A DNA stretch of 64,000 bases, taken from contig OY970208.1 in assembly GCA_963713865.1 (NCBI GenBank), forward strand, positions 1,760,001 to 1,824,000, written 5' to 3'. Origin of the DNA: an uncultured candidate division Zixibacteria bacterium (GTDB lineage Bacteria; Zixibacteria; MSB-5A5; RBG-16-43-9). The position numbers and the translations under genes were made by a program. The notes below the pieces were generated by a model. It ran no database searches and was not told the origin of the DNA. It was given only the letters and a program-made list of their open reading frames with translations. This document shows positions 1-64,000 of the stretch, piece after piece (within the stretch, counting starts at the first letter, position 1; each line of letters begins with the position of its first letter).

Positions 1-922
1 CGATGGCATTAATAAGATGGTATCTTTCCCAGAAGCGGATTTGGTTATAAATGCCATAGTGGGTTCAGCTGGGCTTCTACCCAGTCTTGCTACTCTTCAA
101 GCTGGAAAGACGTTAGCTCTGGCGAATAAGGAATCTTTAGTTATGGCGGGTGAACTTCTTACCGATCTGGCAAAAAAGAAAAGACTTGAAATTCTTCCGG
201 TGGATAGTGAGCATTCCGCTATAAAGCAATGCCTGCAGTCCGGGAAGAAAAGCGAGGTTAAAAAATTGATTTTAACTGCTTCTGGTGGCCCGCTCTATTT
301 AAGCAAAAAGAAAGATTTCTCTAAAATTACCATAAAACAAGCCCTTTCCCATCCCACCTGGGAGATGGGTAAAAAGATCACCATAGATTCAGCTACCTTG
401 ATGAATAAAGGATTAGAGATAATCGAAGCTCACTGGCTCTTTAAAATACCAGCATCTCAGATAAAAGTTATCATCCATCCCCAATCGGTGATTCACTCTA
501 TGGTAGAATTCGTGGACGGCTCAATCATAGCGCAGATGAGTAACCCGGATATGAAAATGCCATTGCAATATGCTTTGCTATATCCTGAAAGGATAAAAAC
601 AAATAACAGTTTTTTAGATCTTACCAGAGTAAAAAATCTTACCTTTTTAGAACCAGATTTAAGAAGGTTTCCCGGACTCAAGCTCTGTTATTTTGCCCTG
701 GAATTAGGAGGGACTGCTCCTTGTGTTCTCAATGCATCAAATGAAGTTGCAGTTGAATCTTTTTTGAATAAGAAACTCTCATTTGATAAAATCCCTTTTC
801 TGGTAAGGAAAGTTCTATCAAATCATAAGGTAAAGCAGAATCCGAGCTTAAAAGAGATATTGGAGGCTGACAGGTGGGCAAGAAAGGAAAGCTTGAATTT
901 TATTCAGAGGAAAATCAGATGA
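1..922 (+). CDS. dxr: 1-deoxy-D-xylulose 5-phosphate reductoisomerase (5'-truncated by window edge)
   Basis: Motifs LALANKESLV, PVDSEHSAI, LTASGGP, HPTWEMGKKITIDSATLMNKGLE; frame open to the window start. Confidence 0.97.
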   Translation, partial: DGINKMVSFPEADLVINAIVGSAGLLPSLATLQAGKTLALANKESLVMAGELLTDLAKKKRLEILPVDSEHSAIKQCLQSGKKSEVKKLILTASGGPLYLSKKKDFSKITIKQALSHPTWEMGKKITIDSATLMNKGLEIIEAHWLFKIPASQIKVIIHPQSVIHSMVEFVDGSIIAQMSNPDMKMPLQYALLYPERIKTNNSFLDLTRVKNLTFLEPDLRRFPGLKLCYFALELGGTAPCVLNASNEVAVESFLNKKLSFDKIPFLVRKVLSNHKVKQNPSLKEILEADRWARKESLNFIQRKIR

Positions 923-1971
923 TAAATATCATATCCTTCATAGTGGTATTAGGGATTTTAGTTTTCGTGCATGAATTAGGACATTTCTTGGTAGCTAAAA
1001 GGATGGGGATCAAGGTAGAAAGGTTTTCTTTAGGCTTTCCACCCAAGATGATAGGCAAGAAGGTAGGTGATACAGAATATTGTATCTCCTGGATACCCTT
1101 AGGCGGTTATGTGAAAATGGCTGGAGAAAATCCAGAAGAGGAAAAGGAGAGATGGGAGTCCTATGAATTTATGGGTAAACCACCCTGGCAGAGAGGTTTG
1201 ATTATTTTTGCCGGTCCGCTTATGAATTTTCTTTTAGCAATATTTGTTTTCTGGGGTGTGGTCTTTTTTAGTGGAAAAGAGATAGTGTATTATGATAAGA
1301 CCACCATAGGATTAGTGGGTAAAGATTCACCAGCAGAAAAGGCTGGGCTTAAAAGCGGAGACCAGATCCTTTCAGTTAATGGGGTAGAGGTTAAAAATTT
1401 CATGGATATGGCGGAGATAATCTATAAAGAAGTGGAAAAACCGGTGGTTTTGAAATGGAAAAGAGGAAATGAAATTCTTGAAGCTCAAGTTACTACATTT
1501 AAAGAAAAAGTTGAGGACGAGGATGGTAAACCTAAGGAGGTAGGGAAGATAGGGGTAAGCCCTACGTATATCATTATTCGCCTGAATATTTTTCAGTCAT
1601 TATTAGAAGGGATCGGGACGACTATTTTTATTACTGTCGAGTCAGTTAAATTCGTAGTCGGGCTTTTCACTGGTGCGGCTTCTTTGAAAATGGTCGGAGG
1701 TCCAATCTTTATTGCCCGCACAGCCGGAGAAACTGCCAAATTAGGACTGGCAAGTTTTTTCTCTTTTATAGCTTTACTCTCGGTTAATCTATCGATCATA
1801 AATATCCTTCCCATACCAGTCCTGGATGGAGGTCATATCCTCTTCTTAGGTATGGAGAAAATAAGAAGGAAACCTCTTTCTCTTAAACAAAGAGCTATTG
1901 TTCAGCAGATCGGACTAGCCTTTCTATTAGCTCTGATTATATATGTGAGCTATAATGATATATTAAGATAG
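919..1971 (+). CDS. rseP: RIP metalloprotease RseP (M50) with PDZ domain
   Basis: HELGH, IPLGGYVKM, NILPIPVLDGGH; ATG 919 overlaps the dxr stop (ATGA); conserved dxr-rseP order. Confidence 0.95.
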   Translation: MINIISFIVVLGILVFVHELGHFLVAKRMGIKVERFSLGFPPKMIGKKVGDTEYCISWIPLGGYVKMAGENPEEEKERWESYEFMGKPPWQRGLIIFAGPLMNFLLAIFVFWGVVFFSGKEIVYYDKTTIGLVGKDSPAEKAGLKSGDQILSVNGVEVKNFMDMAEIIYKEVEKPVVLKWKRGNEILEAQVTTFKEKVEDEDGKPKEVGKIGVSPTYIIIRLNIFQSLLEGIGTTIFITVESVKFVVGLFTGAASLKMVGGPIFIARTAGETAKLGLASFFSFIALLSVNLSIINILPIPVLDGGHILFLGMEKIRRKPLSLKQRAIVQQIGLAFLLALIIYVSYNDILR

Positions 1972-1999
1972 AGAAGTCTCATTTTTTTATCGAAAATAC

Positions 2000-2027
2000 T
2001 TGACATATAAGATAGAAATAATATCTT
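2000..2027 (+). promoter_or_regulatory. sigma70-type promoter of the multiheme cytochrome gene
   Basis: TTGACA (2000-2005), 16-nt spacer, TATCTT (2022-2027). Confidence 0.5.
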
Positions 2028-2038
2028 TTCCAACTGAA

Positions 2039-2056
2039 ATGTGAAATTATTCACAT
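2039..2056. promoter_or_regulatory. Palindromic operator, Rex-like (also fits the CRP consensus)
   Basis: ATGTGAA-ATTA-TTCACAT, between the promoter and the start codon. Confidence 0.7.
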
Positions 2057-2075
2057 AAATAAGTTCTTAAGGGAG

Positions 2076-4022
2076 ATGTTATTGAAAAACGTGGGAACAA
2101 TTTTTCTTTCAGTATTAATACTTTTACTCTTATCGATCTTTTCCTGGGGAAAAGAGGTCGAGTGTCTTTCCTGCCATGGGGAAAAAGATTTAATAAAGAC
2201 AGATGAGTCCGGGAAAGAGGTTTCATTATATGTTGACTCCTCTGAAATTAAAAATTCAATTCACAAAGATTTGATCTGCACTGACTGCCATTCAGGAGTT
2301 AAGGATGAATTTCATTCAGTCAAACCGGAGAAGGTTCAATGCGGTAATTGTCATGAAGCAACTCTTCTGGAATATAAAGAAAGTTTTCATGGCAGAAAAT
2401 ATCTTCAAGGGATAAAAGATGCGCCCTGGTGTCAGGATTGTCACGGTTCTCATAATATAAGGGGAAAAGAGGACCCAAGCTCTCTCACTTATCGTCTGAA
2501 TATTCCTCAAATGTGCGGTAAATGTCATGCTGATACCGGTATGGCAAAAAAATATAATTTTCGAATTAAAAACCCATATAAACTTTATACTGAAAGCATC
2601 CATGGAAAAGCAGTTAGAGAAAAAGGATTAATCAATTCAGCAGTTTGCAACGACTGCCATGGAAGTCATTCTCTTAAAGAAGCTACTGATACTACTTCTT
2701 CAATCTATCGTTATAATGTTCCAGCCACCTGTAGCAAATGTCATTCTGACGATTATAAAATCTTCAAGGAGTCAATACATGGTCAAGCTGTCCTTGCCAA
2801 TAATCCGGAGGCTCCAGTATGCACAGATTGCCATAGTGAACATTCAATTCAACCTTCCTGGGTAAAAACCTCTTCGGTATATCCTGCCAATATCTCAAAA
2901 ACCACCTGTCCCTGGTGTCATTCCGCAGAGGTTATTACGGACAGATACGGCTTGGTTACTCGCAAGATAACTAAATATTTAGATAGCTACCATGGTGTGG
3001 ATAGTCGTGCCGGAAGAAATGAGGTGGCAAACTGTGCCAGCTGTCATGGTTATCACGACATAAGATCTTCTACGGATCCTAAATCCTCCATTAATCCAGC
3101 TAATCTCCCTAAAACCTGTGGAAAATGTCATCCTAATGCAGGAGAGAATTTCGCTAAAGGGAAAATCCATTTAGCGGTATCTCCAAAAAGCGAGAAGGGT
3201 GTATACGTAGTCGGCAGGATTTATGCGGTATTGATAATACTTATTATCGGGGGAATGGTTTTACATAATGCGCTGATAATCTTCAAAAGGGTCAGGGAAA
3301 AATACAAAGAGGCAAAAGAGGGAACGGTAATCCGCTTCAATCAGGGTGAGATCGTTCAGCATCTTTTACTTTTTATATCATTTACTACTTTAGCCCTGAG
3401 TGGGTTTGCCTTGAAGTTCCCGGATGCCTGGTGGGCTAAATGGATGCTGAGATCTGAAACCGGGGCACATTTCAGAAGCGATGTCCACCGCATAGCAGCA
3501 GTGGTCTTTATTCTGGTTTCTCTGTATCATATCTATTATCTTATTTCCAGCAAAAGGGGAAGAGCTCAACTCAGAGCTTTATTTCCCACACCCAATGACC
3601 TTTCCCTGTTAATTCAGAACATAAACTATCAGCTGGGCTTGGTCAAGGAAAGACCTAAATTCGACCGATACGCTTATATGGAAAAAGCTGAGTACTGGGC
3701 ATTGATCTGGGGAACTATAGTTATGGTTATAACCGGGTTCCCGATGTGGTTTGAGAATTTCTTTTTAAAATATATGACTACCTGGCTTTTGAATGTTTTT
3801 AGAGCGATTCATCTCTACGAAGCGATTTTAGCTACTACGGCTATTGTAGTCTGGCATATGTTCTTTATGATCTTTGAGCCGGAGAGCTATCCGGTTAACT
3901 TTGGTATGATTTTTGGCAGGATAACTGAAAAAGAATTGGAAGAAAAACATCCGGCTGAATATGATAGGTTAAAAGCTAAAGAAAAATCTGATTCAGAGAC
4001 AGAAGATGATTCTAAAAATTAA
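2076..4022 (+). CDS. Multiheme cytochrome c (11 CxxCH) fused to a membrane cytochrome b domain (CbcL-like)
   Basis: Signal peptide; 11 CxxCH motifs counted; C-terminal TM domain with conserved His residues and a KFDRYAYMEKAEYWALIWG motif. Confidence 0.9.
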   Translation: MLLKNVGTIFLSVLILLLLSIFSWGKEVECLSCHGEKDLIKTDESGKEVSLYVDSSEIKNSIHKDLICTDCHSGVKDEFHSVKPEKVQCGNCHEATLLEYKESFHGRKYLQGIKDAPWCQDCHGSHNIRGKEDPSSLTYRLNIPQMCGKCHADTGMAKKYNFRIKNPYKLYTESIHGKAVREKGLINSAVCNDCHGSHSLKEATDTTSSIYRYNVPATCSKCHSDDYKIFKESIHGQAVLANNPEAPVCTDCHSEHSIQPSWVKTSSVYPANISKTTCPWCHSAEVITDRYGLVTRKITKYLDSYHGVDSRAGRNEVANCASCHGYHDIRSSTDPKSSINPANLPKTCGKCHPNAGENFAKGKIHLAVSPKSEKGVYVVGRIYAVLIILIIGGMVLHNALIIFKRVREKYKEAKEGTVIRFNQGEIVQHLLLFISFTTLALSGFALKFPDAWWAKWMLRSETGAHFRSDVHRIAAVVFILVSLYHIYYLISSKRGRAQLRALFPTPNDLSLLIQNINYQLGLVKERPKFDRYAYMEKAEYWALIWGTIVMVITGFPMWFENFFLKYMTTWLLNVFRAIHLYEAILATTAIVVWHMFFMIFEPESYPVNFGMIFGRITEKELEEKHPAEYDRLKAKEKSDSETEDDSKN

Positions 4023-4290
4023 AAAGCTCATAAGATGTTTCTATTTAATGCGATCTTATTTCTTCTAACACCTTTAAAAATCGAAAATTTAGGCATGGAT
4101 ATTCTAATTCTGATTTAAAGAAAGTGCTATCAGCAAGGCAGATTGTCTACCAGAAAATACATATTTTATTCGACAGAGAAAATCCCAAGAGGTGAGAAAA
4201 GGTAGAGTTTAACGAATAAAAATATCTTGAAACGGAATCGATGGGGAATCGTATAATCTATAAAGAGACAAATATATTCGGGAGGAAAGG

Positions 4291-5013
4291 ATGAGACCAG
4301 TATCACAAAAAGAAAAGCCCAAAAAGAAGAAATCGATCTTGAGGGAATATATTGAGTCTTTTGGCATAGCCTTGATCTTAGCCCTGATGATCAAAACCTC
4401 AGTGGTGGAGGCTTATAAAATTCCTTCTGGCTCGATGGAAGATACTCTTTTAATTGGGGATTTTTTATTAGCTAACAAGTTCATCTATGGCTCCAGGCTT
4501 CCTATACCCTTTACTAACATTCATCTACCAGCCCTGAGAGAACCTAAGGCCGGTGATATCGTGATCTTTAAATATCCTCAGGACCAGAGGGTAAATTATA
4601 TTAAAAGATGTGTAGCGTTAGCTGGGGATGAAATATTGATCAAGGACAAGGTTCTATATGTAAATGGGAAAGAATTCATTAACCCGCCTACATCCAAATT
4701 CACAGATAGGGGTATTCTACCTACAGGAATAGGTAATAGAGACAATTTTGGTCCTTATGTTGTTCCTAAAGGTTATATTTTTATGATGGGAGACAATCGG
4801 GATAACAGCTACGACAGTAGGTTCTGGGGACCACTGGATCGGAAGCTGGTATTGGGCAAAGCTATGATTATTCACTACTCCTGGGAACCGGACCAGAATG
4901 CTCCTGCAGTTAGCCGGGACGATCTTCTTTCCATTCCCAAGAATATAGCCTATAATATTATCCATTTCCCTCAACGGGTAAGATGGAACCGGATCGGGCA
5001 TCTAATTAAATAG
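4291..5013 (+). CDS. lepB: Signal peptidase I
   Basis: IPSGSM, YIKR and MGDNRDNSYDSRFWG motifs. Confidence 0.96.
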   Translation: MRPVSQKEKPKKKKSILREYIESFGIALILALMIKTSVVEAYKIPSGSMEDTLLIGDFLLANKFIYGSRLPIPFTNIHLPALREPKAGDIVIFKYPQDQRVNYIKRCVALAGDEILIKDKVLYVNGKEFINPPTSKFTDRGILPTGIGNRDNFGPYVVPKGYIFMMGDNRDNSYDSRFWGPLDRKLVLGKAMIIHYSWEPDQNAPAVSRDDLLSIPKNIAYNIIHFPQRVRWNRIGHLIK

Positions 5014-5026
5014 AAATCACTATTAA

Positions 5027-5123
5027 GTAGTAGCAACAGTTACGGGCAGGAGTATAACTCCTGCCCGAACATTTTGAAAGATTCAGGAGACACCAGATCA
5101 GGAGCACCAAGCGACTGACCTGC
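5027..5123. repeat. Degenerate GTAG-type REP/REPIN-like element
   Basis: GTAGTAG start, hairpin GGGCAGGAGT-ATA-ACTCCTGCCC, ends TGACCTGC like the array repeats at 14-26 kb. Confidence 0.45.
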
Positions 5124-5137
5124 GAAGCTGGGCAAAT

Positions 5138-5167
5138 AAAAAAGCCCTCAGATTCTGAGGGCTTTTT
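5138..5167. terminator. Bidirectional intrinsic terminator
   Basis: AAAAAAGCCCTCAGA-T-TCTGAGGGCTTTTT between convergent genes. Confidence 0.85.
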
Positions 5168-5190
5168 AAATTTTACCTGTTGGTAGAATC

Positions 5191-8121
5191 TCAACCTAAT
5201 GGAGGTGGTCCTCCTCTGAACAAGTAGTTGATTAAATAAATTGTATCCTCTATGTTCACTACATTATCACAATTGACATCACCTGAAAAATATTGTCGGG
5301 GCAGTGCTCCTCCTTTAAAGAGATACTTTATCAAGTAAACCACATCAGAAACGGAGACTTTGTCATCATTGTTAAAATCCCCATTCAGCATATCTCCGAT
5401 AACTATATGTCCCTGAATAAAGTGAGGTTTTATTTCCAGAGAGTTTTCATCCACGAAAACCAGATGATTTCCCGGGGGAACCATACAGGTGTCAATCTCC
5501 ACAGTTTGCAATGGAGCATCTTCATTAAGGCTAAAGTACAGATTAGCCAAAAGTCCGTTACTTGGTAGGATAAGCGGCTCTACCAAAGCCACAATTCCAA
5601 TCAAGATCGTTTTATCGATGGGATTAATGTTTTTGACCTTTAACTCTATGTATTCTGCACGAGAACCGGCAAATGAAACCGAGTCACAGACCAGATCTGA
5701 GCTGTTATATTTCAAGGGGACATCAATTGCTGCTACGGGTTCACTATTGTAAAAGTAAACCGGAACCACAACCTGAGTGCCTGGCTGACCAGCTACTGTA
5801 GCTACCCTCACCGTATCCTCGCTTGAAGGGGTTGAAGGGGTTATGGCTAAAATCACCAGTATACTTTCCGGTGAATTGGTGGCTTCCGGGCAAGAGACAA
5901 CTATGTAGTCATAATAAGTATTCACTCCTAATCCGTTTATATCGACACTCAACCGAACATCAGATGGAGCTGTACCCTGATAAGCGCTCAAGCCGAGCCA
6001 GGAAGCCTGCTTGCTGGCAGTCCAGTTAAGCATACTTCCGCCGGAATTGCTTATAGTAAGCTTCTGGGAATTGGGATTATTTCCACCTGCAACTGCGCTG
6101 AAGCCGAATCTTTTTGAACTCAAGGCAATGGTCGGGACATTCGATTTAACTCTCAAAGTCACGGGAACGATTTTTGGACTGTTCCAGGCTCCTTCAGCCT
6201 GAATGCTGATGGTGGTAAAATAAGCACCAACCTTCAGTCCAGTGATGTCCACTGATAAAGTGGTCTGAGAAGGCGCCGTGCCTGAAATCGAGCTCAGAGT
6301 CAACCACCCAGCATCCTCCACTGCTGTCCAGTTCAACTCACCAACCCCGCTATTAGTTATCGAGAGATCCTGAGTTGGTGGATTCCCGTCTCCGATTTCC
6401 GCTGTGAAATCGAAATAAGCAGGGGAGGCAGAGATTATCGGAACAGTATCCGGGGGGTTACCTGTTAGCCTTAACTGATAGATATGGTCGGTGATGATAT
6501 CTGATACCCATAGGTATTGACCATCCCACTCTAACTCTGTGGCATTACTCCCAGGACCAGGAAATGCCCATAAAAGCTCACCCTGGCGGGTTAGCTTGTA
6601 AATCATACCATTAGAGCAATCGCAGATGAAGAAGTTCTCACCATCCCAGGTCAATCCATCCAGCAGGTTTACCGGGAAAGTTAGCTCTATGGTTTCCACC
6701 ACGTTCCAGTCAGAATCAAACCTGACTAAACTCCTTTTTGACGAACTTGCCGGACGGTCACAAGCCCAGATGCTCGTTCCGTCCCAGGCTAAGCCGGTTA
6801 CCTGTTCCAGCGGAGTCTGAATGGTCTGGACCAATTGACCACTTGTGGTCAGCTTGTAAATCCGGGCTTCGAACAGTGCGGCTAAATAAAGATACTGCCC
6901 ATCCCAGGTCATACCACTGACTATACCTCCATTCCACTCGAACTGGGAAAGGATGTTCCCCTGAGTATCCATATGATAGATAGTATTATGACCATCATAG
7001 GTACATGAGGTAGTCCAGAGATAGGTTCCATCCCAGGTTATGCCCCAGGTACCAGGATTACCTGGTGCTTGAAAATAAGTGACTATTTCATAAAACTGGG
7101 ATTTGTTCACATCCACAGATAAGTTGACAGGGACACTTATCGGATCTATGCCTGGATCAGAGGGGATGAAGTTAATCTGACCCCCATAGTATCCTGGAGA
7201 AAGACCGGTTATATCCACAGAGACTTCCACGTCAGTGGGTGTGGTGCCTGAGGTCGGAACTGCACTTATCCAGCTCTGAGAAGTGGACAAGGTCCAATCC
7301 AGGGGATTGCCTGTGCTTTTTATAGTAATGTATTTGCTTCCTGGGTTTTGCCCGCCAAAAAATGCCATAAAATTGAGACTGCCTGGAGTAACATACAGTC
7401 TATTAGTGTCTGGAAGCTGATTTAAATCTACCTGGTAGATATAATCCGTTCTGATATCTGCTACCCAGAGGTATTGACCATCCCACTCCAGCTCGGTAGC
7501 ATTGCTCCCGGGTCCAGGAAATGCCCATAAAAGCTCACCCTGGCGGGTTAGCTTGTAAATCATACCATTAGAGCAATCGCAGATGAAGAAGTTCTCACCA
7601 TCCCAGGTCAATCCATCCAGCAGGTTTACCGGGAAAGTTAGCTCTATGGTTTCCACCACGTTCCAGTCAGAATCAAACCTGACTAAACTCCTTTTTGACG
7701 AACTTGCCGGACGGTCACAAGCCCAGATGCTCGTTCCGTCCCAGGCTAAGCCGGTTACCTGTTCCAGCGGAGTCTGAATGGTCTGGACCAATTGACCACT
7801 TGTGGTCAGCTTGTAAATCCGGGCTTCGAATAGTGCTGCTAAATAAAGATACTGCCCATCCCAGGTCATACCACTGACTATACCTCCATTCCACTCGAAC
7901 TGGGAAAGGATGTTCCCCTGGGTATCCATATGATAGATAGTATTACGACCTTCATATGCACATGAGGTAGTCCAGAGATAGGTTCCATCCCAGGTTATGC
8001 CCCAAGTGCCGTAAGTGCCTGGTGCTTGAAATCGGGTGATTACCTTTTGCGCAAAAGCCATCGAGCTCCCCCAAAGCAATAACAAAGATAGAGCCACTAA
8101 GAAGACTATGACTCTTTTCAT
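5191..8121 (-). CDS. Secreted protein: two near-identical beta-propeller-like domains, BACON-like Ig domains, cohesin-like domain, C-terminal dockerin
   Basis: Signal peptide; repeated G(I/L/M)xWDG blades duplicated at a 957-bp offset; WLxxS..SGT BACON-like repeats; GDFNNDDKVSVSDVVYLIKYLF dockerin. Confidence 0.85.
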   Translation of the reverse strand: MKRVIVFLVALSLLLLWGSSMAFAQKVITRFQAPGTYGTWGITWDGTYLWTTSCAYEGRNTIYHMDTQGNILSQFEWNGGIVSGMTWDGQYLYLAALFEARIYKLTTSGQLVQTIQTPLEQVTGLAWDGTSIWACDRPASSSKRSLVRFDSDWNVVETIELTFPVNLLDGLTWDGENFFICDCSNGMIYKLTRQGELLWAFPGPGSNATELEWDGQYLWVADIRTDYIYQVDLNQLPDTNRLYVTPGSLNFMAFFGGQNPGSKYITIKSTGNPLDWTLSTSQSWISAVPTSGTTPTDVEVSVDITGLSPGYYGGQINFIPSDPGIDPISVPVNLSVDVNKSQFYEIVTYFQAPGNPGTWGITWDGTYLWTTSCTYDGHNTIYHMDTQGNILSQFEWNGGIVSGMTWDGQYLYLAALFEARIYKLTTSGQLVQTIQTPLEQVTGLAWDGTSIWACDRPASSSKRSLVRFDSDWNVVETIELTFPVNLLDGLTWDGENFFICDCSNGMIYKLTRQGELLWAFPGPGSNATELEWDGQYLWVSDIITDHIYQLRLTGNPPDTVPIISASPAYFDFTAEIGDGNPPTQDLSITNSGVGELNWTAVEDAGWLTLSSISGTAPSQTTLSVDITGLKVGAYFTTISIQAEGAWNSPKIVPVTLRVKSNVPTIALSSKRFGFSAVAGGNNPNSQKLTISNSGGSMLNWTASKQASWLGLSAYQGTAPSDVRLSVDINGLGVNTYYDYIVVSCPEATNSPESILVILAITPSTPSSEDTVRVATVAGQPGTQVVVPVYFYNSEPVAAIDVPLKYNSSDLVCDSVSFAGSRAEYIELKVKNINPIDKTILIGIVALVEPLILPSNGLLANLYFSLNEDAPLQTVEIDTCMVPPGNHLVFVDENSLEIKPHFIQGHIVIGDMLNGDFNNDDKVSVSDVVYLIKYLFKGGALPRQYFSGDVNCDNVVNIEDTIYLINYLFRGGPPPLG

Positions 8122-8623
8122 GTAAACCTCCCGTTTAAAGGTTTAAATAAGCAGACTTAATTCTGATTAAAATTCTGCTTAAAATTGACTATGATTGGAT
8201 TGTATTCTTAACGTAGTTTCTCCTTATGAAATTAATATAATTCTTAACTAACAATTGTCAAGAAAAAATTAAATCTTTTTTATACTTTTCAGGTGTATTG
8301 TTTCCAGATATACTGTCAGCATAATCCTCTAAGAGATAAGTGGTTAGGTTAGAGATTCTGAAGTGAAGAACAACTTTCTTTTAATCCACTTATAAATTCT
8401 ATTCGTGATCCGTTTTAAAGAAAATATTTCTTTAATAACTGAACTATTGAATATAATTTTTTACATTGACTCAACTCAGCCTAGAGTTATGATGTTCCTA
8501 CCCGACAAAATCCACTGATACCCGCTGATGGAACCCTTCATTGGAGATTATGTGATTGTGGCAATGCATAAATATCATATCAAAGAATATCTATTGAGGA
8601 GTAAAATAGTCCTAATTAAAAGC

Positions 8624-8652
8624 TTGACAATGGGTAAGATATTTACTATTAT
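8624..8652 (+). promoter_or_regulatory. sigma70 promoter of the ccm operon
   Basis: TTGACA-17 nt-TATTAT, ending 12 nt before the ccmA ATG. Confidence 0.7.
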
Positions 8653-8664
8653 CTCAGTAATTAT

Positions 8665-9303
8665 ATGATTTCCTTAGAGGTTAAAAATTTAGCTAAAAAT
8701 TTTGGCTATAGAAAAGTTTTCGAGGGGATTAATTTTTCAATTAAAAGTGGAAAATCTTTGGTGATTGTGGGGAAGAACGGTTCTGGCAAAACTACGCTTT
8801 TGAAGATCCTGGCAGGTCTATTAAAGCCCTCTAAGGGTGAAGTGATTATTAGTCTGAATGGTCAAATTAGAAAGAAGGAAGATAAGAGGAAACTATTAGG
8901 TTTTGTGGCTCCTGATTTATTTCTATATGATGAACTTACCGCTTTGGAGAACTTAGAATTTTTGGTTCAGATTCAGGGTTTGGGATTTAATAAATCAGAA
9001 TTAAACAAAAAATTAGAAGAGATGGGTTTAAGAGGGAGAGGAGATGATCTGGTATCATCTTATTCTTCCGGGATGAAACAGAGGTTGAAATATGTTTTTG
9101 CTTTGTTAAATAAACCCCAGATTTTGCTTTTGGATGAGCCAGGGAGCAATTTAGACGAACCGGGTCTTTTATTGCTGAATAAAATTATCGAGGAACAAAA
9201 GAAAAGGGGAATACTAGTCTTAGCCACCAATGACCAGAGGGAGACAAAATATGGGGATGAAATCCTCAACCTGGACCAGCAGAGTTTCGGCGTTATTCCT
9301 TAA
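8665..9303 (+). CDS. ccmA: Heme export ABC ATPase CcmA
   Basis: GKNGSGKT, YSSGMKQR, LLLDEP; first gene of the ccm operon. Confidence 0.88.
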   Translation: MISLEVKNLAKNFGYRKVFEGINFSIKSGKSLVIVGKNGSGKTTLLKILAGLLKPSKGEVIISLNGQIRKKEDKRKLLGFVAPDLFLYDELTALENLEFLVQIQGLGFNKSELNKKLEEMGLRGRGDDLVSSYSSGMKQRLKYVFALLNKPQILLLDEPGSNLDEPGLLLLNKIIEEQKKRGILVLATNDQRETKYGDEILNLDQQSFGVIP

Positions 9304-9934
9304 GGATTTCAAATCTGAACTGCGAACGCGCTATAGCCTGAACGCTTTGATAATGTTTGCAGTGGTTACTCTTACTGCGATCAGCTTCTCTATCGGTATG
9401 TTCTCTTTAAGCTCTAAAGTAAAAGCTTCTCTTTTCTGGATAGTTATTTTTTTCTCGGCTATGTCTGGGTTAGCCCAGGTTTTTATAAAAGAAGAAGAAT
9501 CAAAAACCTCCAATCTTTTGAAATTGGTGGCTTCGGCTGAGACGATCTTCGCTGGAAAGTTACTTTACAATTTGATTCTTCTGTTCTTTTTAGAGTTAAT
9601 TGTTGTACCCTTGTTTATAATTATGTTAGGGTTTTCGATTTTGAGTTATTGGTTATTTTTCAGCGTATTAATCTTAGGCAGTTTGGGTCTGGTTTGTGCG
9701 ACGACTATCATCGCTGCCATTGTTGCTAAAGCCAGCGTAAAGGGAGCATTATTTGCAGTTCTTTCTTTCCCAATTCTTCTGCCACTGCTGGTTACTCTGA
9801 TCAACGTTACGAATTTAGCTTCTGAGGGGGCTTCGTTTTCACGAGGGTTAAACGATCTGCAAATACTTTTTTCTTATGCTGTAGTGATGTTTGTTGCTTC
9901 ATTTTTACTTTTTGATTTCGTATGGGAGGAATGA
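9257..9934 (+). CDS. ccmB: Heme exporter permease CcmB (start 9251 or 9257)
   Basis: KDFKSELRTR, VLSFPILLPLL, six TM segments, operon position. Confidence 0.88.
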   Translation: MKSSTWTSRVSALFLKDFKSELRTRYSLNALIMFAVVTLTAISFSIGMFSLSSKVKASLFWIVIFFSAMSGLAQVFIKEEESKTSNLLKLVASAETIFAGKLLYNLILLFFLELIVVPLFIIMLGFSILSYWLFFSVLILGSLGLVCATTIIAAIVAKASVKGALFAVLSFPILLPLLVTLINVTNLASEGASFSRGLNDLQILFSYAVVMFVASFLLFDFVWEE

Positions 9935-9991
9935 AGAAGCAGGTAGCAAGTAGCTGGTAGTAAACAGGGAAAGAAAAAGGGAATAATAAAA

Positions 9992-10639
9992 ATGTGGTGG
10001 AAAATATTAACTGGGTTACTGATTAGTATAGTAGTGGTTACCATATTTTTAATGCCGCCTCCACAGAAAGAGTTAGGCGAGGTCTCCAGGATATTTTTCT
10101 TTCACGTGCCAGTTGCCTGGGTAACGGTCTTGGCTTTTTTATTTGCGATGATTAATAGCATCCTATATCTTTCAAAAAAAGACCCGGTTTATGATACTCA
10201 GGCAGCAGTAGCTTCACAGCTTGGATTTTTGTTCGCTATCTTAGCCACAGTCTCAGGTGCAATTTTCGCTAAATCTGCCTGGGGCTCATACTGGAACTGG
10301 GACCCGAGGGAAACCTCCGTTTTCATTCTCCTTTTAATTTACGGAGCGTATCTTGCCTTGCGTTCCGCCATAGACTCAGAAGATCGAAGAGCAAATCTTT
10401 CTGCGGTTTATTCTATTTTAGCTTTTATCACGGTACCTTTTCTGGTCTTCGTGGTTCCGAGGGTATTTCAGTCTCTACATCCGGTAGATTCAGTAATAAG
10501 CTCTCAAATAAAAATCCAGATGCCATTTCCCGTTCTTTCCGTATTCTTATGCTCGCTTTTGGGATTTAGCTTGCTTTTTATCTGGATATATAAACTTGAA
10601 GTAAAGATAATTCTATTGGATAAAAAGAAACATTCGTAG
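9992..10639 (+). CDS. ccmC: Heme exporter CcmC
   Basis: IFFFHVPVAW, WGSYWNWDPRET (WWD domain), SLHP. Confidence 0.93.
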   Translation: MWWKILTGLLISIVVVTIFLMPPPQKELGEVSRIFFFHVPVAWVTVLAFLFAMINSILYLSKKDPVYDTQAAVASQLGFLFAILATVSGAIFAKSAWGSYWNWDPRETSVFILLLIYGAYLALRSAIDSEDRRANLSAVYSILAFITVPFLVFVVPRVFQSLHPVDSVISSQIKIQMPFPVLSVFLCSLLGFSLLFIWIYKLEVKIILLDKKKHS

Positions 10640-10661
10640 TTTGAAAAAAGGAGGTTTAGGG

Positions 10662-10769
10662 ATGTCTGCAAATTTCGGAGTGATGATTGTAGTATTAATT
10701 ATCTGGTTTGGTATATTCGCGTATTTATTAAGGCTGGATAAAAAGGTAAAAGAGCTAGAGAGAAAATGA
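10662..10769 (+). CDS. ccmD: CcmD-family small membrane protein (35 aa, not in ORF track)
   Basis: MSANFGVMIVVLIIWFGIFAYLLRLDKKVKELERK; GGAGG RBS; stop overlaps the ccmE ATG. Confidence 0.85.
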   Translation: MSANFGVMIVVLIIWFGIFAYLLRLDKKVKELERK

Positions 10770-11131
10770 AGTTGAAATATGTTATAGGCATAGGTATAAT
10801 TTTAATTTTTGTAGTTTTCGGAGCATTGTCTTTCAGAAAAAATCTAACCCCTTATGTAGGGTTTAAAGAGGCTAAAAGCTCTAATAACTCAGTTCAGATT
10901 ATTGGTGAAGTGCTCCCAGAGGAAACTAAGTATGATCTTGAAAACCAGAAATTTCATTTCTCCTTAAAGGATTCAAAAGGGGAGAAGATGAATATAGTTT
11001 TCAACGGGGTTAAGCCGGCTAATTTTGAGCAGGCTACAAGTGTTGTGGTAATAGGTAAATATCAGGAAGGAGTTTTTCTGGCAGATCAGGTCCTGGTTAA
11101 ATGCCCGTCCAAATATCAGGGGGTAAAATAG
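10766..11131 (+). CDS. ccmE: Heme chaperone CcmE, CxxxY variant
   Basis: N-terminal TM segment; C-terminal LVKCPSKY. Confidence 0.93.
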   Translation: MKLKYVIGIGIILIFVVFGALSFRKNLTPYVGFKEAKSSNNSVQIIGEVLPEETKYDLENQKFHFSLKDSKGEKMNIVFNGVKPANFEQATSVVVIGKYQEGVFLADQVLVKCPSKYQGVK

Positions 11132-13306
11132 ATGGCTTCAGGTGATCTTTTTCTGCTGTTTTGTCTTTTAGGAGCTATTTTCTCAGCCATTCTTTTTTTA
11201 TGGAGCGCAAAAGGGGATAAGAAAATATTATCCTGGGCCAAAATAGTATATTATCTGACATTTCTTTTTTCTCTCTTAGCCACTTTAGACCTTTTCTATC
11301 TTTTCCTGACTCATAATTTTCAGACCTCTTACGTGTTCGGATACAGCTCAACCGATTTACCTTTCTTCTATCTTATATCTTCTTTCTGGGCGGGTCAGGA
11401 AGGCACGTTTCTCTTGTGGCTTTTCATCGGGCTTTTGCTGGGACTTTTCCTGATTAAGAAAAAAGGGGATGGACTGCAGGGTTATGTTATATTTATTTAT
11501 CTTTTAGTTCAGATATTTTTACTGGTGCTGCTTTTGAAGAAAAGCCCTTTCGAACTTCTGCCTGACATTCCTCCGGAAGGAAAAGGGCTTAATCCTCTTT
11601 TGAAAGACCCCTGGATGGTTTCGCATCCCCCTCTGGTTTTCATCGGTTATGCTGGTTTAGCCATTCCGTTTGCTTATGCTTTAGCGGCTTTGATAAAGAA
11701 TAAATATGATACCTGGGTAAAGTCTTCTTTACCCTGGGTAGGGTTTTCCGCCCTGACTTTAGGTTCAGGAATTTTCGTTGGCGGATTCTGGGCTTATAAA
11801 GTCCTGGGCTGGGGAGGTTACTGGGGCTGGGATCCGGTAGAGAATGCTTCTTTGATTCCCTGGATAACGACTGTGGCTTTGTTACATGGTTTCGTCTTGG
11901 AGAGGAATAAAAATAGTCTGAAAAGAACAAATCTTTTTCTGGCTATAGCTTCTTTTCTTTTAGTTATGTACGGGACGTTTCTCACCCGGAGCGGGGTTTT
12001 AGCTGATTTCTCGGTTCATTCCTTTGCGGATTTGGGACTTAATCAATACCTTGTTTTCTTTATGCTTTTATTTTCAGCTTTTTCCCTGGGGCTTCTGGCC
12101 TTTCGTTCTTCAAATCTACGAAGCGCAGAGTCTGGTAAATCGATCTTATCCCAGGAGTTCGCAGTTCTTTTAGGGATTATCTTTTTGTCTTTTTCTGCAG
12201 TTTTAATCTTAATAGGGACTTCTGCTCCACTCCTGACAGGTTTGTCAGGTAAAGCCTCAAACGTTACTGTACCTTATTATATCAGGACAAATCTGCCAAT
12301 TGCCATTATCTTAGGATTACTTTTAAGCCTGTCTACTTTTTTGTCCTGGAAAGAGGTATCTGTCAAGGAACTTGGTAAAAAGATTACCCTGCCTTTAATA
12401 ATAGTTATAATCCTTTCGATAAATGCCTTGGCTTTTGGAGTCAGGAGTCTATCCTATTTCCTTTTTATTTTCTTTTCCATTTTTGTTCTGGTTTCAAATC
12501 TCATAATTTTCTTCAAAAGATTAAAAGGGAAACTGCTCAATACTGCGGGATATTTGACCCATATCGGCATCGGGCTGATGTTCATTGGAATCCTCACTTC
12601 ATCCGGCTATTCGAAGTCTGTAAAACTGAATCTGCTTAAAGGAGAAACTAAAGAAGCTTTCGGTTATCAGCTTACCTTTCAGGGTGAAGAAAATTCTTCA
12701 AGTAAGAATGAAAATATACTTTTGGTGCAGGTGAAAAAGGGTAAAGAGAGCTTTACAGCTAAGCCCGGACTCTACTGGAGCGAATACAATCAGGGGATGA
12801 TGAGAAAACCACATATAAAAAGAGGGATGATAGAAGATTATTATTTTGCTCCGATGGAATACAAAAAAGAGGCATTAAATTTCTCCGAGCCGTTCAATCT
12901 ATCTAAAGGGGAGGAAAAAGAGGTCGAGGGTTACAAAATCAAGTTCCTGAATTTCGATATGACCTCACATGAACAGGGGGGAGAGGTAAGAGTAGGTGCT
13001 ATTCTGGAAATCAGCTATCAGAATCAGAAGGGAACTGTTACCCCGGCGATTGTATTCGGAGAACAGAATAAAATGATCCAGATTGAAGCTGGATTGCCGG
13101 GTGGTAACCTGATATTTTTGGAAAGAGTGATGGCTGATCAGAAAATGGTGACTTTAAGTATAGGTAAGAAGGGGGAAGAAAACAGGGGAGAGGTCCTCCT
13201 GTTGGAAGTAAGCAAGAAACCTTTGATTAATCTTCTGTGGCTGGGTTTGGTTGTGATTATGCTTGGTCTTTTCATGATGACCTGGAGAAGAAGTAAAGAA
13301 ATGTAG
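11132..13306 (+). CDS. ccmF: Cytochrome c heme lyase CcmF
   Basis: WAGQEGTFLLW, HPP, WGGYWGWDPVEN, TRSG..SVHSF. Confidence 0.95.
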   Translation: MASGDLFLLFCLLGAIFSAILFLWSAKGDKKILSWAKIVYYLTFLFSLLATLDLFYLFLTHNFQTSYVFGYSSTDLPFFYLISSFWAGQEGTFLLWLFIGLLLGLFLIKKKGDGLQGYVIFIYLLVQIFLLVLLLKKSPFELLPDIPPEGKGLNPLLKDPWMVSHPPLVFIGYAGLAIPFAYALAALIKNKYDTWVKSSLPWVGFSALTLGSGIFVGGFWAYKVLGWGGYWGWDPVENASLIPWITTVALLHGFVLERNKNSLKRTNLFLAIASFLLVMYGTFLTRSGVLADFSVHSFADLGLNQYLVFFMLLFSAFSLGLLAFRSSNLRSAESGKSILSQEFAVLLGIIFLSFSAVLILIGTSAPLLTGLSGKASNVTVPYYIRTNLPIAIILGLLLSLSTFLSWKEVSVKELGKKITLPLIIVIILSINALAFGVRSLSYFLFIFFSIFVLVSNLIIFFKRLKGKLLNTAGYLTHIGIGLMFIGILTSSGYSKSVKLNLLKGETKEAFGYQLTFQGEENSSSKNENILLVQVKKGKESFTAKPGLYWSEYNQGMMRKPHIKRGMIEDYYFAPMEYKKEALNFSEPFNLSKGEEKEVEGYKIKFLNFDMTSHEQGGEVRVGAILEISYQNQKGTVTPAIVFGEQNKMIQIEAGLPGGNLIFLERVMADQKMVTLSIGKKGEENRGEVLLLEVSKKPLINLLWLGLVVIMLGLFMMTWRRSKEM

Positions 13307-13319
13307 TAGTGGGTTTTTC

Positions 13320-13619
13320 GTAGTGCGACCCTTTTAGGGTCGCTGTAGTTGTAATGGTCCGCCTGGGGTGGATCAGCCTTCCATCGTTTTTCGTAGTGCG
13401 ACTCCTTTCAAGGACTGTTGAAAAAATGGAATTAGTAGAGTGTCATTCTGAATCCCCGTAGGGGATGAAGAATCTCTGTATTACTTAATAAGATTCTTCG
13501 GTCGTCCCCGTAAGGGACTCCCTCAGAATGACAAAGCTCGTAGTGCGACCCTGCTTGTCCCGTCGCAGGCGGGATCAGGGTCGCAAGAATGGTAGGACAG
13601 GACAGTGTCCTGTCCCTAC
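13320..13619. repeat. Cluster of GTAG-type REP hairpins
   Basis: GTAGTGCGAC at about 13320, 13393 and 13540; GTAGGACAGGACAGTGTCCTGTCCCTAC at 13592-13619. Confidence 0.7.
13441..13533. repeat. Palindromic miniature element TGTCATTCTGA...AAGAATCT / AGATTCTT...TCAGAATGACA
   Basis: Nested inverted repeats; second, truncated copy at 13721-13780. Confidence 0.8.
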
Positions 13620-13781
13620 ATACATTATAGGTATCCCCACCTTGCCCTCAAGGTGGGGTAATATTATATGTTCGTAATTCGTCATTAATTATTATATTAA
13701 CGCAATGTACTCCTTTCATCTGTCATTCTGAGTCCCCGTAGGGGACGAAGAATCTTCATATTAATCTTAGAGATTCTTCGA

Positions 13782-13873
13782 GGGTGGCACCCTCAAACTT
13801 GTTTGAGGGTGAGTCTGGAAGTTTCTGCAAATGCCTTTAATAGCATCCCCAAAACAATTTTGGGGATGGCACG
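13782..13873. repeat. Double-hairpin REPIN-like element
   Basis: CACCCTCAAAC-TT-GTTTGAGGGTG and CATCCCCAAAA-CAA-TTTTGGGGATG; fragments recur near 27375 and 61470. Confidence 0.6.
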
Positions 13874-13942
13874 CCACCTTGCCCTACTTTTTCTTTGTTA
13901 TCCAACGTTCTTCATCCGTTATATTTTTAGCGTATATTTTGT

Positions 13943-13971
13943 TTGACATCTAAGCTGGTTGATTTTATATT
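13943..13971 (+). promoter_or_regulatory. sigma70 promoter of the tRNA genes
   Basis: TTGACA-17 nt-TATATT, 12 nt upstream of tRNA-Arg. Confidence 0.75.
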
Positions 13972-13983
13972 GGCTTTAAATTT

Positions 13984-14057
13984 GCGCCTATAGCTCAACT
14001 GGATAGAGCATCGGACTTCGGATCCGAGGGTTGAGGGTTCAAATCCCCCTAGGCGCG
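13984..14057 (+). tRNA. tRNA-Arg (anticodon TCG), CCA not encoded
   Basis: Acceptor stem GCGCCTA/TAGGCGC; anticodon arm TCGGA-CT-TCG-GA-TCCGA; T-loop TTCAAAT. Confidence 0.95.
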
Positions 14058-14268
14058 GTGGGAAGTGATTAGTGAGAGAGTGATTAGTGATTAGGTGATA
14101 GTAAATAGATAGCAGGTCATAGGTGATAGGTTGTAGGTCAAAGGTTATAGATAGGAGGGAAGGGCACTAACCACTATGAACTATGAACCATTAACCAATA
14201 AGTGAAAGAGTAATTAGCTTTTTCTTTTGACTTTAGCCTATAGACTTTAGACTTAAGACTGTGTTTCC

Positions 14269-14343
<75 letters not shown>

Positions 14344-14436
14344 CTTTCAATTAAAGGCTAAAGGCAAGAGGCAATAGTCTAAAAGCAAATTTGGAGTGTA
14401 AAGTCTTTAGATCCTGGTGACTTTAGCTTTACCTTA

Positions 14437-14466
14437 GTAGTAGGTCAGGAGCTTTATGCTCCTTAC
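14437..14466 (+). repeat. Array REPIN-like repeat, left half
   Basis: GTAGTAGGTCAGGAGC-TTTAT-GCTCCTTAC. Confidence 0.75.
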
Positions 14467-14511
14467 GTAATCTGAAAACCATATAAACATAAATTAAGAG
14501 CACTTCCACCG

Positions 14512-15213
14512 ATGTACTGGAAGCGATACCAAGAGGAAACCGCTAGCTTTTTTCGAAGCCTTGGCTGCGATGTAGAAGTTGACGCAACAGTGAAAGGAGC
14601 TCGCGCGAAGCACAAGGTTGATGTATTAGTCCGGTTCAGACGGTTTGGATTAGAAACAAAATGGGTAGTCGAGTGCAAGCTTTGGCAGACATCTGTACCC
14701 AAGGAAAAAGTGCTGGCGTTGAAATCAACCATCGAGGATGTGGGAGCGGACCGTGGTATTTTGGTATCATCGGCAGGTTTTCAGAGTGGCGCGGTCCGTG
14801 CCGCTACAAGCACCAATATCTCACTAACCAGTCTGGATGAACTCAAAGAGACTGCGGAAGAAGAGCTAGTGTCATCTGTCCTCCACACTCTTGAAACAAG
14901 AGTAATTGAGCTGAAGTACGCTCTATCAGACCTCTACAGCATAGAACAGACAACTTCTCACTTTTGGATATCCATGCCCCTTATTGGGGTGGATAGTGGT
15001 GCTGTGTACCGTGCTATTGGTGCTCTTTCCTTCCTTGAGTTTGGATTTGACCGAGCACGACTCCGGAAACCTCCGTACCCAATCAAGTTCGGTGAACCTG
15101 GCCAAGGGCAGTTCCTTGCTATGACGCTAGAGGAATTCGTCGAGGGCGCTGCTCAAGTCATCTGTGAGGCGCAAACCACGCTGAATTCACAGCACCCGGG
15201 GAAATTCTCATAA
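14512..15213 (+). CDS. Mrr-like (PD-D/ExK) restriction endonuclease domain protein
   Basis: E...HKVDVLV...VVECKLW...DVGADRGILVSSAGFQSGA pattern. Confidence 0.8.
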   Translation: MYWKRYQEETASFFRSLGCDVEVDATVKGARAKHKVDVLVRFRRFGLETKWVVECKLWQTSVPKEKVLALKSTIEDVGADRGILVSSAGFQSGAVRAATSTNISLTSLDELKETAEEELVSSVLHTLETRVIELKYALSDLYSIEQTTSHFWISMPLIGVDSGAVYRAIGALSFLEFGFDRARLRKPPYPIKFGEPGQGQFLAMTLEEFVEGAAQVICEAQTTLNSQHPGKFS

Positions 15214-15224
15214 TATGAGTCTTC

Positions 15225-15282
15225 GCCTAACTCATCATTTCAGCGGACTCGATGCACTTGCTGCTGATTTTGAACGTTGTGC
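15225..15282 (+). mobile_element. attC-like integron recombination site (58 bp)
   Basis: GCCTAAC (RYYYAAC) ... TCAGCGG / TTGCTGCTGA inner stem ... GTTGTGC (near GTTRRRY), 11 nt after a stop codon. Confidence 0.65.
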
Positions 15283-15309
15283 TGTAAATATATTCTGTGC
15301 GGAGATGTT

Positions 15310-15615
15310 ATGTTAAATGAGAAGTCTATTAAGATCGGAAACGCTTTTCATAAGTATGCCGATTCTGGAGATAAATCCCATATTGAGAATTTCACTTTAG
15401 AAGAAATAGAGAATGCAATCATACAGTATGGGTTAGACAAAGGTTCCCCATTTTACATTGCAATGGAACGACGAATTAACGAATTAAAAGCAATTGAAAG
15501 CCAACGACAATTGAAACAAGAAAAATGGAAAGATAGGTTATATGGGTTCGTATTTGGTCTTCTGATTGGGTTAATTCTATATTTAATCAAATATTTATTA
15601 GAGAAAGGGAAATAA
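15310..15615 (+). CDS. Hypothetical protein with a C-terminal TM helix (101 aa)
   Basis: GGAG RBS before ATG 15310; hydrophobic LYGFVFGLLIGLILYLI. Confidence 0.7.
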   Translation: MLNEKSIKIGNAFHKYADSGDKSHIENFTLEEIENAIIQYGLDKGSPFYIAMERRINELKAIESQRQLKQEKWKDRLYGFVFGLLIGLILYLIKYLLEKGK

Positions 15616-15623
15616 AAGTATTA

Positions 15624-15813
15624 GTAGCTTAGAAGCTACGTGCTCCTGAAACTATCATTAAGATTTTAAACTTACACCCTACACTTCTCTTAAAAAGAGA
15701 GGGGGATTAAGGGGATGAGTTTAGAAGGTTGTCAGCCACCCTGAGTTTGTGCTTCGACAGACTCAGCACCCTGAGGTAATCGAAGGGTCGAAGGGTGGGT
15801 ATGGTTGACCTGC
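15624..15813 (+). repeat. Composite nested repeat, copy 1
   Basis: About 185-bp direct repeat of 18334-18520. Confidence 0.9.
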
Positions 15814-15995
15814 AAGCTGGAGACATACCCGTTGCCTTTCATAAACAAATTAAATTTTTCACAATTTAATATACACTATAATCAAGCATAATCACCTTGA
15901 CATCAAGGTTGAGCTGTGTAATATTATATAAAGAGCAAAAACCGATTCAGAGGGGGATTTATGACAGAAAGCTTAAAAAGATCAAGGGAGGATGT

Positions 15996-18167
15996 ATGAA
16001 AAATAAGACTATGATTAGTATACTCCTATTCATTGGTATTAGTCTCATTGCAGGTGAGGTTTTCTCTGAGACAAATCACCCGAACAAAGCTTATGACCTG
16101 CTCAAAAATCTTGAGACAGGATACGAACAGTTTGAGGAAATCGAGATTGGGGACAAAATAGTATATTTTTATCAAAGGGTGGTGGGCAATGCGATCGTGG
16201 AGAAAGATTTTATAGTTTACTACTTTAACAAAGATACTCAGGAACTCATAGCCAAAAATAGTCACTGGCGGGAAGACATTCCGGAAAATTTACCTGAGAT
16301 GATGGTGACGAAAGAACAAGCAGAAGCTGTGGTTGGCGGGGAGGTTCAATACTCTAAGCTATACTATATATCCCCGGAATCAGATGTTTTTCCAATCAAG
16401 CCAGCACCCCGAAATCCCTGCTGGGTCGTGAGAAGCATAGATAATGGTAACTTGACCGAGACAGTCGTTGATGCTGTGGATGGTAAAATATGGGGTAATG
16501 CTATTCCGCCACCCTACACCGGATTCTCGATGACAGGACCTTGGTATTTTGACCTCTGTAGCGGTTTTTGGGAGTCCTGGTATGAAAATGCTGCCGAGTG
16601 GTTCGATAGAATGGGATATTCCACAGAATCTACAGTATGGCCAACAGAGGAAAAGATTAAAAGCCATATTCAATCTAGTGAAACTGCAATGTTTTATGAG
16701 ATTGCTCACAGCGAGGGGAGAAGTGACCAATTTAAGAGCGGCTGCGTAGATGGAACCGATCCAGAATACACTTATGCCAGCGAGATCAAGACCTGGATTG
16801 CCGATTATCAAAAAATGCCGTTCGCTTTCCTGGCAAGCTGTTACGCGCTGTGCGACACAGGTGAGGGCACCTTATCACATGAGTTCAGGAAGGGCTCCAC
16901 TGAAAAAACGGTTACGCTGGGTTACTGTAATATGAGCGAGGAACAATGTGCTGATTGCTGGACATATTCTCTGTCCTGGCAAGATACGCTGTTCTTCTAC
17001 CTGAGTCAAGGCTGGACAGTGAAACAGGCATTTGATAAAGCTAATTTAGCATACCCTGCTTGCGCAATTCCGAATTGCATGCGATTCGCTGGAGATGTAA
17101 ATTTTGCGGTTATCCCTACAGTAGCGAGGGAACCGGTTGAATGCGGAGATACAATAACTCAAGACAAGACATTACACAATGACCTTTTAGATTGTGTGAG
17201 TCACGGCTTGATAATCAATGCTGACAGTATAACCATTGATTGTGATGGTCACCTGATCCAGGGAGACGAAGCTGGTATCGATTATGGAATTTATCTGAAC
17301 CACAGAGAGGGTATCACCATCAAGAACTGCAAGGTGCAAGGATTTGAGATAGGAATTAATCTGGATTCCAGTTGCAACAACAATCTGGAGAGAAATACCC
17401 TAAGGGATAACAGCTATGGAGTATATCTTGGCAATTCGCAGAATAATACCTTCCGGAACAATAAATTTATAGATAATGTGGTAAACGCCTATGAAGATTC
17501 TATCTCTAATAATAATGACTGGAATCCAAATAATAGCGGCAACTTCTGGTCTGACTGCTATTATAATCCTGGCTACCCGGATTATTATGAGATTTCCGGA
17601 CCAGGTGATGGGGTGGACCACTACCCCGATTGCCCAAATACTCCTCCCGGGCTATTTTCTCTCCTTTCACCTTCCGACAGCAGTTTAATCTTTTGTTTTC
17701 CCTTCTATCCCATGCCATACGTTCCCTGTGAGGTAACTTTTGACTGGGAAGATGCCGTAGACCCTGACCCATGGGATGATACCATAAGATATGATTTATA
17801 TATTAGCACTTCTTCAGTTTTCTCTCCCGATTCAACGACCATATATAATAGTCTTCTTAACAGCCAATATACTGATACCCTTGCCCTGGGAAGTTTTTTC
17901 TGGACAGTAAGGGCTTATGACAATCGTTCTGAAACATGGGCTAAAGATACGTTGAGCTTTTGCTTTTTTGAAATAGGTGATGCAAACTGCAATAACTCTT
18001 TATCGGTTTCTGATGTGGTCTACATAATAAACTATCTCTTCAAAAGCGGTCTTCCTCCTTGTGGTATGCAAGCGGCAGATGTTACTTGCGATGGTCGGGT
18101 AACTGTAAGCGACGTGATCTATTTGATTAATTATCTTTTCAAAGGTGGCCCACCGAATGGGTGTTGA
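15996..18167 (+). CDS. Secreted protein: putative clan CD-like peptidase domain, beta-helix (NosD-like) region, FN3-like domain, dockerin
   Basis: GGAGG RBS before ATG 15996; EIAHSEG and FLASC motifs; GIYL..S.NN repeats; GDANCNNSLSVSDVVYIINYLF. Confidence 0.75.
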   Translation: MKNKTMISILLFIGISLIAGEVFSETNHPNKAYDLLKNLETGYEQFEEIEIGDKIVYFYQRVVGNAIVEKDFIVYYFNKDTQELIAKNSHWREDIPENLPEMMVTKEQAEAVVGGEVQYSKLYYISPESDVFPIKPAPRNPCWVVRSIDNGNLTETVVDAVDGKIWGNAIPPPYTGFSMTGPWYFDLCSGFWESWYENAAEWFDRMGYSTESTVWPTEEKIKSHIQSSETAMFYEIAHSEGRSDQFKSGCVDGTDPEYTYASEIKTWIADYQKMPFAFLASCYALCDTGEGTLSHEFRKGSTEKTVTLGYCNMSEEQCADCWTYSLSWQDTLFFYLSQGWTVKQAFDKANLAYPACAIPNCMRFAGDVNFAVIPTVAREPVECGDTITQDKTLHNDLLDCVSHGLIINADSITIDCDGHLIQGDEAGIDYGIYLNHREGITIKNCKVQGFEIGINLDSSCNNNLERNTLRDNSYGVYLGNSQNNTFRNNKFIDNVVNAYEDSISNNNDWNPNNSGNFWSDCYYNPGYPDYYEISGPGDGVDHYPDCPNTPPGLFSLLSPSDSSLIFCFPFYPMPYVPCEVTFDWEDAVDPDPWDDTIRYDLYISTSSVFSPDSTTIYNSLLNSQYTDTLALGSFFWTVRAYDNRSETWAKDTLSFCFFEIGDANCNNSLSVSDVVYIINYLFKSGLPPCGMQAADVTCDGRVTVSDVIYLINYLFKGGPPNGC

Positions 18168-18223
18168 GAGCACCCAGAAGCGATGAAAAGAGGCTGAATA
18201 TTCTCGCTTGGTGCCATCAGAAA

Positions 18224-18310
18224 AGTTCTGAACTCGTCCATCTGGGGACGCTTTGATTAATCAGGCAAAAAGCAATAGTCAAAAGGCTTGCAAAACTGGA
18301 GTGTAAAGAT
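18224..18310 (+). repeat. Degenerate duplicate of the tRNA-Glu 3' end and its downstream flank
   Basis: TGGGGACGCTTT at 18243-18254 equals 14336-14347; both are followed by GCAATAGTC and TGGAGTGTAAAG. Confidence 0.7.
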
Positions 18311-18333
18311 TTATCTTTACCATAGATAATATA

Positions 18334-18520
18334 TTAGAAGCTACGTGCTCCTGAAACTATCATAAAGGTTTTGAACTCACCCCTGTGTCCCCTCTCTTAA
18401 AAAGAGAGGGAGAATAAGGGGGTGAGTTTAGAATGCTGTCAACCACCCTGAGTTTGTGCTTCGACAGACTCAGCACCCTGAGGTAATCGAAGGGTCGAAG
18501 GGTGGGTATGGTTGACCTAC
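18334..18520 (+). repeat. Composite nested repeat, copy 2
   Basis: Direct repeat of 15629-15813. Confidence 0.9.
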
Positions 18521-18554
18521 GACTCAAATAAATCAGCCATTTAAGGAGATTCTT

Positions 18555-19307
18555 ATGCACACCACAGGAAACACTATCTTAATTACCGGAGGAGCAACCG
18601 GCATTGGATTTGCTCTGGCAGAAGCTTTTCTCCTAAAAGGAAACGAAGTTCTCATTTGCGGTAGACGGGAAGATAAGCTGGTTGAAGCTAAAAACAAATT
18701 GCCTAAACTCCATACCAGAAGATGTGACCTTGCTGAGACAGAAGATCGAAAGCGTTTATTGGATTGGGCGGTCACGAATTTCAGGAGCCTGAACATCCTG
18801 ATCAACAATGCAGGTATTCAAAGGGAGATCGATTTCGAAAAGGGAACAGCTGATTTGCTAAGCGGGGAAAACGAAATCGAAATAAACCTGCAGGCTCCGG
18901 TTCATCTTTCTGCATTATTTATTCCTCATTTAATGAAACAGAAAGAAGCAGCCATTGTGAACATCTCCTCCGGACTTGGTTTCGTTCCCCTGGCGATTAT
19001 GCCGGTGTATTGTGCTACAAAAGCAGCAATACATTCTTTCAGCTTATCATTGAGACACCAGCTCAGGGATACATCCATAAAAGTATTCGAAATTATCCCT
19101 CCTACAACGGACACAGAGCTTGACAGGGGAGCACGGGATAAAAGAGGCCAGGCAGATCGGGGAATAAAGCCTGAAGTAGTTGCGGAAGCAGCTATCGAAG
19201 CAATAGACAAGGATAACTATGAGACTGCAGTTGGTCAGGCACAATTCTTACGCGATAGTTCGAGAAAAGAGCCAGAACGGGTGTTTCAGATCATAAATGC
19301 GAGATAG
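18555..19307 (+). CDS. Short-chain dehydrogenase/reductase (DltE-like)
   Basis: TGGATGIG, NNAG, YCATK. Confidence 0.92.
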   Translation: MHTTGNTILITGGATGIGFALAEAFLLKGNEVLICGRREDKLVEAKNKLPKLHTRRCDLAETEDRKRLLDWAVTNFRSLNILINNAGIQREIDFEKGTADLLSGENEIEINLQAPVHLSALFIPHLMKQKEAAIVNISSGLGFVPLAIMPVYCATKAAIHSFSLSLRHQLRDTSIKVFEIIPPTTDTELDRGARDKRGQADRGIKPEVVAEAAIEAIDKDNYETAVGQAQFLRDSSRKEPERVFQIINAR

Positions 19308-19432
19308 TCAATCGTAGTTTCTGGCACTATTAAGGTTTGAACTCACCCCCATACCCTTCTCTTTAAAAGAGAGGGGGATTAAGGGGGTGAGTTTATCAGC
19401 GGTAGGTCAGGCGTTCAGGGCACTCGACCTGC
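19305..19432 (+). repeat. Array repeat with inserted AACTCACCCC...GGGGTGAGTT hairpin
   Basis: Shares the CTCTTxAAAAGAGAG hairpin with the 15.7 and 18.4 kb copies; ends GTAGGTCAGGCG...CGACCTGC. Confidence 0.75.
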
Positions 19433-19460
19433 GAGGCTTAATCATCAGGAAAGGATAAAT

Positions 19461-19739
19461 ATGAACATGATGCACGTTAACGGCAAGAACAAAGGGCATA
19501 TCGTCCTCTATACGCTGAGCACTTGCGGGTGGTGCAAGAAGACCAAACGTCTTCTCAACGAGATGGGGGTCGAATATTATTATCACGATGTCGACCTTCT
19601 GGAAGGCAAGAGTAAAGAAAAAACGCTGGAGGAGATAAGCCGCTGGAATCCCGCGTGTACTTTCCCCACCCTGGTGATTAACGATAAATGCATCGTTGGC
19701 TACCAGGAACAGGAGATCAAGGAGACGATTGGATTATGA
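19461..19739 (+). CDS. Glutaredoxin/NrdH-like redoxin
   Basis: CGWC active site; TFPTLVI. Confidence 0.9.
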
Positions 19740-20248
19740 ATGATAAAATAGAAGTTACCGAAGAAGAAGTAGAAAAGCTATACAAAAGGCTGAATCGGGA
19801 AGCCGAGACATCCGGGTACCATCTCAATACGGATGCGGAACATATCAGGGAGCTTGTCAGGGGTTTGCTCGTAAACGAGAAAAGGTATGGATACTGGTCC
19901 TGTCCATGCAGGCTGGCGTCAGGAAGCAAAGAGGGAGACCTCGATATAATCTGCCCTTGCGATTATAGGGACCAGGACCTGAATGAGTACGGCACCTGCT
20001 ATTGTGCCCTTTACGTCTCACAGGCAGTTTTAAAAGGGGAGAAAAAGTTAGGGCCAATACCTGAAAGGCGTCCATTCTTAGATGAAAGGAAGAAAGCCCG
20101 TTTCAAGCCTAAGGTGGTAAACATCCCTTCCCTTGCCCTGCCGGTGTGGAGATGTAAGGTCTGCGGCTATTTATGTGCCAGAGAGGAGCCGCCAGAGGTA
20201 TGCCCTGTATGCAAGGCAAAAAAAGAACGTTTTGAGCAGTTCATGTAA
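19736..20248 (+). CDS. Ferredoxin:thioredoxin reductase catalytic domain fused to a rubredoxin-like domain
   Basis: CPC...CPC...CYC motifs plus CKVC...CPVC; ATG overlaps the redoxin stop. Confidence 0.9.
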
Positions 20249-20310
20249 GTAATAGGTCAGGAGCTTTGAGCTCCCAGCCTATTCATTTGGCAGGTGTACA
20301 TAGAGTAACT
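20249..20310 (+). repeat. Array REPIN-like repeat
   Basis: GTAATAGGTCAGGAGCTTTGAGCTCC...CTATTCATTTGGCAGGTG directly after the stop codon. Confidence 0.75.
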
Positions 20311-20370
20311 GCTCGATGAGGATAATCTGTCAGTGTATTTAAGTATAGCCTTTTCCAGGAGGTGATTGAC

Positions 20371-20697
20371 ATGGCTTTCAAGGCAGTGTTTCTTGCTCAC
20401 GTTCCTGATGCGGACCCGGAGAAACATAGGTGCGTGATTGAAACCGGCATGTATAAGCTCTTCTCTGTTCTGGTGAAAAACCATAACCAGGCAATAGAGA
20501 TCTGCAAGCAACTGGTCAAAGAGGAAGGTATTCACTCAATCATCCTTTGTCCCGGAAACACACACAAAGATATTGCAGAGATATCAAAAGCAGTAGGCAG
20601 AGACGTCTCCGTCTCGGTGGCAAGAGGAGACAGTCCGAGCATGAGGACTGCTCAGAAAATAATGGAGAGGGAAGGATGGTTTTCAGGACGACCGTAA
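20371..20697 (+). CDS. Conserved hypothetical protein (DUF6506-like)
   Basis: AGGAGGTGA RBS; FLAHVPDADPEKHR and IILCPG; family assignment from memory. Confidence 0.65.
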   Translation: MAFKAVFLAHVPDADPEKHRCVIETGMYKLFSVLVKNHNQAIEICKQLVKEEGIHSIILCPGNTHKDIAEISKAVGRDVSVSVARGDSPSMRTAQKIMEREGWFSGRP

Positions 20698-20766
20698 GAA
20701 TAATGGGTCATGAGCCTGAGATTCTGACACTATTCGTTTGTTATGTGCGCAAGGCACCCGAATTAC
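20698..20766 (+). repeat. Array REPIN-like repeat (degenerate, full length)
   Basis: GGGTCATGAGC...TTCTGACACTATTCGTTTGTTATGTGCGCAAGGCACCCGAATTAC. Confidence 0.7.
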
Positions 20767-20790
20767 GAGTCTATAATGGGAAGCGAAAAT

Positions 20791-21786
20791 ATGTTTGCCA
20801 TTGAAGTGCAAGGGCTTGTTAAGATTTACGATACCATACTAAGGGCTCTGGATGGGGTCGATTTATCCGTCAAGACCGGCGATGTCTTCGCGCTGTTAGG
20901 TCCCAATGGAGCTGGCAAAACCACGCTTATCCGAATCCTGACCACCCAGCTTAGACCCTCGGCGGGCAAGGCGTCTATTTTTGGACTGGATGTTGTGAAG
21001 CGGGATGCTGAGATCCGAAAAGTAATGAGCTACGTGCCCCAGGAGATGAGCGTGTGGACGGATATCAGCGGTTTTGAGAATCTGCTGATCTATTCCAAGA
21101 TTTATGGCCTACCTTCCGGCCAGAGGAAGAAAGTGGTCCAAGAGGCTCTGGAAAGCATGGGCTTAAATGAAGTGGCGAACTTACTGGTCCGAACCTATTC
21201 CGGGGGCATGATCCGCAGGCTCGAGGTCGCCTGTGCGCTGTTGATCAAGCCCAAAATGATGTTTTTAGACGAGCCGACCATCGGCCTGGACCCCGCAGCC
21301 CGGAAAGCCGTGTGGGAGAAGATCCTGTCCTTCAAGAATGAGATCGGGACTACTGTGTTTTTCAATACCCATTACATGGACGAGGCAGATCTTTACTCCG
21401 ACGGGATCGCAATCATCGACCGGGGCAAAATCGTAACCTCCGGTACCGCTGCCGAGCTTAAGGGTTCTATCCGCCGGGATGTGATCCATATCAGTGCAGG
21501 GGAGGGGAGCCTGGGGGAGGGGATTATAAGTAAAATTCGGGGTTTGGGCTTTGTCAACGACGTGATGGTCAATAGCTCTGAACTTACAATCATGGTCGGA
21601 GATGCCGAGACAGCGCTGCCTGGTATCCTCGAAGCTTTGCGAATCGATAACGTCGTCGTGAAAAAGATATCGGCCACGAAACCGACTTTGGACGACGTGT
21701 TTTTAAAATATGCCGGAACTACATTTTTACCCATTGCTGGTACCAGCGATGTCAGGCAGGTCCGGCGCAGGATAAAGAGAGGATGA
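20791..21786 (+). CDS. ABC exporter ATP-binding protein (DrrA-like)
   Basis: GPNGAGKT, YSGGM, FLDEPT; the upstream ORF extension lies inside a repeat. Confidence 0.92.
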   Translation: MFAIEVQGLVKIYDTILRALDGVDLSVKTGDVFALLGPNGAGKTTLIRILTTQLRPSAGKASIFGLDVVKRDAEIRKVMSYVPQEMSVWTDISGFENLLIYSKIYGLPSGQRKKVVQEALESMGLNEVANLLVRTYSGGMIRRLEVACALLIKPKMMFLDEPTIGLDPAARKAVWEKILSFKNEIGTTVFFNTHYMDEADLYSDGIAIIDRGKIVTSGTAAELKGSIRRDVIHISAGEGSLGEGIISKIRGLGFVNDVMVNSSELTIMVGDAETALPGILEALRIDNVVVKKISATKPTLDDVFLKYAGTTFLPIAGTSDVRQVRRRIKRG

Positions 21787-21790
21787 GCAT

Positions 21791-22561
21791 ATGATGATCA
21801 AGGATTCGATTAGAGAAATGTTTGCGATGATGGAGCTTGAGCTCCGCAGGATCAGGCACGACCGGACAGAGATTTACACCCGGGCCATTCAGCCGATCCT
21901 CTGGCTGGTGGTCTACGGGACGATTATGAGCAGCGTTCGGGCTATTCCGACCAGCGGGATACCGTACTTGGATTACATCACCCCGGGTGTGCTGCTACAG
22001 TCGACAGTCTTCGTCTCGGTCTTCTACGGCTTGACGATCGTATGGGAAAGGGAAACGGGTATTCTGAAGAAGTTGCTTACGGCGCCCGTCCCAAGGTATG
22101 CTACGGTAATCGGTAAGTGCATCGCTTCGGGAGTCCGGGCTGTTTTTCAAGCTCTGATCATCGTACCGGTGGCGATGCTGATCGGAGTGAGATTCGTCCT
22201 CAATCCATTGTACCTTTTTACGGCACTACTTCTCCTGTTTTTGATTTCGGGTGGGTTTGCTGCCATCTCCATCCTGGTAGCGTCTTTCATGAAGACCCGG
22301 GAGCGGTTTATGGGAATCGGCCAGGCCCTGATCATGCCCCTGTTCTTCAGCAGCAGCGCGTTGTACCCGGTCAAAATGATGCCACCGCTTTTGCAAACCA
22401 TCGCTATCCTCAACCCCTTGACGTATGCTGTGGATGCGGTGAGGGGCCTGTCGATCACCGGAGACGTAAGCCATCTCCTCAGGGACAGCGCTGCCCTGGT
22501 TATATTCGATGTTGTTATGTTCATCGTCGCTTCGATCAGCTTCAGGAAAATCATCGAATGA
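21791..22561 (+). CDS. ABC-2 type permease (DrrB-like)
   Basis: WERETGILKKLL, LNPLTYAVDAVR, six TM segments. Confidence 0.92.
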   Translation: MMIKDSIREMFAMMELELRRIRHDRTEIYTRAIQPILWLVVYGTIMSSVRAIPTSGIPYLDYITPGVLLQSTVFVSVFYGLTIVWERETGILKKLLTAPVPRYATVIGKCIASGVRAVFQALIIVPVAMLIGVRFVLNPLYLFTALLLLFLISGGFAAISILVASFMKTRERFMGIGQALIMPLFFSSSALYPVKMMPPLLQTIAILNPLTYAVDAVRGLSITGDVSHLLRDSAALVIFDVVMFIVASISFRKIIE

Positions 22562-22630
22562 GAGCAGTAGATAAGGATTCCATACCCCTTCAACTATTCA
22601 TTTATGAGGTGCGTAACACCATTAATCTAC
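22562..22630 (+). repeat. Array REPIN-like repeat (degenerate)
   Basis: GCAGTAGATAAGGA...AACTATTCATTTATGAGGTGC...AATCTAC directly after the stop codon. Confidence 0.6.
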
Positions 22631-22664
22631 GAGGCTGGTCAGTAACAGGAAGCGGTTAACAACG

Positions 22665-23330
22665 ATGGAAAATGTGCTTGTTTCATGGAGCGGTGGAAAG
22701 GACGGTGCTTTTGCACTCTATGAAATTCTTGAGGGTCAAAAGTACCGAATCGCTGCTCTGCTCACAACCGTGACCGAAGATTATGACCGCATCAGTATGC
22801 ACGGTGTCCAGCGCATTTTGCTCGAACGACAAGTTGATTCTTTGGGTTTTCCCCTTGAAGAAGTGTTCATTTCAAAGAATGCGTCTAACGAAGAGTATGA
22901 ATCGAAAATGGTGCGGGTGCTTACGCGCTATAAGGAAGCAGGAGTTACTTCAGTTGTTTTTGGAGACATCTTCCTGGAAGACTTAAGAGAATATCGGGAA
23001 AGTAACCTTGCAAAGATAGGGATGAAAGGTATCTTTCCCTTATGGAAAAAAGACACTCGGGAATTAGCCCATTCTCTCATACTACTAGGCTTCAAAGCAG
23101 TTACCACTTGCGTTGACACCAATGCTCTGGACAGGGGATTTGTTGGTAAAGTGATTGATGAGCAATTTTTGTCTGAACTGCCTGTGATGGTTGACCCGTG
23201 CGGCGAAAATGGCGAGTATCACTCTTTTGTCTACGATGGACCGATTTTCAAAAAGAGAATATCCTATACGCCTGGGGGAATTGTCTTAAGGGAAAACCGC
23301 TTTTGCTATTGTGATTTGATCCCGGAATAG
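22665..23330 (+). CDS. PP-loop ATPase, diphthine-ammonia ligase/MJ0570-like family
   Basis: SWSGGKD, FGDIFLED, DPCGENGEYHSFVYDGP. Confidence 0.9.
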   Translation: MENVLVSWSGGKDGAFALYEILEGQKYRIAALLTTVTEDYDRISMHGVQRILLERQVDSLGFPLEEVFISKNASNEEYESKMVRVLTRYKEAGVTSVVFGDIFLEDLREYRESNLAKIGMKGIFPLWKKDTRELAHSLILLGFKAVTTCVDTNALDRGFVGKVIDEQFLSELPVMVDPCGENGEYHSFVYDGPIFKKRISYTPGGIVLRENRFCYCDLIPE

Positions 23331-23418
23331 GGAGCAGTAGCAGGGGTATTATAGGATAGATATAAACAGTGTCAGCCCCAGGGAAAAAGAACTCGTATAA
23401 GTTGATATAAGAGAATTT

Positions 23419-24624
23419 GTGATCAAACCGTATCCTCTATCGACTGAGAAAACAGACGTTATCATCATTGGAGCTGGCGCGTCAGGGCTAATGTGCTCAA
23501 TCGAAGCTGGCAAGCGTCACCGTAAGGTGCTCGTTTTTGATCATGCAAAAAAGCCGGGGCAAAAAATTTTGATGTCCGGCGGCGGGCGCTGCAATTTTAC
23601 GAATTACCATATAAATGCCGACAACTATATTTCCCATAATCTACATTTCTGCAAGTCAGCACTCAGCCGCTACACTCAATGGGATTTTTTGACATTGGTG
23701 CAGAAGCATCATATCGCCTTTAGTGAGAAAGCCCATGGACAACTCTTCTGTGATGGCAGCTCCCGTGACATTCTGAACATGCTGTTATCCGAGTGCGAAC
23801 AGGCGGGGGTCTCTTTTCAGGTAAATTCGAAAATTGAAAAGATCGAACGGCTGGGTGAGCATCATTTCAAAGTATACAGCAGTCGGGGCAATTATACCTG
23901 CCAGTCGTTGGTCGTTGCTACGGGTGGACTATCCATGCCGGCGATAGGCGCAAGTCCTTTGGGGTATGAAATTGCCGAGCTGTTTCATATCAAGGTGTGG
24001 CCGCTACGTGCCGGTTTAGTTCCCTTCACTCTTCATCCGAAGGATAAAGAAAAACTATCAACCTTATCTGGTATTGCGGTTGATGCCGTGGTCAGTAATA
24101 AACGGCAAAGTTTTTATGATAACATCTTGTTTACGCACCGGGGTTTGAGCGGTTCTGCCATCCTGCAAATGTCATCATATTGGCAACCCAGCGAGGAGCT
24201 TACCATAAATCTGTTACCAGAGATTGATCTGGTCAATGTACTGAAAGAACAGCAGCAACAGCACCCGCAGCGGAAGGTGAAATCAGTGTTGGCGGAATAT
24301 TTACCTAAACGTCTTGTGGCGATAATGATAATGAGTGATCTTGCAGAAAGCCCATTACGGAAAATCTCTCATCACCAATTTAAGGAAATTTCAGCGCAGT
24401 TCCAGCAATGGACCATCAAACCAGGCGGCACCGAGGGTTACCGAACCGCGGAGGTGACTTTGGGGGGAGTAGATTGTAATGCGATTTCATCCAAAACCAT
24501 GGAAACTCATCCGGTGGCAGGGCTGTTTTTTACTGGTGAAGTACTGGATGTGAGTGGTTGGCTGGGTGGTTATAATCTCCAATGGGCATGGTCATCGGGC
24601 TGGTGTGCTGGACAGTATGTTTAG
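23419..24624 (+). CDS. HI0933/BaiN (YhiN-like) flavoprotein
   Basis: GAGASG, KILMSGGGRCNFTN, LFTHRGLSG, GGYNLQWAWSSG. Confidence 0.93.
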   Translation: MIKPYPLSTEKTDVIIIGAGASGLMCSIEAGKRHRKVLVFDHAKKPGQKILMSGGGRCNFTNYHINADNYISHNLHFCKSALSRYTQWDFLTLVQKHHIAFSEKAHGQLFCDGSSRDILNMLLSECEQAGVSFQVNSKIEKIERLGEHHFKVYSSRGNYTCQSLVVATGGLSMPAIGASPLGYEIAELFHIKVWPLRAGLVPFTLHPKDKEKLSTLSGIAVDAVVSNKRQSFYDNILFTHRGLSGSAILQMSSYWQPSEELTINLLPEIDLVNVLKEQQQQHPQRKVKSVLAEYLPKRLVAIMIMSDLAESPLRKISHHQFKEISAQFQQWTIKPGGTEGYRTAEVTLGGVDCNAISSKTMETHPVAGLFFTGEVLDVSGWLGGYNLQWAWSSGWCAGQYV

Positions 24625-24672
24625 CGCATTAGGGTAAATACGTTGTTTCTTATCTTCATGGAGGATTAAAAG

Positions 24673-25311
24673 ATGGTAAAGAGCAATCTAAATATCGCAC
24701 GTATTTTCTGTATCGGTCGGAATTATGTTAATCACGTTCAGGAGATGAAAAATATTATACCGACCAAACCGGTTATTTTTATCAAACCAGCATCATGTCT
24801 TGTCGGACCAGGTGAAAAAATTCATTTCCCCAAACATGGAACCCAGCTTCACCACGAGGTTGAGATAGTGGTGCAAGTCGGTAGCGAGGGAAGGGTAGTG
24901 AGGGAAGAAGAGGCGCTTTCCTTTATCTGTTCTATTACCGTTGGTCTGGATTTGACCCTTCGGGATATTCAAGAAGACCTGAAGAAAAAGGGCTTACCGT
25001 GGGAAATTGCCAAGGCTTTTGAACAAAGCGCTCCCATAGGTAATTTCGTCCCGTATGATCAGTCAGTTGACTTGAAAAATATCTTATTTGGATGCAAGGT
25101 CAACGGAATAGAGAGACAGAGAGGAAATACCGGTGAGATGATATTCAGCATCGGGAAACTTTTGGTAGAATTGAGTAAGATCTGGATGCTTCACCCTGGA
25201 GACTTGATATATACGGGCACTCCCTCAGGAGTCGGTCCGCTCAAGATAGGGGATTCGATTGAAATTGAAAGTGACCTAACTGGATCATTCTCGTGGAGCA
25301 TTATTGAGTGA
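24673..25311 (+). CDS. Fumarylacetoacetate hydrolase family protein
   Basis: CIGRNY, HHEVE, DLTLRD, PGDLIYTGTPSGVG. Confidence 0.93.
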   Translation: MVKSNLNIARIFCIGRNYVNHVQEMKNIIPTKPVIFIKPASCLVGPGEKIHFPKHGTQLHHEVEIVVQVGSEGRVVREEEALSFICSITVGLDLTLRDIQEDLKKKGLPWEIAKAFEQSAPIGNFVPYDQSVDLKNILFGCKVNGIERQRGNTGEMIFSIGKLLVELSKIWMLHPGDLIYTGTPSGVGPLKIGDSIEIESDLTGSFSWSIIE

Positions 25312-25320
25312 GATAGAATT

Positions 25321-25367
25321 AGTAGAAAGTAGACAGTAGGACAGGTGGGTAGGGTACCTGACCTACT
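25321..25367 (+). repeat. Array repeat, contracted single-hairpin form
   Basis: AGTAGGACAGGT...ACCTGACCTACT. Confidence 0.75.
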
Positions 25368-25404
25368 TATTCGACAACCAGATAATCAATAGATAACTAA
25401 AATA

Positions 25405-25869
25405 ATGAAGAACATGTCAAATGATATTACGATTAATCCGGCAACAGAAGCTGACTTACCATCAATCAAACCATTACTCCTGGAATTGATGGATGCAATG
25501 GACAACACCGAAGGTTTTGACGTAGAACAATCATTGGAGAACTGCCGTACCCTGATCAAAGATCATGCTCATTATATGCTTTTGGCAAAAGATAAGGATA
25601 AGGTAGCAGGATTGGTAAACTTCACGACGAGAAAAACGATAATGCATTCAGGTCCATCAGGACTTATAGATGAGTTGATTGTTTCCAGAAGTCATCGAGG
25701 TCTGGGAATTGGAAAACAACTGATCTTAGCTGCTATCCAAAAATGTCGAGAGCTTGACTGTTGTGAAGTCGAAGTCAGCACAGAAAAAAGCAATACAAAG
25801 GCAAGAGAGTTCTACCAGAGATGTGGTTTTGAAGAGGATGCGGTCTTGCTGGAAATAGATTTAAAGTAG
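25405..25869 (+). CDS. GNAT family N-acetyltransferase
   Basis: HRGLGIGKQLI motif A; N..AREFY..CGF. Confidence 0.9.
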   Translation: MKNMSNDITINPATEADLPSIKPLLLELMDAMDNTEGFDVEQSLENCRTLIKDHAHYMLLAKDKDKVAGLVNFTTRKTIMHSGPSGLIDELIVSRSHRGLGIGKQLILAAIQKCRELDCCEVEVSTEKSNTKAREFYQRCGFEEDAVLLEIDLK

Positions 25870-25935
25870 TAGTAGATCAGGAATCCCATTTCCTGAAACT
25901 AATTATTTGTCAGGTGCACTGGGCACCTGACCTAC
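25866..25935 (+). repeat. Array REPIN-like repeat, best-preserved copy
   Basis: GTAGATCAGGAA-TCCCAT-TTCCTGAAACTAATTATTTGTCAGGTGC-ACTGG-GCACCTGACCTAC overlapping the GNAT stop. Confidence 0.85.
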
Positions 25936-25964
25936 AGGGCTGAAATTGCTTGACTGAGAGAAAC

Positions 25965-26446
25965 ATGAAAGAAAAAAAGGAGAGCATCCATTTGGTGATG
26001 CTGGACAGTTGATATTGCTTGGGCTGTTTCTAATTATCTGGGTGGCGGATTCGTTTATCCTGCGAAAATCAACGTTTCTGTCGAATTACTTGCCGCCTTA
26101 TGTTCGTTTAGTCGTTTTGGGCATTACACTTATTATAGCTGTGTTTCTTTTCAGGTCAGGTCATGTTGTCGTCAGTCAAGAGCAAAGGCCAAACAGGGTA
26201 GTAGTAAACGGAGCGTTTAGGTACGTAAGACACCCTTTGTACTTAGCCAGCATATTAGTTTACCTCGGACTGGCCGTCTCTACTGCTTCACTTTTCTCTT
26301 TTATGTTACTTGTTGGGATATGGATTTTCCACAATTACATTGCAAGCTATGAAGAGAAACTGCTGGAGGCAAAGTTTGGAGAGGAATACCGGAGGTATAA
26401 AAAGCGAACAGGGAAATGGATGCCAAGAATCGGCAGAGTGCGTTAA
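25965..26446 (+). CDS. Isoprenylcysteine carboxyl methyltransferase (Ste14/ICMT) family protein; needs a -1 frameshift near the start
   Basis: YVRHPLY and EE..L...FGEEY..Y motifs; ATG 25965 is out of frame by one base in the A7 run at 25972-25978. Confidence 0.8.
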
Positions 26447-26483
26447 GTAGTAGACCCGTAATCCTGTGCTCCTGACAATATTC
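26447..26483 (+). repeat. Array repeat, left half
   Basis: GTAGTAGACCCGTAATCCTGTGCTCCTGACAATATTC directly after the stop codon. Confidence 0.6.
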
Positions 26484-26486
26484 CTT

Positions 26487-27269
26487 ATGAAAAACCTGAG
26501 AACATACGGAAAAACGCCCTTTAACGTCGCTGTGATTCACGGTGGTCCAGGTGCAGCTGGTGAGATGGCTCCAGTAGCGCGTGAACTCGCATCCAGCCGG
26601 GGTATTTTGGAACCGCTTCAAACTGCAGTATCGCTCGAAGGACAAGTCGAAGAGTTAAAAACTGTTCTGGAAAAGAAGGGGGACCTTCCCATTATATTGA
26701 TCGGCTTTTCCTGGGGAGCTTGGCTCAGTTTTATATTTGCTGCTAATTATCCTGCATTCGTAAATAAACTGATACTCATCGGAAGCGGTCCCTATGAAGA
26801 AAAATATGCTGCAAAAATTTTAGAGACCAGGTTGAACCGCCTCAGTGAGGAGGATAGAACAGAGGTCAAATCTATCCTTGAAGTTTTAGACAATCCTGAA
26901 GCTGAGGACAAAGGTAAGGCATTTGCGCGGTTCGGAGCATTATTCTCAGAAGCCGATACGTATGATCCAATAATGTCCGAATCTGTAGTAATTGATTGCC
27001 GGGTTGATATTTTTCAAAGCGTGTGGAAGGATGCCGGGGAACTGAGAAGGAGCGGGAAGCTTCTGGAACTTGGGAAACATATCAAATGTCCGGTGGTTGC
27101 GATCCACGGCGACTACGATCCCCACCCGGCTGAAGGAGTCCAAAAGCCCTTGTCTGTCATTCTAAAGAACTTCCGATTTATCCTGCTTACAAACTGTGGG
27201 CACAAACCCTGGATTGAACGGAAAGCGAGGGGAGAGTTTTTTCGAATCCTCGAAGAGGAATTGCATTAA
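26487..27269 (+). CDS. Alpha/beta hydrolase
   Basis: HGGPG, GFSWG nucleophile elbow, HGDYD, CGH. Confidence 0.9.
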   Translation: MKNLRTYGKTPFNVAVIHGGPGAAGEMAPVARELASSRGILEPLQTAVSLEGQVEELKTVLEKKGDLPIILIGFSWGAWLSFIFAANYPAFVNKLILIGSGPYEEKYAAKILETRLNRLSEEDRTEVKSILEVLDNPEAEDKGKAFARFGALFSEADTYDPIMSESVVIDCRVDIFQSVWKDAGELRRSGKLLELGKHIKCPVVAIHGDYDPHPAEGVQKPLSVILKNFRFILLTNCGHKPWIERKARGEFFRILEEELH

Positions 27270-27463
27270 TGAATGCGCGGGGCACTGTGAGGACGGAATC
27301 AAGTTTCGCAGATCAACAAGGGTAATTCAGGAATTACCCCTGCTCTATTCTGCTATAATCTATCTTTTATATGCATCCCCTAAAACAATTTTCCTTGACA
27401 GTTTTGAAATATAAGATTATTTAAGAAGTGAAGACAATTAATAGTTATCCTCATAGATTGAAA

Positions 27464-29959
27464 ATGGATTACAAAGAAAGAAAATCAGTTATCTTTTTCC
27501 TAGTGATATCTATTTTATCTCTGTTAATAGGCGTGTGGGGGACTGTCAGATTAAGCAAACGCCCAGGGATAAATGCTGATTTTGAGGTCTCAGATAGCCA
27601 TCTCCAGGTTAGCCGGCTTATCTCTGGCAGCCCGGCTGATAGGGCTGGGCTTAGCACTGGCGACCTTCTTCTGGAAGTGGATAAAAATCCTGTCCAGAGC
27701 AGTAGCGACTTGAACTTTTACATAGATCAGAAAAAAGCAGGTGATTTTGTTGATTTAACTTTACAGAGAAATGGAGAAAAATTCAATGCATCGGTACAAT
27801 TAGAGAAAAAAGAAGGTGGTTTATTCATATTAGTTCATTTTTTAATCGGTCTTTTCCTGTGGCTGGTTGGAGTCTTCGTATTTCTGAAAAAACCCAAAAG
27901 CCAGGTTACCAAGATTTTCTTAACCTCCTCTTTATCTTTTTCGCTGGCAATATTCATCTCCTGGGAGGGTTTTCCATTTGGTCCAAAAATCCTGGGTTTC
28001 ATTCTGCCTTCTATCCAGATATTTGCATATACCCTTATTCCAGCCCTTTTTTTCCATTTTTCTTTGATTTTCCCAAGAGAAGAAGAGATCTCGACCCAGA
28101 AGAAACCTTTGATCTATTCGGTATATCTTCCCAGCCTGGTCCTCATACTTTTAATGGAACTATTTTACTGGAGATCGATTTCAGCAAACTCCCTGTCGAT
28201 ATTCCAGGTATATAAAACGTTTTTTATGTATTCTCGAATATATCTGGTGGTCTATGTTCTTTTCGGTCTTATAGTTTTATACCAGACTTATATTAAGTTA
28301 GAGTTCTTAGAAGACAAAAGGAAAATCAAATGGATTTTCTGGGGGATATTGGTAGGGACTTTCCCTTTTTTCTTTTTATATATCCTGCCAGACGTTTTCC
28401 TTGATAAGATTTTTATCCCTGAGGTAATCTATCTTCTGTTTATGCTGGTTATCCCGATCTCCTTTGCCTTTTCCATCCTCAAATACCAGACTATGGATAT
28501 TGATGTAGTGGTCAACCGCAGTCTGGTTTATTCTCTCTTAACTGGGCTTATCGTGGGTATATATCTTTTAATAGTTGGACTTTTAGGTGAGATACTACAA
28601 AGATCCACTGGATATCAGGGAAGCTTTTTCCCCATTTTAGCCACCCTAGTTGCAGCTTTGCTCTTTACCCCGGCTAAAAACAGGATAAAAGTTCTGGTAG
28701 ATAAAACCTTTTACCGGGTAAGATATGATTACCGGAAATCAATCCAGAAATTCACCCGTCAGGTAAATCTTGCTTTCACTCATAAAGAGTTGTTAGAACT
28801 GCTTTTAAAAAAGATCGATCTTCTGCTGGCTGTCAACCGTATATTGATATTTCTTAAAAAAAGCGAAGCAGAGGAATTCGAAATAGCAAATTCGTTAGGT
28901 TTTTCTGAAGAGGAAATAGGAGAAATTGAGAGGGAGAAGAATGTCTTCCTGGCAGACTTATTTAAAACCAAAATAAACCAGGGGGTTAAAGGTTCTACCG
29001 CTTTCCGGGAGATTAAAGTTTTGCCTGAAAATCAGTTCCTGAAGAAATATGAAATTAAATTATCCTTTCCCTTATTAGCCAAAGAAGAGTTGTCCGGTTT
29101 GCTGTTAATCGGCAAGAAAAAATCGGAAATCAGGTATTCGGTGGAGGATGTGGAGCTTATCTCCTTGATGGTCCAGGCGGCGGCTCAGTCTCTTCAAAAT
29201 ATAGAAATGAGGGAGAGGATAATAGCTGAGCAATTAGAGAAAGAAAAGTTAGAGGAGTTAAATAAACTGAAGACCAAATTCATCTCCAATGTTTCTCATG
29301 ATCTCAGAACGCCTCTGACTGCCATTCGATTTTCAGTAGATAATATGCTGCAGGGGGTATGTGGAAATATTACCGAGGAAAGCAGGAGATGTTTGTCGAT
29401 GATCAGGGAAAGTACCTTATATTTTTCGAGAATGATAGAGAACCTTTTGACTCTGTCGATGAGCGAATTGGGGGGAATAGCCTTGAATAGAGAAAAGCTC
29501 GATTTGTCCCAGGTGTTGGACAAAGCATGCAATATGGTTAAATTACTGGCAGAACAGAAAGGTATCAGTTTGGTCAAAGAGGAACTTGAAAATATTTCTG
29601 TTTATGCAGACCAGCATTGTTTATTACAGATTCTTCTGAATTTGATGGATAATGCTATAAAATTCACCGAAACCAGAGGTAAGGTTTGCATTTCAGCGAA
29701 AAGAATAGAAGGGGAAAAACTGGTAGAGATCTCGGTTGCGGATAACGGAATGGGAATATCTCCTGAAAATCTGGAGAAGATCTTCGAGAGGTTCCATAAA
29801 ATTACACCGGCTGGAACAGTTGGAGAGAAAGGTTTGGGTATCGGGCTGGATATTGTGAGGAATTTAGTTCATCTTCAAGGAGGAGAGATAAAAGTGGAAA
29901 GTCCCGTCTCCGGAACAGGCAAAGGGGCTAAATTCAGTTTTACCTTACCGCAGAGTTAA
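27464..29959 (+). CDS. Membrane sensor histidine kinase (PDZ, multi-TM, GAF-like, HisKA, HATPase)
   Basis: GSPADRAGL PDZ; SHDLRTPL; NLMDNAIKF; GLGIGL. Confidence 0.92.
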   Translation: MDYKERKSVIFFLVISILSLLIGVWGTVRLSKRPGINADFEVSDSHLQVSRLISGSPADRAGLSTGDLLLEVDKNPVQSSSDLNFYIDQKKAGDFVDLTLQRNGEKFNASVQLEKKEGGLFILVHFLIGLFLWLVGVFVFLKKPKSQVTKIFLTSSLSFSLAIFISWEGFPFGPKILGFILPSIQIFAYTLIPALFFHFSLIFPREEEISTQKKPLIYSVYLPSLVLILLMELFYWRSISANSLSIFQVYKTFFMYSRIYLVVYVLFGLIVLYQTYIKLEFLEDKRKIKWIFWGILVGTFPFFFLYILPDVFLDKIFIPEVIYLLFMLVIPISFAFSILKYQTMDIDVVVNRSLVYSLLTGLIVGIYLLIVGLLGEILQRSTGYQGSFFPILATLVAALLFTPAKNRIKVLVDKTFYRVRYDYRKSIQKFTRQVNLAFTHKELLELLLKKIDLLLAVNRILIFLKKSEAEEFEIANSLGFSEEEIGEIEREKNVFLADLFKTKINQGVKGSTAFREIKVLPENQFLKKYEIKLSFPLLAKEELSGLLLIGKKKSEIRYSVEDVELISLMVQAAAQSLQNIEMRERIIAEQLEKEKLEELNKLKTKFISNVSHDLRTPLTAIRFSVDNMLQGVCGNITEESRRCLSMIRESTLYFSRMIENLLTLSMSELGGIALNREKLDLSQVLDKACNMVKLLAEQKGISLVKEELENISVYADQHCLLQILLNLMDNAIKFTETRGKVCISAKRIEGEKLVEISVADNGMGISPENLEKIFERFHKITPAGTVGEKGLGIGLDIVRNLVHLQGGEIKVESPVSGTGKGAKFSFTLPQS

Positions 29960-29979
29960 GGGAAAAGAAAGGTAAATTT

Positions 29980-31344
29980 ATGTCACAGGAGAAGATCTTG
30001 ATTGTAGATGATGACCCTCAGATCAGGAGTCTATTAGCTGAAAGGTTGAGGTTTCATCAATATCGGGTTTTTACCGCAGAGGATGGAGAAGAAGGACTGA
30101 ATATATTCAGGAAGGAAGGGGTGGATCTGGTGCTGTTGGATTTAATGATGCCGAAGTTAGACGGAATAGAGACCTTGCACCGAATGAAAAAAGAAGAGCC
30201 GGAAGTCCTGGTGATAATGCTGACCGCTTTTGGCACAATTGAGAAAGCGGTAGAGGCCATGAGAAAAGGGGCTTTTGATTTTATACCCAAACCCTGCGAG
30301 CCGGAACATATTCTAATGACAGTTGAGAAAGCTCTGGAAAGAAAAAATCTTTTTCAGGAAAGAGAGTATTTAAAAAAGGAGATAGATAGCCAGTATGATA
30401 TCGTTTGGGGAGAAAGCGCAGAGATGAAAAAGATCAAAGAGCTTATCCTGAAAGTAGCCAGTACCAAATCCACGATTTTGATCCAGGGAGAAAGCGGTAC
30501 CGGGAAACAGGTATTAGCCCGGGCAATTCATAATCTCAGCAATAGAAAAGACAAGCCCTTTGTCTATGTTAACTGTGTGGCTTTATCTGAACAGCTTTTG
30601 GAGAGTGACCTTTTCGGACATGAGAAAGGAGCATTTACCGGTGCTTATCAGAGGAAAAAGGGGAGATTGGAAACTGCCCATACCGGGACCGTTTTCCTGG
30701 ATGAGATCGGTGACATAACTCCAGTGATTCAGACCAAATTTTTACATTTCCTGGAATCAGGCGAGTTCGAAAGGGTGGGGGGAACTCAGACTCAGAAAGT
30801 GGATGTCAGGATCATTGCGGCTACTAATCGCGATCTATCCAGAGCATTAGAGGAGAAAAAGTTCAGAGAGGACCTTTTTTTCCGGCTAAACGTGATTTCC
30901 ATAACCATCCCTCCACTGCGCACTAGAAAAGAAGATATACCCGTTTTAGCCAATTATTTTTTACAAAAATTAAACCAAGAGATGAAAAAGAGAATAGTAT
31001 CCATAGACCCTCAAGCTTTAGAACTGTTTTTAACCTATAACTGGCCTGGAAATATAAGAGAACTGCAGAATATCCTGGAAAGAGCCGTAGTGTTAGCCCC
31101 AGGGAATGCAATCACCTCCGATCTGGTCTTGTCTCAGGTAACCTCGAAAAAGAAAGAGGAGATTTCAGCCGGTGTGCCATTAGAGGAAGCTTTAAAGAAG
31201 TTCAAAAAAGAGTTTATCTCCCAGACGTTAACTTTGACTAAAAACAATCAATCTCAGGCTGCCAAGCTATTGGATATTCAAAGGACTTATCTGAATAGGT
31301 TAATTAAAGAGCTTGAAATTGAACCGGGTTCTTCCGAGTCTTAA
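29980..31344 (+). CDS. Sigma54-dependent response regulator (NtrC family)
   Basis: REC domain, GESGTGK, GAFTGA, WPGNIRELQN, Fis-type HTH. Confidence 0.96.
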   Translation: MSQEKILIVDDDPQIRSLLAERLRFHQYRVFTAEDGEEGLNIFRKEGVDLVLLDLMMPKLDGIETLHRMKKEEPEVLVIMLTAFGTIEKAVEAMRKGAFDFIPKPCEPEHILMTVEKALERKNLFQEREYLKKEIDSQYDIVWGESAEMKKIKELILKVASTKSTILIQGESGTGKQVLARAIHNLSNRKDKPFVYVNCVALSEQLLESDLFGHEKGAFTGAYQRKKGRLETAHTGTVFLDEIGDITPVIQTKFLHFLESGEFERVGGTQTQKVDVRIIAATNRDLSRALEEKKFREDLFFRLNVISITIPPLRTRKEDIPVLANYFLQKLNQEMKKRIVSIDPQALELFLTYNWPGNIRELQNILERAVVLAPGNAITSDLVLSQVTSKKKEEISAGVPLEEALKKFKKEFISQTLTLTKNNQSQAAKLLDIQRTYLNRLIKELEIEPGSSES

Positions 31345-31645
31345 AAGTTTGTCTGCGTTGATTATATAACTTAATAATATCTCGAACATTTGACGGTGAG
31401 TTTAGAGTCGTATTCAATGCGTCTCTATATCTTCGTCATTTCTATTATTCGTTTATTGGCAAGGCAAGGTTCAGCCTTGCTTTTTACTGTTATATATTAT
31501 TTTACATATCAGTATATTTTTCTATAACAATTTTAATCTCACAAATATTCTCTATTTGATAAAATACTTTATCCAGCAATACCATCTCATTGTATAGTAA
31601 ACACTTAGCACTCTCCAAAATTATTCATTCTTTCTATCTTCTCAC

Positions 31646-31661
31646 TGGCATATCTATTGCA
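31646..31661 (+). promoter_or_regulatory. sigma54 (-24/-12) promoter
   Basis: TGGCATATCTATTGCA (GG-N10-GC), 37 nt upstream of ATG 31699. Confidence 0.8.
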
Positions 31662-31698
31662 TTTCATCATAAACGAAAACTTTTAAAGGAGAGAGAAG

Positions 31699-32475
31699 AT
31701 GAAAAAGTTAAAGGTTCTTTTAGTAGGGTTGGGATTCGGTTCAGTCCTAATAGCTGGTAGTATTGAAAATTCTCTAGCTGAGACCAAAACCAAGTTTACG
31801 GCTTCAGATACGATATCGGCTAATACTGAGCAAATGGTCTACCAACAACAGCAAAACAGTCAGGAGATGAAACATAAAAAGAAATTCTCGTTCACGCCAA
31901 GGCCGTTATTGGAGTGCAAATCATTTCTGATAACTGAATTTGGATTTTCCTTTGGCTTAGACAAGCCGTCGGACAAAACAAATCTCCGACTTTTGACCTG
32001 GGAATTAGGCTACATGGTAAATCGAGATGAGCATTCAGCCATAGGCGGAACTTTTGTTATAGATGTAGAACCAGATGGAGGTGCATCTCGACTTGGATTA
32101 AAAGCCAGATACCGCTACTGGTTAAGCGGAAATAGAAGCGTGGATATTGCTCCCGGCATATTATTAACCAACTGGAAAGACAAGTTTGACTTTCCGTCAT
32201 TTACTTGCCATGCAGGCTTGAACTTGAATAAATGGTTTGCTATAACCGGGCAAGTTGACATCGTGCGTTGGAAAACATCCGGTTATGAATGCACCTTGCA
32301 AAATGGTCAGACCCAGTTCACATGGCAGGAAAAAACAGTTACCAAACCGGAGTGGTATGTAGGATTCAAATTCGGAACCCCAGCCGGGGCAGGTATTGGT
32401 ACATCTGCCATAGTAGTTGCAGCTCTGGCTGTGGCAATCACTTTCTCTGGTCCCATCATTAAAGGGCCTTTTTAG
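31699..32475 (+). CDS. Hypothetical exported protein, beta-strand rich
   Basis: AAGGAG RBS, signal peptide, alternating aromatic/Gly strands. Confidence 0.75.
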   Translation: MKKLKVLLVGLGFGSVLIAGSIENSLAETKTKFTASDTISANTEQMVYQQQQNSQEMKHKKKFSFTPRPLLECKSFLITEFGFSFGLDKPSDKTNLRLLTWELGYMVNRDEHSAIGGTFVIDVEPDGGASRLGLKARYRYWLSGNRSVDIAPGILLTNWKDKFDFPSFTCHAGLNLNKWFAITGQVDIVRWKTSGYECTLQNGQTQFTWQEKTVTKPEWYVGFKFGTPAGAGIGTSAIVVAALAVAITFSGPIIKGPF

Positions 32476-32533
32476 GCGAAGAATCCATAGAATTAATTTC
32501 TTTGAAAATTAAGTTTCAAGGAGGAGGAGATAG

Positions 32534-33259
32534 ATGAAAAATTTAACTATTCTTTTGACAGGATTTGGACTGGGTTTAATCCTGGTCGCATGTGGGTTTG
32601 AAAAATCCTCAGCAGCGGAAAAGGAGATTGACTCTCATGTTGATACTCTCTTAGGTGGTCAGGTGATAATAAATCAACCTGTAGAGATGGAAGCTAAGAG
32701 GAATTTCATCTACATTGAGCCGGGTCCAGTAAAGTCGGATAAGATAGCTGGAGAAATCTTCGCAGGTGGAGCAGGAGCGTTATTAGGCGGAGTTTTGGGG
32801 GCAGGTATAGGGTATAGCTTAACTTACAAGGAAAATGAGGGAGATTGGTTTAATTTAAGTGGTGTACCCGGGGCAGTTGTAGGATATGCTATAGCTTCAA
32901 ATTTAGGTTGCGCTCTTGGGGTTTACTTAATAGGAAACAGTGGAGATGAAAAAGGGTCTTTTGGTGATGCCTTTGGTGGAAGTGTTGCAGGATCTTTGCT
33001 GGGTGGGGGATTGGCTTACTTAATCGCTCAGACTGATAAAGAAGCTGATGGAATATCATATGAATATGCTGTTTTTGTCGTAGCTGGCCAGGCTACAGGT
33101 GCAATCATAGGTTTCAATCATTCCAGAAAAAAGAAAGCGAAGATACCATCTGAGGGTTTGCTGAACATAAATAGCGGAAAACTGAGTCTAGCTTTTCCTC
33201 AGGTTGATATTTCCAAAGATTCTGATTATAAAGTTAATCTTTTTCAAGTAAAGTTTTAA
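32534..33259 (+). CDS. Hypothetical exported/membrane protein with glycine-zipper-like helices
   Basis: GGAGG RBS; signal peptide (possible lipobox LVAC); GxxxG-rich segments; terminal Phe. Confidence 0.75.
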   Translation: MKNLTILLTGFGLGLILVACGFEKSSAAEKEIDSHVDTLLGGQVIINQPVEMEAKRNFIYIEPGPVKSDKIAGEIFAGGAGALLGGVLGAGIGYSLTYKENEGDWFNLSGVPGAVVGYAIASNLGCALGVYLIGNSGDEKGSFGDAFGGSVAGSLLGGGLAYLIAQTDKEADGISYEYAVFVVAGQATGAIIGFNHSRKKKAKIPSEGLLNINSGKLSLAFPQVDISKDSDYKVNLFQVKF

Positions 33260-33274
33260 AGAGGAGGAGTAAAA

Positions 33275-34120
33275 ATGAAATTAGGATTAAAGCTTTGTTC
33301 GGTTTTGATGGTTCTGCCATTGGTTATGGGTGTACAGAAACATCGCTCGGATTCGCTCTATACGGATTTGACTATTGGAGGTGGAAGCGGCTCCTATGGA
33401 AACACTTTTTATACCCGGGCTTATACACCGGGATCAGGAACAGGGTGTGAAGGCAGTGGTAGTGGAGATTCTTACACCTACTATGAACATCGGAAAAAGA
33501 TAGGTTATCAGGACGGTGGTATTGGCTTTGAGACAGCTGTTTCCAAAAAGGCAAAGATTGGACTCAGAGCCGGCTATGTCAAGGATACCAGGGTTGAGGT
33601 GTTCGAGTCTGAATATCAGTTTAAATCTAAAACCAGCTATATCATCAATCCTCATTTTTCCTTCGAGTGGAGTTATTTTGACTTGGGTTTAGGTTTAGTG
33701 ATGGCTTCCGATGGCATTCATTATCCTTCGTTTAAGCAAGGGGACTATGGAGAAAATTATTTCAACGGAAACGGCTATGAAAAATCGGTTTTACCCAGTT
33801 ACCATTTACGCCTGGGGAATCCAGAATATATCTATGCATCAGTTAGCCATTTAGAGAATATCCCTCTTATCTCCGGTGGAGGATACCTTAATTATGGAAT
33901 TGGAACTGAGGCTATTCCCTGTTTTTCCTTATGGGTGGGGGTAAGCGACAAAAAACCCTTCGAGAAAAGTTCCTTTTTGTTGAAAGCTGGGCTTAAACTG
34001 AATCGAAATCTGTCTTTAAATTTTGCCTATCGCTCTGGTGAAAGTAAGGGGGATTATACATACCAACCTATAAAAGAGAGAGGATTTTCTACCAGACTGA
34101 ACTACAGGTTCTTCAGGTAA
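33275..34120 (+). CDS. Hypothetical exported protein, possible outer-membrane beta-barrel
   Basis: GGAGG RBS, signal peptide, amphipathic strands, C-terminal LNYRFFR. Confidence 0.7.
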   Translation: MKLGLKLCSVLMVLPLVMGVQKHRSDSLYTDLTIGGGSGSYGNTFYTRAYTPGSGTGCEGSGSGDSYTYYEHRKKIGYQDGGIGFETAVSKKAKIGLRAGYVKDTRVEVFESEYQFKSKTSYIINPHFSFEWSYFDLGLGLVMASDGIHYPSFKQGDYGENYFNGNGYEKSVLPSYHLRLGNPEYIYASVSHLENIPLISGGGYLNYGIGTEAIPCFSLWVGVSDKKPFEKSSFLLKAGLKLNRNLSLNFAYRSGESKGDYTYQPIKERGFSTRLNYRFFR

Positions 34121-34544
34121 TAAGGTATTGGTCGTATCAGGAGCTACTCCTGATACCCAATCTTCAGACAGGTCCAGGACCTGACTGAACAATAGAATGT
34201 AACGGAGGAATAAAAAGTGTCCACGAAAATATCAAAAGGGGTAGTTGGGGTGGTACGTAGCAGAGGTTCAAAACCTCTGCTATGTAAAAGGATTTTGTTT
34301 GACTTCTTTCATTTTTGTGGTATAAATATAGTGTTAATACAAAGCATATTAAGATTTATTAATTATATAGAATTGAAAAAACTTTTAACCTTAAAAAAGA
34401 TTTTAAATTAAGGCATTATGCTGTTTTTTTGTCAACGCGTTGACTCTGTTTGCAGAAGGAGGTGATTCAAAATATTTATAATGTAGTGCTCGGGAAGAAG
34501 TTTAATCGGGGAACATTAATTTTTAAAGGTTAAGGAGGAAAAAG

Positions 34545-36713
34545 ATGAAAAAGTTAATCGTTTTAATCGGGATTATCGGGATTCTGGGTATGTTCACTTT
34601 TGCTCAGGCGCAGGTTGATACTTTAACAATCTTACATCTGAACGATACCCATTCCCATCTCCTGCCCTATGGTCCTAAAGATGCTAGTGGAAACTGGACC
34701 TGGGGTGGGATGGCAAGGATAGCTACTTTAGTGGGGATGAACAGGATGTCTTTAAATAAAGTAATGCTTCTGCATTCTGGAGATATTTACCTTGGTGATT
34801 TTATGTTTCAAAAATACTTAAGCGTGGCAGAGCTTGAGATTATGAAAGCTCTGAACTATGATGCTATGGAATTAGGGAATCATGAATTCGACCTGTATCC
34901 CTCTACCCTTAAATATGTACTGAATGAAGCAGGATTCCCGGGCTCTGGATTTCCGGTTCTATGTGCCAATCTGGATATCTCCGGTGATCCAGAAATAGGT
35001 TATTTTGTCAAGCCTTACATTATAAAGGAGTATGGAGATCTAAAAGTCGGTATTTTTGGACTTTTAACTGAGAGCACCAATCAGATATCCAATCCTTCAC
35101 CGGTGGCAGTGCTTCCACCTTTATCTGTGGCTCAGATTTGGGTTGACTCTTTAAAGTATGGTCTTGACTGCGATATTGTAGTCCTCCTATCACACTTAGG
35201 AGTTTTCGAAGATCAACTGCTGGCTTCCTCTGTGACTGGAATAGATATCATAGTAGGTGGGCATACTCACACCTTACTTGCTACACCAGTTCAGATTGGA
35301 AATACCTTGATACTTCAGGCAGGAGAGTTCGGGAGATATTTAGGTAAACTGTCTCTATACCTGAATAATAAGACAATATCGGGCTGGAATTATGAGCTTC
35401 AGTCAGTTGATTCTTCTGTCCCGGAGGAACCGACATTGGCTTTTATGATTGGTCAATTAGCTGGAGGGGTAGAGACAGATCCGAGGTTCGGTCCAGTATA
35501 CACAGAGGTAATAGCTCAGGCCAAAACCGATATACAAAAGCCTTTAGGTGAAGGATTATTTAAAGATAATCCTTTAGGGAATCTGGTCTCAGATGCTTTG
35601 AGAGATAAAACCGGAACTGATATTGCCATTTATCCTCAGGGGTTTATGTCCCAGACTATTTATGCAGGAGCAGTTAAAGGTGCAGATATATGGCAGGCAA
35701 TCCCTTATGGCTTTGACCCAACCTCTGGATTAGGATTTAAGCTGGCAACTTTTCAGACCGATGGGATGTCAATCATTTACGGTTTAGAGTTTTCAGTTTA
35801 TAATCTCCCTTATATCGAGGATTTCTTTTTACATTGTTCTAATTTTTCCTATGCTTATAGTTCATCCAGTTCTCCTGGCTCCAGAGTAGATTATTCATCA
35901 ATTTTGGTGAATGGTCAACCTTTAAATCCTTACTCAAGCTATACCGTAACAGTTCCAGATGGAGTGGTTCCTTTTTTGAGTCAGATACCGGGATTTCAAA
36001 TTAATAATCTTTCAGTTACTGATCATTTCATTTATACTGTTGTAAAAGATTACATGATTTCTAATTCGCCAGTTTCATATTATACCGAGGGGAGAGTTGT
36101 CGATCTAGCTCAGCTTTCTGATCCGCTCAAAGGGATTGCAGCTCTTAAAGACGTCATAGACATCAATCTCGGAAATGGTTCAATAGATAATCATGCCATT
36201 GCTTGTATTTTAAAGTGGCAATTGCACAGGGTCCAATCTTTCTTACAGGAAGATAAATATGAGAAAGCTTTGAGAGCACTAAGAGTTTTCGAACTTCTGG
36301 TAAAATCTCAATCTAACAGGCATATCTCCTCAGAATCAGCAGATAGAATTATTTATCTGACTGATAAACTGATGGAATCAATTCCAAAAACATTATATGC
36401 TGAATTTCTGGAAGATACAAAGAAAAATATACCGAATGAATTCCAGCTACTTCAGAATTATCCCAATCCCTTTAATCCACAAACACAGATTGCGTATACA
36501 TTACCAGAAGATTCTTATGTCAAGCTTACCATCTATAACGTTCTGGGACAAAAGGTAAAATTAATGGTAAATGAGTATCAGACCGCAGGGACTAAAAACG
36601 TGGTTTGGGATGGCAGGAACGAGAATGGAGAAAAGGTGACCAGCGGAATCTACTTCTATAAATTACAGGCAGGTAATTTCGTCCAGACTAAAAAAATGAG
36701 CGTGGTAAAATAG
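34545..36713 (+). CDS. Secreted 5'-nucleotidase/metallophosphoesterase with FIMAH-like and FlgD/T9SS-like C-terminal domains
   Basis: NDTH, SGD, GNHEFD, LSHLG, GGHTH; QNYPNPFNP...SGIYFYKL. Confidence 0.9.
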   Translation: MKKLIVLIGIIGILGMFTFAQAQVDTLTILHLNDTHSHLLPYGPKDASGNWTWGGMARIATLVGMNRMSLNKVMLLHSGDIYLGDFMFQKYLSVAELEIMKALNYDAMELGNHEFDLYPSTLKYVLNEAGFPGSGFPVLCANLDISGDPEIGYFVKPYIIKEYGDLKVGIFGLLTESTNQISNPSPVAVLPPLSVAQIWVDSLKYGLDCDIVVLLSHLGVFEDQLLASSVTGIDIIVGGHTHTLLATPVQIGNTLILQAGEFGRYLGKLSLYLNNKTISGWNYELQSVDSSVPEEPTLAFMIGQLAGGVETDPRFGPVYTEVIAQAKTDIQKPLGEGLFKDNPLGNLVSDALRDKTGTDIAIYPQGFMSQTIYAGAVKGADIWQAIPYGFDPTSGLGFKLATFQTDGMSIIYGLEFSVYNLPYIEDFFLHCSNFSYAYSSSSSPGSRVDYSSILVNGQPLNPYSSYTVTVPDGVVPFLSQIPGFQINNLSVTDHFIYTVVKDYMISNSPVSYYTEGRVVDLAQLSDPLKGIAALKDVIDINLGNGSIDNHAIACILKWQLHRVQSFLQEDKYEKALRALRVFELLVKSQSNRHISSESADRIIYLTDKLMESIPKTLYAEFLEDTKKNIPNEFQLLQNYPNPFNPQTQIAYTLPEDSYVKLTIYNVLGQKVKLMVNEYQTAGTKNVVWDGRNENGEKVTSGIYFYKLQAGNFVQTKKMSVVK

Positions 36714-36729
36714 AATCATCCTTTATTCT

Positions 36730-36760
36730 AAAAAGCCCCCATCTGGGGGCTTTTTATTTT
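36730..36760 (+). terminator. Intrinsic terminator
   Basis: AAAAGCCCCCA-TC-TGGGGGCTTTTT. Confidence 0.85.
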
Positions 36761-36893
36761 AAATTATGAAAATAGTTACACCCCTGTATTCTAAATAATA
36801 ATATATTTTGATTTCTCACACAGAATAAAAACTGATCCCTTTATAACCTCTTACAGTAATTGAGGATAATATTTTTAAATATTCAGCTCAATG

Positions 36894-36909
36894 GGGCACT
36901 CCTTTTGCA
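36894..36909 (+). promoter_or_regulatory. Putative sigma54 promoter
   Basis: GGGCACTCCTTTTGCA (GG-N10-GC), 36 nt upstream of ATG 36946. Confidence 0.6.
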
Positions 36910-36945
36910 ATTGAAGAATAATAGAAAATTGCTAAGGAGGTCTCT

Positions 36946-38349
36946 ATGAAAGTTCTTTTAATCTATCCAGACACCAGTCAGGAGAGTGTGATTCCTAAAA
37001 AGCTTATAAATATTGAACCTTTAGGATTAGAGTATCTGGCTGGAACAATCCCGGAGCATCAGGTTGAAATCCTGGATATGAAGTTGGAGCATAACTGGCA
37101 GAAGAAACTTGAGGAATACGAGCCTGAGGTGGTAGGTATTTCCGGGACGGTGATTCATTCTTATCGGATGCTGGAGATTCTGAAAAAAGCAAAAGAGCTA
37201 AATCCCCTGACTTTGACTATTATAGGTGGAACTCATGCTACTCTGTCGCCAGAAGATTTTAATCAGCCCTGGGTGGATGTAATTGTCCTGGGTCACCGGG
37301 TTTCATCTTTCAGACAAATAGTCCAGAATTTTGAGTGGAAAAAATCATTTGAAAAAATTGGAGGGATAGCTTTACCTCAAAAAAACAAGCTATATTTTAC
37401 TACCACAAATAATAAGATAACCAGTTTAGACCATCTCCCTATGCCCCGAAGGGATTTAACTCAAAAATATCGTAAAAGATATTTCCATTTAGTCTGGAGA
37501 CCAACTGCTTTGATAGTTACCTCAGCCGGCTGCCCGTATCAGTGTAATTTCTGTCCCTGCCCGGTTCTTACCGGAGGAAAATTCTTAAAAAGGTCGCCGG
37601 AGCTGGTGCTGGAAGAATTATCTCAGATAAAAGAAGAATATATCTATGCCGGGGATGACAACTTTTTCTTTGATTATCAGCACGCTCTGAAAATATACCA
37701 GTTGATAAAAGATTCAGGTATCAAAAAGCAGTATTATATCTTAAGCCGGGTTGATGAGATAAACCGTCATCCGGATATAGTGGAGAAGTGGGTAGAGATC
37801 GGACTGAAAAAGGTCTTTTTAGGACTGGAGTCCTTTAAAGATGAAGAACTTAAATCTTTAAATAAAAAATGCACAGTAGAGAAAAATAATCGGGCAATAG
37901 AGATTTTGCATAAAAATAAAGTCGACCCTTTAGGAGCTTTTGTGATTCAGCCTTATTATAAGAAAGAGGATTTTGATGCACTCTTAGAATATATGGACAA
38001 AATGAAGATTTATTATCATGAGTTCACCATTTTAACCCCCTTCCCCGGGACTGAATTCTTCGACAAAGTCAAAGGTCAACTGCTCTTTACAGATAGCCGC
38101 CTTTTCGATTTGGCACACAGTCTTCTGCCCACCGAGCTCCCTTCAGAAGAGTTCTACAGACTCTATAGCCGACTTTATCGGAAAGCATTTTCTCCAATTA
38201 GAGCCTTAAAGATTAAGCCAACTGTTTCCCCCTTTGCTAAAATGGGTTTTATAAGACTTTTACCCGGGCTTTTTGCTTTATTTTATGCTGGTAGAAAAGC
38301 CTTTAGGGATTTAGCGAAACTTAAAAGCACTGCTCCACTCTTCTCTTGA
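36946..38349 (+). CDS. Cobalamin-binding radical SAM protein
   Basis: EPLGLEYLA, GGTHAT, CPYQCNFC, TPFPGT. Confidence 0.93.
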   Translation: MKVLLIYPDTSQESVIPKKLINIEPLGLEYLAGTIPEHQVEILDMKLEHNWQKKLEEYEPEVVGISGTVIHSYRMLEILKKAKELNPLTLTIIGGTHATLSPEDFNQPWVDVIVLGHRVSSFRQIVQNFEWKKSFEKIGGIALPQKNKLYFTTTNNKITSLDHLPMPRRDLTQKYRKRYFHLVWRPTALIVTSAGCPYQCNFCPCPVLTGGKFLKRSPELVLEELSQIKEEYIYAGDDNFFFDYQHALKIYQLIKDSGIKKQYYILSRVDEINRHPDIVEKWVEIGLKKVFLGLESFKDEELKSLNKKCTVEKNNRAIEILHKNKVDPLGAFVIQPYYKKEDFDALLEYMDKMKIYYHEFTILTPFPGTEFFDKVKGQLLFTDSRLFDLAHSLLPTELPSEEFYRLYSRLYRKAFSPIRALKIKPTVSPFAKMGFIRLLPGLFALFYAGRKAFRDLAKLKSTAPLFS

Positions 38350-38509
38350 ATATTTTAGATTGTGTCAGAAGGTATTTTATTTGATTTAAAACTTTGTGAG
38401 TAAAAATAATATTTGACAAATCAACTTAAGTTTTGATATATTTATGCTTGAAAATGAGGAGTTAATTCGTATTAATTTAGGTTATAAATCGAGGAGGTGA
38501 TTATAGAAA

Positions 38510-38698
38510 ATGGCGATGAAGATAACCGATGAATGCACTGCGTGCGGTCTTTGCCTGCCGGAGTGTCCTCAAACCGCAATAAGCGAAGGGGATATATATG
38601 TGGTTGACCCTAACAAGTGCAATGAGTGCGAAGGCATAGAGGGTGGATCCAAATGTGTGCAGGTCTGCCCGGTTGATTGTATAATCAAAGCTACTTGA
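38510..38698 (+). CDS. 2x[4Fe-4S] ferredoxin
   Basis: CTACGLCLPECP and CNEC...CVQVCP; GGAGGTGA RBS. Confidence 0.95.
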   Translation: MAMKITDECTACGLCLPECPQTAISEGDIYVVDPNKCNECEGIEGGSKCVQVCPVDCIIKAT

Positions 38699-38739
38699 GG
38701 CTGTTAGAAAATATATTTTGGGATTTTGAGTATATAAAT

Positions 38740-38795
38740 ACGCCGTCGTTTTCCTGCGGATCCAACTTCGGACCTCAAGGAGCGATGGCGTTTTG
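38740..38795 (+). terminator. Long hairpin, probable terminator
   Basis: ACGCCGTCG...CGATGGCGT followed by a short T-run. Confidence 0.45.
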
Positions 38796-38839
38796 ACTCA
38801 TTTCAATAAGTTTATCATCGACTAACTTCAGGATAAAAA

Positions 38840-39040
38840 GTGAGTGGTAAAACCATAATAATATTAGTCCTTTCATTTTTATTAGTGATTTTCATCTTGC
38901 AAAATACCGGAATAGTTTTAATCAAAATACTTTTCTGGTCTTTGCAAATGTCCCGCTCTCTTCTGGTATTTTTGTTCTTTTTTATGGGATTTATGCTTGG
39001 GTATTTTATTTTTTCAGCATCAAGGAAAAAAGGGGGTTGA
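38840..39040 (+). CDS. LapA/DUF1049-like small membrane protein
   Basis: IFILQNT...LFW motif, two TM segments. Confidence 0.75.
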   Translation: MSGKTIIILVLSFLLVIFILQNTGIVLIKILFWSLQMSRSLLVFLFFFMGFMLGYFIFSASRKKGG

Positions 39041-39066
39041 GTTTAAATTCGCTTACGGTCTAAAAA

Positions 39067-39495
39067 ATGCCAAAATTTAAATTTTTAGATGACGTGGCAA
39101 TTGCAGATGCGGCCTTTATAGCTTATGGAAAGACTTTAGAGGAACTCTTTGAGTCCTGCGCTCTGGCTACTTTTGAGGTAATGGTGGTGACAAAAGGGAT
39201 CAAACCTGAGCAGAAAGAAGAAATAATGATAAAAGATCAGAATCTGGATGACCTTCTATTTGATTTTATATCCGAGCTTATCTATTTGAAAGATGTCCGG
39301 AAGATCTTTTTTTCCAAGTTCGATTTACTGATTAGAAAATACAAAGACTATAAATTGACTGGAACCGTTTGGGGTGAAAAGATCGATTATAAAAAACAAG
39401 AAATTAAAAGAGATGTGAAAGCTATCACTTATCACCTGCTTGAAATTAAGAAGAGTGGTGATGGCTGGAAAGCACAGGTAATTTTAGATACGTGA
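39067..39495 (+). CDS. Archease
   Basis: ADAAFIAYGKTLEELF, DVKAITYH, VILD; directly upstream of rtcB. Confidence 0.92.
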   Translation: MPKFKFLDDVAIADAAFIAYGKTLEELFESCALATFEVMVVTKGIKPEQKEEIMIKDQNLDDLLFDFISELIYLKDVRKIFFSKFDLLIRKYKDYKLTGTVWGEKIDYKKQEIKRDVKAITYHLLEIKKSGDGWKAQVILDT

Positions 39496-39502
39496 GAGGA
39501 TT

Positions 39503-40948
39503 ATGCAGACTAAAAAAATAGAAGAGCATATCTGGGAGATTCCAGTTACTGAAAAGGAGGGGATGAGAGTTCCTGCCAGGATTATTGCTTCTGAGAAGAT
39601 AATGAAAGAGATGGATCAAGGGGTTTTTAATCAGATCACCAATGTAGCTTGTTTGCCTGGAATTCAAAATTATGCTTATTGCATGCCGGACGGGCACTGG
39701 GGTTATGGTTTTCCCATAGGTGGGGTAGCAGCCTTTGATTTGAAAGAGGGGGTTATCTCGCCGGGAGGGATAGGGTTTGACATTAATTGCGGAGTAAGAT
39801 CAGTTCGCACCAACTTGACTTTTGAAGAGGTGAAGCCCAGGTTAAATGAGCTTATGGATGCTTTGTTCAGACTCATTCCAGCAGGTGTAGGCTCAACTGG
39901 TTTTGTTAAACTGAACACCGAAAGGTTTAAAGAAATTATGATCAAAGGTGTGGACTGGTGTATTCAGAACGATTATGGCTGGGAGGAGGATCGGGAAAGG
40001 ATTGAGCAGGGGGGAAGGATTCCGGGAGCTAATCCAGATAAAGTCAGTCAAAAATCAATTTCCAGAGGAATGGATCAGTTGGGTACTTTGGGTTCCGGGA
40101 ATCATTATCTTGAATTACAGGTGGCTCAGACTGAGAGGATTTTTCATCCGGAAGCAGCTAAGGTATTTGGCATAGATAGACCTAACCAGGTATTTGTGAT
40201 GATTCATTGTGGCTCAAGAGGGTTTGGACACCAGGTCGCGACAGATTACCTCAGGATCTTTACGGAGGCGATGAGAAAGTATAATATCCGGGTCCTGGAT
40301 AAAGAGCTTGCCTGTGCCCCTTTTAGTTCCCCTGAAGGGCAGGATTATTATGGGGCGATGCTCTGTGCGGCTAATTCTGCTTTTGCCAATCGGCAGGTGA
40401 TCCTGCATAAAATAAGAGAGGCTTTTAGCCAGGTCTTTCATAAAGACCCAAAAGAGTTAGGTATGCACATAGTATATGATGTCGCACATAATATTGCCAA
40501 AATAGAGGAACATCTGGTAAACGGTGGCAAGAAAAAGGTTTTGGTGCATCGCAAGGGGGCAACTCGCTCTTTTGGACCAGGCCATCCAGAAGTGCCTGAG
40601 TTCTACAAACAGATCGGTCAGCCGGTAATAGTAGGTGGTTCCATGGAAACTTCTTCTTACCTTTTAGTTGGCACTCAAAAAGCTATGGAGATGACTATGG
40701 GCTCAACCTTACACGGTTCAGGCAGGACTATGTCCAGAGAGGCGGCTAAGAGAAAGGTCAGAGGATATGAATTAAAGAAATCGATGGAGGAAAGAGGGAT
40801 TTCTGTCAGGGCAGTATCAATGCCTGGATTAGCGGAAGAGGCAGGTATTGCCTATAAAAACATTTCTGAAGTAGTGGAAGCTGTTGATCGAGCAGGGATT
40901 TCCAGAAAAGTAATAGAGCTGAAGCCGATAGGGAATATTAAAGGATAG
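39503..40948 (+). CDS. rtcB: RNA ligase RtcB (archaeal-like)
   Basis: MPDGHWGYGFPIGG, DINCG, GSGNHY, HRKGAT, HGSGR, EEA..AYK. Confidence 0.96.
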   Translation: MQTKKIEEHIWEIPVTEKEGMRVPARIIASEKIMKEMDQGVFNQITNVACLPGIQNYAYCMPDGHWGYGFPIGGVAAFDLKEGVISPGGIGFDINCGVRSVRTNLTFEEVKPRLNELMDALFRLIPAGVGSTGFVKLNTERFKEIMIKGVDWCIQNDYGWEEDRERIEQGGRIPGANPDKVSQKSISRGMDQLGTLGSGNHYLELQVAQTERIFHPEAAKVFGIDRPNQVFVMIHCGSRGFGHQVATDYLRIFTEAMRKYNIRVLDKELACAPFSSPEGQDYYGAMLCAANSAFANRQVILHKIREAFSQVFHKDPKELGMHIVYDVAHNIAKIEEHLVNGGKKKVLVHRKGATRSFGPGHPEVPEFYKQIGQPVIVGGSMETSSYLLVGTQKAMEMTMGSTLHGSGRTMSREAAKRKVRGYELKKSMEERGISVRAVSMPGLAEEAGIAYKNISEVVEAVDRAGISRKVIELKPIGNIKG

Positions 40949-41002
40949 TTCAATCCAACATAGGTGGACAAAAGTTCAAGAGTTTAAAGGTTGAAAAAAC
41001 TT

Positions 41003-41099
41003 GTAGGTCGACCAAAGCAACACTTGGTCGACTTTTTATATTCTGGAGTATAAAGCTTTAGCTTTACTTAAATAGACAAACCTAAAGGTTTATACTCCA
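41003..41099. repeat. GTAG hairpin plus TGGAGTATAAA...TTTATACTCCA inverted-repeat element
   Basis: Complete element at 41044-41099; half copies near 14392, 18297 and 61600. Confidence 0.65.
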
Positions 41100-41204
41100 A
41101 AGGTTTTATATTGTACAAGAACATCTACTTTAAGTAAAAATAGAAGGGAATGGGAACTATCCACTGACCACTGTGAACTATTCACCAATTTTGTCCCGAT
41201 TAAT

Positions 41205-41292
41205 CGGGACAAAATTAAAAGAGGGTGTTGATTCTGTACGGGTATTGGGGGGTATGAACAACCCGAAGTTACAGACGCACCCTCGTTTTTCT
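41205..41292. ncRNA. Structured repeat / candidate ncRNA, copy 1
   Basis: Nested stems GAGGGTG/CACCCTC, TCTGTA/TACAGA, CGGGT/ACCCG with a G6 loop; paralog at 43293-43385. Confidence 0.5.
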
Positions 41293-41389
41293 ATTAAGAA
41301 TTTATACTACTGCTCTCAGGCGGATGTTATCATCTGCCTATTTCATCGCTGGTTGATAATATCCAGCGTGAGTAGAGATATTTCTCAAG

Positions 41390-43090
41390 TTACAAATGAC
41401 AGGGTTCGGGACCTCCTTTAAAAAGGTAGTTTATAAGATAAACTACATCTGAAACGGTAACTTTTTGGTCAAGATTGACATCGGCTGATGCTGAGGGATA
41501 AGGTTCAGGTCCTCCCTTAAAAAGATAATTAATCAAGAAGACAACATCTGTAACATTTACTAAATTATCGCGGTTAGGATCCCCACATACAAGAGAGCCT
41601 ACTGTAACATGCCATTCCTTAGAGTCTACTAAAAGATTCTGAGGGTCATCTAAGACCATATCAGTAGAATCAAAAACTGTTCCTTTAATATTGAAATAAC
41701 CAGCAGAAGAGCTTGAAAAGTTAAATTGGTTATCTGAGGATTTTAATTGGTCGTTTACAAACCAGTTTACCTTCAAAGAATGAGTATTAGGTATCAACGT
41801 AGCAAGTTCAAATGGTATAACTGTTAAAGTATCAATACTTAAAGTGTCAGTTGAAGGAGAGTAGCTGTCATATCCCGCTACTCTTTTATATATGGATTTA
41901 ACGGTCTGTTCCCGACAAACTACACAGTAGTCTATTTGTAAAGACCTCATCATACAGGCATCATAGGTAGGGCGGTAAAGATTATTATAAGAGCATCCAA
42001 GATAAGTACCAACCCCGGGGTAACCAATAGTTATCCAGCTCTGCCATCCAGGTTGTGATGAACTAACGTCGCAATTGCAGTTTGACACATTGCCTGGATA
42101 ATTTCCATATAGATATTCATCTGCTAAATAAGCAAAACTATGACCTAACTCATGCATATATACATAAGGTCCCCAGTAACCATTGTAACTTGTGAGATAA
42201 TCGCCACCACTGCCACCATAAGTAGGGTCGTTTACAAGAACTGCAATTTCATCATACCAGGGAACAGACTGCGCTGCAGCATATACGCTTTCATCCTCTG
42301 CACAAATCAATCTGTCAATCCCGGCACACCCGTAATATGTTCCCAGAGCGGTATTGTGATAGACTGGCGGATTAGCTTCAGGATGGTCGGAGCCACTTTC
42401 TTGAGAAATCACCTTAACTTTATATACATTGAAATAGGTGCTGTATTCATTATACGGCGAGACAGAGCTAAACATAAAATTTATATAGTCTTTTACATCA
42501 CTGGTGTAGAGAGCTGTGTCATTAATAGTATATCCATCCCCTAAGAAGACAATATCTATACGGTTGGATGGGTCTCCATTATACATTATGGTATCTACTT
42601 CCCACATTGGATAAAGAGGGGTTTTGTGAACTTGTGCAGCAATCTTGTCCAAATCTGTTTGAGATATTTTAGCGCCTTTTGAATCAAAAATATAAAGATG
42701 TTTTGCATCAGTCAGATAAGGGATTCTGATTTTGAAAAGTTTTTGGTCCTTAAAAATTATCCCACCACTTAAGACTAAAGATGATGTATCCAAGAGGTCA
42801 TAAAATATTATTCTTGGGTCTCTAAAATAGGTCTGAAATAACAGTTTACCCTCTTGTGAATGGATTTCAATTTTATAACCATCTTGTAGAAATGTGGATT
42901 GTAGGGCTGAAGTTGAAATTAATATTGCTTCTTTTGATCTTAGCTCACCGTTATCTAAATTGAAATAAAGGTCAAGGGATTTACGACTGTTTTCAGTTGA
43001 TTGAGAAGCTGAAGGTAAAAAAATAAAAAACAGTGCTAAATAGAAAATCAGAAGAGCAAAGTAATTTTCAACTCGAATGAGCAGCTTCAT
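41390..43090 (-). CDS. Secreted M64-family (IgA peptidase-like) metallopeptidase with dockerin
   Basis: RIDIVFLGDGY, YGGSG, HELGHSFAYLADEY, CMMR; GDPNRDNLVNVTDVVFLINYLF. Confidence 0.9.
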   Translation of the reverse strand: MKLLIRVENYFALLIFYLALFFIFLPSASQSTENSRKSLDLYFNLDNGELRSKEAILISTSALQSTFLQDGYKIEIHSQEGKLLFQTYFRDPRIIFYDLLDTSSLVLSGGIIFKDQKLFKIRIPYLTDAKHLYIFDSKGAKISQTDLDKIAAQVHKTPLYPMWEVDTIMYNGDPSNRIDIVFLGDGYTINDTALYTSDVKDYINFMFSSVSPYNEYSTYFNVYKVKVISQESGSDHPEANPPVYHNTALGTYYGCAGIDRLICAEDESVYAAAQSVPWYDEIAVLVNDPTYGGSGGDYLTSYNGYWGPYVYMHELGHSFAYLADEYLYGNYPGNVSNCNCDVSSSQPGWQSWITIGYPGVGTYLGCSYNNLYRPTYDACMMRSLQIDYCVVCREQTVKSIYKRVAGYDSYSPSTDTLSIDTLTVIPFELATLIPNTHSLKVNWFVNDQLKSSDNQFNFSSSSAGYFNIKGTVFDSTDMVLDDPQNLLVDSKEWHVTVGSLVCGDPNRDNLVNVTDVVFLINYLFKGGPEPYPSASADVNLDQKVTVSDVVYLINYLFKGGPEPCHL

Positions 43091-43292
43091 TCCTTAACCT
43101 ACTTTTGACAATACAAATTATGTCTTGAAGTATAATAATCAAAAATTTTAATTTGTCAAGTAAATTCTGTAAAACAAACTTGAATAGGCAAACTCAATTT
43201 TAATGTATTTAATTTAATCAATGATATAATTTTCAGAGAGAGCGGGGGGACAATTAACAAATATCTATACACCATTTAGTAATATTGTCCTG

Positions 43293-43385
43293 CGGGCAAA
43301 ATTAAAGAGGGTGTTAAGCTCTGTATGGGTAGAGGGGGGCTAGGAACTACCCGAAGTTACAGGGCACACCCTCGTTTTTTCTTTT
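43293..43385. ncRNA. Structured repeat / candidate ncRNA, copy 2
   Basis: GAGGGTGT/ACACCCTC, GCTCTGTA/TACAGGGC, GGGTAG/CTACCC, G6 loop, followed by a T-run. Confidence 0.5.
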
Positions 43386-43522
43386 TACTAAAATTAATAT
43401 AAGTTACTGAAAAAATCTGACAATAAGGTAATTACCCTATTTTATTTTAAGGTATCTCCTACATATATTTTAGCAATTTTTAAGAGCATTAAATTGAAAA
43501 TTATGGTTAATACAGAATAAAA

Positions 43523-44185
43523 TCATTTTTTAGTATGCAGATCTGTTATCCCTTTACGAATAGCATACTTTACTAATTGAGCTACTTCATGAATATCTAA
43601 TTTCTCCATAATATGAGAGCGGTGAGCATCCACTGTCTTGGCACTGATAAAAAGTTTAGCCGCCACTTCTTTATTGGTATATCCTTCGGCAATCAACTGC
43701 AGTATTTCTCTTTCCCTTGAGGTTAAGAGGGTATAAGGTTCTTTTTCTGCCCTTTCAGTTTTTCCAAGAGAAGCTTCTATAACTGATCTGGAAATAGAAG
43801 GGCACAGATAGTATTGATTGTTATAAACTGCGCGAATGGCAGAAACCAGTTCCTCAACTGCAACATCTTTTAAAACATACCCGGAAGCACCAGAGTGAAG
43901 TGCCTGGAGCACGTATTCATCATCCCGGTACATAGTCAAGATTAGTATTTTTACCTCAGGAAGTTTCTTTTTTATCTGCCTGGTGGCTTCAAATCCATTT
44001 AGATTAGGCATACCGATATCCATCAGAACTACATCTGGTTTGAGCCTAAAAGTTTCTTTTAAAGTTTCCGGACCATCACTGGTTTCACCTATCACCTCAA
44101 TATCTAGTTGAGATGCAAGCAGGGAACGAATTCCCTGTCTCAATATCTTGTGATCATCAGCAATCAGTATTTTTATTTTACTCAA
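43523..44185 (-). CDS. NarL/FixJ-family response regulator (REC + LuxR HTH)
   Basis: ADDH, LMDIGMP, LTSREREIL...TVDAHRSHIMEKL. Confidence 0.96.
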   Translation of the reverse strand: MSKIKILIADDHKILRQGIRSLLASQLDIEVIGETSDGPETLKETFRLKPDVVLMDIGMPNLNGFEATRQIKKKLPEVKILILTMYRDDEYVLQALHSGASGYVLKDVAVEELVSAIRAVYNNQYYLCPSISRSVIEASLGKTERAEKEPYTLLTSREREILQLIAEGYTNKEVAAKLFISAKTVDAHRSHIMEKLDIHEVAQLVKYAIRKGITDLHTKK

Positions 44186-46491
44186 TTAATCTCCTTCCAA
44201 GGAAGAGATATGTCTAATTTAGTGCCTCTTCCTTTATTTGAAATGATTTTAAATTTTCCTCCTAAAAGCTCTGTGTTTTCTTTCAGCCTGAACAAACCGA
44301 AACCGTGAACATATGGTAAATTCTCAAGTTCAAACCCGACTCCATTGTCTTGAATTATTATACGTGTAATGTTACCTTTTTTATAAAGAGAAACAGATGC
44401 CCGCTTTGCCTGGGAATGTTTTGCCACATTGGTTAAACCCTCCTGGATTATACGATAGATAGTGGTTTCAAATTCCGGAGGAAACTTATAATCCAGCTTT
44501 GGTATTTTAACTTTTATTTTAAGATTAGTTCTTAACTGGAAGCTGTCTATATACCAGCGAATGGTTGAAACAAGTCCAAAATGATCTAAAATAGGAGGCC
44601 GCAGATCTGAAGTTAAATTACGAACATTTTCCAGACTCTGAGAGGCTAATTTCTCGCATTCTTCGAGCTTATCTCTTATCAGAGTTTGTTGGTCTGAGAG
44701 AGTGCGCTGGCACATCTTCAAGTCAAATTTGATAGCGGTTAAATCCTGGGCGATTACATCATGTAATTTACCAGCCAGGATTTTTCTTTCATCTTCCTGT
44801 GCATTTATGATCCGGAGTGAGAGTTTCTCTAATTCCTTAGAATGCTTTTTCGAAAGCTCCATCAAACGGGCATTTTCAACTGCCATGGAAAGCTGGTTAG
44901 CTATGGCTTGGGCTAATTTTATTTCAGATTCTGTGAACTCATATTTTTTTGTGATGCTATTTAGGGCTAGGACCCCTAATAATTTGCCTTCTAAAATGAA
45001 AGGAATAGAGAGGACCGATTTAATACTTCTTTCCCTGAAATATTTCTTTTCTCTGGAAGAGAGAGAAGATTTAGCTACATCTAAGACGCTGAATATTTGC
45101 CTTGTCTTGATTCGTTTGATAATATCAGGAAAATCCTCTACACTTTTTGGATAATTCTCAAGTTTGGGTAGATGCTTAACCCTGGAAAAGTGGGTAAACA
45201 AAAGGTGATCACCTGTATTCTGATCAATTATCATCGATACAGCACGGTCCACTCCTAACAATTCGACAGTCTTTTTAGTAACTAATCTGAAAAGTTTTTT
45301 TAAGTCTAATGTTTGTGATAGGGCTTTGCTGATTTCTAAAAGAATACTCTGTTCATTAAATTGCTTTTCTAAAGCCTCAGATTGCTTTTGTATTTGTGTG
45401 CTTTTCTCCTGGAGATCCTGCATTAGTTTGGCATTTTCTATAGCTAAAGAAGCCAGATTAGCAATAGTCTGGCAAAGCTTTATCTCCGAGTCAGCAAAGA
45501 GATGGTAATCTTTTATTCTGCTTACCTGAAGAACTCCAGTCATCTTTCTGTCAGAGGAAAGTGGTAGTATCAGAGTAGATTTTATCCCGCTATCACGTAA
45601 ATATTTTCGAGCCCCGGGGGTTAGTGAGGTTGATAAAATATCTTCAGTTATGAAGAAGTTCTTTTTTTGAAGTTGTTTGTAGATATAAGGGAAATTAGCT
45701 AATGTGTATTTTCTCCCCACGTAGAAAGAACCATCTTTACCTTTTCCGAAGGATACAACTTCTCTGGAAATGTAGATTGATCTTATAACTCCCTGCTTTT
45801 GTCCTGGCTCGAAAGTGCTAATTGTGCACCGGTCCATTTTCAGGAGTTCGCAGGTTTTTTGAGTAATGAGGTTGAAAAGTTCCTGCAAATTTAAAGTCTG
45901 GAAAAGGGATTTGCTGATATTCAGAATAGCATTTTGCTGGTCATATTTATTTTTTATATCCTTTAAGAGATTAGCGTTCTTAATTGCTATCCCTACTTGA
46001 TTGGCTATGGTACAGCAGAGGTTTATGTCTGACGAGGAGAAAGGAGTTAAATTCTCGACTTTACTTAGATGAAATGCACCTAAAGGTTTCCGGTTTATAA
46101 AAATAGGAATCGCTAAAAAAGTTTTCATATTTAAATATTTAAAGAGCTTTTGCTCTTCGGGGGTAAATTTGGCCTTGTCATGAATAAAAAGATGAGCTAC
46201 TTTTCCACTCATAAGTTTTTGAGCAATGTGAGGGTATTGAATTACCTTAAACTTCATACCATTAATTGAAGGATAGGTAATCTTTTTACGATAAGTATAA
46301 ACAATCTCATGAGCATCTCTTGCAGTATTGAGCAATCCTATGGAACAACGGTCAGCCTTGAGAGCTTGGGCAGTCATTCTACAGGACATCTCAAGGATTT
46401 CATCTAAATTTAATGTCCGAGAGACTGCCTGGCTTATCTTTAGAACTGTATCGAGTTTTTTTTCTTTTGGAATTTGAAAACTTTTATCCAT
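44182..46491 (-). CDS. Cytoplasmic sensor kinase: three GAF domains, HisKA_3, HATPase
   Basis: Three IANQ/L.....NA GAF ends; EDERKILAGKLHD; QEGLTNVAKHS; DNGVGF. Confidence 0.93.
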   Translation of the reverse strand: MDKSFQIPKEKKLDTVLKISQAVSRTLNLDEILEMSCRMTAQALKADRCSIGLLNTARDAHEIVYTYRKKITYPSINGMKFKVIQYPHIAQKLMSGKVAHLFIHDKAKFTPEEQKLFKYLNMKTFLAIPIFINRKPLGAFHLSKVENLTPFSSSDINLCCTIANQVGIAIKNANLLKDIKNKYDQQNAILNISKSLFQTLNLQELFNLITQKTCELLKMDRCTISTFEPGQKQGVIRSIYISREVVSFGKGKDGSFYVGRKYTLANFPYIYKQLQKKNFFITEDILSTSLTPGARKYLRDSGIKSTLILPLSSDRKMTGVLQVSRIKDYHLFADSEIKLCQTIANLASLAIENAKLMQDLQEKSTQIQKQSEALEKQFNEQSILLEISKALSQTLDLKKLFRLVTKKTVELLGVDRAVSMIIDQNTGDHLLFTHFSRVKHLPKLENYPKSVEDFPDIIKRIKTRQIFSVLDVAKSSLSSREKKYFRERSIKSVLSIPFILEGKLLGVLALNSITKKYEFTESEIKLAQAIANQLSMAVENARLMELSKKHSKELEKLSLRIINAQEDERKILAGKLHDVIAQDLTAIKFDLKMCQRTLSDQQTLIRDKLEECEKLASQSLENVRNLTSDLRPPILDHFGLVSTIRWYIDSFQLRTNLKIKVKIPKLDYKFPPEFETTIYRIIQEGLTNVAKHSQAKRASVSLYKKGNITRIIIQDNGVGFELENLPYVHGFGLFRLKENTELLGGKFKIISNKGRGTKLDISLPWKEIN

Positions 46492-46621
46492 CTTTATTTA
46501 ACAAATGAACTAAAGTTATATAGTATTTTAACGGTGATTTGTCAATGACAAAAACTTTATAAAATCTGATAAAAACTTTAATTTCTGAAGTCGATAAAAA
46601 TCTTGTAGGTTCACACAAAAT

Positions 46622-46652
46622 AAAAAAGGAGCGAAATTTCCCGCTCCTTTTT
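46622..46652 (-). terminator. Intrinsic terminator
   Basis: AAAAAAGGAGCG...CGCTCCTTTTT just past the stop of the 1936-aa gene. Confidence 0.85.
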
Positions 46653-46672
46653 AACTTAGTTTCTTAAATTTA

Positions 46673-49600
46673 TTATTTCATCAAGCACATCTTTCTGGTC
46701 TGGCTGTAATTTCCAGCAGTCAGTTTATAGAAATAGATACCAGAGGCAACTCTTTCATCTGAGCTATTGATTCCATCCCAGATTACTGTGAAAGTACCAG
46801 CTGGAAGGTTAGCATCTATCACGGTCTTAACTATTTGACCGGATAGATTGTATATTTTTAAGCTAACCCGAGAATCCTCAGGCAGAGCAAAACTGATGTT
46901 GGTAGTCGGGTTGAAAGGGTTAGGATAGTTGGGATACAGCGCGAAAGCAGTCGGGATAACCTTGTTGACCAAAGTGGTTTTCACCGGTCTGCCAAAGTTG
47001 TCAACTGCTTCGATCTTATCCAGCGTAGCTCCGGAAACGGTAAGCAGTTCACCAGTTAAGCCAGCGCCGGAGTTCATATAAACCAGAACTTTCATGTTAC
47101 CATCTACTACACCCTGTTCGAACGTCAAGTTGGAGCTGACTTTGCCCTCACCCTTGAAGGTAAACAGAGCTGCACCCAGATTAGCATTAGTAGAAACTTT
47201 GCCCTGGGATACATAGATGGTAGCTAAATCTGAACCTGGAGTCGGTTTCGGTATTGCGGAAGCATCATTCAGAATTATCCTTATCATAAGAATGAAGTCG
47301 GACAAGGAGAGCGGGTACCCGTCAGCATTGATATCGGTGTTGGCAATCTGAACTGGAGGATCGATGGTGAACACGCTGGTGCCATAGATGAAGTAGCTGG
47401 AGAACAATGTCAAGTCTGCTGGGTCATAAGCTATCAGGTTGAGGTTGATATCACCTCTCACCTTCTTGCCTGTGGTGCATATCAAAACACCTCCACAGGG
47501 CTCAAAGCAAACCCTATTCAAGACCTCATTTCCTGGATGATACTGAGTATCGCATTCCGCATAATTGAATTCTTCCGGATTAGAGGAAACATACAGAATA
47601 TATCCAGTTGGATCTGAGAAAGTGTTTTGAGTACACTCCCCTTCGTCCCATTCAAAACATACATTGGTGAAGAAGCCTCTAAGGTTGTTATCATTAGCCA
47701 CCTTAAATTTTACTCTGGCTAATTCTACATAATCTGAGTTAGGTTCTATCGGTATGCCTGCATGCAAATCTTTAATATCGTAAAACCCTAAGAGGAGAAG
47801 TTTATATTTACAGCATCCACACATAGGGCAGGGGAGCTGTCGATAAGTGAAATACTCCCAGTCAGCGGAAAGTCCATCTCCACGAGTAACATTCAAGAAA
47901 TAGAAAATGGTGGGGTCGAATTCAATCCTTAGATCAAATCCACCTATAGGCGTTGAGGTTTTGAGCAAAATCGGTACGGAGACTGTATCTCCAGGATTTG
48001 CACAATCGACTTCACCGATTTTGACATAGATGTCACAGGCGCAATTCTGGACAGTTACATAAACCGTGTCTATTACGTATGCTCCACAATGATCTGTAAC
48101 TCTGAATACCACCTTATGAGGATTGTTTAAGGTGTCTGAAGGAGATGGTATCCAGGACCATTCTCCCGTTAAAGGTGGTTTTCCATTACGTGGAGGGAAA
48201 TCACCCACGCCGGAGAGTTTTTCTAAAGTGATGTTATAGTCTTTATCCGGATCGTCTCCCTTCACAGCGAATTTAGCTGTATCACCCAGGCAGGCACTTA
48301 TAGTCTGAGGCACAACAAGGGTTGGTAGACTATTAATGGTTATAATCCAGGTAGCGGTATCATAATCCGCAGCTCCACACCCATTGGTTACCTTATATAC
48401 ATAATTATAAGTTCCAGATGAGGTGATATTGAATTGCACATTAGCTGAGACATTATTGACACCTTTCTTGGGTGTTGGTATCCCTGAACCTTCTAAGGTT
48501 ATGGTATCTCCAGGATCCGGATCAGTAGCAGTCACGGTGAATCCGATAACTCCGGAAGTACATAGGAATTTAGTTGAATCCGGGCTGGTAACAACCGGCG
48601 GGCTGTTTACGGACTTGTTGACTATAACGGTATCCTTGTCTAAGGCACCGCAGGAGTCGGTTACCGTTACGATGATGATATCCGGCACAGAAGTAGTAGC
48701 AGTATAATAGACTGAATCGCCGGACAGCGTGCCCTTATTGGTACTCTTAGACTGGATGTTGTTGTCGGTATCAGAGAAAGTAAACGGCTTCACGCTAATC
48801 GTAGCCGGCAGTGAGCAGAGGGCGATATTTTTATCAGCCGGGCTGGTAACAACCGGCGGGCTGTTTACGGACTTGTTGACTATAACGGTATCTTTGTCTA
48901 AGGCACCGCAGGAGTCGGTTACCGTTACGATGATGGTATCCGGCACAGAAGTAGTAACAGTATAATAGACTGAATCGCCGGACAGCGTGCCCTTATTGGT
49001 ACTCTTAGACTGGATGTTGTTGTCGGTATCAGAGAAAGTAAACGGCTTCACGCTAATCGTAGCCGGCAGTGAGCAGAGGGCGATATTTTTATCAGCCGGG
49101 CTGGTAACAACCGGCGGGCTGTTTACGGACTTGTTGACTATAACGGTATCCTTGTCTAAGGCACCGCAGGAGTCGGTTACCGTTACGATGATGGTATCCG
49201 GCACAGAAGTAGTAACAGTATAATAGACTGAATCGCCGGACAGCGTGCCCTTATTGGTACTCTTAGACTGGATGTTGTTGTCGGTATCAGAGAAAGTAAA
49301 CGGCTTCACGCTAATCGTAGCCGGCAGTGAGCAGAGGGCGATATTTTTATCAGCCGGGCCAGTAACAACCGGCGGGCTGTTTACGGACTTGTTGACTATA
49401 ACGGTATCCTTGTCTAAGGCACCGCAGGAGTCGGTTACCGTTACGATGATGGTATCCGGCACAGAAGTAGTAGCAGTATAATAGACTGAATCGCCGGACA
49501 GCGTGCCCTTATTGGTACTCTTGGACTGGATGTTGTTGTCGGTATCAGAGAAAGTAAACGGCTTCACGCTAATCGTAGCCGGCAGTGAGCAGAGGGCGAT

Positions 49601-52483
49601 ATTTTTATCAGCCGGGCCAGTAACAACCGGCGGGCTGTTTACGGACTTGGTAACTATAACGGTATCCTTGTCTAAGGCACCGCAGGAGTCGGTTACCGTT
49701 ACGATGATGGTATCCGGCACAGAAGTAGTAGCAGTATAATAGACTGAATCGCCGGACAGCGTGCCCTTATTGGTACTCTTGGACTGGATGTTGTTGTCGG
49801 TATCAGAGAAAGTAAACGGCTTCACGCTAATCGTAGCCGGCAGTGAGCAGAGGGCGATATTTTTATCAGCCGGGCCAGTAACAACCGGCGGGCTGTTTAC
49901 GGACTTGTTGACTATAACGGTATCCTTGTCTAAGGCACCGCAGGAGTCGGTTACCGTTACGATGATGGTATCCGGCACAGAAGTAGTAACAGTATAATAG
50001 ACTGAATCGCCGGACAGCGTGCCCTTATTGGTACTCTTAGACTGGATGTTGTTGTCGGTATCAGAGAAAGTAAACGGCTTCACGCTAATCGTAGCCGGCA
50101 GTGAGCAGAGGGCGATATTTTTATCAGCCGGGCCAGTAACAACCGGCGGGCTGTTTACGGTCACCACCCAGGTAGCAGTATCATAATCTACTACTCCACA
50201 GGCATCAGTTACTTTATAGATGAAGTTATATGTACCAGCAGTTGTTGGTGCCCATTTCTGAGCTCCGGTTAAAGGAGAGGTGCCATTAATCGTGGTAAAA
50301 CTACCAGGGCCTGAGATCTTCTCCAAAGTGAGGTTCTGACCTGTATTCGGATCTGTTGCGCTAACATTGAAATTAACGCTATCGCCCGGATTACATATGA
50401 ACTTGTTATTATCCGGTGCAGTTACAGTTGGTGGAGAGTTTATAGTGATAACATAAGTTGCAGTATCAAAATCATATCTACTGCACTTGTCCACTGATTT
50501 GAAAATAAATTCATAAGTCCCACTGGCAGTTACATAATATTTCAACACACCTGAAAGAGGTGGATAACCGTTGAGCATGTTGAAAGTCCCTGGACCAGAG
50601 TACTTATATAAGGATATGGTATCATTAGGATTACCATCCGTGGCTGTAACTGTGAATCTTATGGTGTCAGGACCGCATAAAAACTTATTTGAATCCGGTG
50701 CAGAAACGACTGGAGGAGGATCTAAAGATATTATCCAGGTAGCAGTATCATAATCTACGGCACTACAAGCATCCGTTACTTTATAGATGAAGTTATATGT
50801 GCCTGCAGCTGATGGTGCCCATTTCTGAGTTCCGGTTAGAGGAGAAGAACCATTTACTGTTGTAAAACTACCAGGACCTGAAACCTTTTCCAAGATCAGG
50901 TTCTGACCTGTATTCGGATCTGTTGCATTAACATTGAAATTAACGCTATCATTCGTATAGCATATAAATTTGTTGCTATCCGGTGCTGTTACTGAAGGCG
51001 GTGAGTTAAAAGAGATAACCCAAGTAGCAGTATCCTTATCAGTAGCACCGCATTTATCTGTTACAGTATAGATATAATCATAAGTTCCCGCAGAGTTAAT
51101 ATAGATTTTAATATTGGCAGATAAGGGTGAAAGTCCCTTAATCGGAGTAGCTATCCCGGGACCAGAGAGAGTTAGAGTATCACCAGAGTTTGGATCAGTG
51201 GCAGTAACGGTGAACCGGATGGTATCCGGTCCACAGAAGAACTTGGATGAATCCGGGCCGGTAACAACCGGCGGGCTGTTTACGGTCTTGGTGACTATAA
51301 CGGTATCCTTGTCTAAGGCACCGCAGGAGTCGGTTACCGTTACGATGATGGTATCCGGCCCGGAAGTAGTAGCAGTATAATAGACTGAATCGCCGGACAG
51401 CGTCCCTTTACTGGTACTCTTAGACTGAATGTTGTTGTTGGGGTCAGAGAAAGTAAACGGCTTTACGCTAATCGTAGCCGGCAGGGTGCAGAGTGCGATA
51501 TTTTTATCAGCCGGGCCAGTAACCGTTGGAGCAGAGTTCATCGTAATAATATAAGTGGACGTATCATAATCAACCTTGCCACATTTATCTGTGGCTTTGA
51601 AGATGAAATTATAAGTCCCACTGGCTGTCACATAGTATTTTAACAAACCGGATAAAGGAGAGGTACCAGTTACAGTATTAAAAGTCCCTGGTCCTGAGGT
51701 TTTTTGTAATGTCAGGCTGTCACCAGCATCTATATCTGTAGCAGTAACGGTAAACCTGATTGTGTCAGGGTTACAAAGTATTTTGGTTGAGTCGGGAGCA
51801 GTTATCACCGGCGGGTTACCAAGAGAGATTGCACCCACAATCATATCATTGTGATCCATGTTAGCATCGGTGTGGTCATCGTCGATATAGATGAGATAGT
51901 CAAAGTCTCCGCTGGTAGTGAAATCTTCAGTGAAGGTGTCAAAGAAATATGTGGCACCAGTCCCTTTAAAGGCACTCACATCATAAACCATGAACCACTG
52001 GTGTTCACCGACAGTCGACCCCCGGGTTAGCATTCTTTCACTAAACAGATAAGAATCGTTGCCATCGTAATGTCCGTTACCATTCTGGTCGTTGAGAAGC
52101 CAGAGACCAATCCTGGCCCCGGCAGTAATATTGGTAGTGTCTTTAGCACCGGCAGCGTCTGGGCCACTGAACACCAGCACCGTGTTGTGCCCAACTCCCA
52201 AATCGGTGTAGTAGCCAAAGCGATTGACATTGTCCCACTCAGTGTATTCTTGTAGAAGCTTCCACTCCTGCTTGCCACTACAGAAGCTAATCAGAACATC
52301 CTGCTGGCTAGAAGCCAGGGGAGTCTGTAAATTGCCATTTACGTACAAACTTGGTACGGCTCCAGTGGTGTTAGGTAACTCTACATACCGGGAGTCAGCT
52401 CCTAAACTCTCCGTCACATTGAAGACCCATAGGAATAAGGTTAAGATATATACGAGTCCAAATAGCTTTAGCTTTTTTCTCAT
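46673..52483 (-). CDS. 1936-aa secreted protein: DUF4114-like N-domain, tandem Ig/cadherin-like repeats, cohesin-like domain, divergent dockerin, FlgD/T9SS-like C-terminal domain
   Basis: Signal peptide; NSPPVVT..D repeats; NPGDTVSVPILL; RGDINLN/TDINADG; NYPNPFNP. Confidence 0.88.
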   Translation of the reverse strand: MRKKLKLFGLVYILTLFLWVFNVTESLGADSRYVELPNTTGAVPSLYVNGNLQTPLASSQQDVLISFCSGKQEWKLLQEYTEWDNVNRFGYYTDLGVGHNTVLVFSGPDAAGAKDTTNITAGARIGLWLLNDQNGNGHYDGNDSYLFSERMLTRGSTVGEHQWFMVYDVSAFKGTGATYFFDTFTEDFTTSGDFDYLIYIDDDHTDANMDHNDMIVGAISLGNPPVITAPDSTKILCNPDTIRFTVTATDIDAGDSLTLQKTSGPGTFNTVTGTSPLSGLLKYYVTASGTYNFIFKATDKCGKVDYDTSTYIITMNSAPTVTGPADKNIALCTLPATISVKPFTFSDPNNNIQSKSTSKGTLSGDSVYYTATTSGPDTIIVTVTDSCGALDKDTVIVTKTVNSPPVVTGPDSSKFFCGPDTIRFTVTATDPNSGDTLTLSGPGIATPIKGLSPLSANIKIYINSAGTYDYIYTVTDKCGATDKDTATWVISFNSPPSVTAPDSNKFICYTNDSVNFNVNATDPNTGQNLILEKVSGPGSFTTVNGSSPLTGTQKWAPSAAGTYNFIYKVTDACSAVDYDTATWIISLDPPPVVSAPDSNKFLCGPDTIRFTVTATDGNPNDTISLYKYSGPGTFNMLNGYPPLSGVLKYYVTASGTYEFIFKSVDKCSRYDFDTATYVITINSPPTVTAPDNNKFICNPGDSVNFNVSATDPNTGQNLTLEKISGPGSFTTINGTSPLTGAQKWAPTTAGTYNFIYKVTDACGVVDYDTATWVVTVNSPPVVTGPADKNIALCSLPATISVKPFTFSDTDNNIQSKSTNKGTLSGDSVYYTVTTSVPDTIIVTVTDSCGALDKDTVIVNKSVNSPPVVTGPADKNIALCSLPATISVKPFTFSDTDNNIQSKSTNKGTLSGDSVYYTATTSVPDTIIVTVTDSCGALDKDTVIVTKSVNSPPVVTGPADKNIALCSLPATISVKPFTFSDTDNNIQSKSTNKGTLSGDSVYYTATTSVPDTIIVTVTDSCGALDKDTVIVNKSVNSPPVVTGPADKNIALCSLPATISVKPFTFSDTDNNIQSKSTNKGTLSGDSVYYTVTTSVPDTIIVTVTDSCGALDKDTVIVNKSVNSPPVVTSPADKNIALCSLPATISVKPFTFSDTDNNIQSKSTNKGTLSGDSVYYTVTTSVPDTIIVTVTDSCGALDKDTVIVNKSVNSPPVVTSPADKNIALCSLPATISVKPFTFSDTDNNIQSKSTNKGTLSGDSVYYTATTSVPDIIIVTVTDSCGALDKDTVIVNKSVNSPPVVTSPDSTKFLCTSGVIGFTVTATDPDPGDTITLEGSGIPTPKKGVNNVSANVQFNITSSGTYNYVYKVTNGCGAADYDTATWIITINSLPTLVVPQTISACLGDTAKFAVKGDDPDKDYNITLEKLSGVGDFPPRNGKPPLTGEWSWIPSPSDTLNNPHKVVFRVTDHCGAYVIDTVYVTVQNCACDIYVKIGEVDCANPGDTVSVPILLKTSTPIGGFDLRIEFDPTIFYFLNVTRGDGLSADWEYFTYRQLPCPMCGCCKYKLLLLGFYDIKDLHAGIPIEPNSDYVELARVKFKVANDNNLRGFFTNVCFEWDEGECTQNTFSDPTGYILYVSSNPEEFNYAECDTQYHPGNEVLNRVCFEPCGGVLICTTGKKVRGDINLNLIAYDPADLTLFSSYFIYGTSVFTIDPPVQIANTDINADGYPLSLSDFILMIRIILNDASAIPKPTPGSDLATIYVSQGKVSTNANLGAALFTFKGEGKVSSNLTFEQGVVDGNMKVLVYMNSGAGLTGELLTVSGATLDKIEAVDNFGRPVKTTLVNKVIPTAFALYPNYPNPFNPTTNISFALPEDSRVSLKIYNLSGQIVKTVIDANLPAGTFTVIWDGINSSDERVASGIYFYKLTAGNYSQTRKMCLMK
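48588..50160. repeat. Six near-identical tandem 258-bp coding repeats (a seventh, more diverged copy starts at 51261)
   Basis: GTAACAACCGGCGGGCTGTTTACGG at 48588, 48846, 49104, 49362, 49620, 49878, 50136 and 51261. Confidence 0.97.
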
Positions 52484-52529
52484 TTTTTTTCCCTTGGTTA
52501 GGGGTTATATATATTTAACATCATATTAT

Positions 52530-52545
52530 CGCAATTTAAGTGCCG
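52530..52545 (-). promoter_or_regulatory. Putative sigma54 promoter of the 1936-aa gene
   Basis: Minus strand CGGCACTTAAATTGCG (GG-N10-GC), 46 nt upstream of the ATG. Confidence 0.7.
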
Positions 52546-53182
52546 ATTTAACCAGAACAGTTATCAATTTTTTTCATCTGCATATCTATTTGTCAATTAA
52601 CGATATATCGAACTGTTTTAAAATCACAAAAGAATGTCTCAAAATGCTATGCATGATAAATCACAAAAACTGAAAAATATTTCAATATTACACTTAAGCT
52701 AATTTCTAAAAGAACAAATATTTTACTCATAAATAAATAAAAAAAGATAAAACTACACACTTGAGATTTTTAAAATCTTTTTTGAGGACTTAAAATTTTC
52801 TAAAAAGAGGTAACGCCTTACACCTTTTACACTTGCAATATAATCTGCCATTTTTTTTTGTCAAGGATTTTCTTTATATTTCCAAACTTTTTTTATTAAA
52901 ATAATTTTGTAGCTAACTGATTGTATATCTACGGCTTACCTTTTCCAACCTCAGGAGTTTACTTTACATTAATATTTAATGCTAGTTAGGTCTAATAAGA
53001 TTTTCAGATAATCCGTTATAAACTGAAATAATTCTTGACAAAATTTAGCATTTGGATTATTTTATTTTAAAAGAACAATGAAGCTGATCTTTTCGACTAA
53101 TCTTTAACTAAGGAGAACAATTTAAAAACTGCTTTTTACTTATGAGTGTAATATTTTAACCTAAAGGACAAGGAGGTTTAAG

Positions 53183-55132
53183 ATGAAGAAGGTCGTAATA
53201 GCTTTTGGGGTGATATTGCTTGTTCTCTTTCCTTACTTTGCCAAAGCTCAGGATCCTGGTGTGGCTGATACAGCTATAGTGCAGTGTTTAGAGAAGGTCA
53301 GGCCTAATTCCCAGGTAATTTTGAACGTTTATATAATTAATGATGAACACTTAGGTGGATTTGCGATCCCTATTGCCTTTCCGGATTCCGCTACTAATCT
53401 GGATATCATTTGTGATTCTATAAGCTTTGTAGGCACAAGAGCGGCTGATGCTGGCATTAAAAGCGATACGGCATATATAAATAATGCCAAAAACAGGCTT
53501 CTTATTTTTGCGGCCTGGATTGGAGGAGATTTAGCTCCAGGGAATGGTTCGGTTGCCAAACTATTTTTCAGAACCGGTCCTGCCTGGGATTCAACCATGT
53601 ATGTTAAAGTTGATTCCATTTTATGGCCTCCTATTTCCAGTTTAGAATTCACCAAGACGGATGGTAATGGATTCTTACCTGCTTTTATTAAAGGATGTCT
53701 GGGTAAGCCAGCTGTTCCCACCATTACAGTTTCCTCTCCCAATGGAGGGGAGAACTGGAGAGTGGGAAGTGTACATGATATAACCTGGAGTTCTCAAAAT
53801 TTTACCGGGAATGTAAAAATAGAATATTCCACCAATGCCGGTTCAACCTGGATTACAATTATCTCAAGCACAGTTGATGATGGGGTCCATCCCTGGGCTA
53901 TACCTAACGCACCTACAACTCAAGGCAGGGTAAAAGTCTCAGGCGCAGCCACTGGAACTCCATCTGATATAAGTAATGCTAATTTTACCATAAGCACTGC
54001 TCCCGTTATTACTGTTCCAGGTATGCAAACTGTCTTATGCGATACTCTCAACTGTGATACTCTTCGTTTTGAAGTCTATGCCACAGATGGGGATCCTGCA
54101 GATATCCTGACTATTACCAAATACGGGGTAGGAGATTTTTATACCGTACCTCATCCAACCCCTGATACTGGATTCTTGAACTGGGTGCCAGTGCCTGCAG
54201 ATACTGGGACCGGGGTTGGGATATATATAGACACCTTCGTAGTGAATGATGGGACAGGTTTAGCTGATACTGATATGGTTACGATTAAGGTAAAACCTCG
54301 CCCGGTTGTTCCTCCCTCAGGTAACGAAGGTGACGTAAATGGAGATGGAAAAATTAATGTTACTGATGCAATCTTTCTGGTTAATTTCCTTTTTAAAAAT
54401 GGTCCTGAACCAAATCCACCCCCAGCCGGGGATATTAATGCTGATTGTGTTACCACTGTGTCAGATATAGTTTACTTGATTAATTATCTATACAAGGGAG
54501 GTGCTGCTCCAAAGATCAGGTGTAACCCGGGCGATATAGATTATGATGGGTATGTGAATGTTCCAGACGTAATCTATTTTATCAATTATCTCTTCAAGAG
54601 TGGACCTGCTCCCAGATCTATGAAATCCTCAGATGTGAATGCGGATTGCTCTGTGGATATCGTGGATTTGATCTATCTGATAAATTTTCTTTTCCGAGGA
54701 GGTCCTATACCTCAGCCCGGCTGTGTGGAGCCTATGTATAAAGCTATTCCTCCAGCCTTAGCAGAAGTGGAACTTTTTGAACCAAAAGAGGTAAGCGGAA
54801 TCATAGAGATCCCTGTTAATTCGAACTTTGATCTTCCTGTGGCTGGTGTTCAGATCCTGATAGAATTTGACCCATCTCAATTTGAACCTTTGGATCCGAT
54901 TTTGACAGAGAGGAGCCAGAACCTTTCACTCTTCTCCTCTTATAAAGATAATCATCAGATAATGGGGTTGCTCGATTTACAAGGACAAAATTACATTCAG
55001 CCCGGTACCGGTTCAATCGCTACTCTAAAATTTAAACCTAAGATAGCTAATTACGATTTGAGCCGTTTGAAGATTTCTGAGGCAATCCTGGTGGATAGTG
55101 AAGCTAATACTCTTCAGACTACAATTAAATGA
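53183..55132 (+). CDS. Secreted protein: cohesin-like, Ig-like domains, two tandem dockerins, cohesin-like
   Basis: GGAGG RBS; signal peptide; SPNGGE; four DxN/DxD Ca-loop plus YLINYL repeats; IEIPV...GVQILIEFDP. Confidence 0.85.
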   Translation: MKKVVIAFGVILLVLFPYFAKAQDPGVADTAIVQCLEKVRPNSQVILNVYIINDEHLGGFAIPIAFPDSATNLDIICDSISFVGTRAADAGIKSDTAYINNAKNRLLIFAAWIGGDLAPGNGSVAKLFFRTGPAWDSTMYVKVDSILWPPISSLEFTKTDGNGFLPAFIKGCLGKPAVPTITVSSPNGGENWRVGSVHDITWSSQNFTGNVKIEYSTNAGSTWITIISSTVDDGVHPWAIPNAPTTQGRVKVSGAATGTPSDISNANFTISTAPVITVPGMQTVLCDTLNCDTLRFEVYATDGDPADILTITKYGVGDFYTVPHPTPDTGFLNWVPVPADTGTGVGIYIDTFVVNDGTGLADTDMVTIKVKPRPVVPPSGNEGDVNGDGKINVTDAIFLVNFLFKNGPEPNPPPAGDINADCVTTVSDIVYLINYLYKGGAAPKIRCNPGDIDYDGYVNVPDVIYFINYLFKSGPAPRSMKSSDVNADCSVDIVDLIYLINFLFRGGPIPQPGCVEPMYKAIPPALAEVELFEPKEVSGIIEIPVNSNFDLPVAGVQILIEFDPSQFEPLDPILTERSQNLSLFSSYKDNHQIMGLLDLQGQNYIQPGTGSIATLKFKPKIANYDLSRLKISEAILVDSEANTLQTTIK

Positions 55133-55160
55133 GTAGCCTTTAGAAATCCGAATAAACTAA

Positions 55161-55197
55161 AAATAGCCTTCCTGGAAAATTACCAGGAAGGCTATTT
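55161..55197 (+). terminator. Intrinsic terminator
   Basis: AAATAGCCTTCCTGG...CCAGGAAGGCTATTT. Confidence 0.8.
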
Positions 55198-55364
55198 AAA
55201 TTGTTACCTGTTTTTTCAAGCAGGCTTACACTCAAGCATAAAAAAATACAGGGCAGTCCCGCATTTTGCGGGATCGCCCTGCTGGAACTGAAAGAACTAA
55301 TTGGGCCTTCTGCCCGATTATTATATCGGAAGAAGAAAGGTTAAACTTAATAACTGTTGAATAT

Positions 55365-55390
55365 AAAAAAGCCCCCGTAGGGGGGCTTTT
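55365..55390 (-). terminator. Intrinsic terminator of the small metal-binding ORF
   Basis: AAAAAAGCCCCC-GTAG-GGGGGCTTTT. Confidence 0.8.
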
Positions 55391-55407
55391 AGGCAGACGG
55401 GAACTTT

Positions 55408-55572
55408 CTATTTCTTCTTGGGCTTCATCACTTCACCACAGCACATCAGAGTGCTGGTTCCAATCCCGGCTTTGGTGATTGCTACCTCCATCCCGCAAGG
55501 TACGCAGTAATAGACCTTCTTTGCCTTTTTAGGAGCCACTTTTTTACGGGCAACTTTTTTCTTCATAACCAT
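55408..55572 (-). CDS. 54-aa Lys-rich desulforedoxin-like metal-binding protein (not in ORF track)
   Basis: MVMKKKVARKKVAPKKAKKVYYCVPCGMEVAITKAGIGTSTLMCCGEVMKPKKK; GGAGGTGA RBS; own terminator. Confidence 0.85.
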   Translation of the reverse strand: MVMKKKVARKKVAPKKAKKVYYCVPCGMEVAITKAGIGTSTLMCCGEVMKPKKK

Positions 55573-55860
55573 CTATCTCACCTCCCTCAAAGGAGTGTTA
55601 TTAAAATACTTGAAATCAAAGTAATAATAGTCAATCATTTTAAAATAAACAAGAGCTAATTTTAAACATATTAAATATGTTTAAAAGATATTTTGACTGA
55701 AATTGAGATATAACGGTATGGTTTTCATTCAGAAAGCTATTAGGATAGATTAAAAAACTAATTGATTTTTAAAAATTTTTGATTAGATTAGTATTAGCTT
55801 TGATAGTAATCTAAACCTTCTGGTTTAGATATCTCCATCAATTGAACTACAGGTTTTAAG

Positions 55861-58233
55861 ATGAATTTACCTTTAATAGAGATTTTCTTCTCGCTGATTT
55901 TACTCCTGCTCTGGTTTACTTTAGTAAATTTGAGAGACAGGTATTTAGAACTCAACCTCAAAGGATGGGGTGAGATGAGCTTGGGTGTCTTTTTTATTTT
56001 CGTAGGAAGCCTGTTAGAATTGAGTGAGAATATCCCTGAGATTCAACCTTATCTATCTGTAAAAAATATGGCATGGGGAGAGTTCTGCAAAATAGCTTTA
56101 TATGTTACAGGTATTATCCTGGTCAGCTTCAGCCCCATAAACTGGCTACCAGCCATTCTAAATGAAAGAGATAGATTTAAGAAAATAAGAAGAAAATATG
56201 TGGAAATAAATTCTTTTTTATCGGAGCTGGATAAATCATCTAATCAGGTTGAGGTTAAAGATGCCTTGAGCTCCCTGCTTGACTTTTCCCTGACATATCT
56301 TTGCCAAGAACTCAAAGCAGAATCTGGAGCAATCTTCCTTTTCAATGATTTTGAAAGGGAGTTAGCCTTAACACATTCCCTGGGTTTAGCCCCAACGATT
56401 AAAGAAAATGTCAAGAAAATAATGAAAGAGGTAAATATTTTCAAACGTGCTCTAAAGGGTAATTGTGTTGAAACCACAAATGAACTCATAAATTCTGAAC
56501 GAAAATTAGCACTGGCAGTAAAAGATGATAATTTAGAATCCTGTATCTGCATTCCTCTTTATTCAAACGAAGAGCCTATAGGTGTAGTCTCACTGTTCTC
56601 TATGAACAAATATCTTTTTGAAAATCCCGATTCTGAGAATTTATTAGAATGGGCAGGGGTTTTAGGGAGAAGAATCCAGGGATTGCTAATAATAGAGAGA
56701 TTAGAACAACAAAAGAGGGAATTAAAGATAGCCCGGGAGAAAGAGAGAGCACTCAGACTTATAGCAGAAAATTTAGTTGAAGATAATTTTGAAGAGGTAT
56801 TTTCTCGTATAGTAAAAACCGGCGCAGAAATATTTCATCCTTGTGATTGTAAAATTTATCTTCGGGAAGGGGACACTTTATTTTTAAGAGCTACTTCGCA
56901 GACCGAATTTTCAAGAGCTGAGATCTATTTACCTGGATATTGCTGGTTTAAAGAGGCAATGGAAGATAATGAAATAAAATTTTTATCGGATGAACAGGAT
57001 CCAGAACTGAAGGTCAAAGGGGTCAAAAAAGTTGTAGCGATTCCTCTTAAAATGAAAGATAAAGCTTCCGGGTTAATCGTTTTTGAATGTAAAACCAAGC
57101 AAGATAGTCTCTCTTTGTCTGAGCTGGACTTTGTTAAAACCTTAGCTCTACAGGCTACAGTTGCCCTGGAGGGGATTATCTTAAATCAGATCTTGGAGAA
57201 GAAGGAAAAGATGATCATCTCATTTTTAGATTCATTGGAGGATCGAGTAACAGTTCATGATAGAAATCAGAGAATTATTAAAATAAATAAAGCTGGTTTA
57301 AAGCTTTTGGATCTGACCGAGGAAGAGGTATTGGGAAAGAATTGTTTTCAGGTGCTATATCAACAAAACCAGCCTGAAGTCTGCCCCTGTTATCTTACTT
57401 TCAAAGAGAAAAAGCCTTATTTCAAACAGATTAAATTGGTTAATGAAAAATCAAAAGATGAAGGATTATTAAAAATCTGGACCTATCCTTTACTGGATGA
57501 TAAAGGGGAGGTGGAGATGGTGGTGGAATATGCCAAATTTGAAAAAGTTCCGGGATCTCTGTCTAAAACAGATAAAGGTAAAAGGGAAGTTTCCAGAGAG
57601 TTCTTCAATGACCTGAATAATATCTTAGCCGGGATTTTAGGCAATGCTGAGCTTATAAGGTTTCAGATTAAATCCTATAAAGATTTAGCTTTTAATACCA
57701 TTGCGGATCAGATGAGTTTGATAGAGGAATTAGTGATCGAAGGAAGCAAACTTATCCGTGAGGTAAAAGGCGAGACGGAGGAGATTCCAGAGAAAAAAAT
57801 GATCTCAGATAAAGAGATTGATATTACAGAAGAGAAGAGGATAGCGGAGAGTCTGAAGATTTTAGCTATAGATGATCAGAAGATAATCCGCGACCTTTTA
57901 GAGAGTATTCTACTGGGATTAGGGCACAGTATAAAAGTAGCTTCTTCAGGTAAAGATGGACTTGAGCTTTTCCAGCGTGATGGCTTTGATCTTGTGATAA
58001 CTGATCTGGGAATGCCAGAGATGTTTGGCTGGGAGGTCTCTCAAAGGGTAAAGGAGATAAGAAAAGAGACACCGGTGGTAATGATAACCGGCTGGGGTGT
58101 AAGTTTTGAGCAGGAGAAAATCAAGGAGTTTGGCGTGGACTATCTTTTGCCAAAACCTTTCAGGGTAGAGCAATTATCCAGACTTTTGGACCTGATCAGG
58201 GATGAGAAGATTCGGAAAAGAAATCAGGTTTGA
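55861..58233 (+). CDS. Membrane signalling protein: TM, two GAF, PAS, degenerate HisKA, REC (no HATPase)
   Basis: FFNDLNNILAGILGNAEL; AIDD, ITDLGMP, ITGW, KPF. Confidence 0.85.
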   Translation: MNLPLIEIFFSLILLLLWFTLVNLRDRYLELNLKGWGEMSLGVFFIFVGSLLELSENIPEIQPYLSVKNMAWGEFCKIALYVTGIILVSFSPINWLPAILNERDRFKKIRRKYVEINSFLSELDKSSNQVEVKDALSSLLDFSLTYLCQELKAESGAIFLFNDFERELALTHSLGLAPTIKENVKKIMKEVNIFKRALKGNCVETTNELINSERKLALAVKDDNLESCICIPLYSNEEPIGVVSLFSMNKYLFENPDSENLLEWAGVLGRRIQGLLIIERLEQQKRELKIAREKERALRLIAENLVEDNFEEVFSRIVKTGAEIFHPCDCKIYLREGDTLFLRATSQTEFSRAEIYLPGYCWFKEAMEDNEIKFLSDEQDPELKVKGVKKVVAIPLKMKDKASGLIVFECKTKQDSLSLSELDFVKTLALQATVALEGIILNQILEKKEKMIISFLDSLEDRVTVHDRNQRIIKINKAGLKLLDLTEEEVLGKNCFQVLYQQNQPEVCPCYLTFKEKKPYFKQIKLVNEKSKDEGLLKIWTYPLLDDKGEVEMVVEYAKFEKVPGSLSKTDKGKREVSREFFNDLNNILAGILGNAELIRFQIKSYKDLAFNTIADQMSLIEELVIEGSKLIREVKGETEEIPEKKMISDKEIDITEEKRIAESLKILAIDDQKIIRDLLESILLGLGHSIKVASSGKDGLELFQRDGFDLVITDLGMPEMFGWEVSQRVKEIRKETPVVMITGWGVSFEQEKIKEFGVDYLLPKPFRVEQLSRLLDLIRDEKIRKRNQV

Positions 58234-58410
58234 ATATTGATTAAAATATAACTGAGAATAAAACATCTAAAGGGGTACGTTGTCCGCCAAGGGCGGATGC
58301 CCCCACTTTTTCTTTGACAAACAATCTAAATTTACTTAAATTTTCCAACAAGATATAAGGGCGTATTTCAAATGCCATACCAACTAATAAATTTTAAAAC
58401 AGGGAAAAAA

Positions 58411-58716
58411 ATGTTAGCACAATTTAGTATGTTTCCTCTGGATAAGGGGAAGAGTTTAAGTAGATATGTGGCAGGGATAGTTGATTTGGTTGATAGAAGT
58501 GGGTTGCCTTATCAGGCTACTTCTATGAGCACTATCGTTGAAGGGGAGTGGGACAAAATTTTCAGCTTAATCAAAAAATGTCATAAAACCTTAAGAAAAG
58601 AATCAAATCGGGTTTATGTGGTAATCACCCTCGATGACCGGAAAGGAGCTAAGAACCGGATAAAAGGGAAATTGGATTCGATAGAAAATGTTTTGAAACG
58701 GAAAATAAAAAGATAA
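58411..58716 (+). CDS. MTH1187/thiamine-binding family protein
   Basis: MLAQFSMFP, SGLPY...M.TIVEGEWD, DDRKG. Confidence 0.88.
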   Translation: MLAQFSMFPLDKGKSLSRYVAGIVDLVDRSGLPYQATSMSTIVEGEWDKIFSLIKKCHKTLRKESNRVYVVITLDDRKGAKNRIKGKLDSIENVLKRKIKR

Positions 58717-58758
58717 TACCTTAAAAAATTCAAGACTCAAAAGTTTAAAAGTTTAAGC

Positions 58759-59073
58759 GTGGAAGATTTCATTGTCATACTCGTAACTGCTTCGTCTGAG
58801 GGGGAAGCTAAAAAGATTGCCCGGTCTTTAGTTGAGAAAAGACTGGCGGCTTGCGTTAATATTATTAAAGATGTTCAATCTGTTTTCAGATGGAAAGGTA
58901 AGATCTTAGATGAAAAAGAGCTGTTATTGATTATTAAAACCAGAAAAAAGCTGTATAAAAACGTAGAAGAAGAGATCAAAACTCTTCATGCTTACGAAGT
59001 GCCGGAGATAATCGCTTTGCCAATTATCTCAGGTTCTAAAGATTATTTATACTGGATTGATTCGGAGACTTAG
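58759..59073 (+). CDS. cutA: Divalent-cation tolerance protein CutA
   Basis: LVEKRLAACVNI, WKGK, HAYEVPEII. Confidence 0.95.
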   Translation: MEDFIVILVTASSEGEAKKIARSLVEKRLAACVNIIKDVQSVFRWKGKILDEKELLLIIKTRKKLYKNVEEEIKTLHAYEVPEIIALPIISGSKDYLYWIDSET

Positions 59074-59090
59074 TTAAGGATGTTCTTGTT

Positions 59091-59214
59091 GAACTATTTG
59101 AAAATGCGGAAGAGAATTGTCGGGAAGGGGTGTCCGACCTACGGGAAATCAACCCATTTTTGCACCCGTAAGCAGGACTCCCAGTCCTGCAAAGCGAGTT
59201 TTTCAAAAGACCTC
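59091..59214. mobile_element. MITE-like remnant with imperfect terminal inverted repeats enclosing REP hairpins
   Basis: TTTGAAAA...TTTTCAAA ends; internal GTCGG...CCGACCTAC and GCAGGACT-CCC-AGTCCTGC. Confidence 0.45.
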
Positions 59215-59235
59215 TCTGGTATTTGAGGAGATAAG

Positions 59236-59661
59236 ATGCAATACAAAAAGTTTGGGAATGACTATGTGATCAGGCTGGAAACAGGGGAGGAGATAATAGA
59301 TTCCCTAAAAAAGTTTGTAGAGAAGGAAAAGATCGAAGGTGGGTTTTTCTATGGGTTAGGTGCGGTGAAGGATGTGACCCTGGGTTATTTTAACCTGGAG
59401 AAGAAAGAATATAAAGAAAAATCTTTCAAAGAAGATTTTGAATTAACCAGCCTGGTTGGAGACGTAGCGTTTTCAAATGGGAAGATAATTGTTCATGCTC
59501 ATGTTACCTTGGCAGATGAGGATTTTAAAACCTTTTCAGGACATTTAGGAAAAGCTATTGTTACAGCAACCGTGGAATTAGTTTTTAATCTTATTAAAGG
59601 AAAACTATTGAAAAAACCTGATCCGAAATCCGGCTTAAACTTTTTGGATTTGAAGGGATAA
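59236..59661 (+). CDS. PPC/DUF296 domain protein
   Basis: IRLETGEE, GLGAV, ELTSLVG, HAHVT, GHL. Confidence 0.9.
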   Translation: MQYKKFGNDYVIRLETGEEIIDSLKKFVEKEKIEGGFFYGLGAVKDVTLGYFNLEKKEYKEKSFKEDFELTSLVGDVAFSNGKIIVHAHVTLADEDFKTFSGHLGKAIVTATVELVFNLIKGKLLKKPDPKSGLNFLDLKG

Positions 59662-59666
59662 AGTAG

Positions 59667-60457
59667 ATGCAGCCAAACTGGATAATCACTCTGACCACAG
59701 ATTTCGGTAATACCAGCAGTTATGCAGGAGCAGTTAAAGGTGTTCTTCTCAAGATCAATCCCCGGATAAAAATTGTAGATATAACTCATGAGGTCTCATG
59801 TTTTAACATTTTGGAAGGGGCTTTAGTTTTAAGCTCTTATTATCAATATTTTCCAAAAGGTACGATTCATTTAGTAGTTGTTGATCCAGGTGTCGGAGGA
59901 AAGCGAAAAGGGATTTTGATCCAGACGGATAATCATTATTTCATTGGTCCGGACAACGGGTTATTCAGTTTTATCTTTGAAAAAGAAAAAATAAGGGGAA
60001 TCTCGATTTGACCAATTCAAAATATTTCTTAAATAAACCCTCCACCACTTTTCAGGCCAGGGATGTTTTTGCACCGGTTTCAGCCTATCTATCCCTGGGA
60101 GTTGACCCGAAAGAGTTTGGCGCTATAACTAAGGAATGCTATAAATTCAAATTGTCCCAGCCTGTTTATAAGAATGATTATATTACAGGAGAAATAATAT
60201 ATATTGATAGATTTGGAAATCTGGTCTCTAATATAGATTCTAATCTGACAAAAGAAGAAAAAAAGTTTCAGCTTAAAATCGGAAATAAAAAATTGGGTCA
60301 TCTCCGAACTTATTATGCAGAGGTAAAAGAAGGTGAAATTATTGCCCTTATAGGAAGTAACAATTTATTAGAAATAGCGGTCAATCAGGGTAATGCTCAA
60401 AAAATATTAAAAGCTAAAATAGGAGACAAAATCACAATTGAAAAAATTAAGAAGTAA
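59667..60457 (+). pseudogene. SAM hydroxide adenosyltransferase/halogenase (DUF62) family gene split by a -1 frameshift
   Basis: TLTTDFG and VVVDPGVG in 59667-60011; TFQARDVFAP, IDRFGN and LEIAVN in 60008-60457. Confidence 0.8.
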
Positions 60458-60995
60458 AACCGGTATAAGATTAAAGAACAAAAAGGGCACAACTAAAGCT
60501 GGATTAAAATACAGAGAAAGACCCTCCTGGGATCAATATTTTATGAATATAGCTCGTTTGGCTTCCACCCGTTCTACCTGTCTCAGGCGTCAGGTGGGCG
60601 CAGTAATTGTCAAAGACAAGAAAATCTTAGCTACGGGGTATAATGGAGCTCCAAGCGGGCTTAAACACTGTCTGGATATCGGGTGTTTGAGAGAAAAATT
60701 GGGTATTCCATCTGGTGAAAGGCATGAGCTTTGCAGGGCTACTCATGCGGAACAGAATGCTATTGTCCAGGCCGCAACTTTCGGGATCAGCATAAAAGAC
60801 GGCATAATTTATTCAACCGCCCATCCCTGCATTTTATGCTCAAAACTTCTTATTAATGCCGGGATAAAAAGAATAATAATAGAAGATAGCTATCCGGACG
60901 AGATGTCCTGGAAGATGTTGAGAGAAGCTGGAGTCAAAACTGAAATTTTAAAAAGTGGAAAAAAGAATGTAAATAAGAGAGGTAGAAAAAGATGA
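60438..60995 (+). CDS. dCMP deaminase family protein (start uncertain)
   Basis: [25 protein letters not shown]. Confidence 0.92.
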
Positions 60996-61444
60996 AATGC
61001 CCTTTTTGTGGAAACGAGGAAGATAAAGTGATAGATTCTCGCACCTCTCAGGAGGGAAGATCGGTGAGAAGAAGAAGGGAGTGCGAGAAGTGCGGGAAAA
61101 GGTTCACTACTTACGAATACGTGGAGAACGTTTCTTTGACTGTGGTTAAAAACGATGGCAGAAGGGAAGATTTCGACCGGCAGAAACTGCAAAGAGGGAT
61201 AGAGCTTGCCTGCAATAAAAGGCCCATCAGCTTGAAAAAGATCGCATCGCTGGTAGATGAGATAGAAGAGGAGTTGCAGGGACTGTCCAAAAAGGAAGTT
61301 ACCTCAAAAGAAATAGGGGAACTGGTAATGAAAAAGCTTAAGGATTTAGATGAGGTCGCTTATGTCCGCTTTGCCTCGGTCTATCACAAGTTCAAGGATA
61401 TAAATGAGTTCTTAGCTGAGCTTCAGGGTTTGCTGGGGTCTTGA
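60992..61444 (+). CDS. nrdR: Transcriptional repressor NrdR
   Basis: [23 protein letters not shown]-cone, [10 protein letters not shown]. Confidence 0.97.
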
Positions 61445-61709
61445 AAAATTCTTTTTACAAATCCATGCCCATCCCCAAAACAAGGTAAGATATATTACTG
61501 GTTGTTGGTCTCCTGATCAACGAAGTGCTTAATCTTAGTTTGTCAAACAATCCTTCGGGGTTGGTTATTTACGCATTTACCCGGCATATTTTTTGTAAAT
61601 CTAAAGTTTACTCTCCAATTATCAATTGACAAAATATCAAAATAGATGTTATTTAAGCCTGGTTATGTTATCATCAGGTAGTTTTTCTTTATAAGAAGGT
61701 AAACATATA

Positions 61710-62441
61710 ATGCCCAAGGAAAAAGAGATGACATTTTTAGACCACTTAGAGGAGTTCAGGTCAAGATTGATCAAATGCCTTGTTGCGGTGCTTATATTTT
61801 CTATTGCTGCTTTCTTCTTCTCTGACAAGCTTATAGATTTCATTGCCAAACCCTTACCCGGGGTTTATTTTATGGGACCGGCTGAGGCGGTATATGTTCG
61901 GATGAAAATAGCAATGATTTTGGGAGCTATCGTAAGCTCACCGGTGATACTCTACCAGCTCTGGCAGTTTGTGGTGCCTGGACTCTTAGAGAAAGAAGTA
62001 AAGGTCGTAGTCCCTTTAGTGATTTTATCCACGCTCTCTTTTTTGATCGGATCTTCTTTCGCCTTTTTTGTGGTTCTGCCTTATATGGTTAAATTCCTAT
62101 TGTCATTCGGCACGGACAAGCTTCATCCCTGGATAAAGATCGATGATTATTTGAGTTTCATTGGCTATACTACTCTAATTTTCGGAGCGGTTTTTGAACT
62201 GCCTATAGTTTCTTATTTCTTAGGTAAGATTGGAATTATCTCCTCAAAAACTTTAAGAAAGGGAAGAAGGTATGCAATAGTAGCAATCCTGATAGTAGCG
62301 GCTTTCGTTACTCCTACTCCGGATGTTTTCAATATGATGCTTTTAGCGGTACCTCTTTATGTTTTATTTGAGGTCAGCATTTTGGTTCTGATACTCCTGG
62401 AGAGAAGTAAACGGAAGAATGCTAAAGAAGAGGTTGAATGA
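61710..62441 (+). CDS. tatC: Twin-arginine translocase subunit TatC
   Basis: MTFLDHLEEFRSRL, YQLWQFVVPGL, FELP, TPTPD. Confidence 0.96.
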   Translation: MPKEKEMTFLDHLEEFRSRLIKCLVAVLIFSIAAFFFSDKLIDFIAKPLPGVYFMGPAEAVYVRMKIAMILGAIVSSPVILYQLWQFVVPGLLEKEVKVVVPLVILSTLSFLIGSSFAFFVVLPYMVKFLLSFGTDKLHPWIKIDDYLSFIGYTTLIFGAVFELPIVSYFLGKIGIISSKTLRKGRRYAIVAILIVAAFVTPTPDVFNMMLLAVPLYVLFEVSILVLILLERSKRKNAKEEVE

Positions 62442-64000
62442 AAAAGCCCTGGATAATGATATTGGTCATTTTAATATTTTTGAGTTCATTTTCTTTCGCT
62501 CAAGAAATTAATTCAAACTCAGATTCTCTTAAAACTGTTGCCTTAGATGAAGCCTTGAAATGTATCAAGCTAAAAAAAGATGATTTGACTTTCCGGAATG
62601 ATTACCTGGATATAGATGAGTTCAGACTGCAGAATATAGACCAGTTGATGAAAAATCCCTTAGAGATTTCCTCTTTTTCAGAAAAATTGGGTTCAAGTTT
62701 AGAAAAGGGGAAAGATTCACCCACTGCTCTTTTAAAAAACGGGTTTAAATGTATAATATCAAAATCCAAAAAAGTAAATAATTTTGAGATAAATGAACTC
62801 CAGGCTGAATTTAAAATAACTCCAGAAGATGAACTTTTTCTAAACAAAAATCTAAAAAAGATAGACAAACTGCCTGAGGAGTTAAAAAAGGCTATAAGGT
62901 ATCTCTTCCTGGGACTCTCCCGGGCCGATAAAGGGTGGGAAGACGCCCTGGCTGAACTTTCATCTGAGGAGATCGATTCTCTGAAGAAGTACTTCCCTAT
63001 TCTGATCCTGGAGGATGTGATGGATGAATTCAAAAGCGTTGAGGAGATGGATAAAGAACAAAAATATGAGGAAAAATTGGCTAAAGATTTGATTCCTCTG
63101 GCAGAAAAATTTAAACTCGAAAAAGCTTATCCTAAAAATATTGAACTGTGTAAGATGGTGGAGAAAGCGATTTCTATTTTAAATGAATACCTATCCACAT
63201 CCCCGAAAATAAAATCAAATGAGAATGATATGATAACTACAACGAAAACAGAATATGGCGAAATCGTAGTGGGAGGATTTGGCTCTTCAATTTATAAGGG
63301 GAATCCGAGGATAATAATTGATTTGGGCGGTGATGACCAGTATATTCTATCTTCCTCAAAGAAATCTTCGGTTATCTTAGATTTTGGAGGAAACGATACC
63401 TACCAAAGCGTAGACGATTATACTTCAGGTTCCGGTTTTTGGGGAACAGGTATTCTGATTGATAAATCCGGGGATGACAACTATATGTGCAGGAGTTTCT
63501 CTCTGGGAGCAGGGCTTTTTGGAGTAGGAATTCTTATCGATGAGGAGGGTAACGATAAGTATTTCGGGGACATTTTTACTCAAGGTGCCGGGAGTTTTGG
63601 TATCGGTATTTTATCAGATATACAGGGAGCGGATCAATATAATGGAGCTTTATATGCCCAGGGATTTGGTTTTGTTTCTGGTTTTGGAGCGCTATTTGAT
63701 TCAACCGGTAACGATTCCTATTTTGCTGGAGGAAAATATAAAGATATCCTTAGATACAAAGATCATTATCTGAGTTTATCCCAGGGATTTGCTTATGGCT
63801 TAAGACCGATTATGTCTGGCGGTTTTGGATTCCTTTGTGATTTTTCAGGGAATGATATTTATATCTCAGATATTTTCGGACAGGGGTCAAGCTACTGGTG
63901 GGGACTGGGAAGTCTCTTAGATTTTTCAGGAAATGATAAATATATTTCATATCAGTATGCTCAGGGAGCAGCCACCCATTTGACTTTAGGATTACTTTTA
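62438..64000 (+). CDS. Secreted protein with Gly-rich DxxG(N/D)DxY repeats (3'-truncated; not in ORF track)
   Basis: ATG overlaps the tatC stop; MKKPWIMILVILIFLSSFSFA signal; frame open to the window end with DLGGDDQY, DFGGNDTY, DEEGNDKY, DFSGNDIY repeats. Confidence 0.85.
   Translation, partial: MKKPWIMILVILIFLSSFSFAQEINSNSDSLKTVALDEALKCIKLKKDDLTFRNDYLDIDEFRLQNIDQLMKNPLEISSFSEKLGSSLEKGKDSPTALLKNGFKCIISKSKKVNNFEINELQAEFKITPEDELFLNKNLKKIDKLPEELKKAIRYLFLGLSRADKGWEDALAELSSEEIDSLKKYFPILILEDVMDEFKSVEEMDKEQKYEEKLAKDLIPLAEKFKLEKAYPKNIELCKMVEKAISILNEYLSTSPKIKSNENDMITTTKTEYGEIVVGGFGSSIYKGNPRIIIDLGGDDQYILSSSKKSSVILDFGGNDTYQSVDDYTSGSGFWGTGILIDKSGDDNYMCRSFSLGAGLFGVGILIDEEGNDKYFGDIFTQGAGSFGIGILSDIQGADQYNGALYAQGFGFVSGFGALFDSTGNDSYFAGGKYKDILRYKDHYLSLSQGFAYGLRPIMSGGFGFLCDFSGNDIYISDIFGQGSSYWWGLGSLLDFSGNDKYISYQYAQGAATHLTLGLLL

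Follow-up and report, generated by a model that had tools for sequence, protein, structure and literature searches.

REPINs are reportedly linked to RAYT/TnpA-REP transposases, a connection credited to Bertels and Rainey (2011). The attC sites of integrons have the core box consensus RYYYAAC / GTTRRRY, and in the pdif modules of Acinetobacter plasmids genes lie between XerC/D sites and are moved by the host Xer. Xer-like recombinases are usually universal, and the core sites of tyrosine recombinases usually have a spacer of 6-8 nt. The IS200/IS605 "peel and paste" elements have non-autonomous derivatives (PATEs). A single-strand model for IS608 is set out in one part of PMC8266576 and, according to its passages on cleavage, RAYTs act on REPs in single-stranded form, cutting at a CT on either the 5' or the 3' side of the hairpin, with GTAG as guide (Corneloup 2021, PMC8266576).

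Here we describe a region of a Zixibacteria chromosome, contained in a window of 64,000 nucleotides (the whole stretch that was analysed), which we read, with a probability of about one half, as a hypervariable row of accessory modules behind a tRNA-Glu, bounded by repeats, at which an enzyme with its gene elsewhere would move the units.

The array and its repeat

The array lies at 14.4-27.3 kb and consists of 15 functionally unrelated genes, all chosen ORFs (14512-27269) being on the + strand (Table 1). Co-oriented, unrelated genes behind a tRNA-Glu had been proposed in the initial annotation, and this was borne out by the choice of ORFs, by ARAGORN and by a Pfam search, in which the gene families proved mutually unrelated; its "peptidase" gave way to a NosD/beta-helix/dockerin protein. 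The array start behind tRNA-Glu is a feature of this genus and of genome G007, and CcmF-tRNA-tRNA precedes the start in G001, G002 and G007 as well. At the other end, the alpha/beta hydrolase has no repeat 3' and is followed by a histidine kinase (HK) and NtrC pair. GC3 spreads from 31 to 70% within the array, versus 42-46% in the flanking CcmF, HK and NtrC genes (40-42% GC), and the ABC pair, already described as GC-richer, has 52-53% GC with a GC3 of 62-70%.

Table 1. Features of the array, its gene units and its repeat copies (window coordinates)
Feature	Position	Strand	Basis or remark
tRNA-Arg (TCG)	13983..14058	+	ARAGORN; Rfam tRNA 67 bits
tRNA-Glu (TTC); array starts behind it	14269..14344	+	ARAGORN; Rfam
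Repeat, left hairpin only (GTAGTAGGTCAGGAGC-TTTA-GCTCC...)	14437..14466	+	R1 26.8 bits
Mrr_cat nuclease and 112-aa ORF without Pfam family, one unit	14512..15615	+	Pfam
Mrr_cat nuclease ORF	14512-15213	+	Pfam
112-aa ORF, no family	15277-15615	+	GC3 31%
Composite repeat: left hairpin and tail, nested hairpin, long right hairpin with end GGTTGACCTGC	15622..15813	+	R1 25.7 bits
MITE-like hairpin nested in this composite	15657-15723	–	Within 15622..15813
NosD/beta-helix/dockerin protein, 756 aa, one unit	15897..18167	+	Pfam
tRNA-Glu 3'-end remnant	18225..18251	+	Alignment
Composite repeat, near-duplicate of 15622-15813	18327..18520	+	R1 19.3 bits; nested MITE 18364-18430
Short-chain dehydrogenase (SDR) unit	18555..19307	+	Pfam
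Decayed left part, MITE (19329-19395) and collapsed dimer (GTAGGTCAGGCG..GACCTGC-GAGGC)	19311..19437	+	Weak R1 match
Glutaredoxin and FeThRed_B-rubredoxin fusion, two-gene unit	19461..20248	+	Pfam; 52-nt ORF overlap
Repeat, full dimer, right hairpin decayed	20249..20318	+	R1 65.7 bits
DUF6506 unit	20362..20697	+	Pfam
Repeat, full dimer	20700..20767	+	R1 63.2 bits
ABC ATPase and ABC-2 permease, two-gene unit	20743..22561	+	Pfam; GC3 62-70%
Repeat, full dimer	22564..22630	+	R1 63.4 bits
PP-loop ATPase (Diphthami_syn_2) unit	22665..23330	+	Pfam
Decayed repeat remnant, head GGAGCAGTAGCAGG only	23333..23400	+	No R1 match
HI0933-like flavoprotein and FAA hydrolase, two-gene unit, no repeat between	23419..25311	+	Pfam
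Right-type hairpin only, GTAGGACAGGTGG..TACCTGACCTAC, exact end CCTGACCTAC	25330..25366	+	No R1 match; nhmmer only E=8
GNAT acetyltransferase unit	25405..25869	+	Pfam
Best-kept repeat copy, over GNAT stop codon	25869..25935	+	R1 85.2 bits
PEMT/ICMT-like methyltransferase unit	26009..26446	+	Pfam
Repeat, left hairpin and tail, touching ATG of alpha/beta hydrolase	26447..26486	+	R1 15.3 bits
Alpha/beta hydrolase unit, final array gene	26488..27269	+	Pfam

Eleven of the 15 junctions between 14344 and 27428 carry a copy of the repeat (whole, half, decayed or interrupted), always on the + strand, in line with the single orientation first reported; the junctions without a copy are those between Mrr and hyp112, Grx and FTR, ABC_A and ABC_P, HI0933 and FAH, and Abhyd and HK, the last being the array end. 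Copies were scored with the covariance model R1 at a match threshold of E<=1. Nine of the 11 positions that the initial annotation had listed match R1 on the + strand, (i) four of them strongly (20247, 20698, 22562 and 25867; 63-85 bits) and (ii) five weakly (14435, 15619, 18324, 19397 and 26445; 15-27 bits); 25321 proved to be a right-type hairpin only and 23331 a decayed head only, and the junction orthologous to the latter (PP-loop to HI0933) has a full copy in G001. A second small hairpin element interrupts the copies at 15622, 18327 and 19311.

The element, of ~70 nt, is REPIN-like because it consists of two GTAG-tagged REP hairpins joined head to head, usually in the form AGTAGTAG-GTCAGGAGC-loop-GCTCCTGAC-ACTATTCATTT-GTCAGGTGC-loop-GCACCTGAC-CTAC-RRGGCT; the GTAG-ended, REPIN-like hairpins seen at the outset thus stand, the dimer anatomy matching the REPIN descriptions in the relevant part of PMC3733652. 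Its head touches or overlaps the stop codon of the preceding gene, and AAGG/GAGG in its tail can be used as a ribosome-binding site of the next. Shared by 41 distinct copies, which come from at least 12 genomes, are the GTAG head, the CTAC end and the highly conserved linker between the hairpins; this linker is better conserved than any other part of the repeat. Across 14 full copies, pairing is kept in 77% of stem cells, versus 28-37% with a slid partner, and two-sided changes occur at 9 stem pairs versus 4.2 in shuffles. Stem mismatches have no strand bias (G:T 74 vs A:C 63, p=0.39), so that selection for a one-strand fold is not visible. Singlets are frequent: in 87 of 267 copies only the left hairpin is present and the second arm is missing.

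A best-conserved linker with inverted arms on both sides would also suit modules moved by a host tyrosine recombinase on double-stranded DNA, in the manner of the pdif modules of Acinetobacter plasmids, which depend on Xer; the dimer centre GCTCCTGACA-CTATTCATT-TGTCAGGTGC would then be the candidate core site, its two inverted arms enclosing an asymmetric spacer by which polarity is fixed. The fixed polarity and the unbiased stem mismatches agree with this reading, the genome encodes one intact Xer-like recombinase (300 aa), and the usual universality of such enzymes would agree with a repeat that is so widespread. It is nevertheless improbable, given that a spacer of 9-11 nt exceeds the usual length and that the many singlets have no second arm. 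Moreover, the GTAG tag and the hairpin form are marks of HUH substrates in the sections of PMC3733652 and PMC8266576 that treat them.

Gene units among relatives

The units are gained, lost and reordered in modular fashion, with excess similarity to relatives and mixed base composition, and the array behaves as one- or two-gene modules that stand in other orders and combinations among relatives. Gene orders differ in G001, G002, G003, G004, G006, G007, G009, G012 and G020, as well as in the metagenome contig L140, in which the shared genes are ~92% identical. The ICMT block 25937-26485 is missing in G001; the ABC unit is missing both from an X5 contig of a close relative, where 20709 is joined to 22625, and from between DUF6506 and the PP-loop gene in G009; and G032 and G016 share a flanking gene with different cassettes behind it. 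The glutaredoxin and FeThRed_B-rubredoxin genes stay paired in G004, G006, G007 and G008. Gain and loss of units at repeat-filled spacers, and shuffling, for which a comparison of relatives had been recommended, were thus all seen, and a gene order kept in relatives that lack the repeats, named at the outset as evidence against capture, is not what we found.

The array units look horizontally exchanged and are much closer to one another between families than the core genes at their sides. The NosD/beta-helix unit has 83% nucleotide identity to that of G003; units compared with G009 are 79-86% identical (84% in nucleotides for the ABC pair), versus at most 68% over the neighbouring 20 kb; and HI0933 is 93% identical to G007, whereas most of the 20 kb around it is at 73-79%. 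Homology of the PP-loop unit to G001 and G009 begins at most 5 nt from the CTAC end of the repeat. In G009, the repeat behind the ABC unit belongs to another family, and homology ends at the stop codon. The FAH-GNAT spacer differs among three genomes of one genus, and therefore the repeats turn over on their own as well.

For the block 14345-18251 only, there is a chance of roughly one in three of an event independent of the repeats, namely a genomic island in the tRNA-Glu 3' end whose tyrosine integrase has since been lost. The 27-nt tRNA-Glu 3'-end remnant is followed, to ~18333, by a duplicate of the spacer downstream of the real tRNA-Glu (18225-18333 in all), yet this duplication is long, at ~150 nt, and a REP half is part of it. 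Among the genes of the block are a restriction-type nuclease and an orphan ORF of low GC3, and G001 and G002 have other genes at this tRNA-proximal position, but the block contains no integrase. In L140 this remnant, its 5-nt insertion included, stands at a different position relative to SDR and therefore behaves as one more shuffled piece.

Ends of high-identity contig matches, which are mutually dependent and biased toward intergenic positions anyway, fall inside the repeat in 75 of 273 cases, the repeat being 2.8% of the sequence. They are spread over head, linker and tail with no pile-up at a single position, and those in the linker are largely explained by singlet forms and by MITE targeting of ...ACTATT. 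The initial annotation would have breakpoints at the GTAG end; no fixed crossover point emerged. The left edge of the ICMT block missing in G001 lies exactly after CCTGACCTAC. In contigs of runs X1, X3 and X5, 15 other letters stand in place of 19331-19416. An X3 contig has a weak MITE-to-MITE join (side 25) across the SDR gene, and the difference between the window and L140 is what a MITE-to-MITE deletion could produce; recombination between longer nested repeats seems to be at work too.

Distribution of the repeat and search for an enzyme

The repeat forms a family that is clustered, of fixed polarity and conserved across an order. The genome-wide covariance-model mapping that had been called for gave ~26 R1-positive places over the 2.72 Mb of the genome, and 7 lie within the 12.9 kb of the array (0.47% of the genome), versus 0.12 expected there. 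The family is present in 33 of 41 related Zixibacteria genomes, with 0-32 matches per genome, mostly in same-strand clusters at a spacing of about one gene. In metagenome loci with at least two copies (n=48), 140 of 148 copies are on the majority strand, and of the copies between unidirectional ORFs (n=86), 76 are co-oriented and 10 anti-oriented. This is not the similar density in random orientation between core genes that had been named as counter-evidence. The inter-repeat units (n=76) have a median of 648 nt and contain one co-oriented ORF in 36 cases and two in 14. The cargo resembles that of integron cassettes, with toxin-antitoxin pairs, defence genes and many unknowns: 60 of the 92 cargo ORFs scanned have no Pfam family, those with one include BrnT, RelB, AbiE, DUF2283/PBECR2, ABC-3C, HNH and GNAT, and when the proteins of 623 neighbouring ORFs are clustered, the largest cluster covers just 6 loci.

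The window had been described as free of recombinases, and searches for Y1_Tnp and Phage_integrase agree, giving no match in it; the nearest Y1_Tnp lies ~1 kb beyond its end. No recombinase was found beside any array, and 611 kb around 78 metagenome copies contained one Y1-like and one Xer-like gene, neither adjacent. The search for a RAYT flanked by the repeat yielded none that is convincing: among the several RAYT-like genes of the genome, that at 801 kb is the one with repeat copies nearby, 260 and 480 nt away, but it has its own conserved, different hairpins at its ends, and the orthologous loci of three close genomes had a clear repeat copy in 0/3 cases, with one weak match (E=0.32). The 801-kb RAYT occurs in 7 and the 1502-kb RAYT in 6 of the 41 genomes, versus 33 for the repeat. 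With no recombinase found beside the arrays, and RAYTs that are patchy and not convincingly linked to the repeat, a capture enzyme acting in trans stays an inference.

In layout, unit size and cargo the array is like integron cassettes, and a true integron remnant (CALIN) with an unusual attC and an IntI elsewhere or lost could be imagined. In its favour, this genome keeps one trace of IntI, a 97-aa C-terminal remnant at 753.9 kb, ~1 Mb from the array, and there are full IntI genes in some relatives. Against it, IntI is above cut-off in just 3 of the 41 relatives, versus 33 with the repeat; no repeat array was found beside these three genes (one weak dimer lies 860 nt from intI in G014), and the 611 kb around the 78 copies gave no IntI match. 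The repeat ends in GTAG and CTAC, without RYYYAAC or GTTRRRY core boxes. Integron identity is thereby largely refuted, and we hold a CALIN to be extremely improbable.

A serious rival, with a chance of just under one in three, is a reading with no dedicated capture enzyme, in which ordinary REPs or REPINs, selfish or used by the host, settle in the short spacers behind genes and a poorly constrained accessory region is reshuffled by homologous or illegitimate recombination between repeats and by gene transfer through flank homology; the repeats might then be mRNA 3' stabilisers or processing sites between cistrons. The absence of a linked recombinase from our searches fits this, as do a repeat content of spacers that changes among close genomes and the same cargo with different repeat families in different genomes. 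The X3 join and the L140 difference would be accounted for, and the nested MITEs and the two composites, with a 76-nt exact run in common, have runs sufficient for homologous recombination, whereas the four intact dimers of the window share exact runs of just 6-10 nt. Behind genes, between unidirectional or convergent ORFs, is the usual REP place in the portion of PMC3733652 concerned, but classical REP families have far higher copy numbers, and the copies here are clustered in cassette-like fashion. The polarity and the AU-rich conserved linker would suit a role at the RNA level, yet the excess of G:T over A:C expected under RNA-fold selection is missing. One-gene units with integron-like cargo recur in four families of the order, and the repeat stays near consensus between families with 65-70% identity in their core genes, both of which argue against ordinary REPs.

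We return to the reading in which units would be excised and inserted at the repeats by an enzyme whose gene lies elsewhere. The likeliest candidate would be a RAYT-type HUH Y1 transposase that works on the single strand in its folded form and is guided by GTAG, a conserved CT being present directly 3' of the left hairpin as well as within the CTAC end; the array would then work like an integron without being one, and further deletions would arise by recombination between the longer nested repeats. The initial proposal, an integron-like capture array using REPIN sites with the enzyme in trans, is partly supported: the anatomy and the modularity agree with it, the units look exchanged, and the enzyme in trans stays putative.

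Comparison with described systems

Like the REPs and REPINs of those parts of PMC3733652 and PMC8266576 that describe their structure, the element has a short palindrome rich in G+C with GTAG at its foot, and two inverted units with GTAG outside, in singlet, dimer and mosaic forms. It is extragenic and just behind genes (PMC3733652, in its account of REP location), has a CT just 3' of the hairpin, a known RAYT cut site (PMC8266576, in its account of cleavage), and shares its genome with several RAYT-like genes. Unlike REPs, it occupies ~26 places rather than hundreds, in same-strand clusters one gene apart with strong polarity relative to genes; the linker rather than the stems is best kept, and conservation of the repeat extends over four families of an order. 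In contrast to REPINs, the search gave no RAYT convincingly flanked by the Zixibacteria repeat.

The IS200/IS605 elements and PATEs may be likened in their recognition of hairpin ends on one strand, insertion in a single orientation, cleavage a few nt outside the hairpin set by a 5' guide tetranucleotide (IS200/IS605), and action in trans on elements without transposase. Unlike IS200/IS605, the Zixibacteria units contain no transposase and carry ordinary cellular genes, and no fixed target tetranucleotide or exact junction is seen.

Unlike integrons, the array has no IntI, attI or attC core boxes; there are many small arrays among housekeeping genes instead of one platform, sites also occur singly, 10 of 86 between unidirectional ORFs are reversed, and the same cargo is not always with the same site type. 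In common with integron arrays, sedentary chromosomal integrons and CALINs, it has co-oriented, compact, mostly single-gene units; as in integron arrays, each unit is followed by an imperfect palindromic site, often at the stop codon, the cargo is rich in toxin-antitoxin pairs, defence genes and unknowns, and units are reordered, gained and lost among relatives and exchanged between lineages. The pdif modules lie on plasmids and have Xer sites of 28 bp, arranged as inverted pairs, as against 36-70-nt GTAG hairpins in direct order on a chromosome here; like the Zixibacteria units, they are discrete gene modules with short bounding sites, and they are moved by an enzyme encoded elsewhere.

Gene content and repeat copies of the array

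The array is carried by the single 2.72-Mb contig (40% G+C) of the source genome (G000), downstream of ccmF (cytochrome c maturation), tRNA-Arg and tRNA-Glu, in that order. With our choice of ORFs in the window it comprises 15 genes which, as the initial annotation had stated, all lie on the + strand and are functionally unrelated; they have no Pfam family in common (Table). Their base composition was likewise found to be a mosaic, with GC3 values of 31% for the orphan ORF, 39% for the GNAT gene and 62-70% for the ABC pair, the latter being GC-richer than the flanking ccmF, kinase and NtrC genes (42-46%). The glutaredoxin ORF and the ORF of the ferredoxin-thioredoxin-reductase (FTR) catalytic-domain/rubredoxin-like fusion overlap by 52 nt, and this gene pair is kept together in at least five genomes.

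Inspection of all spacers revealed a copy of the repeat in 11 of the 15 array junctions, every copy being on the + strand. Eleven copy positions had been proposed beforehand; nine were recovered at E<=1 (four strong, five weak) by the covariance model R1, the seed of which consisted of 14 full copies from G000, the related genomes G001, G003 and G009, and one further genome, while the other two are partial (Table). The repeat head adjoins or overlaps stop codons (TAA-GTAGTAG, TAG-TAGGTCAGG), and the tail, CTAC-RRGGCT, may sit directly 5' of the next ATG, as it does at the hydrolase gene of G001.

Table. Features of the array and of related loci (window positions unless a genome or locus is named; array gene families from Pfam)
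Feature	Position	Strand	Remarks
ccmF/tRNA-Arg spacer	13307-13982		676 nt; packed with other hairpin repeats, including three copies of a second GTAG-type family (TCGTAGTGCGACCC..GGGTCGC; 15-mer present 23 times exactly in the genome)
Duplicated 60-nt unit	13441 and 13721		
tRNA-Glu 3' end matched by the remnant	14323-14344		
TGGAGTGTAAAG	14392-14403, 18297-18308		Further small repeat family
Array genes	14512 to 27269	+	
Proximal block	14512-18167		Nuclease, orphan ORF, NosD protein
Mrr-type nuclease and orphan ORF (no family)		+	First array genes
NosD/beta-helix/dockerin protein		+	
tRNA-Glu 3'-end remnant	18225-18251		27 nt, including a 5-nt CCATY insertion; post-tRNA spacer copy to 18333
SDR		+	
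Glutaredoxin and FTR/rubredoxin fusion (Grx-FTR)	19461-20248	+	
DUF6506		+	
ABC ATPase and permease pair		+	
PP-loop ATPase		+	
HI0933 flavoprotein and FAA hydrolase (FAH)		+	
GNAT		+	
PEMT/ICMT-like methyltransferase		+	
Alpha/beta hydrolase		+	
Interrupted repeat copies	15622, 18327, 19311	+	Interrupted by a second, MITE-like hairpin element
MITE copies	15657-15723, 18364-18430, 19329-19395		Also in many related loci
Third MITE copy, replaced stretch	19331-19416		15 other letters in contigs of sequencing runs X1, X3 and X5
Partial repeat copy	23331	+	Decayed head; the orthologous junction in G001 keeps a full copy
Partial repeat copy	25321	+	Right-type hairpin alone
Best repeat copy	25869-25935	+	GTAG-hairpin-ACTAATTATTT-hairpin-CTAC; overlaps the GNAT stop codon
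ICMT block	25937-26485		Extra in G000 relative to G001; left edge exactly after CCTGACCTAC
Right-loop variant of the repeat	L125 (e.g. 4617-4714), L131, L202, others		Fetched loci; ~20-nt insertion ACGAGCCCGTCTGGGC in the right-hairpin loop
tRNA-Glu remnant with 5-nt CCATY insertion, and spacer copy	L140 4925-5010	-	Metagenome contig; same insertion as in the window, other place relative to SDR
IntI C-terminal fragment	G000:C1:753844-754137 (L118 1417-1710)		97-99 aa; TIGR02249 positions 247-315
801-kb RAYT	G000:C1:801100-802400 (L001/L111)		146 aa; bracketed by CAGTTCGCT-GA-AGCGAACTG and CAGTTGCTT-TT-AAGCAACTG
Nearest Y1_Tnp past the window end	G000:C1:1824991-1825311		~1 kb beyond

We assessed the proposed REPIN-like nature of the repeat using the definition of a REP, a short palindrome with GTAG at one end, given by Di Nocera et al. 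(PMC3733652), who also describe 'head-to-head' dimers of GTAG-tagged REPs. The description held: the repeat is made of GTAG-tagged palindromes, and its two hairpins are a single unit repeated in inverted orientation, forming a larger hairpin-capable dimer with GTAG outside. Over 41 distinct copies the consensus begins AGTAGTAGGTCAGG and finishes CCTGACCTACGAGGCT, the best-kept positions being the linker ACTATTCATTTG and the loops. Among the 14 seed copies, 77% of the stem cells pair, as against 28-37% with slid partners, and both-side pair changes number 9 versus 4.2 in shuffles; for the closing helix formed by GTAG and CTAC, the paired share is 82%. Compilation of all loci gave 267 copies, namely 138 full dimers, 87 left-only and 35 right-only copies, and 7 internal pieces, and 51 of the left-only copies terminate at ...CTGACACTATT(C). 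Thirteen copies stop at model positions 51-52 because of the ~20-nt insertion in the right-hairpin loop. Strand-specific folding was rejected, since G:T (n = 74) and A:C (n = 63) stem mismatches are without bias, and so was an intrinsic terminator (hairpin plus T-run). An Rfam scan matched two tRNAs only and assigned the repeat to no family, and promoter-like sites occur at chance level.

The second element, a MITE of ~67 nt (AAGGTTTTGAACTCACCCC...CTCTCTTAAAAAGAGAG...GGGGGTGAGTTTAG), is inserted directly after ...CTGACACTATT of a left-only repeat in at least 17 distinct cases, and thus targets the repeat tail at that point. Some IS elements are known to target REPs.

At the tRNA side, the far border of the proximal block bears a direct repeat of the tRNA-Glu 3' end together with a copy of the spacer that follows the tRNA, on account of which this block may have entered as a tRNA-targeted island; Pfam detected no integrase among its three ORFs. 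The TGGAGTGTAAAG family (29 exact copies and 95 with one mismatch genome-wide) constitutes most of the 'spacer' behind tRNA-Glu. As the remnant occupies a different position relative to the SDR gene in L140, it has evidently been shuffled like the other pieces, and since the arrays of other genomes lie away from tRNA genes, we do not regard the tRNA as part of the system.

Distribution, polarity and cargo

As the initial annotation had recommended, R1 was mapped over the whole genome, which yielded 34 matches at E<=1 in G000, counted as 26 places. Seven of these fall within the 12.9-kb array, where 0.12 would be expected, and most of the others in three further regions (767-805 kb, 2653-2690 kb and 208 kb). 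Outside the window, the dimers beside one-way genes were co-oriented with them in three cases and not in three, in what is a small sample (n = 6) and not a typical one. The family is present in 33 of the 41 related genomes, with 0-32 hits per genome, often as same-strand runs 0.5-1.3 kb apart. We then drew on metagenomes, where a scan for the exact pattern returned 109 stretches; 78 loci were fetched, 72 of them non-redundant, and 68 of these contained 168 copies in all. Of the 148 copies in loci with at least two (n = 48 loci), 140 shared the majority strand. Copies flanked by unidirectional ORFs were oriented with the genes in 76 cases and against them in 10, the remainder lying between convergent (n = 26) or divergent (n = 6) ORFs, at contig edges (n = 37) or far from ORFs (n = 13). 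Thus, rather than being spread at similar density and in random orientation between core genes, the repeats are clustered and largely of one polarity.

The inter-repeat units (n = 76) have a median size of 648 nt and contain one co-oriented ORF in 36 instances, two in 14, three in 7 and five in 1; the others show an anti-oriented ORF only (n = 7), no ORF (n = 5) or a mixed content (n = 6). The 11 of 15 junctions in the window and the strand counts given above agree with the integron-type layout of co-oriented, promoterless cassettes, every one closed by a site that points the same way. The REP attribute of high copy number and dispersal was not found, the repeat occupying about 26 places in 2.72 Mb. 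By its anatomy the repeat is a REP/REPIN, but its copy number, clustering, polarity and conservation are all unusual for one.

Ten further arrays from relatives were analysed, which lie between housekeeping genes (e.g. tyrS, holA, lptE and a PGA_cap gene). Their cargo includes genes of toxin-antitoxin type (ParE-like, BrnT/CopG pairs, DUF2283/PBECR2 pairs), HEPN, GNAT, nucleotidyltransferase and methylase-Mrr fusion genes, and many family-less ORFs. For the metagenome units, 92 of 111 ORFs were scanned, of which 32 had a Pfam family (AbiEi/AbiEii, BrnT, RelB, DUF2283, an ABC-3C set and HNH, as well as SDR, PEMT, PP-loop, hydrolases and others) and 60 had none.

Turnover of units and position of the breakpoints

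Relatives were compared by DNA search of the 41 genomes followed by tblastn on the fetched loci. The genes of the window recur co-oriented in other orders and sets, namely (i) tRNA, two other genes, PP-loop, HI0933-FAH, GNAT and hydrolase in G001, of the same genus, (ii) tRNA, ~0.9 kb, FAH and GNAT in G002, (iii) tRNA, two ORFs, ICMT, one ORF, FAH and Grx-FTR in G007, (iv) SDR, FAH and Grx-FTR in G006, and (v) ICMT, DUF4389, one ORF, DUF6506, PP-loop, hydrolase, SOD, methyltransferase, ABC pair and FAH in G009, which belongs to another family and has them at another chromosomal site. The repeat lies between these genes, in gene orientation, in those relatives too; gene order therefore differs among genomes that carry the repeat, instead of being conserved in ones that lack it. 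The metagenome contig L140, ~92% identical in the shared genes, reads ICMT, an Exo_endo_phos gene, SDR, an AbiE pair and Grx-FTR, and the comparison as a whole bore out that units are gained, lost and reordered (G001, G002, G006, G007, G009 and L140). A contig of sequencing run X5 (1598 nt, 90-95% identical) joins position 20709 to 22625 via 127 other letters and has no ABC pair between DUF6506 and PP-loop, the same adjacency as in G009. Behind the same PGA_cap gene, the cassettes of G032 and G016, two genomes of one genus, differ entirely. Among the sequencing runs, the top share of sampled words was 0.13 and all four were contigs; joints from 18404 to 19370 (X3) and from 19395 to 26486 (X2) have a short side and are too weak to be relied on.

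Array-versus-relative matches of at least 250 nt cover a single unit each, with ICMT plus hydrolase in G012 as the sole exception. Six units are 79-86% identical to G009 at the DNA level, compared with at most 68%, and mostly no match, for the neighbouring 20 kb; similarly, HI0933 is 93% identical to G007 while long matches of the neighbouring 20 kb reach 73-79%. Both this excess identity and the GC3 mosaic speak for horizontal transfer of individual units from one lineage to another.

Matches between contigs (at least 88% identity and 300 nt) have 75 of 273 ends inside the repeat, which makes up 2.8% of the sequence, although such ends are interdependent and would tend to fall in spacers anyway. 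Breaks had been predicted at the GTAG end. An IS200/IS605-type single-strand transposon would in turn have units delimited by a left and a right hairpin end and move them exactly, inserting 3' of one fixed tetranucleotide. The left edges of the ICMT and PP-loop units lie at, or within 5 nt of, CTAC; the 93 breakpoints near repeats fell into three loose classes with no single position dominating. At one junction between G032 and G016, identity changes from 80% on the left to 98.6% over 69 nt on the right of a point in the right hairpin, suggesting a crossover switch there, whereas elsewhere the break lies at CTAC or within the linker; hence no rule of a fixed crossover point emerged. The linker class is largely explained by singlets and MITE insertions.

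An alternative explanation is that ordinary repeats and ordinary recombination have produced the array. Homologous recombination between dimers today is unlikely, as the exact runs common to them measure only 6-10 nt. Two composite copies, interrupted by the MITE, have 76 nt in common, MITEs are long enough for homologous recombination, and the difference between the window and L140 could be produced by a MITE-to-MITE event. The ABC unit in G009 is followed by a different repeat family, homology stopping at the stop codon, and three genomes of one genus have different FAH-GNAT spacers, which indicates that repeats also turn over on their own. We consider that ordinary recombination is a possible but rather doubtful account of the array, and we favour enzyme-mediated movement of units at the repeats, with a probability of about 0.5.

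Candidate enzymes and comparison with integrons

The statement that the window contains no recombinase agrees with the lack of any PF00589 integrase match in it. IntI (TIGR02249), a tyrosine recombinase marked by an insert of its own, was also absent from the window and, in the whole of G000, reached at best 106.7 bits against a cut-off of 265; this match is the ORF at 753.9 kb, a dead integron remnant about 1 Mb from the window. Besides this remnant, G000 has one Xer-like recombinase and one frameshifted recombinase. IntI exceeded the cut-off in 3 of the 41 relatives, in none of them beside an array of this repeat. In attC sites, R'' (RYYYAAC) and R' (GTTRRRY) pair at the foot, with L''/L' and extrahelical bases; the repeat has GTAG/CTAC ends instead of these boxes, and its 41-copy consensus contains no AAC...GTT. 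With an IntI fragment only, no attC boxes and no array beside any intI, membership of the integrons or CALINs was rejected.

RAYTs cut single-stranded REPs at a hairpin-adjacent CT, with GTAG as guide (PMC8266576). Because the repeat retains CT immediately after the left hairpin and within CTAC, a RAYT is the natural candidate enzyme, though its link to the repeat is weak. G000 has eight Y1_Tnp (RAYT/IS200-like) genes, most of which have their own GTAG/CTAC-tagged hairpin type in one or both flanks. In a REPtron, the cognate RAYT gene has the same REPs on its flanks. Here, copies of the repeat lie 260 and 480 nt from the 801-kb gene, but its immediate flanks are other hairpins. These bracketing hairpins are conserved in G033, G016 and G006, where the orthologues are without clear repeat copies, and the G000 gene also has a copy of a gene for a small membrane protein on either side. 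The other seven Y1_Tnp loci have no repeat copy within 1.5 kb, and among 14 Y1_Tnp loci searched with nhmmer, the G000 801-kb gene alone had clear copies next to it. At the 1502-kb RAYT there is a hairpin that shares the GTAGGTCAG foot but differs in its stem. As the 801-kb and 1502-kb types occur in 7 and 6 of 41 genomes, respectively, versus 33 for the repeat, both were rejected as enzymes tracking it. A tblastn search of the 78 metagenome loci (611 kb) with the eight Y1 proteins, the Xer-like protein and IntI hit two loci, one with a Y1-like and one with an Xer-like gene, neither adjoining the repeat. When 623 ORFs around the 68 metagenome loci were clustered, none of the resulting families was shared by more than 6 of these loci, so that a conserved neighbour gene was also rejected.

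Overall, the pattern of the integron-like capture array proposed by the initial annotation stood (modules, polarity, cargo, turnover and exchange) and membership of the integron family was rejected, while the capture mechanism, including any role of a RAYT, is what we infer. Cassettes of one or two genes, with GTAG hairpin dimers as their borders, would undergo excision and insertion at the repeat, the exchange point being the conserved CT of the linker or the CTAC end, and the trans-acting enzyme either a host recombinase or an HUH transposase of the single-strand type; housekeeping genes would thus come to be interspersed with many small arrays, and cassettes would be traded across the families of the phylum. 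That Zixibacteria thus possess an integrase-free counterpart of the integron, with cassettes moved site-specifically at the repeat by such an enzyme and traded across families, is a tentative proposal that we would not yet bet on.

The function of REPs and RAYTs has been debated for decades, and our search of titles and abstract openings showed no description of REP-bounded cassette arrays. Here, cassette-like borders are marked across a whole order of an uncultured phylum by a site of an already known kind, the GTAG-tagged REP dimer. If an enzyme moves the units, REPs and RAYTs would turn out to serve gene capture, and cassette arrays could then arise by a second, independent route; if none does, the locus would still show clearly how small repeats can organise hotspots of accessory genes, and would be a warning that an integron-like layout can arise without integron machinery. 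To our knowledge, integrons are the only well-understood means of stockpiling and shuffling single-gene cassettes, relying on a single enzyme family (IntI) and a single type of site (attC). The present arrays differ from them in having no integrase, and match them in the size, polarity, cargo and turnover of their units.
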